In this document: in pieces, positions 1 to 24,757 of the stretch
How positions within the stretch are numbered: position 1 is the stretch's first letter
Layout of the letters: each line of letters begins with the position of its first letter
Source: an uncultured Candidatus Bathyarchaeia archaeon
GTDB taxonomy: Archaea > Thermoproteota > Bathyarchaeia > 40CM-2-53-6 > CAVXDP01
Reading direction: 5' to 3'
Assembly: GCA_964354325.1 (NCBI GenBank)
Contig: CAYGZB010000006.1
Coordinates: forward strand, 1 to 24,757
Length of the DNA: 24,757 nucleotides
Position numbers and translations under genes: made by a program
The notes under the pieces: model-generated
Told to the model about the DNA's origin: nothing
The model's database searches: none
Seen by the model: the letters and a program-made list of their open reading frames with translations, nothing else

Positions 1-22
1 CTCTGACAGTGACGCAATAGAC

Positions 23-784
23 TCAAGATATGTATGTAAAACGTTCGTCCAGTTTTCTCTCGCTGAGCTGCTGGTCCAGCCTTTCGGACGCTTCTGCCAC
101 CCTCTCTTCCAGTTTTGACATCTTTTCTATCTCTTTTTCCAGATCGCAATAATCCAGTTTGAGGCCAAGTATCCGACTCAGTATCGTGAGAACACTCTTT
201 GCGGCTCTGGGGTCAGGAACATACCCAACGGTCTCTCCAAGCATACAGACCGCATCGAGACCTCGAGCTTCTGCCAATGGGAGTATTAGTCCTGCCACGC
301 CAACGACCGGAATACCCATCTCGTTTATGAGGACCCCAAGTTTTGACAGTCTCTCTGACAACTTGTTGCTTGTGGCTGCACCTACTACTTTCGGTCTTGC
401 CTTTTCGCTTGAACCATATCCACCAACTGTAATGATCAGTCTTGCCGAGTGTTTCGCTGCATACTCAACTATCTTTTCTGCCACCTCGTATTGTCCTATG
501 GCACTTTGGGGTTGGCAGTCCCCAGTAATGATGACGATATCTTTCTTGCCTTCTTTGCTTTTGTAGTGGTAGAATTCGTTTCTCGGCAATCTTGCCACTC
601 CATGCTTATCCACCAATGCATAGTATGGGAAGTGTGGTGAGTGGAGTGTGGCTATCCTTTTTGCATGTGATTGTTTTACGAGGCATAATGCTACAATCGT
701 TCCAATAGAGCCGAGACCTGGTAGCCCTTCTATGATTACTGGCTTATTCGGCTGAGTCTTCCCTTCGTTCACGCAGGTCTTCAT
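23..784 (-). CDS. PAC2-family proteasome assembly chaperone (TIGR00162-like)
   Basis: GLPGLGSIG, GDCQP and GYVPDPRAA motifs; conserved position after aIF2a-Nop10. Start set to the ATG at 784; the ORF track extends to 820. Confidence 0.9.
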   Translation of the reverse strand: MKTCVNEGKTQPNKPVIIEGLPGLGSIGTIVALCLVKQSHAKRIATLHSPHFPYYALVDKHGVARLPRNEFYHYKSKEGKKDIVIITGDCQPQSAIGQYEVAEKIVEYAAKHSARLIITVGGYGSSEKARPKVVGAATSNKLSERLSKLGVLINEMGIPVVGVAGLILPLAEARGLDAVCMLGETVGYVPDPRAAKSVLTILSRILGLKLDYCDLEKEIEKMSKLEERVAEASERLDQQLSERKLDERFTYIS

Positions 785-941
785 CCGTGCTTTCCCTCTC
801 ATAGACTTTGTACTTTGCATACTTGTCAGAGGGCGAAAACTTTGCAGGTTGTGGTGATCTTGTCTCGGTGCCGCACTTAGGACATTTCTCTTTAAGCGTG
901 TAGAGCATGCATGAGCTGCATTGTCTTATTAGCCATCTCAA
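744..941 (-). CDS. nop10: H/ACA RNP protein Nop10
   Basis: CxxC..YTLK..CPKCG..P.PAKFSP.DKY signature; TTG start overlaps the aIF2a TGA stop (TTGA). Confidence 0.92.
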   Translation of the reverse strand: MRWLIRQCSSCMLYTLKEKCPKCGTETRSPQPAKFSPSDKYAKYKVYERESTDEDLRERREDSAE

Positions 942-1720
942 GTGACTCGGCGTCCTTGTCCTCCAGCTTGGTCAATCGTCGACACAGCTTGGTCGATTGC
1001 TTCTTTGAGGACTTTCTCGGCCTCGGAATAGTCCTTTGCAGTGACCTCTATTTGATATTTTGGAGCTCCCACTGCGTAAACCTTGATCGTGCTACTTCGA
1101 GGTTTCTTCGCCTTCTTTGCGTTTAGAAGACCCTTCTTGATGTGCTCAATTCCATCTGGCTTGGAGCATGTAAGCTCCAAAACAGCCTTGCAGATGGCTT
1201 TCTCAGTCTTTATTTTCGTTCTGGCTACTTCGGTGATGACTTTCGCCCAGTTCAGATCAATTCCAATTTTTGCGAAGGTCTCTTCGCCTTCCTCGACTGC
1301 TTCCTGTAGCGCGTCGTAAAGTGATCCGTACTTGTCGAGAATCAGGTTGTTGAGGTTTTCGGCTGAACCTGCATCTAATGAAAGTTTTTCAATTGCGCTT
1401 TTCAGAATCGAATCTGCTTTCTTGTATTTCTTCCATTCGAGCAGTGTTTCCGCTTTTTCTCTTCCAGTGACTCTTCTCAGAGAGAGGTCGACTTGCCCTT
1501 TTTCTGTGTTTATTCTGAGAACCTTGAGAACTAGTTTCTGACCTTCTCTCACGTGGTTCCTTATGTTACGTACCCATGTCGTCGATATCTCTGAAATGTG
1601 GATTAGCCCTTCCTTGTTCTTGTACTCGTCGAGTTTTACATAGGCTCCGTAGTCTGTAACTTTGGTCACAGAAGCTACTACAAGGTCGCCCACGTCAGGA
1701 AATTCTGTTTGCGAAGAGAA
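938..1720 (-). CDS. eif2a: Translation initiation factor 2 subunit alpha (start uncertain: TTC 1720 or GTG 1693)
   Basis: S1 domain (YGAYVKLDEY..KEGLIHISEIS..WVRNIR, VDLSLRRV) and C-terminal GAPKY. The frame is open to the TAG at 1733-1735; the only canonical start is GTG 1693. Confidence 0.95.
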   Translation of the reverse strand, partial: FSSQTEFPDVGDLVVASVTKVTDYGAYVKLDEYKNKEGLIHISEISTTWVRNIRNHVREGQKLVLKVLRINTEKGQVDLSLRRVTGREKAETLLEWKKYKKADSILKSAIEKLSLDAGSAENLNNLILDKYGSLYDALQEAVEEGEETFAKIGIDLNWAKVITEVARTKIKTEKAICKAVLELTCSKPDGIEHIKKGLLNAKKAKKPRSSTIKVYAVGAPKYQIEVTAKDYSEAEKVLKEAIDQAVSTIDQAGGQGRRVT

Positions 1721-1732
1721 CTGTGGAGCCTC

Positions 1733-1927
1733 CTATCCAAGAATCTGAAGTGACTCTCCTTTGATCTCGGCTTTTCCTCCACGAGGAATAGCCAGAACCT
1801 CATCGCAGACGTTGCATCTCACTTCAAGAGAGACTCTGTCAAAAACTATTTGTTCATTCCCACACTTGCCGCACTTCACTTTCATGAATAGGCTTTCAGC
1901 CTTTGGTATCAATTCATCACGTTTCAT
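1733..1927 (-). CDS. rps27e: 30S ribosomal protein eS27 (S27e)
   Basis: F.KVKC.KC.NEQIVF...C.VC...LA.P.GGKA zinc ribbon. Confidence 0.96.
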   Translation of the reverse strand: MKRDELIPKAESLFMKVKCGKCGNEQIVFDRVSLEVRCNVCDEVLAIPRGGKAEIKGESLQILG

Positions 1928-1932
1928 TTGTT

Positions 1933-2211
1933 CTATGCTCCTACTTCCAGTTTTCGAAGTCTAATCCCTAATCTTGTAACTTCAAACCCGCACGTTTTAC
2001 ATTTCATTCTGAGGATCTGCTTCTTTGTGGTTTTCGCTGTTCTCTTTAGTTCAGGCCATTTCTGTCCACCATATCCATGCTTCTCCAGCTCATGTCTTCT
2101 GACACCACCTGCCAGTGAACGCTCTTTTCCTTTCTTGTAGACAGATGCGGAGTGCGGTGAATGCTTCTTGCATTTCGGACAGTATATTTTGGTCTGTTTT
2201 GGAAACTTCAT
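1933..2211 (-). CDS. rpl44e: 50S ribosomal protein eL42 (L44e)
   Basis: YCPKCKKH, GYGGQK, KTTKK..LR.KC..CG motifs. Confidence 0.96.
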   Translation of the reverse strand: MKFPKQTKIYCPKCKKHSPHSASVYKKGKERSLAGGVRRHELEKHGYGGQKWPELKRTAKTTKKQILRMKCKTCGFEVTRLGIRLRKLEVGA

Positions 2212-2256
2212 TTTAAGTCAAACTCGAAGTGGACTATAGACACGGTTTGGTTGCGC

Positions 2257-2264
2257 TATTTATA
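2257..2264 (-). promoter_or_regulatory. Putative TATA box for the L44e-S27e-aIF2a-Nop10-PAC2 operon
   Basis: TATAAATA on the minus strand about 46 nt upstream of the L44e ATG, inside an intergenic gap. Confidence 0.55.
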
Positions 2265-2374
2265 CATTGTTTCATCTTGCAACACGTCCTTGTAACTGTG
2301 TTGTTTCACTCAGCTTGGGATTCAGCTACCTTCCGTAAGAAACCAGAATTATGCGTCAATACCGATTTCAGGAA

Positions 2375-2938
2375 TTATTCGAAGTCGATCTTAAGAGCCG
2401 CTTTTCCTTTGACGAGTATTTCGGCATTCTCGAGGGGAAGCGACACTACATCTTCCGGTTTGAAAGGACCGTATGTCTTGATGTCTGCACCGACAATTGC
2501 CGGCATCTCAGTTAGGATTCTAACAACGATCCGTTTCGGTCTTCCTGTATTCGAACTTCTAAGCGATGCCTTTAGCTCACCAGTGAAGATGCCTTCAATC
2601 ATTGACTGATACAGCTTTGAAATTTCAGTGGCACTATCAAGAATCGCTTTTTCTTCCCCGACAGCCGCGTTTGAAATCGTGTCTGGACTGGTTTCGGACC
2701 CAGCTATCTGAAGTATCTTTCGTAGCCTCAACTGCAAGAGCTCTTTTGACAAGAGTCCTGCACGTTCCAGTTCTCCCTCTCCCAGTTTCACCTTCACGGT
2801 CTTCTCTTCAGTTTTTGCGAAACACTCCCTTAGTTGCCCAAGGTAGTTGGATAAGTCTTGGTAGAAGTTTCTGTCAATTGATTGTAGGGTTGGATTAGAC
2901 TTCTCTCGCTTCCAATACTCATAGATTCTGTCATACAT
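2375..2938 (-). CDS. DNA replication GINS family protein (GINS15/Gins51-like)
   Basis: Helical A domain (FYQDLSNYL..L, LR.RKI) followed by B domain (GADIKTYGPFKPEDVVSLP.ENA); ATG overlaps the PriS stop. Confidence 0.88.
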   Translation of the reverse strand: MYDRIYEYWKREKSNPTLQSIDRNFYQDLSNYLGQLRECFAKTEEKTVKVKLGEGELERAGLLSKELLQLRLRKILQIAGSETSPDTISNAAVGEEKAILDSATEISKLYQSMIEGIFTGELKASLRSSNTGRPKRIVVRILTEMPAIVGADIKTYGPFKPEDVVSLPLENAEILVKGKAALKIDFE

Positions 2939-4178
2939 TCGCTATCACCGGTCTTGCTTTTCCTTTACATATGAGTAAGACAGCCGCTTCCGCCGGCAAT
3001 GTTGCTCGCTGTTTTCTATATGGACCAAAGGTTGTTCCTCCAAGGTTGAATTGCGGAGCCTCGTCTACCTCGATCGTTGTCTCGCCGTCAGTGATTCCGA
3101 GAGCTTGATTGAAGGGATCAAAGGATTCGATATTGTCAACGCCAATCTCCACTGTGCGCATCCCAGTTCTTCCATTCAGGGTTTCCTTTGTTCGAATGAG
3201 TCGATGTACGTCCGTTGTAACAACCGTGTCGACTCTAGCCGAACAGTTTTCGATGGTTCTGTTTATGACTTTCTCCCAGCTCCTGCCAGCCATAGTACGA
3301 GATTCTAATCCATAGATCATGTTTCGCACGTCTTCGTATTGTAAGCTGGGGCCTCTCTCCTGAGTTACCATTTTGGCCACGGACCTCTTTACGCCCAGAC
3401 CAACAAGTTCTTCTGGAGTTCCTTTTCCGAAAACATCGATTAGCTTATGAATGATCCTTCTCTTCCATCCTCTGGTCTCTTCCAAACTCTCAGGAAGGCT
3501 TGGTCTAACAGAGTTTTCTTGCAGAACGTCGATTTCGTCGAGGTCAATTCCAATTCCAAGGACGTAATCAACGATTTCCTTTCTTTCATCGCTGCTCAGA
3601 CTCTGAATCGTGTCCGACATCACATGTACATGATAACCTCTGTGACCCGTAAAGAAGACTTTCAAATCTTTTCTTGAGAACCCATAATCCTCGATCAACA
3701 TGTCAGCAAGCTTCAAGGTTTCATTCTTTGCTTCCTTGATACAAAACCCGCAGATCCACGTACGATCGTCAAATCTGTCACCGTTGCATGAGGGGCAGAC
3801 TTGTGGGGCACCACCTTTTCCCGATCGACCGCATTTCTTGCAGGTCCACTGGTCATGCGTCTCTTTGCAAGGTGTAGGTATATGATCAGCATCGATATCG
3901 AATACCAGATCAGCGCCAAGCCAGCCTTTCTGTTCCATCTCTTCTTCCGGTTTAGAGTAGTAGGCGGTTGAATAGTAAACGTCTGAAGGAGCTGAATCCG
4001 TTATGAATTTTCTGAGGTCACTAACTGACGTGAACTGCCTATGTCTTACCATTACTCTATTCTTGAAGTAGATGAAGCCGAATTCTCGTTTTTCGAATTT
4101 CTCAGGAGGCATAATACGATGCGAGTTCTTTCTGTAGTATTCCCTGAATTTCTCTTCGAGAAACTGGTCAACGCTCAC
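2931..4178 (-). CDS. priS: DNA primase catalytic subunit PriS
   Basis: DLVFDIDADH, FTGHRGYHVH and DTVVTTDVHRLIR motifs. GTG 4178 follows a GGGGTGA SD; alternative start GTG 4187. Confidence 0.95.
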   Translation of the reverse strand: MSVDQFLEEKFREYYRKNSHRIMPPEKFEKREFGFIYFKNRVMVRHRQFTSVSDLRKFITDSAPSDVYYSTAYYSKPEEEMEQKGWLGADLVFDIDADHIPTPCKETHDQWTCKKCGRSGKGGAPQVCPSCNGDRFDDRTWICGFCIKEAKNETLKLADMLIEDYGFSRKDLKVFFTGHRGYHVHVMSDTIQSLSSDERKEIVDYVLGIGIDLDEIDVLQENSVRPSLPESLEETRGWKRRIIHKLIDVFGKGTPEELVGLGVKRSVAKMVTQERGPSLQYEDVRNMIYGLESRTMAGRSWEKVINRTIENCSARVDTVVTTDVHRLIRTKETLNGRTGMRTVEIGVDNIESFDPFNQALGITDGETTIEVDEAPQFNLGGTTFGPYRKQRATLPAEAAVLLICKGKARPVIANV

Positions 4179-5205
4179 TGACGTCACCCCTTCTCCTGAA
4201 GACCCGTCTTCTGTAGTAGGTGAGAGGATGCCTTATCTCCTTGCATAGATTGTCAGGATTCACACAGAGACCATGAGTCTTCAGGGTGTCACATTTGGGC
4301 GGTAGATATCTTGTCTTCACACCCTTTGAACCGCCGATATGTTCAACCTGATACCGCGTCAATCTTTCGCTGAAATCCGTTGCTTCACGAAACATCTTCA
4401 CGAGATCGTCCCGGTTGACTCCAACGTTGAGTAGAAATGACGTCAGCGTGAAACGACCCATGTGAGATAGATGTTTTTTTGAGGATAGCATTTGATTGAG
4501 AGCCTTTACGCACGGTGGCATGGCTTCCGATACCACTACCTTGGGCATCCCTGTAAACGAAACATATTTTCCGGTATCGACTTCTTGCCTTAAGTTCTTG
4601 ATTCGTTCCATAAGAGGTTCAGGAAAAGTCTTGGATGGAGGTCTTATCCTAGAGTACACTTTGTGCTGTATTTCTTCTTCGAGAAGACGCGCTGCCTCCT
4701 CCCAGGTTGCGGAAACAACACCATGGTCAAGCAGACGATTGACGAGTTTCCATCTTGAATCTCGAATATTCTTTGCGTTTCTTATGTAGTCAGTGAAGTG
4801 AATGCTGCACTCGAAGCGTGCCCCGTCTCTTCTTTCTTGGGATGTGGTTTTCCAGCCGAATGTATTTTTTGCAATCTCTAGCATCTTTTCGGGGTTTTCA
4901 TTTCTTAGATGTTCGTAGGCTCTCTTTGACTCTGAGAGCGCATATCTTCTTGTAATCCTATCATTCATCAATTGACTTACGAACATTATTGCTGTTGGAT
5001 AAGATAGAATCTCCACGTTGGTATCTTGCCAATCAGGTGAGACTAAAGCATCCTTCTCGGATTCCCGGATTCTCTCCTCTGCTCTATCCAGAATCGAGTC
5101 GTAGCTTCCAGAAGCTAGTTCGTCTATGCCGATCCTTAGGCTTTTGACGTACTCAGATGCTTCAATTGTGAATGGGTATTTGGCAAGGTCGGTAGTTGTG
5201 AGCAT
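4168..5205 (-). CDS. priL: DNA primase large subunit PriL
   Basis: LAKYPF N-terminus; Fe-S domain PPC...LSHMGRF...DF.E..TRYQVEHI...Y.PPKC..LKTHGLC. Confidence 0.95.
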   Translation of the reverse strand: MLTTTDLAKYPFTIEASEYVKSLRIGIDELASGSYDSILDRAEERIRESEKDALVSPDWQDTNVEILSYPTAIMFVSQLMNDRITRRYALSESKRAYEHLRNENPEKMLEIAKNTFGWKTTSQERRDGARFECSIHFTDYIRNAKNIRDSRWKLVNRLLDHGVVSATWEEAARLLEEEIQHKVYSRIRPPSKTFPEPLMERIKNLRQEVDTGKYVSFTGMPKVVVSEAMPPCVKALNQMLSSKKHLSHMGRFTLTSFLLNVGVNRDDLVKMFREATDFSERLTRYQVEHIGGSKGVKTRYLPPKCDTLKTHGLCVNPDNLCKEIRHPLTYYRRRVFRRRGDVSER

Positions 5206-5216
5206 TCTCTTTGCTC

Positions 5217-5972
5217 TTATTCAGCTTCGATTCTTGGAGCAAGATAGTACAGGAGGTGCCCTTGTTGAGGCATCTCAAATTCAATTTTGATTGGCATATC
5301 GGTCGAGAATTCCATGGTGACGATTTCTGATGCTCCACTTCCTGCTCTTATTATGTTTGCGAGATAGTTGAGGTTGAAGGTTGCTTTTGACGGTTGTTTC
5401 ACGTCTAATTCAAGCATCGCCTCGCTTCCTTTCTCGATTGTCATGTGTACGCTGCTGAGTTCAGTGCTCGTGCTGACAAGAACCTTCTCAGGTGTCGTCT
5501 CCAGTTTGACATTGTCGCTTATCGATTGGGCGTCTTCAATAATATCTCGGAGGCTCTCAGTGGTCATTTTTACTTTTGAATTGAAGACTATCTTGGGTGT
5601 AGGGACTTCTTCTTCAACAGCCTCCAATGTGGGAAGTGTGAACTTCTTTGTGATCTTACCTTTCAAAATTAGGGTTACTTTCTTGGTCGTGTCGTCGTAA
5701 GACATTTCAAGCGTTTCTTCGCTCTTGACTCTTTTGAGAAGTTTTAGCATGTTTGCGAGGTTCACTCTTATTTTGTTGGGGGTTGTACAGGAGAACTTCT
5801 CGAAAGCGGACTTTGGCCATTCAAAGTCGACCATCGCCACATGCGAAGGATCCATCGATCTTACTTTGACTCCTTCTGGAGAAGTGCTGAGGTCAGCCTC
5901 TTCGACAAGTGTTGATATGGCTGTCAGTATGTTCCTCCAGAGTCTTGCATCAGGCAGTGAAGCTTCAAACAA
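5217..5972 (-). CDS. pcn: PCNA sliding clamp
   Basis: SMDPSHVAMVD and YYLAPRIE motifs. Start set to TTG 5972 (MFEASL) after GGTGTGA. Confidence 0.96.
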   Translation of the reverse strand: MFEASLPDARLWRNILTAISTLVEEADLSTSPEGVKVRSMDPSHVAMVDFEWPKSAFEKFSCTTPNKIRVNLANMLKLLKRVKSEETLEMSYDDTTKKVTLILKGKITKKFTLPTLEAVEEEVPTPKIVFNSKVKMTTESLRDIIEDAQSISDNVKLETTPEKVLVSTSTELSSVHMTIEKGSEAMLELDVKQPSKATFNLNYLANIIRAGSGASEIVTMEFSTDMPIKIEFEMPQQGHLLYYLAPRIEAE

Positions 5973-6021
5973 TTTTGTCACACCCAAATCCATGGAGTGT
6001 AGTTGGATATCCATCCAAGTC

Positions 6022-6028
6022 ATTATAA
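6022..6028 (-). promoter_or_regulatory. Putative TATA box for pcn-priL-priS-GINS
   Basis: CCTTATAAT on the minus strand about 50 nt upstream of the PCNA start. Confidence 0.45.
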
Positions 6029-6066
6029 GGTTTGATGCTAGGCAGTTTCACTTGTGAAGCATGAGT

Positions 6067-6390
6067 TTAGGAAGTCTCTCTCCACGTTGTTCCGCAACGA
6101 GTGCATCTTAAGAACTGTGTTGACGATTCATCTGCTCCTCGAGTCTGAACAAGCCAGTAGAAAGCCTCGAAATGTCCGCACTTGGGGCATTCCACTTTCA
6201 TCTTCGGTAATGTCCTAATCTTCTGTTCTTCTTTGCCGATTACAACTATCTTTTCTTTTTCTGGTGCTAGTTTGGATACTGTCTTCTCCGGTTTGCCTGG
6301 TACGTAACCACATTTGGGGCAGTTCAACACAACCTTCTGTTCCTTTCTAACCAGTACGAGAGCTGTACCGCACTTGGAACAGAACTGCAT
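6067..6390 (-). CDS. tfs: Transcription factor S (TFS)
   Basis: Two zinc ribbons; QTRGADE acidic hairpin; FCSKCG N-terminus. Confidence 0.95.
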   Translation of the reverse strand: MQFCSKCGTALVLVRKEQKVVLNCPKCGYVPGKPEKTVSKLAPEKEKIVVIGKEEQKIRTLPKMKVECPKCGHFEAFYWLVQTRGADESSTQFLRCTRCGTTWRETS

Positions 6391-6399
6391 AAGCTTCAG

Positions 6400-6975
6400 C
6401 TACCTAGAAATCGACCCGATCTTTCTTCGTGAGCGCAATTTAATCTTTTTGGAATCGCTTGCACGCAGCCGATTGAAGGTTGATGCAAACAACCTTGCCA
6501 CTCTGATTGGCTCTGGAATATCAATCGTGCACGACATTTTGACCACGCTTTTCGCATCGGCTGAGTCTAAGCCGACCCGGTATATCTGAAGCGGTTTCTT
6601 CTTCGATGTCAGCAATATGGACATGGGTTCGCCAACGCCTTTCAGCAATTTCGTTCCCTTTGTTCTTCTGGAGACGGCAATAACCGGGATACTTGTTTTA
6701 TTGTTAAGAGATCCTACGTCAACTACGCTGTGGTTTCCAAAGATTATGCCATCAGTCATGATCAGTCTGATCTGTTCAGAATATGGAGATGATGTGATCA
6801 TTCGTGCAATTTGATCGGTTGGATTAACTCCGTTTCTTCGCATCGGTATTCTCATAACACCTTCGAGCCAATGACCTCCTCGGAACACAACACCAATGAC
6901 TTCCGTCGCTCGTTTTGGGTCTCGGTCTTGAGAAAAGCCGTCCGAGATTCCCAGTATGCGAATTCCCTTTTTCAT
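6400..6975 (-). CDS. DUF99 / endonuclease V-like family protein
   Basis: RILGISDGF, GVVFRGG.WLEGV, DGIIFG and IPEPIRVA motifs; conserved position next to TFS. Confidence 0.8.
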   Translation of the reverse strand: MKKGIRILGISDGFSQDRDPKRATEVIGVVFRGGHWLEGVMRIPMRRNGVNPTDQIARMITSSPYSEQIRLIMTDGIIFGNHSVVDVGSLNNKTSIPVIAVSRRTKGTKLLKGVGEPMSILLTSKKKPLQIYRVGLDSADAKSVVKMSCTIDIPEPIRVARLFASTFNRLRASDSKKIKLRSRRKIGSISR

Positions 6976-6989
6976 CTATTTCAGCGTCT

Positions 6990-7373
6990 TCAGTGATTTC
7001 TCATTCTTTCAAGAATACTCTTCACGAGCTGGGTTGCGGCTTCCGTTAAGTCATCAGAATTCTTTGAAATGATATCCACCATTTCATCCAATTCGAGAGA
7101 TTTTCTCATCCAAGAATCGACAACCAGGGCTTCGATAACGTTGGCAACCTCCCCTCTCTTGATTCTCCTAGGTAGAAGGGGCCTTATTCCAGAGTTCTTC
7201 GCGGCTTCAAACAGAATCCTATCGCTGACTTTCACTCCGACAGGTATTCCGCTTGCTTTCGTCAACGCTAGAGAGAATAGGAAGTTTACGTAAGCGTCTC
7301 CCAGTCTCGCAAGACTGCGGTTCTTGAGAATCTGCTGAAACTCGGAGTTACTTAATAGATCGTCCAGTGACAA
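6990..7373 (-). CDS. Archaeal RNase III-like domain protein
   Basis: LARLGDAYVNF and ANVIEAL motifs. Start uncertain (TTG 7373, 7433 or 7451). Confidence 0.75.
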   Translation of the reverse strand: MSLDDLLSNSEFQQILKNRSLARLGDAYVNFLFSLALTKASGIPVGVKVSDRILFEAAKNSGIRPLLPRRIKRGEVANVIEALVVDSWMRKSLELDEMVDIISKNSDDLTEAATQLVKSILERMRNH

Positions 7374-7404
7374 CGAGGCTTCATCTGGAAAGAGAAAGAC
7401 TGCT

Positions 7405-7692
7405 CTATGCCTTTGATCCTCTGCTTTCAGCAAATTTCTCGGAGAGTTCAACGGCCCTTTCCTTTATCTTCGCCAGCGCACGGTTCAAGGCCTTTGTTGG
7501 AGATTTCTCTCCTTTCATTCTTATGTAGACTACGGGTGATGGAACGAGTGGATGAGGTTGATCATAGCCTGCTATTTCCACATCGTTATCCTCTAGCAAG
7601 GTCTGTTGAAGAAGGTTACAGAACGTATGTCCTTCACCATAGATCTGGATCTTCAATTCATTCTTGGTGTCCTTCAGTGTCTTGATTTCCAA
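7405..7692 (-). CDS. rpoL: RNA polymerase subunit Rpo11 (L)
   Basis: GEGHTFCNLL and AGY..PHPL motifs; TTG start after a GAGGAG SD. Confidence 0.95.
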   Translation of the reverse strand: MEIKTLKDTKNELKIQIYGEGHTFCNLLQQTLLEDNDVEIAGYDQPHPLVPSPVVYIRMKGEKSPTKALNRALAKIKERAVELSEKFAESRGSKA

Positions 7693-7705
7693 GGGAAACT
7701 TCTCC

Positions 7706-8281
7706 TCATATCATGTCCTTTCCATAGTCATCGGCCAGTTTCCTTCTTTCAACATTCATGCATGTTTGACATTGAAGAACAGAACCCTTAAGAATCAACG
7801 GGTCACCGCATCTTGAACACGAGGCCTTTATGACTCCTAAGCCTCTTCCTATGGTTGTAAGCTGAGGTACACGGTTCTTTATGTTTACCACTCTGGCTCT
7901 TACGACGTCTGCAGCCCTGCAAACCTCAACCATTACACGCTCGTACCTGGGGCTGGAGGTGGAGATATGTAGAAGAGCTGTAAACGGATTAGAGGCAATT
8001 CTGTCACCTATCTTGAAAAGATTCAGAGTGGCCATCTTCCCTTGAGCAGTTGCGACCGTGCCTATGACCGTGTCACCTTCCATTGGAACCAGAGGGCGCT
8101 TAACGGTTGGATCTACAGATACGGTTTTGTTTATCGTATCTCTAACAGTGTACCCAGTTAGTTCTGAGTATATGGTTCCATCTCGTTCATAGGTTCCAGG
8201 TCCAGGCATGAACTCTTCTACCACACCCAGCTTTGCACCTGGCACTACGAATTGTATCTCGCTACTGTTTTTCGGCTGCAT
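7706..8281 (-). CDS. csl4: Exosome RNA-binding subunit Csl4
   Basis: VVPG.KLG..EEF.PG.GTY, S1 domain and C-terminal zinc ribbon (CSRCG...CQTC...ERRKLA). Start set to ATG 8281. Confidence 0.93.
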   Translation of the reverse strand: MQPKNSSEIQFVVPGAKLGVVEEFMPGPGTYERDGTIYSELTGYTVRDTINKTVSVDPTVKRPLVPMEGDTVIGTVATAQGKMATLNLFKIGDRIASNPFTALLHISTSSPRYERVMVEVCRAADVVRARVVNIKNRVPQLTTIGRGLGVIKASCSRCGDPLILKGSVLQCQTCMNVERRKLADDYGKDMI

Positions 8282-8906
8282 TTGTAACAACCCTGTATAG
8301 ATCCACCGGAACGACATGTTCCCTCTTGGAGTGGAAACTGAAAGTGTGAGGAATTGTCAACATCATTTGGTAGAGGTCTGTAATGGTGGCCCTATGCTTT
8401 GAAACCATGCTTGTAATAAATTCTCTGTTTCCCAAACCACTCTTGTGTAGGGAGTACACGACATTTCCAATCTCTAGAGCTTTTCTTATGAAAGCCTGAT
8501 CGGCGCCTCTTCTTCTCACTCCAAACGGTGGATTCTGAAGCACCGTGTCACATCTACCTTTCAAAGCGTTCAGGTCTGAGATAACCCATTGGATCGTTCT
8601 TTCGAGTTTCATCGTTCTGGACGCGGTTTGAGCAGTACCCACAGCCATCTGATCAATATCCACGCCAACAACGTCTTTGGCATGCAAGAGAGCGGCACCA
8701 ATTGCAAGTCTGCCTGTTCCGCAGCCTAGATCTATGACACGTTTGTTTCTGATATCGTTGTGCATGCTTGCGGCTATGAACAGAATTTCTGCAGCTGACC
8801 TAGTTGTTATGGTGTATTGTTCAAGTTGAGCTCTGGGACTAGGATGGAGAGGAACCTGTTCAAGAGCAATCTCAAGCTGTCTCTTGTTGGGGAGCAGATT
8901 TTCCAT
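8262..8906 (-). CDS. METTL5-like N6-adenine RNA methyltransferase
   Basis: LEQY, DLGCGTG, QNPPFG, VYSLHK and TFSFH motifs. Confidence 0.9.
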   Translation of the reverse strand: MENLLPNKRQLEIALEQVPLHPSPRAQLEQYTITTRSAAEILFIAASMHNDIRNKRVIDLGCGTGRLAIGAALLHAKDVVGVDIDQMAVGTAQTASRTMKLERTIQWVISDLNALKGRCDTVLQNPPFGVRRRGADQAFIRKALEIGNVVYSLHKSGLGNREFITSMVSKHRATITDLYQMMLTIPHTFSFHSKREHVVPVDLYRVVTNAAEKQ

Positions 8907-9879
8907 AGTCTTCCCAACGCCTCTTTCCTGCTGCTATGTGTGCCTCTTCTATGTTTAGTATGGGTCTCCTGAACCTTTCTTGGTCGTCTATCGCAATTCT
9001 TGGGCAAGCTGTGATAACGAAGGCCTCCAAATCCGTGAAAGACTCTAGGCTCTCAGGAGTGCACTCACTCGCCGAGAGAAGGACACAATGCTTCCCATTC
9101 TCTTCTAGCAGTCTCTTGACTCTCAGGGCGGATTCTATGTCAAATTGTCCTTCCCTGACGCCTATCACGACCCCAATTCTACTTGAATCCTGAAACTTGG
9201 TTATTGCAGCCCATCTCTTTCTTAAGAGAAGCCGCACAGTCTCGGTCATGTCTCTCGCTTGGTTGGCATAGGGATCCGCAACGATAGTCCTTCTTCCTGT
9301 CGCCAATTGAATACCTATAGCGTGAAAGTCTCCTCCACCGATGAATATGTATGCCTCAACAATCCCAGCGATCCTTAAGGAAGTGGAGTAGTCACAGCCA
9401 AGAACCTGTCCATCGTAAACTACTTGCCCGCCAGCTTCCCCGAGATACGGTTCTTTGCCAGATTCTCGAACAACCTCGGAGACATGCTCCAGTTGGTCCA
9501 GGTGCTGAACAACTGTAGCAAGTCCGATCTTCTTCTCTTGTTCAAGAATCTTGAGCGCTTTCCTGACAGCTTCTTCAACCTTCTCAGTTGCTCTTGCTTC
9601 GACATAGAGCACGTTTGGAATAGACTTCTGAACGAGAGGCGAATGGCCATAATGGATTATGGCGTCTGCTCTCAAAGTCGTTTGTTCTTCAACTGCAAGC
9701 TGACATGCACCATAGCAAGCGTTGGCAGAGAGAACGACCTCGACATCTAACGCATCTTCAATTTCTTCTGCAAGTTTGAAACCCTGCGATTTCAGCCCTT
9801 CCGGTAGCTGCAGAAGAACCCTGTGATAGTTTCCATTCTTGATGAACTCAAGAACATTATCTTTCTCAAGATCAAACAT
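8872..9879 (-). CDS. dph2: Diphthamide biosynthesis radical-SAM enzyme Dph2
   Basis: LQLPEGLK, CYGAC, HYGH, QVLGC and ACPRIAIDD, carrying the three Fe-S cysteines. Start ATG 9879 or GTG 9888. Confidence 0.94.
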   Translation of the reverse strand: MFDLEKDNVLEFIKNGNYHRVLLQLPEGLKSQGFKLAEEIEDALDVEVVLSANACYGACQLAVEEQTTLRADAIIHYGHSPLVQKSIPNVLYVEARATEKVEEAVRKALKILEQEKKIGLATVVQHLDQLEHVSEVVRESGKEPYLGEAGGQVVYDGQVLGCDYSTSLRIAGIVEAYIFIGGGDFHAIGIQLATGRRTIVADPYANQARDMTETVRLLLRKRWAAITKFQDSSRIGVVIGVREGQFDIESALRVKRLLEENGKHCVLLSASECTPESLESFTDLEAFVITACPRIAIDDQERFRRPILNIEEAHIAAGKRRWEDYGKSAPQQETA

Positions 9880-10076
9880 CGGTCTCACTGCAAATCGGTT
9901 GACAGCATCTGCTGTTCTGCTTTCCCACAGAATCCATGGATGGTCTAAAGTAGTATGCTTCTAATTATCGTTCTTTACCTCTACTTGGTGACCAAAACTA
10001 GTTGTTCTCGTGACCATCAATCCATGGTTGTCACATATCGCAGTCTTTGTCAGGGTATGTTGGTTGGTTCGAAGGT

Positions 10077-12467
10077 CTATTTGGGATTCCAAGCGAGTCC
10101 TACGTCTTCCGTGACTCCTCGGCCTAGACTCTTTTCAAGCATCAGCCTCTGTTCGATGCCTGCAACCCACTTTCTTACTTGGACCACCGCATCTGGATTC
10201 ACAGACACCGAGTCAATTCCACTTTCGACTAGAAATCGAATAAAGTCTGGTCCATGCACACTTGGTGCTTGACCACAGATCGACACTGTCTTACCGTCTC
10301 TATGTGCGACTTCGATAAGATGTCTGATTGCCCTTCTTACAGCAAGATCGCGCTCATCGAAAATGTGGCCCACGGTCGCGTTGTCTCTGTCGCAGCCCAG
10401 AATTAGCATTGTCAGGTCGTTCGAGCCGATACTGTAACCATCAACGAACTGGTTGAACTGGTCGGCAAGTATGACATTACTTGGGATCTCAGCCATCAGC
10501 CAGATCTTGAAATCTGGACCTTTTCTCAGTCCTTCTTCTTCCATGATCCCTACGACGCTTTTCGCTTCTTGCACCGTTCGAACGAATGGCAACATTACCC
10601 AGAGGTTCTTTAGCCCATACTCTTCACGAACTTTCCTGACCGCTTTTACTTCGAGCTTGAAAGCTTCCTTGTACTTGGGGTCATAATATCTGGATGCGCC
10701 ACGCCATCCTAGCAGAGCTGAGGGTTCGACAGGTTCGTATTTCTCGCCGCCTTCCAAGTCCCGATACTCGCTGGACTTGAAGTCACTGAACCGGAGCACC
10801 ACTGGCCTCGGATTCATCGCTGCGCAGACCTTCCTTATTCCCTCTGCAAGTTTGTCAACAACCTTCTCTTGTTGACCAATCTCAATGAGATGAAGTGGGT
10901 GTTGGTTGATGTCTGATGCCCAGATGAACTCTTCTCTCATCAAACCGACGCCGTCACATGGAAGCTTCGCAGTCTTCTCAGCTATCTCTGGTTCTCCTAG
11001 GTTGACAAGAATCTTGGTTCCAGTCACGGGATATGATTCTGAAGCTGCAACTACAGTTGCCTCTTCAGTTTTCTTTGTCATCTCTTCCACGATACCTTCG
11101 TAAACCACACCGTTTCCTGCGTCAACGGTTATGTCCATCTGGTTCGAGATTACTTGAGTTCCAGCCGTTCCTTTGCTTGCAGTGCCTACTATGCAAGGAA
11201 TTCCCAGCTCACGACTTACGATCGCTGCGTGACAGGTCGTGCCACCGCTATTGGTTACTATCGCCTTTGCCTTTCTCATTGCTGGCACCCAGTCGGGTGC
11301 AGTCATCTCTGTTACGAGAATCTCTCCTTTCTGGAACTGGTTGATGTCAGCAACAGACATTATGACGTGAGATTTTCCCGCGGCGATACCTGGAGACGCA
11401 GCCAACCCTTTGACAATCACTTTTCTTTCCGTGGTTACGGATGTTTTCGATTCGGTAATAGCTGGCGCTTTCTTCAGACTCCAGACTGTTTCTGGACGTG
11501 CTTGAAGTATCCACAATTTGTTGGTTCTCTCGTCCAGACCCCATTCAATGTCCATGTGTCGTCCGTAATGTTTCTCTATAACTAGTGCATATCGCGCAAG
11601 TTCTTTGATCTGCTCATCCGTCAAAACCTGCTTACCTTTAAGATCTGAACTTACAGATGTCTCAAGAGTACCTCCATCGGCTCCTCGCACAAGCTGACGG
11701 GTCTTCTCTGGAACGTTTCTATTCACTATTTTGAGATCGCTCTTGTTCACATAGTATTCGTCTGGGGTGACCGTACCCTGAACAACGAATTCTCCAAGGC
11801 CATATGCTGCTTCTATGAGAATCTGGCTTTCGTCTCCGTTTGACACGTTGAGTGTAAACATAACTCCGGCGGATTTTGAGTAGACCATCATCTGCACGGC
11901 TGCTGATAGAGCCACTGACACGCGGTCGAATCCTTTTTGCACCCGGTAGAATATGGCCCGATCGGTGAAAAGACTCGCGTAACATTCCTTCACCTTCTCT
12001 GCGACTTGCTCTCCACCTGAAACGTTCAGGTAGCTTTCCTGTTGGCCTGCAAAACTTGCGTCGGGTAGGTCTTCTGCCGTCGCTGAAGAGCGAATAGCCA
12101 CGTAAGGATTGGACTCCCCAGTTTTCTTGGCCAGTTGCTTGTAAGCGGCTACAATCTCATCATGTAGGTCTTTTGGCATCTTGGCTTCTAGGACAATGGT
12201 CCTAGCGGCCTTCCCAACCTTTTGCAGAGTCTGAGTATCGTTTGGATCAACAAGCTCCTTCATAATGTTTCCAATCTTGGGATCCAGCCTAGCTTCCTTC
12301 ATGAAATGCACGTAGGCGGCTGCTGTTGTTGCGAAACCATAAGGAACTGGAACTTTGGTCTTTTGGGTCATCTCACCCAGACTGGAGGACTTGCCTCCCA
12401 CGAGGGCAACTTCCTCTTTTCCAAGATCATCAAACCAGAGAACATATTTCTTATTCTTTGCCGGCAT
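10077..12467 (-). CDS. ppsA: Phosphoenolpyruvate synthase (pyruvate, water dikinase)
   Basis: VGGK..SLGE, RSSATAEDLP.ASFAGQ, phospho-His GG.TCHAAIVSRELG and SIGSNDLT motifs; 796 aa. Confidence 0.96.
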   Translation of the reverse strand: MPAKNKKYVLWFDDLGKEEVALVGGKSSSLGEMTQKTKVPVPYGFATTAAAYVHFMKEARLDPKIGNIMKELVDPNDTQTLQKVGKAARTIVLEAKMPKDLHDEIVAAYKQLAKKTGESNPYVAIRSSATAEDLPDASFAGQQESYLNVSGGEQVAEKVKECYASLFTDRAIFYRVQKGFDRVSVALSAAVQMMVYSKSAGVMFTLNVSNGDESQILIEAAYGLGEFVVQGTVTPDEYYVNKSDLKIVNRNVPEKTRQLVRGADGGTLETSVSSDLKGKQVLTDEQIKELARYALVIEKHYGRHMDIEWGLDERTNKLWILQARPETVWSLKKAPAITESKTSVTTERKVIVKGLAASPGIAAGKSHVIMSVADINQFQKGEILVTEMTAPDWVPAMRKAKAIVTNSGGTTCHAAIVSRELGIPCIVGTASKGTAGTQVISNQMDITVDAGNGVVYEGIVEEMTKKTEEATVVAASESYPVTGTKILVNLGEPEIAEKTAKLPCDGVGLMREEFIWASDINQHPLHLIEIGQQEKVVDKLAEGIRKVCAAMNPRPVVLRFSDFKSSEYRDLEGGEKYEPVEPSALLGWRGASRYYDPKYKEAFKLEVKAVRKVREEYGLKNLWVMLPFVRTVQEAKSVVGIMEEEGLRKGPDFKIWLMAEIPSNVILADQFNQFVDGYSIGSNDLTMLILGCDRDNATVGHIFDERDLAVRRAIRHLIEVAHRDGKTVSICGQAPSVHGPDFIRFLVESGIDSVSVNPDAVVQVRKWVAGIEQRLMLEKSLGRGVTEDVGLAWNPK

Positions 12468-12533
12468 CTTGCAACATACCTTCTCATGACTATGAATCTA
12501 TTCGCGTGATGGCGGCTGATCGAATCTCTCTTC

Positions 12534-12540
12534 GATAAAA
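12534..12540 (-). promoter_or_regulatory. Putative TATA box for ppsA
   Basis: AAAACCC-TTTTATC on the minus strand in the L10e-ppsA gap. Confidence 0.4.
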
Positions 12541-12593
12541 GGGTTTTGACCAAGCATATTCGAAATGGGCTCGGTAGACCGGGTATTCTGAGA

Positions 12594-13103
12594 TTAAGCT
12601 ATTTTGGGCTCCAACTTCTGAATGAAGACTCTTGAAGCCATTGACAATTTCGAAGATGAAACTCTCAAGGCTTCCTTTGCATGTCCAAGGGCTGATTCGT
12701 TTACATAGATTTCTATCACTGCTTTATTTGGCTTCAACCTCGCCGCCCTTCCGGTAGGCTTGCCAAAAGACCTGCGCATTCCTTCTTGCAGCCTGTCTGC
12801 TCCGGCCGTTGCAATCATTCGGTTCTCCCTAAGAATTATGTGTGGATAGGACACCAGCTTGACGAGATAGCCTGTCTCACCAAGTTTGTCAAACATGACC
12901 TTGTTCGCTGATACACGCGCCGCTTCGAGGGCATTGTGTCGAATCTGAATTGCACTCTCAGATAGGAGCGATACCTTATACTGGTAGGTTGCTTTGGAGT
13001 CGCCCATAGTGAACTTCTGGACCTTTGACGGGGGCGATCCGTGAATGTATTTATGCCGAGTGTAGGATTGTCCTTTCGCAACCCTGTAATTGCGGCCTTT
13101 CGT
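12594..13103 (-). CDS. rpl10e: 50S ribosomal protein uL16 (L10e), probable ACG start
   Basis: ALEAARVSANK, YPH.ILRENRM..AGADRLQEGMR.SFGKP motifs. The frame continues upstream of ATG 13007 through KGRNYR..GQSYTRHKYIHGSP to ACG 13103 (169 aa). Confidence 0.95.
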   Translation of the reverse strand, partial: TKGRNYRVAKGQSYTRHKYIHGSPPSKVQKFTMGDSKATYQYKVSLLSESAIQIRHNALEAARVSANKVMFDKLGETGYLVKLVSYPHIILRENRMIATAGADRLQEGMRRSFGKPTGRAARLKPNKAVIEIYVNESALGHAKEALRVSSSKLSMASRVFIQKLEPKIA

Positions 13104-13144
13104 GACTGGTCACCTGAATCGTCAGCATAGAGCCTTTGACTCGT

Positions 13145-13152
13145 TATATAAA
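13145..13152 (-). promoter_or_regulatory. TATA box for rpl10e
   Basis: TTTATATA on the minus strand; predicts a TSS near 13122, just upstream of the AGGTGA SD at 13115-13110. Confidence 0.65.
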
Positions 13153-13155
13153 GAC

Positions 13156-13890
13156 TTAGTTGATTTCATGTTTCTCAAGTTGATTGATTAGTCTCAGATT
13201 CCTTCGAAACACTCCAATCAACAAAGATGTTTCACGTCGAGTTATGAGAGATCTCGATAGTAAGTTGTGAAAGGCTCTGCTCGCCAACGTACGTCTGTGA
13301 CTTGACATTGCGCTACATTCTGCGAGTCCATTGAAGAGATCCATCAACCTCTTGGTCATTTGTCTGTCTGGACAAACTCTCCTCGAACATCTCTTCTGAT
13401 CAGCCTTAAACAATTCATAGAAGATCACAGCCGCAGCGTGTGAAACATTCAACGTCGAGTACTCTCGACTAGCGGGAATCGTCACGATCAAATCGCAAAG
13501 ACGCAACTCTTCGTTCGAAAGCCCCGTAGTGTCTCTTCCAAGAACAAAGGCGGCCTTACTATTTGAAGAAACAATTCTCTCAGCAGCCGTCTCAAGATCG
13601 CAAGTTGATCTAAGTACATTCCTATTGGATTCTCCAAGCCGAGCAGTCGTACCGACTGAAATATCAATGTCCAAAAGAGCTTCTCCAAGGGAGCCTTGGA
13701 CTACGGCATTGTCTATTACATCTGTTGCATGGACAGCAAACATTCTTGATACTTCTCCAAGTTTGTACACTGGATTGACTACTCTCAAGTCCTTGACACC
13801 AAAATTCTTCATTGTACGAGCAACGTATCCCACGTTCGCCTCATACAGCGGTTCAACGAGAACAACTCTGACATCCAACAAAACCGTCAC
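13156..13890 (-). CDS. trmJ: TrmJ/TrmH-family (SPOUT) tRNA 2'-O-methyltransferase
   Basis: VVLVEP...NVG.VAR.MKNFG, GRD..GLSNEEL and LNVSHAA motifs. Start GTG 13890 or a TTG 3-4 codons later. Confidence 0.9.
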   Translation of the reverse strand: MTVLLDVRVVLVEPLYEANVGYVARTMKNFGVKDLRVVNPVYKLGEVSRMFAVHATDVIDNAVVQGSLGEALLDIDISVGTTARLGESNRNVLRSTCDLETAAERIVSSNSKAAFVLGRDTTGLSNEELRLCDLIVTIPASREYSTLNVSHAAAVIFYELFKADQKRCSRRVCPDRQMTKRLMDLFNGLAECSAMSSHRRTLASRAFHNLLSRSLITRRETSLLIGVFRRNLRLINQLEKHEIN

Positions 13891-13895
13891 CAGAT

Positions 13896-14753
13896 CTATT
13901 TCTTGTCCAACTCATTCGTTCTTGTCTGAATCATTTGTTCACGCAAATTGCTCTTCGCCAAGGCTCCACATAACTCATCCGAGAGTTGTTCGAATTGCCG
14001 GACTGTCATTTCACACACCCTCAAGTTGGGTAAGCTGACCTCCCTGAAAGCGTCTTGATAAGGAATCCCCATCTTTGACTCTAAATATCGAACCAAAACT
14101 TTCTTGACATGCCTTCTTCGTTGTGTAAAAAGGTCTCTGACCAAATTGTCGAAGAACACTTCGTCACGGACTTTGTATGGGTTGGGCTTGGGTTTCAGAG
14201 TGACTATCACGGATTCGACCTTAGGTCTTGGCTTGAATGATTCCTTGGAAACCTGATCGAGAAGCTTCACATCCATTCGATGTTGGATAGCTACAGTTAC
14301 TCTTCCGTATCCGGGATCTTCATTCTCTGCATTAATCTTCTGTGCGAATTCTTTCTGCAGAGTGAGAACGCACACTTCAAACTTCTTCTTCGTAAGAAAA
14401 AGCATGAATTTGGATGATATATAGTATGGTATGTTTGAGACAACTTTGTTGAAGTCCGGCAAGCTTGTTCGTAGAATGTCTCCGTGAATCACTTCGATGC
14501 CATCTTTTGATTCAAACTTCTCATGGAGCAGTCTGACAAATCTCAGATCTTTTTCGACGGCTATGACTCTTCCAGCCGTCTCTGCAATTAGCGAAGTTAA
14601 TGTACCGGTTCCTGGTCCAACCTCAAGCACTATGTCATCATGTTTGAGCGATGCGTAACCAACGATTCTCTTGAGAATATCGTTATCGATCAGGAAATGT
14701 TGGCCTAGTCTTCTGATAGGTCTGGGTCTGTGCGAGGTCAGTTCAGGTCGCAT
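13896..14753 (-). CDS. ksgA: 16S rRNA m6,2A dimethyltransferase KsgA/Dim1
   Basis: LGQHFL, EVGPGTG.LT, SNIPY.ISS and F.PRPKVES motifs. Confidence 0.96.
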   Translation of the reverse strand: MRPELTSHRPRPIRRLGQHFLIDNDILKRIVGYASLKHDDIVLEVGPGTGTLTSLIAETAGRVIAVEKDLRFVRLLHEKFESKDGIEVIHGDILRTSLPDFNKVVSNIPYYISSKFMLFLTKKKFEVCVLTLQKEFAQKINAENEDPGYGRVTVAIQHRMDVKLLDQVSKESFKPRPKVESVIVTLKPKPNPYKVRDEVFFDNLVRDLFTQRRRHVKKVLVRYLESKMGIPYQDAFREVSLPNLRVCEMTVRQFEQLSDELCGALAKSNLREQMIQTRTNELDKK

Positions 14754-14754
14754 A

Positions 14755-15378
14755 CTATTGAGCGGCCCTCGTGAAGAGCCTGTACTTTGATTCGCCGCTC
14801 AACTCTTCGACAATTCTTTTTGCTATGAGTTTAGCCGGGTCCGTTATGCCCGCTCTCTCACGAATGTCGACGAAACTGGCGAACGGTTTCTTCTCTCTCT
14901 GGTTAATTATTTGCCACATCAACTTCTTTCCTATTCCGGGAAGGAGTTCGAGAGCATGCATTCTAGGGGTAACTGCTTGTGAGTTGTTGAAGAAGTCGAC
15001 AAACCTCTTTTCTTGGCTTTTGGCAATATCTTCGATTACTGACTGAAGTTCTGCTTGGGCTCCTATCGTCAGTTCTTCTATTCCCACGCGACCTACCACG
15101 CGGTCGATCTTCTCCCTTCTTTCCCTTCCAACGTACAGTCTATCTCTTACATTTGCCGTTGCTCCTGGTTTCAATTGAGCCTCCAGAAGAGTGAAGAAGT
15201 TCTCTCCAATGACTTGGACGGTGGGCACAGCCATGTGTCTCGATCTTTCGGAGGTGGGTCTTCCATAAGGAAGTAATTCCAGAACGTAGGCGTAATCCTC
15301 GTACACTTTTGTTGGGTATTGTCTTGAAGGTGAGGAAAGTGTTTCGGTTTCCCTATACTGTCTGTTCGTGCTGCTCAA
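14755..15378 (-). CDS. DUF655 family putative nucleic-acid-binding protein
   Basis: YE.YAYVL, QVIGENFFTLLE and RMHALELLPGIGKK (HhH) motifs; TTG start after GGAG. Confidence 0.9.
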   Translation of the reverse strand: MSSTNRQYRETETLSSPSRQYPTKVYEDYAYVLELLPYGRPTSERSRHMAVPTVQVIGENFFTLLEAQLKPGATANVRDRLYVGRERREKIDRVVGRVGIEELTIGAQAELQSVIEDIAKSQEKRFVDFFNNSQAVTPRMHALELLPGIGKKLMWQIINQREKKPFASFVDIRERAGITDPAKLIAKRIVEELSGESKYRLFTRAAQ

Positions 15379-15563
15379 CAGTTCCGCACTCCTTTTTTAT
15401 AGCAAAACTAATCGGACGGGTTCAGCGTTGCCACTTTGGAGTCTTGCTCAGCGTAACCTGTGAATGGGTTGAGCAGCGTAAAACGCGCCATAACTTCTCT
15501 GCCTAGGATTAGGTTAGTTTGAAGTTAAATAGGTTGCGAACTTGAAGAGGTTATTCAGCGAGT

Positions 15564-15899
15564 TCATTCTTTTCTAGCGTTGTTAACTGCCTTTAGCACA
15601 TCATCCAGTTGGCCGACCGGAATTACACGACCTTTGACTGCGAGGATAGCACGCAGTTCTTCCATTGCCGCCGGCATGCAGTTCACTATCTGGATGGCGT
15701 CTGATCTCTCGAGTTTGAACTGACTGACCAACGCATCTACCAGTTTCGAGGCGTCTGATCCCGGAAGTCTCGAGAATTTCGTAGTATAATCCAACGTTCT
15801 CCTTTGAAATTCGCCAAGTTCTTCCGGTTTTGCTTTTTCAAGGACTTTCCGTGCATCAGCTACGGTTATCCTTTTTTCATCAGTGACTCTACGTGGCAT
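15564..15899 (-). CDS. rpoF: RNA polymerase subunit Rpo4 (F)
   Basis: EFQRRTLDY..KF and A.QIVN.MP..EELRAIL motifs; conserved position after L21e. Confidence 0.92.
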   Translation of the reverse strand: MPRRVTDEKRITVADARKVLEKAKPEELGEFQRRTLDYTTKFSRLPGSDASKLVDALVSQFKLERSDAIQIVNCMPAAMEELRAILAVKGRVIPVGQLDDVLKAVNNARKE

Positions 15900-15901
15900 C
15901 G

Positions 15902-16201
15902 TTAACCACTCGTCTGTGGTGTGATATGTTCTGGTCGTACTATGAGGTTCTTCTCTTTGTCGCCCAATTTGAGATTGACTAGGTAGCTTCTGCCTCGTTT
16001 TCCTTCGATCACTCCGATCTTGCCTTGGAATCTCTTATGGGGCATGCCTTTATGGATGCTAGAATCGATTTTCACGCATACCTTGTCTCCGGGCTCGTAG
16101 GGTCTGAGTATCCGGCTCAATCCCAGTTTACCTTTTTCTCTGGGGGCCTTACGTAGCAGTGATCTTGTTTTTGAGCGATAACCACTTGATTTCCTGACCA
16201 A
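15902..16201 (-). CDS. rpl21e: 50S ribosomal protein eL21
   Basis: GYRSKTR, KGMPHKRFQGK.G and RPEH motifs; TTG start 6 nt after GGTGA. Confidence 0.96.
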   Translation of the reverse strand: MVRKSSGYRSKTRSLLRKAPREKGKLGLSRILRPYEPGDKVCVKIDSSIHKGMPHKRFQGKIGVIEGKRGRSYLVNLKLGDKEKNLIVRPEHITPQTSG

Positions 16202-16276
16202 ACAGGTTCACCAATGCCTATGGACTTTTGATATTGCGCCTATTGCAACAACCAAGTCAACTATATGGGTGTTCCT

Positions 16277-17611
16277 CTATTGCGCGGCAAACGGCATTCT
16301 CTTTCCGAGCGTCAGCTGACGTCTTTTCAGAGATTTGACCATCTTCTTCATCGTGAAGTATTGGTTCACAAGTTCCTTCACGTCTCGCTCACTCTTTCCC
16401 GAGCCTCTGGCAATTCTGTGAGCCCTTGATGAGTCGATCAGTTTAGGATCTTCAACTTCATCCTTTCTCATGGACTGTATAATTACTCTCCAGTCATCGA
16501 GTTTCTTCTCAGCGATCTCAATCTGATCGTCGGCAATGTTGATGCCACCGGGCATCATCTTCCAAATCTTCCTCAAAGGGCCCATTCGACGAAGTCCTTC
16601 CATTTGGTGATACAGATCACTTAGCGTGAACCGACCCTGCATGAAAGCCTTGACCTTGGTCTCGCTGACGTCTAACTCGGCATCTTTCACTCGGTCCAGA
16701 AGGGCCCGTAGATCTCCCATTCCCAGAAGTCGACCTACAAAGTTCGCCGGAACAAACTGTTCGATGTCTTCGATCTTCTCACCAGTTCCAATGAACTTTA
16801 TTCTCGCACCTGTGGCCGCTACGGCAGAAAGGGCTCCGCCCCCTTTCGCGGATCCGTCAAGTTTCGTAACATAGATGGACCCAATGGCAGTTGCGTCATT
16901 GAACGCCTTAGCATGAGCCATGGCTTGCTGTCCAATCGTTCCATCTATCGCCAGAAGAATCTCGTCAGGCTGAACAACTTCAGAAAGTCTTTTCATCTCC
17001 TCCATGAGCGCCTTCTCATCTTTGTGTCTGCCAGCCGTGTCAATCAGTATGATATCGTACTTTTCCTTCCCCAGTATGTCTAACCCATTCTTTGCTATCT
17101 TCTCGGCATTCTTTTCTCCCGGATCCCCATAGACACTCACTCCAACCCTGTCAGCCATCTGCTTCAATTGCTCATAAGCGCCTGGACGATAAACGTCCGC
17201 GCAGACAACTCCAGACCTCTGACCTCTTTTCTGATAAAACCTGGCAATCTTGATAGCCCCGGTTGTTTTTCCAGTCCCCTGGATTCCGACTAGCATTACA
17301 ATGTTTGTCTTTCCCTCTTGTAACGTGGTCTTGGCAGGCTCTTCACCAAGAAACCTAGTCAGTTCTTCGTAGAGGACTTTGATTACATGCTCTCTTCTGG
17401 AGATTCCTGGGGGAAGGTTTTCCTTTATCGACCTTTCCTCGACCCTCTTCGAAATGTCCAGAACAAGATTGACGTTTACGTCGGCTTGAAGAAGAGCTCT
17501 CTGAAGATCTTTGACCAGTTCCTTGATGGCCGCTTCGTCGACTACCGGTAGCCTGAGCATTTTCTTGATGGAGTCACTTAGCGATTTTGCTAGGCCTTCA
17601 AGTGCACTCAT
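16277..17611 (-). CDS. srp54: Signal recognition particle protein SRP54
   Basis: GIQGTGKTT, DTAGRH, TKLDGSAKGGGALS and M domain (RIARGSG) motifs. Confidence 0.97.
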   Translation of the reverse strand: MSALEGLAKSLSDSIKKMLRLPVVDEAAIKELVKDLQRALLQADVNVNLVLDISKRVEERSIKENLPPGISRREHVIKVLYEELTRFLGEEPAKTTLQEGKTNIVMLVGIQGTGKTTGAIKIARFYQKRGQRSGVVCADVYRPGAYEQLKQMADRVGVSVYGDPGEKNAEKIAKNGLDILGKEKYDIILIDTAGRHKDEKALMEEMKRLSEVVQPDEILLAIDGTIGQQAMAHAKAFNDATAIGSIYVTKLDGSAKGGGALSAVAATGARIKFIGTGEKIEDIEQFVPANFVGRLLGMGDLRALLDRVKDAELDVSETKVKAFMQGRFTLSDLYHQMEGLRRMGPLRKIWKMMPGGINIADDQIEIAEKKLDDWRVIIQSMRKDEVEDPKLIDSSRAHRIARGSGKSERDVKELVNQYFTMKKMVKSLKRRQLTLGKRMPFAAQ

Positions 17612-17836
17612 TAACCTTTCCCAACGATTTCGTTCTCACCAGAAACGACGCGAGAAGCTAGTGCTTGTGGAGCTCTTAAATGTTGGTTGCGGGTTGCGCC
17701 TGTTCCATGATGAAAGCTACTCGCCATTCTCAGAATCAGTTACCGTGAGTTGGAGCCTTATCTCATTTCAGAATAACACCAACCTTATCAACCATGAATC
17801 AACTTTAGACGATGCAGGAGAGTTCTTGACGAAATA

Positions 17837-18613
17837 ATGATTAGCAAACAAAGGAAGAATCAGAGCCAGACTTCAGATCTTGTTAGAGTGGTCCAAAGAG
17901 AACGCTTGCCACGAAAGTTCACATTGATGAACGGGTTGCCTGATGTAGGACTTGTTGGAGTCGTTGCAGGTTCACAGATTGTGTCCTCTATTGGAATGAA
18001 GGAAATAGGTTCGATAGAATCGGAACTTTTTCCGCCCCTTGTAGTCCTTCATGGCGGAGTTCCAAAGTCACCGATTAGAATTTATGGAAAGGGATCATTG
18101 GTCGTGATTATTGGTGAAACGGCTATACCAGCAGGGGCCGTCTATCCTATTGCAGAAGCTATAGTGGACTGGGCTTCGTCCGCAGGTGCGGGTCTAATAT
18201 TGTCAATAGGCGGGATGGCGGTTCAGAATCGTCAGGACATTGAATCTCCAAAGGTTTTTGCGGCTCTTTCGGACAAGAAACTCTCAAAACTTCTTAATGG
18301 GTCGGCAGAGGTTTTGGGCGAAGGATACATTGTCGGCACATATGCACTCATGCTAAAAAGATGCGCGGAGATCGGACTTCCAGCAATTGCCCTTCTAACT
18401 CAGTCTTACTACAACTACCCAGATCCCGAAGCCGCAGCTGCCGCAGTCGAGTCCGTGAACAAGATCCTTGGATTGAAAGTAAACACTTCGGAACTTCTCC
18501 GAAAGGGAGAGGAGATTCGCCTTCGAAGCAAAGACGTGATGAAACGAACCCAGGCGGAGATGGTGAGGATCAACAAAGGGCAGGAGTATGATGTCCCACC
18601 GCTCTACGGATAG
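17837..18613 (+). CDS. PAC2-family proteasome assembly chaperone with C-terminal HbYX motif
   Basis: GLPDVGLVG and PDPEAAAA motifs; the protein ends in LYG. Confidence 0.88.
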   Translation: MISKQRKNQSQTSDLVRVVQRERLPRKFTLMNGLPDVGLVGVVAGSQIVSSIGMKEIGSIESELFPPLVVLHGGVPKSPIRIYGKGSLVVIIGETAIPAGAVYPIAEAIVDWASSAGAGLILSIGGMAVQNRQDIESPKVFAALSDKKLSKLLNGSAEVLGEGYIVGTYALMLKRCAEIGLPAIALLTQSYYNYPDPEAAAAAVESVNKILGLKVNTSELLRKGEEIRLRSKDVMKRTQAEMVRINKGQEYDVPPLYG

Positions 18614-18622
18614 TGATTGTAA

Positions 18623-19021
18623 ATGAGCAAAGAAAGAAGAAAGTCCAATTTTTCAGATTACCTGAGAAGAACCGAGCAGATAGCTGAGAAGACGCTCGCA
18701 AGCGGATGGAACGAAACCGCCTCAACCATCGAGCCGCTTTCAGATATCATACTCGGAGCCTCCGAAGTGGTTGTGACGATGGACCTTCCCTACGTTGACC
18801 CAAACGCTGTTCAGGTCAAAGTCATAGCAGATGATACGATCGAGGTTCAGGCGAAGACGAAACACAAGATATCCCTTAACGACTTGGGAGTTAAGCACAG
18901 AAAAGGCGAGTTTAATCTGTATCATGCTGTGCTTCACATGCCAGTCCCAGTCAACGAGGAAGGGATGATGCACAAACTGAAACGTGGCGTGCTGGAGATT
19001 CATCTCCCCAGACAAACATGA
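18623..19021 (+). CDS. Small heat-shock protein (Hsp20/alpha-crystallin)
   Basis: EPLSD...EVVVTMDLP.V and K..GVLEIHLPR pattern. Confidence 0.8.
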   Translation: MSKERRKSNFSDYLRRTEQIAEKTLASGWNETASTIEPLSDIILGASEVVVTMDLPYVDPNAVQVKVIADDTIEVQAKTKHKISLNDLGVKHRKGEFNLYHAVLHMPVPVNEEGMMHKLKRGVLEIHLPRQT

Positions 19022-19062
19022 AATTCAGAGAACTGAAGTGACAATAGAAAACCCCTCTTGTT

Positions 19063-19070
19063 CTTATATA
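19063..19070 (+). promoter_or_regulatory. TATA box for aIF5A-DHS
   Basis: CTTATATA about 52 nt upstream of the aIF5A GTG. Confidence 0.6.
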
Positions 19071-19121
19071 GATCTAGAATGACAATACAGAGAACTCATC
19101 TGCGACAAGCGTGGGATACAC

Positions 19122-19517
19122 GTGAGCAAACCAGTTGATGTGGGAAGCCTCAAGATCGGTCACTACGTTGTAGTAGATGGAGAGCCCTGCAAGATAGTCG
19201 AGTACGAGAAATCAAAACCTGGAAAACATGGTGCAGCCAAGGCTAGGATAGTGGCTATTTCAGTTTTGACTGGCCAAAAAAAGAACATCATAAGCCCGGT
19301 AGATGGAAAGGTTGAGGTTCCAATGATTGACAAGAAGACCGCTCAAGTCATTTCTATATCGGGAAATGTGCTGCAATTGATGGATATGGAAAGCTATCAG
19401 ACGTTCGAAACGGATATGCCTGAAGACGAAGAACTGAGAGGAAAACTAGCATCGGGGCTCGAAGTCGAGTACTGGAACATGCTTGGAAAGAACAAAATAG
19501 TCAGAGTTAAAGGTTAG
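19122..19517 (+). CDS. eif5a: Translation factor aIF5A
   Basis: SKPGKHGAAK hypusine loop; GTG start. Confidence 0.97.
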   Translation: MSKPVDVGSLKIGHYVVVDGEPCKIVEYEKSKPGKHGAAKARIVAISVLTGQKKNIISPVDGKVEVPMIDKKTAQVISISGNVLQLMDMESYQTFETDMPEDEELRGKLASGLEVEYWNMLGKNKIVRVKG

Positions 19518-19559
19518 AGTCCCCGCGACTTCTTAAGCACATTCTGAAAGGTTGCACTA

Positions 19560-20498
19560 ATGCGTCGAATCCAGCCGATCAGGCTTCGGCGAAGCATGAG
19601 CACAGACGATCTTGCTCAAGAGATGGGCAGAGCAGGCGTTCTGGGAGCCGGAAGATTCTCCACGGCGGTGGACATATGCTCAAGAATGTTTTCCGACAAA
19701 CGGTACACAAATATTCTGTCTATTGCAGGACCCCTTGTTCCAGCAGGGCTCAGACAGATAATTCGAGACCTGATTAATGACCGCCTCTTGCATGCGATAG
19801 TGACCACTGGAGCGAATATGACACATGACCTGATAGAATCAATGGGCTACAGACATGTAATTGGAAAAGCATCAGCGAACGATTCGACACTCCAGAAGAA
19901 GAAGATTGGCAGAATATACGACATCTACATCAGTCAAAAAGCCTACCAGAAACTCGAAAAAGAGACTTACAAGATTCTTGCAGACATAGATGATCGCAAA
20001 CGAAAGAATATTTCGACATATGAATTATTTTGGGAATTCGGAAAACGCATCCGAGATGAGAATTCAATAATCAAGACTGCGGAAAAAAGAAAAGCCCCGA
20101 TATTTTGTCCAGGAATCTATGATTCAATGTTTGGAATGGATCTATGGACGTTCAGTCAACTAAACACATTGATGATTAATCCATTCTTGGATTTTAGCAA
20201 GCTCGTTGACATGTCATACGACGCGGACAGGGTCGGGGTAATAATCTTGGGTGGAGGAGTTCCGAAACACTATGTTCTTGCCGGAAATATCCTTCGCGGA
20301 GGCGTTGACGCCGCCATTCAAATCACACTCGACAGACCTGAAGCTGGTGGCATCAGTGGCGCTCCGCTTGAGGAAGCCATCAGCTGGGGAAAGATAGGTA
20401 ACAAGAAAGATCTTGCCACCGTAATCGGCGATGCAACCATGGTATTTCCAATGTTGGTTCTGGCAGCTTTACAGAGAAAACCAATAAACATGATCTAG
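19560..20498 (+). CDS. dys: Deoxyhypusine synthase
   Basis: TTGAN.THD, GGGVPKH and SGAP.EEAISWGK (catalytic Lys) motifs; adjacent to aIF5A. Confidence 0.94.
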   Translation: MRRIQPIRLRRSMSTDDLAQEMGRAGVLGAGRFSTAVDICSRMFSDKRYTNILSIAGPLVPAGLRQIIRDLINDRLLHAIVTTGANMTHDLIESMGYRHVIGKASANDSTLQKKKIGRIYDIYISQKAYQKLEKETYKILADIDDRKRKNISTYELFWEFGKRIRDENSIIKTAEKRKAPIFCPGIYDSMFGMDLWTFSQLNTLMINPFLDFSKLVDMSYDADRVGVIILGGGVPKHYVLAGNILRGGVDAAIQITLDRPEAGGISGAPLEEAISWGKIGNKKDLATVIGDATMVFPMLVLAALQRKPINMI

Positions 20499-20582
20499 GT
20501 AATTGTTCCAGCCAATCGTCTGTAGTTATTCTGACAAAACTGCAAGTGATGCAATATCCTAGACGACTATTCGTCTCATAAT

Positions 20583-21671
20583 ATACGGATTTCAATTGGG
20601 GCTGGAAGAACCCTACTGCTTTCTGGGCCAGCTTCGATCAAGCTAATTGATGGAGAGGCAAGCATCTTCGCTTCTCCGCTAGAAAGGGGATACAAGATTG
20701 TTGTCGGCAAAGGAAAACAACTTCCGATAGAAACATCGAAAAACTCCACCATCCACTGTTCCCTTTCCAGTTCTGCTGAATCTCTGGAGATCGCTGGAAG
20801 CACGATCCCTGAGTCTTGGATGGAAACAGCGCAGACTATCGTCGAATGTGGACAAGGAAGGACCGTCGTCATTGGCAACGTGGACACTGGCAAAACCGGT
20901 TTCTGCACCGTGCTAGCTAACATCGCCTTGAATTCGGGAGTCAAGGTTGGAATTCTTGATGCTGACCTTGGTCAGTCTGACATTGGACCACCTGGCAGCA
21001 TTGGATTCGGGCGAGCAGGCAACCACATCTTTGGCCTATCAGATGTCACTCAGGATCGTCTGTATTTTGTAGGATACATTAGTCCAGCGCTAGTAGTCAA
21101 CAAAGCACTGTCTGGAATGAGGAAACTGCTGGAACGGACAAAGAGTGTTGATATTCTCATAATCAACACAGATGGGTGGGTTCTGGGTGACCAGGCAATT
21201 GTCTACAAGAAGAGCCTGATCGACCTAATCGAACCGAATTTTGTTGTGGGAATAGGGGAAAAAAGCGAAACAAACTCTATCCTTGAACTTGTCGAGCAAA
21301 CATCATTTCAAATACAGTCCCCGAAGATGGTTCTCAGACGCACAAGAGAGCAGAGGAAAGAACTGAGGGAATTGAGGTACAGGAAATACCTGAACAGATC
21401 GGTCGTGGTGAAGGTTGATACTCTCAGATCTAAGGTTTCATTTAGCAATGGTCAGGTGTTGAGACCTGAGCATCTTGATTTATCGTTGACAAGGTCTCTT
21501 CTGGGCATGCTTGATGATGATGGATGGCTGTTGGGAATAGGGGTTCTTTCAGGCATGAACCGGAAAGACGAGAGCCTTAGGATTACAACACCTGTAACAT
21601 CCTTTTCTGAAATCGAAATTGGAGCCGTAAAACTGGATGAAAATGGGACCGAGTTATCATATTTGGAATAG
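20583..21671 (+). CDS. Clp1/Nol9-family polynucleotide 5'-hydroxyl kinase, probable ATA start
   Basis: P-loop GNVDTGKT, DADLGQSDIGPPG and INTDGW motifs. The frame is open from 20550 and encodes GRTLLLSGPAS...GSTIPESW before ATG 20820. Confidence 0.9.
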   Translation: MRISIGAGRTLLLSGPASIKLIDGEASIFASPLERGYKIVVGKGKQLPIETSKNSTIHCSLSSSAESLEIAGSTIPESWMETAQTIVECGQGRTVVIGNVDTGKTGFCTVLANIALNSGVKVGILDADLGQSDIGPPGSIGFGRAGNHIFGLSDVTQDRLYFVGYISPALVVNKALSGMRKLLERTKSVDILIINTDGWVLGDQAIVYKKSLIDLIEPNFVVGIGEKSETNSILELVEQTSFQIQSPKMVLRRTREQRKELRELRYRKYLNRSVVVKVDTLRSKVSFSNGQVLRPEHLDLSLTRSLLGMLDDDGWLLGIGVLSGMNRKDESLRITTPVTSFSEIEIGAVKLDENGTELSYLE

Positions 21672-21685
21672 ATGTAATTCTATCA

Positions 21686-22393
21686 CTATACACCCATGAA
21701 CAATCGGTCAGCCAGGAAAGTTGGAAGCTCTTCCTGCACTATCTTTTTGGAAGTCGACTTTATGTCGTATCTAACTCTTCTTATTGAGCAGCTGGCTTTG
21801 CCATTTGTAATCTCTAGAATTGCATAACTTGCCCGCGGATCTCCGTCTCGGGGCTGACCAATACTTCCCGGGTTGATCAGTGTTCCAGAAGCTGTGGAGA
21901 CGTAGAGTGGCATGTGCGTGTGTCCTAGAATCAGTATGTTTGCGGAGGCTTCTTCGATCAGTGCCTGATAAACGGAATCTGGGACTCCTGGGTAGACGTA
22001 TTCGTTCAAAGGATCTCTTGGGCTGCCGTGAAAACAGGCGATTGTAAAATCATCTACACTCCACGTTGAATGGTGGGGAAGTCTGGATAGGTACGAACAA
22101 TTTTGTGGCGTCAACCTGCGGCGTGTCCATTCAATAGCCCTCGAGGCATGGGCTACGAAATTCGATGTGTCTCCAGTGACTGTTGCGTAGTCATGATTTC
22201 CGGCGATGATGATCTGTGGGTTCATTTGACGTATTTCCTGAACTACCTCGTTTGGCTGGGGGCCGTATCCGACCAGATCACCCAGACAAACTAGAAAATC
22301 GTAATCGTGCATGTCTTTGGATGCTGCGCTGAGGGCATCGTAGTTGGAGTGTATGTCTGAGATCAATACCAGCTTCATGATCCTAGCTTCCAT
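21686..22393 (-). CDS. Calcineurin-like metallophosphoesterase (YfcE/MJ0936-like)
   Basis: SDIHSN, GDLVGYG, GNHD, HGSP, GHTH and NPGSIGQPRD motifs. Start 22393 or 22378. Confidence 0.92.
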   Translation of the reverse strand: MEARIMKLVLISDIHSNYDALSAASKDMHDYDFLVCLGDLVGYGPQPNEVVQEIRQMNPQIIIAGNHDYATVTGDTSNFVAHASRAIEWTRRRLTPQNCSYLSRLPHHSTWSVDDFTIACFHGSPRDPLNEYVYPGVPDSVYQALIEEASANILILGHTHMPLYVSTASGTLINPGSIGQPRDGDPRASYAILEITNGKASCSIRRVRYDIKSTSKKIVQEELPTFLADRLFMGV

Positions 22394-22448
22394 CGTGACT
22401 GAGGTTGTCTTAATAGGCTGCTTTCGGATTTGAACTTGGTACCTAAAG

Positions 22449-22799
22449 TTGAGTTTTGAAGTAGTGGAGTTGAAGCGTGATGATGCTTTGCTTAGGATCA
22501 GCCTACTCGAAATGGATAACGCGGTGGTTGCCTTTTTCTATGAAGGTAAGATTGATCTCGGCACGTTGGCTGTCGCACTGCCAGGATTGGGGGAGCTTAG
22601 AGCTCAAACCTCATCTGTTCTCCTGGGAGGTCGTTTCTTACTCGTCAGTAGATCATTGGCAGAAAGAGTCTCGGCAGCCTTTGGCAAAATGAGTATAGTC
22701 TCAGTGCGCACTAGTCTTCCAGAAGGAGAAGCTTTGCGGTCATTCTCTAAGCTGTTTGAAGATCTACTTCTGAAGAGGTCGAAAACCCAACAACACTAG
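22449..22799 (+). CDS. Small conserved protein, PAC4/PSMG4-like
   Basis: LGTLAVALP...SSVLLG...SRSLAERVS...K.SIVSV pattern resembles the PAC4 family as recalled; TTG start. Confidence 0.6.
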   Translation: MSFEVVELKRDDALLRISLLEMDNAVVAFFYEGKIDLGTLAVALPGLGELRAQTSSVLLGGRFLLVSRSLAERVSAAFGKMSIVSVRTSLPEGEALRSFSKLFEDLLLKRSKTQQH

Positions 22800-22826
22800 A
22801 TAACCTCGTGTTGACAGGCTCGTGCA

Positions 22827-24116
22827 TTAGTATGACATCTTTGTTTCTGCTGGGAGATTTTCCAAGACTTCCCTTGAGGATTTCTCTACTCTGTCTCTGT
22901 TTGCCTCATCTGTGTATACTCGGATTATGTTCATGAAAACACGAAGAACGTCAATTACCCTTGAGACTTCAGTAAGTTTCTTAGGTATTTTTTCTCCTGT
23001 TCTTGATTCGTCGAAAATGGGCACGTCCATCGGTTCAGTTCCTATAGAGTGAGAGTAGGGCACCGAGGGAAGCGACGGAACATCTATTACGACTTTGTTA
23101 GGATCTAGATTGGCGCGTTGGGCTATCTCCGTCTCTATCTGGTGGCGGACCGCTTCATTGGTGAACAGGCTGGTAACCGTCTCGTCTCTTGTGTAGAATG
23201 TCTTTTCGAACGCGCATTTCAGAAGATGACGAGTCTCAATGTCTCGAACGATTCCCAGGTTATCATGTTTCTTCAGTATCGACCACGCAGAGTAGTCGTC
23301 TAGTCTGATGTAGTCTTCAGAAGACTTGAATTCAGTGACCCCAATTTCGTCTTTGGCTTCCTCCAAAGCCTTAACCAGCATTATCTGGACTGCACGGGAG
23401 GCACGGTGGAAATATATCGTCTTGAAAGACTCTAGTCTTGCCAGAAGAAACGTCTCGAGTGTGGGAAGAGCTGTCAGATCTACAGCTAGGTTTCCATCAT
23501 ACACGCCCATCGTGTATATGAGCCTAAAAACGTCCGCCTGGCCATAGCCTGCTCCTGTATGATATGAATCCCGGGGAAGGAAATCCATCTTGTCGACATC
23601 GACCGTGCTTGAGATTACTTGGTCGAAGTAGGGCCTCTGATTGTCACGCAGTTTTGCCACAGATAATTTGGCCACATCAGCCGGATTGAAACCATCATCT
23701 TGAAGGATTTCTTTGATTCTAGAATTGCCTATTATCCATGGCGTCATATCCTCATGCGTTTTCTTGTGGTATCTGATCAGGAACTGATCGAAGACATGTG
23801 AGAATGGTCCATGTCCAACATCGTGAAGCAACGCGGCTATCTTCAGCTGTTCCACATCGTCTTTGGATAGACTGACTGGTAGATTCTCGGCCAATATGCC
23901 AGCGAGGTACATGGTTCCCAGAGAGTGTTCGAACCTAGTGTGATTTGCAGCTGGGTAAACGTATTCTGCACCTGTGAGCTGTCTTATTCTCCTCAGTCTT
24001 TGGACTGGTTCCGTGTCGATCAAGCGTCTCTCTGTGTCCGTTAAGCGAATGTAACCATACAAGGGATCTTTTATGAAACCCCAATAGGCATTGGCGCGTG
24101 GAGCTTTTCCTTTCAT
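22827..24116 (-). CDS. HD-domain dNTP triphosphohydrolase (SAMHD1/dGTPase-like)
   Basis: IKDPLYG, QRLRRIRQL, HTRFEHSLG, LLHDVGHGPFSH, DVDKMD and YFHR motifs. Confidence 0.92.
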   Translation of the reverse strand: MKGKAPRANAYWGFIKDPLYGYIRLTDTERRLIDTEPVQRLRRIRQLTGAEYVYPAANHTRFEHSLGTMYLAGILAENLPVSLSKDDVEQLKIAALLHDVGHGPFSHVFDQFLIRYHKKTHEDMTPWIIGNSRIKEILQDDGFNPADVAKLSVAKLRDNQRPYFDQVISSTVDVDKMDFLPRDSYHTGAGYGQADVFRLIYTMGVYDGNLAVDLTALPTLETFLLARLESFKTIYFHRASRAVQIMLVKALEEAKDEIGVTEFKSSEDYIRLDDYSAWSILKKHDNLGIVRDIETRHLLKCAFEKTFYTRDETVTSLFTNEAVRHQIETEIAQRANLDPNKVVIDVPSLPSVPYSHSIGTEPMDVPIFDESRTGEKIPKKLTEVSRVIDVLRVFMNIIRVYTDEANRDRVEKSSREVLENLPAETKMSY

Positions 24117-24318
24117 ACATCCATTACATCCGAGAATCTGCAGGAGATGTTTGGAATATCTCGAGGCTATGCTAGACTATCTGGTGCCTGTTTAGTATAA
24201 CACTTCTGCTGAGATGAGTTGATTGGCACCGCGGTTCGTGCATGAACCTGTTTTGAACTATGAACGAGTATAATTATTGGATCATGGTATTAGTGATTGA
24301 TACGCTGGATTGAGACTG

Positions 24319-24757
24319 ATGTCCCAGAGATCGAAAGGTGCATTTGTGGTACTTGACGGCATTGACGGATGCGGAAAGAGTCTGCACTCGAAGCTTCTTA
24401 CAGATGGGTTGCAGGCTCGAGGATTCAACGCGGTACGTACTTGGGAACCATCTGAGAGTCACGTAGGCAAATTCATTCAGACGATGCTCATGACAGAGAA
24501 AATCCATCCGATGGTTGAGGCGTTACTCTTCGCGGCAGACCGGTATCAACATTTGCAGGCCGAGATCTTGCCCAGCCTTGAAAGTGGAAAGATAGTAGTC
24601 TGTGATCGCTATCTGCATTCTTCGTTGGCTTACCAAGGGGCTCAAGGCGTTAACATGAACTGGATAAAGACGATTAACGATTTCGCAGTGAAACCAGACA
24701 TCGTTTTCTATCTCGATGTTCCAGCCAGTGTGGGTCTAGCTAGAATAAGACGTAAGA
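24319..24757 (+). CDS. tmk: Thymidylate kinase (3' truncated by window edge; not in the ORF track)
   Basis: Manual translation from ATG 24319 gives MSQRSKGAFVVLDGIDGCGKS...WEPS...LLFAADR...CDRYLHSSLAYQG...KPDIVFYLDVP. Confidence 0.95.
   Translation, partial: MSQRSKGAFVVLDGIDGCGKSLHSKLLTDGLQARGFNAVRTWEPSESHVGKFIQTMLMTEKIHPMVEALLFAADRYQHLQAEILPSLESGKIVVCDRYLHSSLAYQGAQGVNMNWIKTINDFAVKPDIVFYLDVPASVGLARIRRK

Follow-up and report, generated by a model that had tools for sequence, protein, structure and literature searches.

Probable tolerance of near-cognate start codons behind strong Shine-Dalgarno motifs in a genus of wetland Bathyarchaeia

How does translation begin on a conserved archaeal gene that offers no ATG, GTG or TTG at or upstream of its conserved N-terminus? 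The question is raised by a 24,757-nucleotide stretch of DNA (the window), which is contig C6 of a 0.99-Mb, 126-contig metagenome-assembled genome (MAG) of an uncultured wetland archaeon of the Bathyarchaeia (G000). Sister species of the same genus are labelled G001 to G004, two genomes of another family G005 and G014, and three other assemblies of the G000 species L285, L286 and L287. By homology, three window genes lack a canonical start where one is expected, namely those for the ribosomal protein uL16 (L10e), the initiation factor aIF2-alpha and a Clp1-type polynucleotide kinase.

The preliminary description had noted this lack, had assigned the starts ACG, TTC and ATA to the three genes, and had ascribed the pattern to relaxed or programmed choice of start codons. 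The lack of canonical starts holds for all three genes, whereas of the codon assignments only the ACG of uL16 stands: TTC is a mutated ATC, and ATA reads AGA in three assemblies. That no gene is interrupted by a stop or frameshift was likewise borne out, as the approximately 33 window genes are intact, free of internal stops and matched by Pfam over the full length. Some ten TTG or GTG starts had also been proposed, and their columns are conserved in five congeners (TTG for PCNA, RpoL and the DUF655 protein; GTG for PriS, TrmJ and aIF5A). Genome-wide, start-aligned canonical codons comprise 131 ATG, 92 TTG and 26 GTG (n=249).

5970..5972, minus strand: TTG start of PCNA; TTG column in all five congeners, Pfam PCNA_N position 1 at residue 26
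7690..7692, minus strand: TTG start of RpoL; column conserved in five congeners
15376..15378, minus strand: TTG start of the DUF655 protein; column conserved in five congeners
19122..19124, plus strand: GTG start of aIF5A; ATG in the same column of G002, G003 and G004

Start sites of uL16, aIF2-alpha and Clp1

12594..13103, minus strand: uL16 (L10e) coding sequence from ACG, 169 codons plus stop; start column aligned with 19 relatives
13101..13103, minus strand: ACG start codon of uL16; same column in G001, G003 and G004, and in 7 independent contigs
13110..13115, minus strand: Shine-Dalgarno (SD) motif AGGTGA of uL16, 6 nt 5' of ACG, read directly from the sequence
13145..13152, minus strand: TATA-like TTTATATA, putative promoter of uL16, conserved in G001, G003 and G004

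Initiation of uL16 at ACG is shown by conservation. The Pfam Ribosomal_L16 profile (positions 2-131) matches residues 12-161 of the stop-to-stop frame, whereas the first canonical codon is codon 35. Upstream, the frame is closed by the TGA of the SD motif itself. In the alignment with 19 relatives, the start column holds ACG in G000, G001, G003 and G004 and ATG, GTG or TTG in other families. In G001, G003 and G004, no in-frame canonical start lies upstream of the ACG, and congeners carry AGGTGG at the same spacing. The upstream region including the ACG is identical across the 7 independent metagenome contigs. Transcription from the putative promoter would leave a short leader of about 20 nt; in the one RNA run, read depth is 0.09 in the bin with 13101-13103, leaving the start site itself uncovered. 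Public gene calls place the start at ATG 13007 and give a product of 137 aa, a truncation found on 17 public contigs.

938..1693, minus strand: aIF2-alpha coding sequence, most likely beginning at GTG 1693; matches to Pfam S1 and EIF_2_alpha
1718..1720, minus strand: TTC at the SD-defined position of aIF2-alpha, derived from ATC by mutation and probably not used as a start any more
1729..1734, minus strand: AGGAGG SD motif of aIF2-alpha, which overlaps the TAG stop of eS27 (1735-1733) and stands 8 nt 5' of the ATC/TTC codon

For aIF2-alpha, the relatives carry ATC at this position. It occurs 8 nt after GGAGG in G001-G004, in five metagenome contigs, and in G005 and G014, and no canonical start precedes the S1 domain in G002, G003, G004, G005 or G014. 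TTC 1720-1718 was rejected as a start, since it has two mismatches to ATG where relatives have ATC. In this species, aIF2-alpha most likely starts at GTG 1693, giving a protein 9 residues shorter. This GTG sits within the conserved (F/Y)PDVGD N-terminus, 9 codons in. All TTC-bearing contigs have it, and it is the sole canonical or near-cognate codon among the 14 codons 3' of the eS27 stop. It has no SD motif of its own. The genus would use ATC, with initiation in this species most likely having moved to GTG 1693 after the change from ATC to TTC. The GTG might be reached by re-initiation after the eS27 stop, which lies 39 nt upstream and, in each of the five congeners, shares the reading frame of aIF2-alpha.

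20556..21671, plus strand: Clp1-type polynucleotide kinase from ATC 20556, the best candidate start; Pfam CLP1_P at residues 109-282
20545..20549, plus strand: SD-like AGTGA of Clp1, 6 nt before ATC 20556, read directly from the sequence and unchanged in L285-L287
20549..20581, plus strand: out-of-frame ATG mini-ORF at Clp1, 10 codons here and 5 in the other strain
20583..20585, plus strand: ATA, the previously proposed Clp1 start, not conserved (AGA in L285, L286 and L287)

In Clp1, the first canonical codon is codon 91, and public calls begin at ATG 20820 (283 aa). The N-terminal GRTLL(L/V)SGPAS domain is kept in 19 relatives, where the gene starts at ATG, TTG or GTG. As in uL16, the TGA of the SD-like motif closes the frame. 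ATA 20583 was rejected, as three assemblies of the same species have AGA. Clp1 probably starts at ATC 20556, which is conserved together with AGTGA-N6 in L285-L287; three synonymous third-position changes separate the strains within 20562-20593 of this frame. The N-terminal tails do not align with homologues, which limits the comparison of start columns.

Near-cognate starts across the genome

In a screen of 750 orthologue pairs, a coding-like leader lies 5' of the first canonical codon in 31, of which about 7 were kept after manual triage. A near-cognate start is thus needed by some 7 of the 750 G000 genes with an orthologue, or about 1%, a figure that is a lower bound. ACG starts occur elsewhere in G000 in aroC, a homocysteine-synthesis gene (HcyBio) and a radical SAM gene, and CTG stands where ATG is expected in two genes. 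The affected genes encode, among others, chorismate synthase, an enzyme of homocysteine biosynthesis, a radical SAM enzyme, a molybdopterin oxidoreductase and a replication factor.

The aroC start is ACG in G000, G002 and G004 and GTG in G001 and G003, in each case after G(G)GTGA and 6 nt; the Pfam domain begins at residue 12, the first canonical codon only at codon 25. The HcyBio gene has GGAGGT, 7 nt and ACG in both G000 and G001. Gins51 has GGTGA, 6 nt and ACG in G002, and ATG in four species. An in-frame canonical start at or upstream of the N-terminus is absent from L10e, Clp1, aroC, HcyBio and the aIF2-alpha of G002, G003, G004, G005 and G014. The homologues' start column holds a codon one base from ATG in L10e (ACG), aroC (ACG) and congener aIF2-alpha (ATC); the TTC of this species does not fall into this class. 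The four cases specific to G000 among the seven (Clp1, the radical SAM gene and the two CTG genes) could be recent start losses in decaying genes. A different pattern is seen in trpE, which has an in-frame TGA at codon 4 that is common to G004.

Every well-supported near-cognate case is preceded by GGTGA-N6 or GGAGG(T)-N7/8, motifs that occur at about 15% of first canonical starts against a background of 4%. The idea that initiation here is SD-driven is thereby upheld, with a strong SD motif 5-8 nt before the near-cognate codons. Of the 33 coding-like ORFs that GGTGA opens, 6 have ATG as their third codon, 4 have TTG, 2 GTG and 2 ACG. Taken genome-wide, such SD-anchored tests have little force (Fisher p = 0.09 in G000; G003 shows no signal).

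Proposed permissive initiation and its alternatives

We consider it likely from these comparisons that the genus tolerates initiation at near-cognate codons, ACG foremost, then ATC and perhaps CTG, placed 5-8 nt after a strong SD motif (GGTGA or GGAGG), and that this reflects a lineage-level permissiveness with neutral turnover of start codons. The duplex of SD and anti-SD would set the near-cognate codon in the P site, where the ordinary initiator Met-tRNA may pair with it despite one mismatch. Since the affected 1% of genes are functionally unrelated and ACG swaps with GTG or ATG between sister species, permissiveness of the lineage is indicated rather than a dedicated regulon. The interchange of ACG, GTG and ATG within one column in aroC and Gins51 points to near-neutral turnover instead of gene-specific programming. 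Thus, of the earlier suggestion of "low-fidelity or regulated initiation", non-canonical initiation in a tolerant lineage is retained and gene-specific regulation is not.

There is next to no chance that errors of sequencing, assembly or consensus account for the three sites. The genome is a MAG of many contigs, and only this species carries the TTC and is missing the Clp1 start. However, ACG and ATC are common to other species, the L10e upstream region recurs unchanged in its 7 assemblies, and TTC is found in two further independent contigs, one with a synonymous change close by, while the Clp1 5' region is free of indels in three other assemblies and in the Logan contigs of three runs. Frame-shifted gene pairs amount to only 3 of 591 in the assembly. 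For L10e and aIF2-alpha, errors are refuted by the independent assemblies. The preliminary description, which had also argued against random error, is supported here, as the sites are not errors and non-canonical starts are shared by relatives. It is also quite unlikely that translation simply starts at the first canonical codon further downstream, which would make the proteins shorter at the N-terminus than their homologues. Public gene callers assume this, and it is the preferred reading for aIF2-alpha of this species; elsewhere uL16 would lose 32 conserved residues and Clp1 its entire N-domain of 90 residues, and the chorismate synthase domain would lack its first 13 positions. Moreover, the leaders evolve like coding sequence with a third-position bias: differences by codon position are 9/4/19 for the uL16 leader and 24/19/39 for the 78 N-terminal aligned codons of Clp1, whose identity of 56% equals that of the gene body. 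For Clp1 alone, ribosomes that start at the out-of-frame ATG 20549 could reach the gene by a +1 frameshift or by termination and re-initiation instead of using a near-cognate start, a doubtful but somewhat less remote prospect. This ATG is conserved in four of four assemblies, the mini-ORF ends within the Clp1 leader, Clp1 is in the +1 frame relative to it, and both strain variants would yield N-termini of similar length. Against this, the strains end the mini-ORF at different stops (TAA 20579 in the window, TGA 20564 in L285-L287), so that the shift site would differ too. Conserved slippery or stimulatory elements were not seen, and congeners have a plain in-frame ATG. A programmed +1 frameshift of the prfB type, with a conserved shift site at the 0-frame stop, was rejected for Clp1.

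Very unlikely, too, is C-to-U editing that turns ACG into AUG in the mRNA, as in plant organelles, leaving initiation canonical at the RNA level. ACG is indeed the dominant non-canonical codon and the sole near-cognate made AUG by one C-to-U change. Such repair cannot reach the ATC and CTG starts of the same lineage, however, and the constant presence of a strong SD motif before ACG is what would be expected if weak codon pairing needs compensation. We know of no C-to-U editing system for mRNA in archaea. The fidelity-sensing regulon of translation and RNA-processing genes that had been envisaged is very unlikely; in this reading, the non-canonical start of aIF2-alpha would be an autoregulatory sensor like the AUU of bacterial infC. 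In its favour, the three window genes (uL16, aIF2-alpha, Clp1) have roles in translation or RNA processing, and the ATC of aIF2-alpha is conserved across the genus, with two genomes from another family sharing it. Genome-wide, however, the affected set takes in metabolic and replication genes, and sister species freely interchange ACG, GTG and ATG. A required sensor should not tolerate the loss of ATC seen in this species. Nor does the fidelity machinery show a visible defect. All of aIF1, aIF1A and aIF2 are present in G000; aIF1, the known discriminator, is highly conserved with an ATG start in G000, G003, G004 and 12 relatives, and aIF2-beta and aIF2-gamma also start at ATG. A search of the assemblies yielded no initiator tRNA. 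An infC-type arrangement implies a conserved non-canonical start on the fidelity factor's own gene, and here aIF1 has ATG and aIF2-alpha TTC. We hold as speculative, and rather improbable, the further-reaching proposal that ACG is a genuine fourth start codon of this lineage, read by the initiator tRNA at GGTGA-N6, and that the conserved AUC of aIF2-alpha ties its synthesis to initiation permissiveness as an archaeal counterpart of the infC AUU loop.

Relation to known start-codon usage

Permissive initiation as preferred here resembles near-cognate initiation in eukaryotes and their viruses (ACG, CUG read by Met-tRNAi) in that a codon one base from AUG stands at the homologues' start, ACG is preferred, and the machinery (aIF1, aIF1A, aIF2) is of the eukaryotic type. 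Unlike in eukaryotes, where scanning and Kozak context select the start, the codon would be chosen by a bacterial-type SD motif at a set distance. Essential proteins with a single isoform would have no other start here, whereas the eukaryotic near-cognate codons give rise to alternative isoforms or uORFs. The rare bacterial starts of NCBI table 11 (CTG, ATT, ATC, ATA; infC AUU and pcnB AUU in Escherichia coli) share SD-led near-cognate initiation. They include ATC and CTG, and an initiation-factor gene carries one in both settings (infC in bacteria, aIF2-alpha here). Unlike infC, the archaeal discriminator aIF1 has a normal ATG, and the ATC of aIF2-alpha has been lost in this species. To our knowledge, ACG is absent from the table 11 starts. 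As in plant-organelle editing, conserved genes of the genus have ACG in the DNA where the initiator codon belongs; in contrast to that system, ATC and CTG starts coexist here, and the SD dependence suggests direct decoding.

Archaea permit AUG, GUG and UUG, and aIF1 discriminates against AUU in vitro (PMC4705826). G000 fits this usage in its heavy use of TTG (92/249) and lesser use of GTG (26/249), whereas ACG and AUC are not among the archaeal starts given there (PMC4705826). In the literature searched, we found no report of either as an archaeal start.

If initiation is permissive as proposed, the accepted archaeal start set of AUG, GUG and UUG would be incomplete, and gene callers would systematically truncate or miss proteins in a very abundant group of sediment archaea. 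Here, their calls leave uL16 32 residues short on the 17 public contigs and Clp1 without a whole domain. A practical remedy would be homology-aware start calling in which SD-N6-ACG is allowed. SD-anchored initiation of the eukaryotic type that accepts a mismatch at the middle position of the codon would, moreover, offer a system for the evolution of aIF1 and aIF2 stringency.

Gene content and canonical starts

G000, the archaeal MAG of which the window is contig C6, comprises 987 kb in 126 contigs (87% complete), and the nearest relatives in public data carry the label Candidatus Bathyarchaeia or Bathyarchaeota. It was compared with four genomes of the same genus (G001–G004) and 26 of the same order. 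The G000 assembly is sound: frame-shifted gene pairs occur in 3 of 591 orthologue comparisons, versus 74 of 525 for adjacent frame-shifted pieces in G003. The latter, a public MAG of 16 contigs, looks like an uncorrected, error-prone long-read assembly, and with 74 such cases its frames need careful reading.

About 33 intact genes were named by Pfam. A first group (L44e, eS27, aIF2-alpha, Nop10, PAC2) is followed by GINS, PriS, PriL, PCNA, and TFS, and then by RpoL, Csl4, Dph2, PEP synthase, uL16, TrmJ, KsgA, DUF655, RpoF, L21e, and SRP54, while PAC2, Hsp20, aIF5A, deoxyhypusine synthase, and Clp1 lie on the opposite strand. The PAC2-family proteasome-assembly chaperone has two paralogues (23–925, 17798–18613, and 22434–22799 are listed for PAC2/PAC4-like ORFs); the small ORF previously termed PAC4-like is conserved in G002–G004 and has a candidate TTG start. 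A strain polymorphism lies at 20485, close to the 3′ terminus of the gene for deoxyhypusine synthase: sequencing run X1 has a 2-nt insertion there, and run X2 one of 3 nt. The protein has 300–301 residues in public calls versus 312 in the window, hence its C-terminus varies between strains. A run X2 contig carries a 12-nt insertion at 6641, within the endonuclease dU gene (Pfam Endo_dU).

All window frames were read from stop to stop to locate ATG, GTG, and TTG, the canonical starts. This confirmed that the three genes flagged in the preliminary description, uL16 (L10e), Clp1, and aIF2-alpha, lack a canonical start at or before the conserved N-terminus; in aIF2-alpha the only one is a GTG inside it. 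Their starts had been called as follows:

1720–1718, aIF2-alpha: TTC
13103–13101, uL16: ACG
20583, Clp1: ATA

Among these calls ACG stands, whereas TTC and ATA do not hold as start codons. All other window genes have canonical starts, and the TTG and GTG starts proposed for many of them were borne out, lying in start columns conserved in five-species codon alignments (PCNA, RpoL, PriS, TrmJ, DUF655, aIF5A, and the RNase III-like gene). TTG is a common start across the G000 genome: opposite clean orthologous starts, G000 has ATG 131 times, TTG 92 times, and GTG 26 times. As a rate estimate, the start-column tally of G000 codons against “clean” G003 starts was discarded as too noisy, its 53 flagged cases being mostly start shifts.

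Starts of uL16, aIF2-alpha, and Clp1

The uL16 frame runs for 34 codons without a canonical start, yet its Pfam L16 domain already starts at residue 12. The codon aligned to the window's ACG is also ACG in G001, G003, and G004, preceded by AGGTGG at the identical 6-nt spacing and surrounded by differing codons, and none of the three has an in-frame canonical start upstream. In 16 genomes of other families, exactly this column holds ATG, GTG, or TTG. A conserved TATA-like TTTATATA lies ~42 nt upstream of the ACG, and the upstream region is identical to the window in seven independent metagenome assemblies, on which gene calls cut uL16 to 137 aa. Conversion of the ACG to AUG in the mRNA by C-to-U editing is a rival explanation that we consider improbable. 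Judged from the aligned sequences, the ACG itself is a conserved start codon.

The sole canonical codon near the aIF2-alpha start is a GTG inside the conserved (F/Y)PDVGD N-terminus. AGGAGG overlaps the eS27 stop, and the codon 8 nt after it is ATC in all four congeners; in G002, G003, and G004 the first canonical codon lies far inside the S1 domain. Two genomes of another family (G005 and G014) likewise have ATC without a canonical alternative. A pattern scan of metagenome contigs gave seven true aIF2-alpha matches; the codon is ATC in five of them and TTC in the other two, one of which has a nearby synonymous change; the changes listed for run X1 include none at 1718–1722. Thus, the TTC is genuine and fixed in the window's species. 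It is two mismatches away from AUG, and in every aIF2-alpha sequence that bears it a GTG follows nine codons later. This is most simply read as start-codon turnover: an ancestral ATC start would now be replaced by GTG 1693, where ribosomes may re-initiate after terminating at the eS27 TAG 39 nt upstream.

The eS27 TAG (1733–1735) is in frame with aIF2-alpha (938–1732) in all five congeners, also in G002 with its 3-nt insertion between the genes; in G005 the two frames differ. Among the long ORFs of G000, TAG is the most frequent stop codon (300 of 643).

The Clp1 frame of the window contains 90 codons without ATG, GTG, or TTG. All 19 relatives use one of these three codons as the start, a few codons upstream of the conserved GRTLL(V/L)SGPAS block. 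In G000, the N-terminal domain matches the gene body in conservation and has a third-position bias, which indicates that this domain is translated. Three other assemblies of the species share an identical 283-residue C-terminal part and have nine clustered differences in the leader: ATA 20583 reads AGA, and three of the differences from 20562 on fall on third positions of the Clp1 frame and are synonymous, while ATC 20556 and the AGTGA six bases before it are unchanged. Mapped-run contigs show no indels in the Clp1 5′ region or at the start sites of interest. An out-of-frame ATG at 20549 is conserved too, and its mini-ORF spans five codons in the other assemblies versus ten in the window; this difference between strains argues against a fixed frameshift site. 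ATC 20556 is, with moderate confidence, the favoured candidate start of Clp1.

Near-cognate starts across the genome

G000 was compared with the 1.94-Mb congener G003 over 750 pairs of orthologues whose 5′ ends are closed. A codon-position test asked, gene by gene, whether the aligned codons that precede the first canonical start change in the manner of coding sequence. It replaced a tblastn screen for matches extending past the first canonical codon in the 5′ direction. That screen lacked specificity, since DNA-level conservation among congeners also covers 5′ UTRs and overlapping upstream genes; many apparent “broken genes” were antisense shadow ORFs and were filtered out. The screen yielded 31 candidates, from which manual inspection, Pfam, and the other congeners identified about seven G000 genes needing a near-cognate start (one base off ATG).

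Genes of G000 needing a near-cognate start (N6 and N7, spacing in nt)
uL16: ACG
Chorismate synthase: GGGTGA-N6-ACG; G002 and G004 likewise have ACG, G001 and G003 have GTG
Homocysteine-biosynthesis (HcyBio) gene, contig C7:15282–16436 (L204): GGAGGT-N7-ACG, common to G001
Radical SAM gene: ACG
Molybdopterin oxidoreductase: CTG
Unnamed conserved gene: CTG; ATG in three congeners
Clp1: near-cognate start needed

PEP carboxylase (contig C98) was rejected, as a TTG at codon 15 precedes the Pfam domain. The GINS gene of G002 carries GGTGA-N6-ACG where four species have ATG. Near-cognate starts therefore occur in near 1% of G000 genes, which is a minimum estimate since the screen misses short leaders, and the three cases in the 33-gene window are a local excess over this rate.

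All well-supported near-cognate starts have a strong Shine-Dalgarno (SD) motif at 5–8 nt. SD matches of at least 5 nt precede ~15% of first canonical starts against a background of 4%, so that a leaderless or weakly led state is probable for most genes. An SD-anchored codon tally, which has little power at these frequencies, gave no significant ACG enrichment. Taken together, the sequence comparisons support the existence of conserved, SD-linked near-cognate initiation in this lineage.

Several genes have unusual 5′ ends. Upstream of the HcyBio gene lies a three-codon mini-ORF (ATG GAG GTT TGA) whose GGAGGT is the SD for the ACG; the arrangement is the same in G001, and in G003 the mini-ORF ATG shares the reading frame of the gene. 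The trpE gene (anthranilate synthase I; C26:3286–4740, L209) begins ATG TAC GTG with an in-frame TGA at codon 4, after which the conserved frame goes on for 76 codons that include no canonical start. This structure recurs in G004. A canonical start is also missing from G001 and G002, while G003 has a plain ATG; readthrough, re-initiation, or decay could account for the arrangement. An MtnA/aIF-2B-family gene (C75:3671–4243, L211) and its G003 orthologue match only Pfam IF-2B positions 117–279, have a stop codon directly before the conserved RNAGALATVGYGTALG block and no canonical start, and may be split or frame-shifted in both species. In a LysW-like zinc-ribbon gene (C27:2296–2526, L210), the ATG frame differs from the conserved zinc-ribbon part relative to G003; either G003 is in error here or a frameshift lies at most ~20 codons from the start.

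Initiation machinery and known non-AUG starts

The preliminary description had suggested SD-driven, low-fidelity, or regulated initiation, the three genes being such as a fidelity-sensing regulon would contain. The machinery shows nothing unusual: aIF1 starts at ATG and differs from relatives' copies only at scattered positions, so that its loss or damage was rejected as a cause, and aIF1A, aIF2-beta, and aIF2-gamma are present, the latter two starting at ATG. The initiator tRNA was not found in the assemblies by ARAGORN, an anticodon-arm regular expression, or Rfam tRNA matches. Only 11–21 tRNA genes reach the Rfam threshold in the whole genomes of G000, G002, and G003; most are 85–125 nt long and thus probably carry introns. 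The regulon is unsupported, as the ~7 affected genes extend to chorismate synthase, HcyBio, radical SAM, and molybdopterin oxidoreductase functions, and the accompanying error-rate arithmetic found no support either. Consensus errors are contradicted by the seven identical uL16 regions and the two further TTC contigs. Conservation in the clade was confirmed by the uL16 ACG in three congeners and the aIF2-alpha ATC in all four as well as in G005 and G014.

The start list of NCBI table 11 includes ATC and CTG; to our knowledge, ACG is absent from it. The literature searched held no relevant report of ACG or other near-cognate starts, be it for archaea in general or for Bathyarchaeota. The start codons described for archaea are AUG, GUG, and UUG, with AUU rejected by aIF1 in vitro (PMC4705826). 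Eukaryotic ACG/CUG initiation is a close parallel, from which the Bathyarchaeia case is set apart by its SD dependence; bacterial infC-type AUU starts are another, from which it differs by the codon used and by showing no sign of autoregulation. At the near-cognate starts of this lineage, SD-anchored placement would compensate for the mismatched codon–anticodon pair.

Follow-up and report, generated by a model that had tools for sequence, protein, structure and literature searches.

In an uncultured member of the Bathyarchaeia, the gene encoding initiation factor aIF2-alpha has TTC at the position where its relatives have their start codon. Comparison with those relatives shows that this triplet, at 1720-1718 on the minus strand of the DNA analysed here, occupies the real and historical aIF2-alpha start position, and that a near-cognate AUC start is of long standing in the genus. 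On the same comparison, TTC is a private, derived and species-wide substitution that has added a second mismatch to an already near-cognate codon. This fixed UUC state, together with the continued constraint on the region, is what the window (the whole stretch of 24,757 nt that was analysed) adds to the AUC picture. As to how the factor is made today in the species carrying TTC, we put the chance that weak initiation persists at UUC 1720-1718 at slightly under one half (roughly 0.45); a start at a GUG codon further downstream is a possible but doubtful route, and readthrough of the preceding stop codon an unlikely one.

The window belongs to a metagenome-assembled genome (MAG) of an uncultured Bathyarchaeia archaeon from a freshwater, wetland or soil habitat, and carries an operon with the gene order L44e-S27e-aIF2a-Nop10-PAC2 family protein (Pfam assignments; Table 1). 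Across the junction between the second and third genes the minus strand reads CTT GGA TAG(1735-1733) GAG GCT CCA CAG TTC(1720-1718) TCT TCG CAA ACA GAA TTT CCT GAC GTG(1693-1691) GGC. An earlier note on this DNA had quoted these letters, and re-reading gave exactly the same ones. It had also placed a Shine-Dalgarno (SD) motif, AGGAGG, over the eS27 stop codon and 8 nt before TTC, had reported that ATG, GTG and TTG are absent in all frames up to GTG 1693, and had pointed out that aIF2-alpha shares the frame of the eS27 TAG. The sequence bears out all three statements, with the motif lying at 1734-1729, the start-free interval extending from 1732 to 1694 and 12 nt separating TAG from the start position. 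In-frame translation from TTC 1720, continuing GTG(1693) GGC GAC CTT GTA, would give SSQTEFPDVGDLV.

Table 1. Features of the operon around the aIF2-alpha start position, in coordinates of the window
Feature	Position	Strand	Description	Basis
L44e	1933..2211	-	first operon gene, ATG start	ORF list and Pfam
eS27 (S27e)	1733..1927	-	64 codons, TAG stop 1735-1733	ORF list; Pfam PF01667, 2.8e-18
Shine-Dalgarno AGGAGG	1729..1734	-	overlaps eS27 stop (TAGGAGG)	sequence read; same motif in sister species
Spacer CTCCACAG	1721..1728	-	8 nt, SD to start position	sequence read; equal spacing in four sister loci (L002-L005)
TTC at conserved start position	1718..1720	-		comparison with relatives; TTC in 3 runs and 21 contigs
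SSQTEFPD	1694..1717	-	eight codons including conserved aromatic-Pro motif	aligns with residues 5-9 of Pyrococcus aIF2-alpha chains
GTG	1691..1693	-	Val codon, sole canonical start candidate, without SD	ORF list, 251 aa
aIF2-alpha coding region	938..1720	-	conserved start position to TGA stop (940-938)	Pfam S1 and PF07541
Nop10	744..941	-	TTG start overlaps aIF2-alpha stop (TTGA)	Pfam PF04135 match from residue 1

The identity of the protein is clear from its domains, an S1 domain (Pfam, 9.6e-14) followed by the helical domain PF07541 (3.6e-29), and from a full-length match to the solved Pyrococcus structures 3aev and 1yz6 (E 1e-57). Its layout is that of the family, with S1/OB, helical and C-terminal alpha-beta domains in this order. 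Close to its beginning, in frame at 1705-1685, lies EFPDVGD, which has the form aromatic-Pro-(D/E)-x-G-(D/E) and aligns with EYPEEGE of 1yz6. The aromatic-Pro motif is also found in the solved Pyrococcus and Sulfolobus proteins, and its Pro and Gly are invariant in an alignment of 26 sequences. The longer segment EFPDVGDLVVA aligns with EYPEEGEFVVA close to the N-terminus of the Pyrococcus aIF2-alpha chains, from which it follows that the conserved protein begins upstream of GTG 1693; only if translation starts upstream of that codon is the motif part of the protein at all.

Where it begins is indicated by four sister species (74-82% protein identity), in all of which ATC TCT is found exactly at the position of TTC TCT in the window. 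The ATC is preceded by TAGGAGG, AAGGAGG or TAGGGGG with a spacing of 8 nt throughout, an in-frame stop lies four to five codons upstream, and there is no other start codon, the next canonical codon being located inside or past strand beta-1 of the S1 domain. At the position of GTG 1693 the sister species have GTG, GTA, GTC and GTA, so the codon there is an ordinary Val codon. A shortened protein starting at this GTG had been one of the options raised in the earlier note: it is possible for the species in the window but is not the rule for the genus, as only one of the four sister species has GTG there, the others having GTA or GTC.

The survey was then widened to 97 distinct Bathyarchaeia loci. 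At the homologous codon, which is usually followed by Ser, ATG is found in 51, TTG in 18 and GTG in 6. In 16 of the 97, no canonical start of any kind is found from the preceding stop codon as far as the aromatic-Pro motif, and 15 of these 16 have ATC, ATT, ATA or CTG at the homologous position: codons one mismatch from AUG, without an alternative, are thus carried by the four sister species and 11 further loci. The window alone lies beyond one mismatch of AUG, TTC having two. On a tree built from the remainder of the aIF2-alpha protein, the near-cognate state falls in three clades, namely the genus of the window (5/5), a 12-member clade in which all members have ATC, ATT or ATA, and a clade with CTG (3/3), and at least four to five changes of start state are needed to account for the 97 loci. 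Weak starts at this position have therefore been kept over long divergence; TTC itself has been kept within one species cluster, of ~4% nucleotide divergence.

Since the codon in the window aligns with the start codon of its relatives, a non-canonical start here is the ancestral state. The earlier note had proposed a non-canonical start at TTC as its first option. The comparison bears this out in part: the site was correctly placed, but the ancestral codon is ATC, and with TTC near-cognate status is lost. Our literature searches turned up no description of near-cognate starts in the Bathyarchaeia, nor any account of which codon starts aIF2-alpha.

A single base change would restore a usable start, and MAG consensus sequences sometimes contain errors, so that TTC might have arisen by mistake during sequencing or assembly, or might be an allele of low frequency, with ATC or TTG as the true codon. 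We regard this as extremely improbable. Across 1716-1747 the window is matched without a difference by Logan contigs of three runs, two of DNA (freshwater 2017, wetland 2025) and one of an RNA library. These contigs do differ from it at 1664, 1844, 1919 and further sites, and the three independent runs all give TTC. The 90%-identity protein cluster that contains the aIF2-alpha of the window has 39 members. A further 21 contigs, drawn from samples in JGI, ENA and Logan, fall into 19 haplotypes of 96-99% nucleotide identity. Their 45 bases TAG...TTC...GTG are identical throughout, although the contigs come from different samples and differ mutually at 68 other sites. TTC is, at the level of consensus sequences, fixed across the species. 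RNA editing at the site was not seen, the letters of the RNA-library contig being the same as those of the DNA. Two of the outcomes that the earlier note had named as counting against it can be compared with these results. That reads would support TTG is not borne out, the contigs of the three runs giving TTC; and that relatives would have TTG or ATG, with TTC a private change, is half right, as the genus has ATC, and TTC, though confined to a single species, is fixed in it.

Loss of a recognised start codon from a conserved site could also be the first step of pseudogenisation, in a gene that has become dispensable or is decaying, and only one copy of aIF2-alpha was found in the 87%-complete genome to which the window belongs. 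The gene does not look like one in decay, however. Its reading frame is intact in all 19 haplotypes, pN/pS relative to the window is 0.17-0.30 within the species, protein identity among strains is 95-99%, and the branch leading to the window is no longer than those of the sister species. aIF2-alpha is clearly functional and under purifying selection in the species with TTC, and decay is a highly improbable explanation of the missing start.

Polymorphism around the start position gives a further view of how this region is used. Among the 21 contigs, 68 sites segregate in 990 nt, and none of these falls in the 39-nt stretch bounded by TAG and GTG. Two pre-defined intervals only, of 27 and 39 nt, were tested, using a Poisson model and metagenome consensus contigs, a test which shows constraint on the 39 nt and not their translation. 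If sites segregated as densely as four-fold degenerate positions do (0.183 per site), 4.9 would be expected in the 27-nt interval TTC to GAC and 7.1 in the 39-nt interval TAG to GTG, the probability of observing none being 0.007 and 0.0008, respectively. Under coding-like constraint, 2.0 sites would be expected in the nine codons from TTC to GAC, and the probability of observing none is 0.14. The longest polymorphism-free gap around the start, of ~70-100 nt, is ordinary for the density of sites. As TTC is present in every strain, the constraint on the 39 nt acted after TTC arose. On the lineage leading to the window, changes in the nine codons from TTC to GAC either leave the residue as it was or exchange it for a similar one (Ser to Thr, Tyr to Phe), with the invariant Pro kept. 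Taken together, constraint and conservative changes favour continued translation of these nine codons, with a start no further downstream than their first, over a pure shift to GUG 1693.

The strength of the SD likewise singles out the upstream position. Predicted pairing with the 3' tail of 16S rRNA amounts to -9.9 kcal/mol for the sequence ahead of TTC but to just -0.1 kcal/mol for that ahead of GTG 1693, in agreement with the earlier reading of that GTG as having no SD. The tail used (GGATCACCTCC) was taken from a genome of the same genus and from relatives, the 3' end of 16S rRNA not having been found in the MAG. Mean SD pairing across the loci is -10.2 kcal/mol for near-cognate and -5.8 kcal/mol for canonical starts (Mann-Whitney 4e-7, uncorrected for phylogeny), a P value that overstates independence, as the near-cognate starts come from few clades. 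A genome-wide scan for GGAGG followed by a codon returned mostly GGAGG inside coding frames, so start-codon usage was not estimable by this route.

Two further features that might bear on the choice of start were sought and set aside. The first was an RNA structure bringing the SD close to the GTG: the predicted fold of 1670-1765 has a free energy of -22 kcal/mol, which is nothing special against shuffled sequences (z +0.46). The second was a leaderless transcript beginning at GTG or TTC, for which a TATA-like box should lie ~27 nt upstream; by eye, no AT-rich box of this kind is seen ahead of either codon.

How, then, might the factor be made? In the genus and in the 12-member clade neighbouring it, AUC is read by the initiator Met-tRNA with a mismatch at the third position. 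In the species of the window, a change of A to T at the first position has left UUC, which pairs with the CAU anticodon through the middle base alone. The SD would still dock the 30S pre-initiation complex here, and ribosomes that have just finished terminating eS27 synthesis 15 nt upstream may assist. Initiation at UUC, of low efficiency, would then yield (M)SSQTEFPDVGDLV..., and some ribosomes may start at GUG 1693 instead, as the two starts could coexist. The tryptic N-terminal peptide would be (M)SSQTEFPDVGDLVVASVTK from a UUC start and MGDLVVASVTK from a GUG start. ARAGORN searches of the genome, with and without introns, and searches with anticodon-arm patterns found few tRNAs and no clear initiator.

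That other genes of the genus have near-cognate starts (ACG in uL16, for example) counts in favour of reading UUC, in that it marks a permissive lineage. On the other side, a canonical GUG lies in frame nine codons downstream, and we know of no natural gene for which a start at a codon mismatched twice with the initiator tRNA has been demonstrated. Initiation in E. coli at codons outside the near-cognate set reaches 0.01-1% of the AUG level, and at AUC about 1-2% (bioRxiv 10.1101/063800). A stronger version of the proposal, to which we would give slightly less credence, is that an SD-anchored complex accepts UUC as such, that the first-position mismatch of UUG and the third-position mismatch of AUC can be combined in one codon, and that a factor of essential type has been made in this way throughout the history of the species. 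Acceptance of UUC would, if true, mark the Bathyarchaeia by markedly relaxed proofreading of the start codon.

The main competitor is a start that shifted to GUG 1693 when AUC was lost, with ribosomes drifting ~40 nt from eS27 or from the SD to give a 251-aa product that begins MGDLVV and lacks nine residues. This GUG is the only codon within one mismatch of AUG between TAG and the S1 core, it is kept in all 21 strain contigs, and the beta-1 strand GDLVVASV would be left intact; the contribution of aIF2-alpha to tRNA binding, moreover, lies mainly in domain 3. We nonetheless doubt that the start has moved, whilst accepting that it may have done. The codon has no SD worth the name (the pairing of -0.1 kcal/mol given above) and is not preserved as GTG in most of the sister species, its use would cost the protein the aromatic-Pro motif with the Pro that is invariant in 26 sequences, and the 27 nt ahead of it hold no segregating sites where ~5 would be expected of a free leader.

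The remaining option in the earlier note was readthrough of the eS27 TAG into aIF2-alpha, and this now appears unlikely. Under such a scheme, a low level of an eS27-aIF2-alpha fusion with a 13-codon linker would have supplied the factor after AUC was lost, and the junction would read ...SLQILG-X-EAPQFSSQTEFPD..., with X at the TAG. The stop has the frame of aIF2-alpha both in the window and in 4/4 sister species, eS27 is presumably highly translated, such that even rare readthrough could yield some protein, and the constraint on the 39 nt fits readthrough as well. TAG is, however, the commonest stop codon of long ORFs in the genome (233/496) and also ends L44e, and no PylS reaching the family cut-off was found in the 87%-complete genome. 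Among sister species, the four codons between TAG and the start (EAPQ, EAPE, GVQQ, KEALR) vary non-conservatively, and changes in the 8-nt spacer are unlike those expected of protein-coding constraint, whereas most changes in the codons that follow ATC are silent. A fusion of a ribosomal protein to an initiation factor would also be, to our knowledge, without precedent.

The phase of the eS27 stop can be examined across the wider set of loci. It is in phase with aIF2-alpha at 15 of the 21 near-cognate loci and at 23 of the 75 canonical ones, the latter being the level expected by chance. The excess traces to two clades sharing the layout TAG-GAGG-N8, a geometry from which the in-frame arrangement follows, and at 6/21 near-cognate loci the eS27 stop is in another frame than aIF2-alpha. 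As far as these loci indicate, the genus as a whole cannot depend on readthrough. Decoding of TAG as pyrrolysine was considered separately and rejected: the search for PylS gave weak hits to other class II synthetases, the best of them at 23 bits where the cut-off is 178, and TAG is not avoided.

The earlier note had also suggested that a weak aIF2-alpha start might act as feedback on initiator-tRNA delivery. To see whether such starts are peculiar to this gene, we looked at its neighbours in the same loci and at the remainder of the window. Against 16/97 for aIF2-alpha, a canonical start is absent from L44e in four of ~90 loci (ACG, ACG, CTG and ATA), from S27e in one (ATC) and from Nop10 in none. 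Comparison of the 24.7-kb window (~29 genes) with the four sister genomes, for which the automatic consensus took an internal Met as the start column in a few genes that were then set by eye, showed that uL16 has ACG in its start column in the window and in three sister genomes (G001, G003 and G004; the stretch is unreadable in G002). One ORF has an ACG start in the sister genome G002 only, and in the species of the window the ATG of a Clp1-like gene is gone. To judge from these codons, the Bathyarchaeia are tolerant of near-cognate starts in a minority of genes, among which aIF2-alpha is enriched and long-keeping but not unique. With other genes of the genus and class having near-cognate starts, a weak codon does not have to be an arrangement reserved for aIF2-alpha, and the idea of autoregulation is weakened. 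Absence of aIF1 (SUI1) as the cause of relaxed stringency can be discarded, as the genome of the window has the gene, and a search of 41 genomes found it in 33.

Archaeal start codons are thought to be limited to AUG, GUG and UUG, with aIF1 and aIF2 as the enforcing factors. A species with UUC that retains the gene, and keeps its first nine codons under selection, would in this light be a natural experiment on the minimal pairing needed for SD-anchored initiation in archaea. There is also a practical consequence for annotation. Gene finders shorten aIF2-alpha to 251 aa in the window and to 243 or 233 aa in the sister species, as against about 260, and database entries shortened in this way lack either the conserved motif or some of the S1 fold.

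Three known systems invite comparison. The first is termination-reinitiation, which the locus resembles in having an upstream stop 12 nt before the start and overlapping the SD; downstream, Nop10 overlaps the aIF2-alpha stop in turn (TTGA). The geometry at aIF2-alpha fits, and coupling to eS27 is putative. The cases of termination-reinitiation that we know to have been described all use AUG, GUG or UUG, where the window has UUC. The second is provided by the eukaryotic factors eIF1 and eIF5, which are autoregulated through poor start context or uORFs, a matter of AUG context and scanning. In both settings, the expression of a factor that sets stringency is tied to a suboptimal start site; the archaeal site differs, however, in being positioned by an SD and in having a codon other than AUG.

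The closest parallel is bacterial infC, the gene for IF3, whose conserved AUU start is the basis of translational autocontrol, with IF3 discriminating against AUU and so closing the loop. Discrimination against non-canonical starts in archaea has been attributed to aIF1 and not to aIF2-alpha (PMC6237735). The two cases differ in this respect, the discriminating role falling to aIF1, and also in that the UUC of the window is not near-cognate and that near-cognate starts extend beyond aIF2-alpha. What they have in common is an initiation factor gene that has long kept a weak start, with AUC, AUU or AUA behind a strong SD in the Bathyarchaeia clades, and in this sense aIF2-alpha, whose weak AUC start is shared by entire clades, would stand in archaea where infC stands in bacteria.

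The aIF2-alpha genes of the sister species are entered in public databases as proteins of 243 or 233 amino acids (P0003-P0010) whose reading frames begin at internal GTG codons, so that part of the S1 domain is cut off. The short calls are an artefact of annotation, caused by the ATC start. Two further Bathyarchaeia loci (L024 and L082) carry the start region twice, in tandem and in frame, approximately 60 nt ahead of the Val codon of aIF2-alpha. With the repeated unit, AGT ATC TCC ACA CAA GAA TAT CCT GAA xxC GGT GAT, present twice, the protein sequence holds two copies of ISTQEYPE(S/F)GD, and translation could begin at either ATC.

Non-canonical start columns are also seen, in other Bathyarchaeia, in the ribosomal protein genes near aIF2-alpha, L44e and S27e. 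The L44e start column reads CTG, ACG, ACG and ATA in L022, L056, L087 and L096, respectively, and that of S27e reads ATC in L026, with no canonical alternative present in any of these five loci. Elsewhere in the window (see the table), the ACG at the start column of uL16 (L10e) is common to the window and three sister genomes; a canonical start is absent upstream of this column and the nearest downstream ATG lies ~34 codons into the protein. The Clp1-like ORF of the window has no ATG, GTG or TTG ahead of its conserved GAGRTLL block, leaving Ile codons (ATA, ATT or ATC) as the only possible starts; all three sister genomes with a match (G002, G003 and G004) have an ATG upstream. For the 187-aa ORF, an ATG start and the N-terminus MYDRIYEYW are found in four genomes, and the G002 orthologue has ACG in the start column with no other start nearby.

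Features of the window described in the text
Feature	Position	Strand	Remarks
Nop10 start/aIF2-alpha stop overlap (TTGA)	938-941		loci L113-L125
Candidate TATA box, TATAAATA	2257-2264	minus	~49 nt upstream of L44e ATG
187-aa ORF	2378-2941	minus	orthologue in G002, L131/L132
uL16 (L10e)	12597-13109	minus	ACG at start column, near 13100
Clp1-like ORF	20550-21668	plus	canonical start missing before conserved block

Within the operon, the Nop10 start that overlaps the aIF2-alpha stop is a TTG, and the Pfam match of Nop10 begins at residue 1. Many public contigs have Nop10 called as a 54-aa protein from a downstream ATG. Upstream, the L44e-S27e-aIF2a-Nop10 operon has a plausible TATA box of the archaeal kind in TATAAATA; if this sequence acts as such, a short leader would result.

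Across 97 Bathyarchaeia aIF2-alpha loci (L001-L110), the strength of the Shine-Dalgarno (SD) sequence is inversely related to that of the start codon: at ATG starts the SD is often almost nil (TAAATG or TAGCACAACATG, for example), while a strong SD accompanies TTG, GTG and near-cognate starts.

Follow-up and report, generated by a model that had tools for sequence, protein, structure and literature searches.

An ACG codon as the likely translation start of ribosomal protein uL16 in a genus of uncultured Bathyarchaeia

Introduction

The bacterial gene infC, which encodes IF3, starts at AUU, and AUU, AUC, AUA and CUG are carried as rare starts in NCBI translation table 11. ACG is absent from the table 11 start list and is a very poor start codon in E. 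coli. Outside bacteria the codon is met at the beginning of genes in other settings: VP2 of AAV is an example of an ACG start in a eukaryotic virus, and in plant organelles the ACG of ndhD, psbL and other genes is edited to an AUG start codon.

Near-cognate non-AUG initiation at ACG has been described in eukaryotes and their viruses, where it uses Met-tRNAi and is under the fidelity control of eIF1 and eIF2 (PMC8287933). For archaea, a 2020 review of initiation gives AUG, GUG and UUG as start codons (PMC7531240), and aIF1 is reported to destabilise complexes formed on non-AUG mRNA (PMC6237735). Ribosome profiling of Haloferax volcanii assigned about 30% of putative alternative initiation sites to near-cognate codons, and these near-cognate sites were set aside as possible false positives (PMC7261190). 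Our search of the literature found no described ACG start in archaea or bacteria.

Here we examine the gene for ribosomal protein uL16 (L10e) on a 24,757-nt stretch of Bathyarchaeia DNA, called the window throughout. The original prediction, made from the letters of this stretch alone, held that the gene starts at an ACG codon at 13103 on the minus strand, behind a promoter and a Shine-Dalgarno sequence of its own. The assembly to which the window belongs measures 0.99 Mb and is estimated to be 87% complete. The named genomes nearest to it are from Bathyarchaeia and were put together from metagenomes of wetland, peat, soil and sediment.

Results

The uL16 frame and its N-terminus

On the minus strand of the window, an in-frame TGA (13112-13110) closes the uL16 frame three codons upstream of the proposed initiation codon and is followed by CCA GTC, by the ACG itself (13103-13101) and by AAA GGC CGC AAT TAC; a second in-frame TGA (13124-13122) shuts the frame further upstream. 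The first canonical in-frame start is an ATG (13007-13005) that lies 32 codons downstream of the ACG, with no earlier ATG, GTG or TTG in the uL16 frame; public gene calls start there, and we annotate it as an internal methionine codon. Both the GTG at 13113 and the ATG at 13128 are out of this frame. Re-reading the sequence, we found every coordinate and sequence statement of the original prediction to be correct on the minus strand, including the reading frame after the ACG, the position of the closing TGA and the lack of any canonical start before 13007. A canonical start is absent between the upstream stop and the conserved N-terminus in all genus-clade uL16 loci as well.

The stop-to-stop translation matches the NCBIfam model NF003239 with 204.1 bits against a cut-off of 91, a match that covers residues 3-168 of the translation and begins at profile position 3-4; other uL16 subfamily models match the window protein only below their cut-offs. 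Codons 2-32 (13100-13008, minus strand) encode the conserved N-terminal segment KGRNYR...YTR..YIHG.P..K..KF and are required to fill positions 3-35 of the uL16 family profiles. Solved structures agree with the profiles: the archaeal uL16 chain 8hku_L10E aligns at E 1.2e-40 with its residue 3 against query residue 5, so that Met1 of that chain corresponds to the ACG codon, and the uL16 chain 9e6q_AN matches at E 9e-40. The claim that a conserved L10e N-terminus is encoded upstream of 13007 is thus upheld, since profile positions 3-35 and the solved chains need those residues. Judged by these profile and structure matches, the stop-to-stop translation is full-length uL16/L10e, and the putative complete coding sequence runs from 13103 to 12594 on the minus strand (169 codons plus stop).

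Public annotation presents a shorter protein. The exact 137-aa product that begins at ATG 13007 is found on 14 contigs (NCBI, JGI/IMG, ENA and Logan); one cluster member, of 137 aa, is labelled L10e by its source, and other members have 145 aa. At 137 or 145 aa in place of 169, these calls drop 24-32 conserved uL16 residues.

Substitution pattern around the ACG

Nine ACG lineages could be compared over the 32-codon stretch that public calls leave out. Substitutions fall on codon positions 1, 2 and 3 in the ratio 134:105:497, and the codon differences comprise 386 synonymous and 185 nonsynonymous changes; because of this excess of third-position and synonymous change among lineages, we infer that the stretch is translated in the uL16 frame. 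The first ACG never varies in the nine lineages, and threonine codons 14 and 31 of the same stretch make use of ACA, ACC, ACG and ACT. Immediately upstream the picture is one of free variation, the two codons preceding the ACG being CCA GTC, CTA GTT, CTG GAT, CTT GTT or CCG GCC. An in-frame stop lies at most four codons upstream of the ACG in five of the nine lineages, and no in-frame canonical start was found upstream of it in any of the nine. By this pattern of change, the ACG behaves as a start codon and not as a sense codon.

The aligned codon in relatives

For all orthologous uL16 loci that could be retrieved, we scored the codon directly before the invariant K/R-G-R/K-N/S-Y-R motif. The species-representative genomes of the order provided 50 distinct loci, with ATG in 30, TTG in 14, GTG in 2 and ACG in 4, the last being the window and three informative genus mates (G000 denotes the window's genome and G001-G004 its genus mates; G002 is uninformative for uL16, the 5' end of the gene falling in a run of N). 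Metagenomes provided 72 loci (31 ATG, 29 TTG, 2 GTG and 10 ACG), and the proteins of the ACG loci are 74-100% identical to the window uL16. Loci that the motif search missed carry ATG or TTG at this place too. Over Bathyarchaeia as examined here, every uL16 locus outside the genus clade, about 130 of them, shows ATG, TTG or GTG precisely at the ACG-aligned codon. Aligning the rpl10e 5' ends, one of the checks suggested with the original prediction, therefore places the ATG, TTG and GTG of relatives on ACG 13103.

ACG was found in 10 of the 10 distinct members of the window's genus clade, and because it recurs in every member found we regard the arrangement as more than chance. In a protein tree of 107 distinct rows, which is a quick tree and not the product of a careful search, the 10 ACG rows form one branch (SH-aLRT 99) that requires a single change. 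The ACG clade is a single evolutionary event and its members are not independent. As far as these sequences allow us to say, the best explanation is that ATG gave way to ACG a single time, at the root of this Bathyarchaeia genus.

Promoter, leader and Shine-Dalgarno sequence

A TATA box, TTTATATA (13152-13145, minus strand), comes 4 nt behind the stop codon of a trmJ-like gene upstream, and the block AAGTCTTTATATAACGA around it is conserved in the genus-clade loci (alignment A1). That TTTATATA serves as the uL16 promoter is inferred and has not been shown. The TATA box is conserved 49-56 nt upstream of every ACG (49 nt in the window), and the distance from TATA to start codon across the order is 42-52 nt, from which we infer that a short-leadered, Shine-Dalgarno-led mRNA is the ancestral layout and that the start codon alone changed. 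Archaeal transcription usually starts about 26 nt from the centre of the TATA box. The transcription start region predicted here (13126-13120, minus strand) is likewise inferred; it falls within the conserved motif GCTG(A/G)C, which lies about 25 nt downstream of the TATA box and is invariant in alignment A1. When we sought to calibrate the TATA-to-start distance from the window's genome, no positional TATA signal upstream of predicted starts was obtained, so that the transcription start is assigned from what is generally known of archaea. The contigs of RNA runs go as far as 13109, with none upstream of 13119, where one DNA run is continuous; this absence fits the predicted promoter.

The longer form of the motif, (CT)ATGCTG(A/G)C (window 13130-13120, minus strand; about 25 nt downstream of TATA), is conserved in the uL16 leaders of several families. 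Family f9 carries it as GGTATGCTGAGCC, and GCAGCC is retained in the sister genus (g6). The motif probably marks the transcription start or belongs to a promoter-proximal element.

The Shine-Dalgarno sequence AGGTGA (13115-13110, minus strand) follows the TATA box after about 30 nt and is separated from the ACG by 6 nt. It shows complementarity to the 3' end of 16S rRNA, and every ACG of the clade is preceded at this distance by AGGTGA or AGGTGG. The window genome's own 16S gene is unassembled, and that of G003, which lies on the same contig as the G003 uL16 gene, was used as reference; it ends GGATCACCTCCT, which makes AGGTGA and AGGTGG good Shine-Dalgarno sequences in this genus. The duplex predicted between the window leader and the anti-Shine-Dalgarno has an energy of -8.6 kcal/mol. 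Averaged by start codon, leaders with ACG reach -8.2 kcal/mol and those with ATG and TTG -5.2 and -5.4 (about -5.3 over both); the Mann-Whitney p of 4e-5 for ACG versus ATG/TTG relatives is inflated, since all ACG leaders come from a single clade. This 6-nt spacing, counted from the A of GGAGGUGA, is within the modal 4-7 nt of canonical Shine-Dalgarno-led genes in the window's genome. As to that genome in general, a Shine-Dalgarno sequence of at least 5 nt precedes the first canonical start in about 13% of long open reading frames (81/620); over all 620 frames the first canonical start is ATG in 286, TTG in 213 and GTG in 121 cases.

Complementarity, spacing and genus-wide conservation thus support the proposal that ACG 13103 has a TATA box and a Shine-Dalgarno sequence of its own. 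The accompanying suggestion that a GUGA/UCAC hairpin masks these elements did not hold, as the hairpin is not in the minimum-energy fold and its pairing is neither conserved nor covarying in the genus. A masking hairpin over the Shine-Dalgarno sequence and start was rejected on the further ground that the leader folds no better than shuffled sequences.

DNA and RNA reads

Of the words sampled from the region, 76-95% occur in each of fourteen DNA runs (X1-X14), which come from different samples of wetland, freshwater and sediment; the region is present as RNA in X17, X26 and X19. In one of them (X2), a 1708-nt contig is identical to the window over 12871-13500 and hence carries the ACG. One RNA run (X17) gave a 234-nt contig that spans 12876-13109 with zero differences from the DNA, and ACG is therefore present in RNA. 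The RNA evidence is thin: it consists of one contig, of word depth about 5, that reaches no further than 6 nt beyond the ACG on the upstream side, and partial editing is not excluded because contigs hide minority variants.

The original prediction foresaw three alternatives to the ACG, the first two as grounds for its refutation, and neither of these two refuted it. A consensus error for ATG is contradicted by independent DNA assemblies, which read ACG; in none of the nine lineages is GTG 13113 brought into the uL16 frame by a lost or added base; and C-to-U editing finds no support in the single low-depth X17 contig, which has ACG and not AUG.

Other ACG starts in the genome

A screen of the complete assembly looked for long frames that open with a non-canonical codon preceded, at suitable spacing, by 5 nt or more of GGAGGTGA. 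It yielded three convincing ACG cases, namely uL16, chorismate synthase and a COG1900-like gene. Enrichment of Shine-Dalgarno plus ACG was not detectable genome-wide (8 ACG cases, of which three look real, against about 6 per average codon), and a first genome-wide tally was swamped by Shine-Dalgarno-like words within genes; the multi-gene argument rests on three curated cases.

The chorismate synthase gene (G000:C2:17548-18660, equivalent to L082:549-1661; minus strand) opens with GGGGTGA, six bases and ACG GCA GGT AAC, and its ACG comes six bases after the TGA of the upstream gene. The GESHG motif follows this ACG, and the next canonical start is 22 codons downstream. Within the genus the start codon is ACG in G000, G002 and G004 and GTG in G001 and G003, an interchange that, at the level of sequence comparison, is hard to explain unless ACG is a start codon. 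Other families have TTG or ATG at the same codon, or CTG in three loci, two of which (L095 and L106) have no nearby canonical start and the third of which (L099) has an in-frame TTG five codons upstream. The COG1900-like gene, of the homocysteine-biosynthesis type (G000:C7:15282-16433, equivalent to L083:483-1634; minus strand), has GGAGGT, 7 nt and ACG. G000, G001 and G003 share this ACG, and the TTG start of another locus, L120, aligns with it; an in-frame TGA separates an upstream ATG from the ACG in G000 and G001, and in G003 the ATG is in frame. The rpoK gene contributes no case of a non-canonical start, having an in-frame TTG or ATG in G002 and G003. The use of an ACG start in at least two further genes suggests that the initiation machinery of the genus accepts ACG.

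Unusual features of other genes

Three further genes drew our attention in the same genomes. In the aEF-2 gene of the genus, a conserved and structured insert separates QIR from NIGIIAHVDHGKT (25 nt at G000:C62:5842-5866, equivalent to L084:2643-2667, minus strand; 28 nt each in L225 of G002 and L230 of G003). Each length is a multiple of three plus one, and there is an in-frame TAG inside. Its helices are TCCG/CGGA and G(G/A)CGT/ACG(C/T)C, in which a single compensatory change turns G-C into A-T, and the aEF-2 gene of the sister genus (L226) has no insert. Removal of 25/28 nt yields QIRNIGIIAH, and removal of 16/19 nt yields QIRRPDNIGIIAH. A relaxed bulge-helix-bulge mRNA micro-intron, a programmed +1 frameshift and a bypass are candidates for its nature.

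In the aIF2-alpha gene (938-1732, minus strand), the codon at the start position defined by the Shine-Dalgarno sequence is TTC (window 1720-1718). The same codon is ATC in four genus mates, in the sister genus and in several other families, and ATG or TTG elsewhere. An ATC start on aIF2-alpha, an initiation-factor gene, recalls the AUU of bacterial infC.

A Clp1-like gene (20550-21671, plus strand) has an ATG (20549-20551) that is one base out of frame with the long open reading frame. Its start (window 20547-20600) can be read as ATG + C + AAT ATC CTA GAC GAC TAT TCG, which resembles ATG AAC GAA CGA TTT GAG TAT TCG of G003. On this resemblance, a one-base insertion after the start codon, real or an assembly error, would account for the lack of a start no less well than initiation at ATA. 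The G000 assembly contains many gaps of about 100 N.

Discussion

We consider it very likely that ACG 13103 is the start codon of uL16, a judgement reached with no N-terminal peptide and no ribosome footprints. What we observe is the structure of the gene, the alignment of its ACG with the canonical starts of relatives, the conservation of this codon without variation, the complementarity and spacing of the Shine-Dalgarno sequence, and an unedited ACG in one RNA contig, all of which support the claim.

The same N-terminus, Met-Lys-Gly-Arg, would be produced if a micro-intron or a translational bypass joined ATG 13128-13126 to AAA 13100, taking out 25 nt in the window and 28-32 nt in genus mates. 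This ATG belongs to a conserved motif, CTATGCTG, situated 25, 28, 28, 30 or 32 nt upstream of the AAA in the genus, and the frame-breaking insert of aEF-2, conserved, structured and of similar size (25-28 nt), indicates that small intervening sequences may exist there. The uL16 leaders do not share that structure: RNAalifold, applied to nine of them, gives -2.3 kcal/mol and five weak pairs, with no compensatory change and no pair linking 13126 to 13100, and single leaders fold like shuffled sequences (z -0.4 to +0.9). ATG 13128 follows the first T of the TATA box by only 24 nt, which puts it probably upstream of the transcription start, and the sister genus has the GC(A/T)G motif without this ATG, in keeping with a promoter-proximal element. 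In addition, the X17 RNA contig runs unspliced through 13109-13101, and an intron cannot account for the ACG/GTG interchange in chorismate synthase, where the start comes 6 nt after the upstream stop. We hold such a junction to be highly improbable. The specific case of an archaeal bulge-helix-bulge intron was tried and rejected, as no conserved helix joins the putative junctions in the nine leaders.

C-to-U editing, turning the ACG of the uL16 mRNA into AUG as in plant organelles, has precedent in that editing of ACG to AUG start codons is well known in chloroplasts and plant mitochondria and that archaea possess a C-to-U deaminase, CDAT8, which acts on tRNA. Neither mRNA editing nor an editing machinery for mRNA is known in archaea. 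The uL16 leader has no conserved structure, and no motif beyond the Shine-Dalgarno sequence, that could act as a guide, and the X17 metatranscriptome contig, one of low depth, retains ACG without differences; we find editing harder still to credit than a micro-intron or bypass.

Initiation at GTG 13113, within AGGTGA, followed by a programmed +1 frameshift in the first four codons would account for a GTG that is invariant in the genus and always one base off the uL16 frame. That GTG is part of the Shine-Dalgarno sequence and is without a separate ribosome-binding site, the three codons in between vary freely (ACC AGT CAC, GCT AGT TAC, GCT GGA TAC, ACC GGC CAC), the genus loci have no conserved slippery motif or stimulatory stop, and the starts of relatives fall exactly on the ACG-aligned codon, all of which leaves this frameshift barely credible. 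The idea that the gene is truncated, with a 137-aa protein from ATG 13007 as in public gene calls, or that ACG is a consensus error for ATG in an assembly that is defective elsewhere (N gaps and the out-of-frame ATG of the Clp1-like gene), deserves hardly any weight either, given the same ACG in at least nine independently assembled lineages and an independent DNA run, and 32 upstream codons that are under in-frame purifying selection and account for conserved positions of the profiles as well as for residues seen in solved structures.

If uL16 translation does start at the ACG, the uL16 mRNA would be made from its own TATA box with a leader of roughly 20 nt, and AGGUGA, being at the usual distance, would pair with the 3' end of 16S rRNA and bring the ACG into the P site. 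The initiator Met-tRNA would then pair with the A and G of the codon, the central C:A mismatch being tolerated, and the protein should begin Met-Lys-Gly-Arg-Asn-Tyr-Arg. The ACG would have been kept in this way through about 26% protein divergence, alongside a Shine-Dalgarno sequence stronger than in relatives. Initiation at ACG, methionine as the first residue and the exact transcription start are inferences. So is the mechanism, near-cognate initiation by Met-tRNAi positioned by the Shine-Dalgarno sequence, for which there is no protein-level or biochemical proof. The 87% complete assembly did not yield an initiator tRNA for the genus (aragorn reported only 15 tRNAs, with one elongator-like tRNA-Met), and because it is missing there an unusual initiator cannot be excluded.

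It remains possible, but in our opinion doubtful, that the ACG is maintained by selection as a regulatory device and is not merely a tolerated defect, so that uL16 and a few other genes would be tied to the stringency of start-codon selection by aIF1/aIF2. If true, this would provide an archaeal counterpart of the infC AUU loop, with ACG as a regular archaeal start codon. The setting for such regulation would be a lineage in which aIF2-alpha itself appears to start at ATC.

An ACG start on an essential ribosomal protein, together with the ACG/GTG interchange, would widen the set of archaeal start codons, and it would show that the Shine-Dalgarno-guided archaeal initiation complex, whose core is shared with eukaryotes, tolerates a mismatch at the second codon position in vivo. 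There are practical consequences as well. Chorismate synthase, if called from its next canonical start, would lose the GESHG motif, and truncated calls of this kind distort protein databases and marker-gene sets for uncultured archaea. The leader of about 20 nt offers a defined substrate for tests of start-codon fidelity in archaeal in vitro systems.

The described systems each share part of this arrangement. The AUU of infC is, like the uL16 ACG, a conserved weak start on a gene of the translation apparatus behind an ordinary ribosome-binding site, and a weak uL16 start could couple expression to initiation fidelity; the uL16 codon differs in being ACG, and no autoregulatory loop has been shown for uL16. 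In plant organelles, as here, a genomic ACG stands exactly where orthologues carry ATG, but the sole RNA contig available for the uL16 ACG is unedited. The near-cognate sites of Haloferax volcanii are alternative or internal, whereas the uL16 ACG is the sole start of a conserved gene, supported by evolution and not by footprints. Compared with ACG initiation in eukaryotes, the uL16 ACG is positioned by a Shine-Dalgarno sequence in place of scanning and Kozak context, and it is the sole start of an essential housekeeping gene in place of the start of an isoform. The two cases are alike in that the codon is a one-base variant of AUG with a mismatch at the second position, in that the first residue is expected to be methionine, and in the homologous core machinery (aIF1, aIF1A, aIF2 and Met-tRNAi) on which initiation depends.

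Follow-up and report, generated by a model that had tools for sequence, protein, structure and literature searches.

A complete Clp1-type RNA kinase gene of a Bathyarchaeia archaeon whose first domain has no ATG, GTG, or TTG start

The window, as we call the whole stretch of 24,757 nucleotides analyzed here, carries the gene for aIF5A (19122-19517), a deoxyhypusine synthase gene 3' of it (DHS; 19560-20498, forward strand; Pfam DS, 7e-96), and then a gene for a Clp1-like RNA kinase. No TATA-like box was seen in the 57-nt spacer between DHS and Clp1, and we infer that aIF5A, DHS, and Clp1 probably form one transcription unit in which Clp1 is the third cistron. The Clp1 frame, also on the forward strand, is closed on its 5' side by a TGA (20547-20549) and is open from 20550 to a TAA at 21669-21671. 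An earlier note on this DNA had reported that this frame contains no ATG, GTG, or TTG until 20820, and the sequence bears this out: 90 codons precede the first canonical start, the ATG at 20820-20822 (forward strand), which is the start used by gene callers and gives a 283-aa product. Among 725 long ORFs in the window genome, just three have a longer start-free open stretch. Also as reported, an ATG at 20549 opens a 10-codon ORF in another frame (20549-20581, forward strand; MQYPRRLFVS), whose TAA (20579-20581) ends one base before an ATA of the Clp1 frame (20583-20585, forward strand) that lies 79 codons 5' of ATG 20820. We propose a full coding sequence for a Clp1-type polynucleotide 5'-hydroxyl kinase from 20556 to 21671 on the forward strand (371 aa plus the stop). 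Read-through from DHS was considered and rejected: although the two genes share a frame, four stops in that frame (TAG, TAG, TGA, and TGA) lie between them, and a 1-nt indel in two sister-strain contigs (L022 and L024, described below) breaks the frame relation.

The earlier note had recognized a Clp1-like kinase, and a Pfam match, sequence motifs, and a predicted fold all agree. The P-loop kinase domain (20874-21395, forward strand) contains the Walker A motif GNVDTGKT, the motif DADLGQSD, and the lid arginines, and residues 107-280 match Pfam CLP1_P over profile positions 1-187 of 188 (E = 1.7e-34; 119.7 bits versus a cut-off of 26.6); an NCBIfam search with the protein returned no match. 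GNVDTGKT, DADLGQSD, and R262/R267/R271 are invariant across 58 aligned sequences, the invariant residues being G107, G112, K113, D135, D137, G139, Q140, R262, R267, and R271. An AlphaFold model of the 371-aa protein (pLDDT 94.7, pTM 0.92) was matched at full length by Foldseek to human and C. elegans Clp1 (8hmy_E, 4ohy, and 4oi0) with TMq 0.79-0.81 over ~400 columns, at a sequence identity to the solved Clp1 structures of only 15-18%. The three domains (N-terminal beta, P-loop kinase, and C-terminal) are common to this protein and to the Clp1/Grc3/Nol9 family, which includes eukaryotic Clp1 and archaeal Clp1 such as the Pyrococcus horikoshii enzyme, and the Walker A motif, the DxDxGQ motif of the Walker B region, and the lid arginines of the family are present as well. 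Unlike the known family members, the gene in the window adjoins aIF5A and deoxyhypusine synthase and has no canonical start. Judged by its sequence, the gene product has all three domains of a Clp1-type polynucleotide 5'-hydroxyl kinase, with a predicted ATP-dependent 5'-OH RNA/DNA kinase activity.

The N-terminal all-beta domain (20577-20795, forward strand; residues 8-80 of the 371-aa protein) lies wholly 5' of the first canonical start. Its strands, E8-E80, are modeled at pLDDT 95-97 within the compact full-length model; the Pfam CLP1_N match is weak (E = 0.05), and the sequence alignment with human CLP1 (8hmy_E) begins at residue 26. A Clp1 homolog was found in 38 of the 41 related genomes, with the alignment starting from query residue 1-6 in most of them, and N-domain identity to the relatives of the same genus is 47-57%. 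The upstream codons are thus homologous coding sequence in the alignment that had been suggested as a check, and the earlier proposal of a real N-terminal domain out of reach of any canonical start holds. We conclude from the predicted fold that the 79-90 codons 5' of ATG 20820 encode a genuine Clp1 N-terminal beta-domain.

Could this domain be encoded but no longer translated? In an N-terminally truncated gene, translation would start only at ATG 20820 and yield a 283-aa protein of kinase and C-domain, and the upstream 90 codons would be a recently orphaned, untranslated remnant. The frame offers no canonical start besides ATG 20820, every gene caller picks it, and in one relative (G033) the gene is split at the same domain boundary. 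However, the Met of 'SWMETA' encoded by ATG 20820 is common to several full-length homologs and is, from this comparison, an ancestral internal residue, and its context has no Shine-Dalgarno motif (position weight matrix [PWM] score -1.7). The ratio of N-domain identity to identity in the rest of the protein is 0.89 on the window lineage versus 0.91 among the normally started relatives; by this sequence measure, decay of the N-domain on the window lineage has not outpaced that of the remaining protein. The confident N-domain model, a frame free of breaks in every good-quality strain contig, and a well-placed Shine-Dalgarno motif exactly where the open frame begins also stand against truncation. 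Within the species the picture is less favorable: N-domain dN/dS is 0.24-1.0 and in most pairs is higher than for the remainder of the gene, the substitutions being too few to tell a translated N-domain from a newly orphaned one, and the ~19 variable codons make the absence of stops statistically weak. Purifying selection on the N-domain at the within-species timescale is therefore not proven by these sequences. Overall, we regard truncation as unlikely.

The sister sequences were four JGI metagenome contigs from the species of the window (L021-L024), the four loci given by a metagenome scan, and all four independent contigs have the start-less Clp1 arrangement. L021-L023 are clean contigs. 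L024 is error-prone, with 21 single-base indels over 2.3 kb and three genes, mostly in homopolymer runs; one of these scattered indels is a frameshift in the N-domain, which we hence attribute to error. An assembly or sequencing error, hiding a true ATG at 20583 or an indel that would fuse ATG 20549 to the gene, might be suspected in a fragmented metagenome-assembled genome (MAG) of 126 contigs. Yet the three clean contigs and even the error-prone one have the same frame arrangement, and in a 40-member protein cluster (P0003) all full-length members listed are called at 283 aa; this explanation is effectively refuted and barely conceivable. The Clp1-type RNA kinase gene is complete and its first domain has no ATG, GTG, or TTG start, an observation that the upstream homology, its rarity among ORFs, and the four independent contigs show to be neither chance nor assembly error.

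The strain comparison also revealed a forward-strand cluster of seven substitutions specific to the window strain (20562-20591), which lengthens the small ORF and generates both the TAA at its end and the ATA. Relative to L021, the window strain has nine differences in 20562-20598, seven of them the window-specific changes, versus a single difference in the 849 nt 3' of ATG 20820. Strain differences that are synonymous in the Clp1 frame (GAC/GAT at 20562 and AAT/AAC at 20580) are in keeping with translation of this frame 5' of the ATA.

The earlier note had placed the start at ATA 20583, possibly reached by termination-reinitiation after the 10-codon ORF. The family pattern behind this proposal, M-x6-G(K/R)TLL, is correct: in most of 79 Bathyarchaeia species, namely those where the GKTLL motif was located, an ATG, GTG, or TTG stands nine codons before the T of GKTLL. 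The pattern thus puts a near-cognate codon at a position homologous to the class-wide start, and the small ORF stops one base 5' of it; the strain-specific patch made both the ATA and the ORF stop, and 190 of the 438 confident starts in this genome have no Shine-Dalgarno motif either. A start at the ATA is not supported, however. All four sister strains, which also have no canonical start and face the same problem, carry AGA (Arg) here, so ATA cannot be the species' solution. Same-genus homologs have Arg or Lys at this position and begin 13-16 residues further upstream. The ATA is, on this comparison, a strain-specific Arg-to-Ile substitution. Its context scores at the control median (PWM -1.0), and the earlier remark that no Shine-Dalgarno motif is visible is right for ATA 20583 and wrong for the ATC discussed below, which has GTGAT at 5 nt.

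Reinitiation fares no better. As in known uORF termination-reinitiation, a short ORF abuts the start region here; unlike in such systems, the stop position and the restart codon vary among strains of one species. The sister strains have a version of just five codons (TGA 20564-20566) that stops 17 nt earlier, and a stop beside ATA occurs only in the window strain. The ATG of the small ORF lies within the Shine-Dalgarno motif that serves the ATC and has none of its own (PWM -2.7). We consider an ATA start improbable; at best, ATA 20583 would be an additional start peculiar to the window strain.

ATG 20549 figures in another explanation, raised in the earlier note as a frameshift linking it to the gene: translation would start there and, no more than a few codons on, enter the Clp1 frame by a programmed +1 shift. 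The ATG is kept in all strains, same-genus N-terminal extensions are similar in length, and the sister strains reach a TGA after five codons in the layout AGA TGA C, which resembles the stop-codon arrangement of prfB and antizyme. Unlike prfB or antizyme, the small ORF in the window has no initiation signal, slippery site, or stimulatory structure. The TGA of the sister strains is replaced by CGA in the window strain and so is not a conserved stop, we recognized no re-pairing slippery codon in ATG CAA TAT CCT AGA, and ATG 20549 has the poorest initiation context among the candidates. RNA structure as a stimulator of frameshifting or shunting was likewise rejected, the fold of 20499-20640 having a non-significant z of -1.05. 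With no conserved shift site, we judge the frameshift proposal highly improbable. According to a 2021 review (PMC8211752), the sole frameshift demonstrated in Archaea is a -1 shift.

We then consider ATC 20556-20558 (forward strand), which is in frame and present in five of five strains, as a near-cognate initiation codon. The 16S rRNA 3' end, from which the anti-Shine-Dalgarno sequence would be read directly, was not found in the MAG assembly, and the Shine-Dalgarno motif was derived statistically from the genome's own starts. GGTGA (27 versus 2) and GTGAT (22 versus 4) are the most enriched pentamers 5' of the 438 confident starts, and the modal gap from motif to start is 5 nt (24 of 84). 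A Shine-Dalgarno-like AGTGAT at 20545-20550 (forward strand) matches the genome consensus GGTGAT at five of six positions, is invariant in the five strains, and leaves exactly 5 nt between GTGAT and the ATC. The TGA that closes the Clp1 frame at 20547-20549 lies within this AGTGAT. ATC 20556 has a PWM score of 3.65, a level reached by only 5.7% of true starts and 0.17-0.4% of control positions, and no other in-frame codon in 20550-20830 scores as high, whereas ATG 20549, ATA 20583, ATT 20589, ATT 20595, and ATG 20820 score between -1.0 and -2.7. No other near-cognate codon that lies 3' of the closing stop and 5' of the domain's first strand is shared by all strains. Conservation of the ATC as such carries no weight, since the whole of 20526-20561 is invariant in the five strain sequences.

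Other in-frame near-cognate codons might serve instead: ATT/ATC 20589, ATT 20595, or ATT 20697 inside the domain. Those at 20589 and 20595 occur in all strains, but they have no Shine-Dalgarno context (PWM -2.4 and -2.2, respectively), and starts there would remove part of the first modeled strand (E8-14). ATT 20697 does have a Shine-Dalgarno-like context (PWM 3.48); a start at this codon would remove half of the beta-domain. We give these codons little credence. Our preferred reading, held with modest confidence and drawn from sequence context, is that Clp1 translation starts at ATC 20556 and gives the 371-aa protein. Two features of relatives and one of the genome temper it. First, the ATG starts of same-genus homologs lie at another offset, and no Shine-Dalgarno motif is visible for them. 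Second, the canonical start of relatives does not align with ATC 20556, and the class-wide ATG aligns with 20583; with no canonical counterpart at its position, the ATC is a less direct assignment than the aroC and mdh starts described below. Third, of the GTGAT-N5 sites followed by a long open frame, just 14 of 42 have a canonical start. Only one species has the ATC; its sister species use ATG.

For an ATC start, we suggest the following mechanism. The 16S rRNA 3' end would pair with (A)GTGAT at 20545-20550 and so place the small ribosomal subunit, setting the P site 5 nt downstream, on the ATC. The initiator tRNA would read ATC with one mismatch, and the codon would presumably be read as Met. 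A low-output start might suit a low-abundance enzyme of RNA repair or processing. ATA 20583 and the 10-codon ORF would then be by-products, arising from the strain substitution patch and from an ATG embedded in GTGATG.

Weak starts of this kind have bacterial counterparts. The bacterial genes infC and pcnB have conserved weak AUU starts, and NCBI table 11 lists ATC among possible starts. Like the weak AUU, AUC, AUA, and CUG starts of bacteria, the Clp1 ATC is a near-cognate codon one base off AUG and positioned by a Shine-Dalgarno motif, and by analogy the low-level Met initiation of bacterial weak-start genes would be expected for it too. The bacterial genes use IF3, whereas the archaeon of the window has aIF1, aIF1A, and aIF2, and no autoregulatory logic such as theirs is evident for Clp1. 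Measurements of all 64 codons in E. coli put initiation from AUC at ~0.1-3% of that from AUG, with an N-terminal Met (bioRxiv 10.1101/063800).

The same genome contains further candidate near-cognate starts, in which a Pfam domain extends 5' of the first canonical start: ACG for chorismate synthase (aroC), CTG for malate/lactate dehydrogenase (mdh), CTG for CDC48, and ACG for uL16. Each of the four has the Shine-Dalgarno motif at a 5-nt gap; a marginal case, HcyBio, has a 4-nt gap. All cases except uL16 were found by searching with the Shine-Dalgarno motif and so carry an ascertainment bias. Near-cognates make up 8 of 32 Shine-Dalgarno-positioned sites versus a 12.7% background (p = 0.04). Relatives carry GTG, TTG, ATG, CTG, or ACG at the homologous start positions, and the aroC and mdh near-cognates sit where relatives have a canonical start. 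The uL16 ACG shares with Clp1 the motif, the 5-nt gap, the loss of a canonical start, and truncation by gene callers; unlike the Clp1 ATC, it too is at the canonical-start position of relatives.

In the prevailing view, archaeal translation starts only at AUG, GUG, or UUG, under the control of aIF1, which discriminates against non-canonical start codons. Loss of aIF1 was rejected as a source of relaxed stringency, the factor (SUI1) being present in the genome. We put at just under even the chance that start stringency is relaxed in this Bathyarchaeia order, with the Shine-Dalgarno motif defining the site and ACG, CTG, and ATC interchanging with ATG, GTG, and TTG between sister species; candidates for such interchange are aroC (ACG/GTG/CTG/TTG/ATG), mdh (CTG/TTG), uL16 (ACG), and Clp1 (ATC). 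Our literature search found no work on start-codon usage in Bathyarchaeia, and according to a 2021 review (PMC8211752) the demonstrated cases of non-canonical translation in Archaea all concern elongation or termination. Relaxed stringency, if true, would be the first natural system-wide near-cognate initiation in Archaea, as far as we found, and fixed ACG, CTG, and ATC starts of housekeeping genes would offer a natural system for initiation fidelity on a eukaryote-like apparatus. Gene callers would then also be truncating or overlooking N-termini in a measurable share of the proteins of this abundant sediment lineage. Clp1 by itself is one further, less direct instance of the near-cognate pattern in this genome. 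The public Clp1 calls that we encountered are 283-aa fragments that lack one whole structural domain, and the same annotation error will touch other genes of the lineage, such as aroC, mdh, cdc48, and uL16.

As the earlier note had claimed, and as re-reading the sequence bore out, the frame of the Clp1-type RNA kinase gene (+ strand) is open from 20550 with no ATG, GTG, or TTG before ATG 20820, and an ATA at 20583 stands 79 codons ahead of that ATG. The frame is closed upstream by TGA 20547-20549 and runs on to a stop at 21669-21671. Only 3 of 725 long ORFs in the 987-kb MAG of the window strain have a longer start-free open stretch. The upstream codons are genuine Clp1-type coding sequence. 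Pfam CLP1_P matches the central domain (1.6e-34), the CLP1_N match is weak (E = 0.05), and 38 of 41 related genomes have a homolog, with the alignment beginning at query residue 1-6 in most; for human CLP1 (8hmy_E), the sequence alignment begins at residue 26 of the N-domain. In an AlphaFold model built with 58 homologs (mean pLDDT 94.7, pTM 0.92), an all-beta N-domain with strands at 8-80 precedes a P-loop domain, and another beta-domain forms the C-terminus. Foldseek matched human and C. elegans Clp1 to this model over the full length (TM 0.79-0.81), and the alignment of the 58 homologs shows no variation in Walker A, DxDxGQ, or the lid arginines.

We considered an assembly or sequencing error. 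The database cluster nearest to the protein is P0003 (97% identical, 40 members); all full-length sequences among the 15 members listed are called at 283 aa, i.e., from ATG 20820. A scan of JGI metagenomes yielded four independent same-species contigs (L021-L024), all of which read TGA-TGC-AAT-ATC... in this frame and lack a canonical start. The shared start-less frame, together with the 283-aa calls in P0003, rules out such an error. Protein identity to the window is 95-99% for L021-L023; it is 78% in the best segment of L024 because of its indels (21 of a single base, most of them at homopolymers, over 2.3 kb and three genes), and since these are so widespread, the N-domain frameshift of L024 is a read error.

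Of the 79 Bathyarchaeia species with the motif found, most have an ATG, GTG, or TTG 9 codons ahead of the GKTLL threonine, so that the M-x6-G(K/R)TLL pattern given in the earlier note holds for the class. This class-wide start position is homologous to 20583, and a canonical start is present in every one of the 79 species. Same-genus proteins start at an ATG 13-16 residues upstream of the 20583 equivalent, where they carry Arg or Lys (for example, RRRRISIKAG and ERKQIIVKAG). These alignments indicate that the genus start shifted upstream and that the window's species afterwards lost a canonical start altogether. An ATA start at 20583, as proposed in the earlier note, does not hold for the species, as the codon is AGA (Arg) in all four sisters. 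In the window strain, ATG 20549 does open an ORF of 10 codons, out of frame with Clp1, that ends at TAA 20579-20581; in the sisters, the small ORF has only 5 codons (ATG CAA TAT CCT AGA TGA), and the layout with a stop next to the ATA is therefore confined to the window strain. Termination-reinitiation at the ATA thus lacks support at the species level and would be at most a strain-specific extra. Seven substitutions unique to the window strain cluster within 20562-20591, and from them arise the ATA and the longer small ORF with its TAA. Against the otherwise near-identical L021, local dS is ~0.69 in this patch vs 0.005 downstream of ATG 20820, where the two strains differ once in 849 nt; the patch resembles a short tract of recombination or a cluster of mutations at the gene's very start.

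Because the 16S 3' end is absent from this MAG assembly, we obtained the ribosome-binding signal from the statistics of 438 ORFs whose starts are unambiguous. The pentamers most enriched upstream of starts were GGTGA (27 vs 2) and GTGAT (22 vs 4), the positional consensus was GGTGAT at -11 to -6, and the modal gap from the T of GTGAT to the start codon was 5 nt (24 of 84 motif-bearing starts). AGTGAT occurs at 20545-20550, its core being the same in-frame TGA that closes the Clp1 frame, and exactly 5 nt on lies ATC 20556. The PWM score of this ATC was 3.65, the best among in-frame codons in 20550-20830; it ranks in the top 5.7% among true starts and in the top 0.17-0.4% among control positions. 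Scores were -1.0 for ATA 20583, -1.7 for ATG 20820, -2.2 for ATT 20595, -2.4 for ATT 20589, and -2.7 for ATG 20549. The motif, the ATC, and the bases between are identical in five strains; since the whole of 20526-20561 is invariant, this conservation is consistent with the model and carries no weight. Upstream of 20583, the synonymous differences in the Clp1 frame (GAC/GAT at 20562 and AAT/AAC at 20580) fit translation of that frame, and the 20562 difference turns an Arg into a stop in the frame of the small ORF. We suggest that the Shine-Dalgarno motif would direct initiation to ATC 20556 to yield a 371-aa three-domain Clp1 kinase, the best-supported reading and one that we favor somewhat over its negation. 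We infer ribosome binding at the ATC and every later step.

Other starts were weighed against the same data. A truncated 283-aa protein from ATG 20820, with a recently orphaned N-domain, would be compatible with the within-species N-domain dN/dS of 0.24-1.0; against it, ATG 20820 lacks a Shine-Dalgarno motif and encodes an ancestral internal Met, the N-domain/rest identity ratio is 0.89 vs 0.91 in normally started relatives, and the N-domain is predicted to fold within a compact, confident model. A +1 frameshift from ATG 20549 into the Clp1 frame would begin at the worst initiation context, at a place with no recognized slippery site and no significant RNA structure (z = -1.05), and the adjacent stop is TGA in the sisters but CGA in the window strain. 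Initiation at the near-cognates 20589, 20595, or 20697 would either proceed without a Shine-Dalgarno motif or cut into the domain. The context of ATT 20697, in frame within the N-domain, resembles a Shine-Dalgarno site (GGGGAT, PWM 3.48), and some minor internal initiation could take place there.

If true, the ATC start of Clp1 would be one instance of near-cognate start use in this Bathyarchaeia lineage. In the same genome, uL16 has AGGTGA, a 5-nt aligned gap, and then ACG, and its Pfam L16 match begins 23 residues ahead of the first Met. We screened the heads of long ORFs for non-canonical codons in Shine-Dalgarno position and combined this with Pfam. This returned chorismate synthase (C2:17551-18660, - strand; ACG, Pfam from residue 10, first canonical start at residue 23), a malate/lactate dehydrogenase (C98:3060-3971, + strand; CTG, residues 2 and 21, respectively), CDC48 (C28:3562-5706, - strand; CTG, residues 11 and 17), and, marginally, a homocysteine-synthesis protein (C7:15285-16433, - strand; ACG, residues 25 and 28). 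The homologous aroC start, at the position that the Shine-Dalgarno motif defines, is ACG in three genomes of the genus, the window's included, GTG in two, and TTG, CTG, or ATG in other families; that of mdh is CTG in the window's genome vs TTG in four relatives. Near-cognates made up 8 of 32 Shine-Dalgarno-positioned sites vs a 12.7% background (p = 0.04), an enrichment that is supportive rather than independent because Shine-Dalgarno motifs were themselves the selection criterion. In E. coli, initiation from AUC, AUA, AUU, and CUG reaches ~0.1-3% of that from AUG and gives an N-terminal Met (10.1101/063800). According to a 2021 review, elongation and termination are the only stages at which non-canonical translation has been demonstrated in Archaea, and aIF1 discriminates against non-canonical starts (PMC8211752). 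The window's genome encodes aIF1. Haloferax ribosome profiling found ~30% of putative alternative start sites to be near-cognate, but these were set aside (PMC7261190).

A Cbf5/TruB-like ORF of the window strain (C5:25250-26065, + strand) directly follows a stop, with GGAGG and then AGG, and its Pfam TruB_N match does not begin until profile position 17; this could be a further odd start, or a cbf5 that is split or carries an intron. The aIF2-alpha start region (window 1691-1741, - strand) has AGGAGG, ~4 aligned nt, and then TTC, and an in-frame GTG 10 codons downstream (PDVGDL) could act as a canonical start.

Around the Clp1 start, a small hairpin (AGACGA-CUAU-UCGUCU, window 20561-20578) lies just 3' of the ATC; the C/T polymorphism at 20562 retains its pairing (C-G to U-G), and the region as a whole does not fold significantly. 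At 20506-20513, between the deoxyhypusine synthase stop and the Clp1 start, lies a TTCCAGC(C/T)-like motif that recurs between Clp1 and deoxyhypusine synthase or another upstream gene in several Bathyarchaeia families (loci L003, L002, L005, and L007-L013; for example, TTCCAGCTGGCT and gttccagctttgcc) and resembles neither a TATA box nor a Shine-Dalgarno motif. On one strand, the genes for aIF5A, deoxyhypusine synthase, and Clp1 lie tightly clustered in this order (window 19122-21671; spacers of 42 and 57 nt). In a genome of another family (G019; upstream locus L019), Clp1 directly follows an apparent aIF5A C-terminus, as judged by eye, and this arrangement suggests a conserved linkage between the RNA kinase and a hypusination module. 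In G033, a genome from the same taxonomic order, the Clp1 homolog is two adjacent ORFs (C3:989530-990583, - strand; query residues 5-98 and 99-361) split exactly between the N-domain and the kinase domain; this may be a truly split gene, a pseudogene, or the result of a frameshift.
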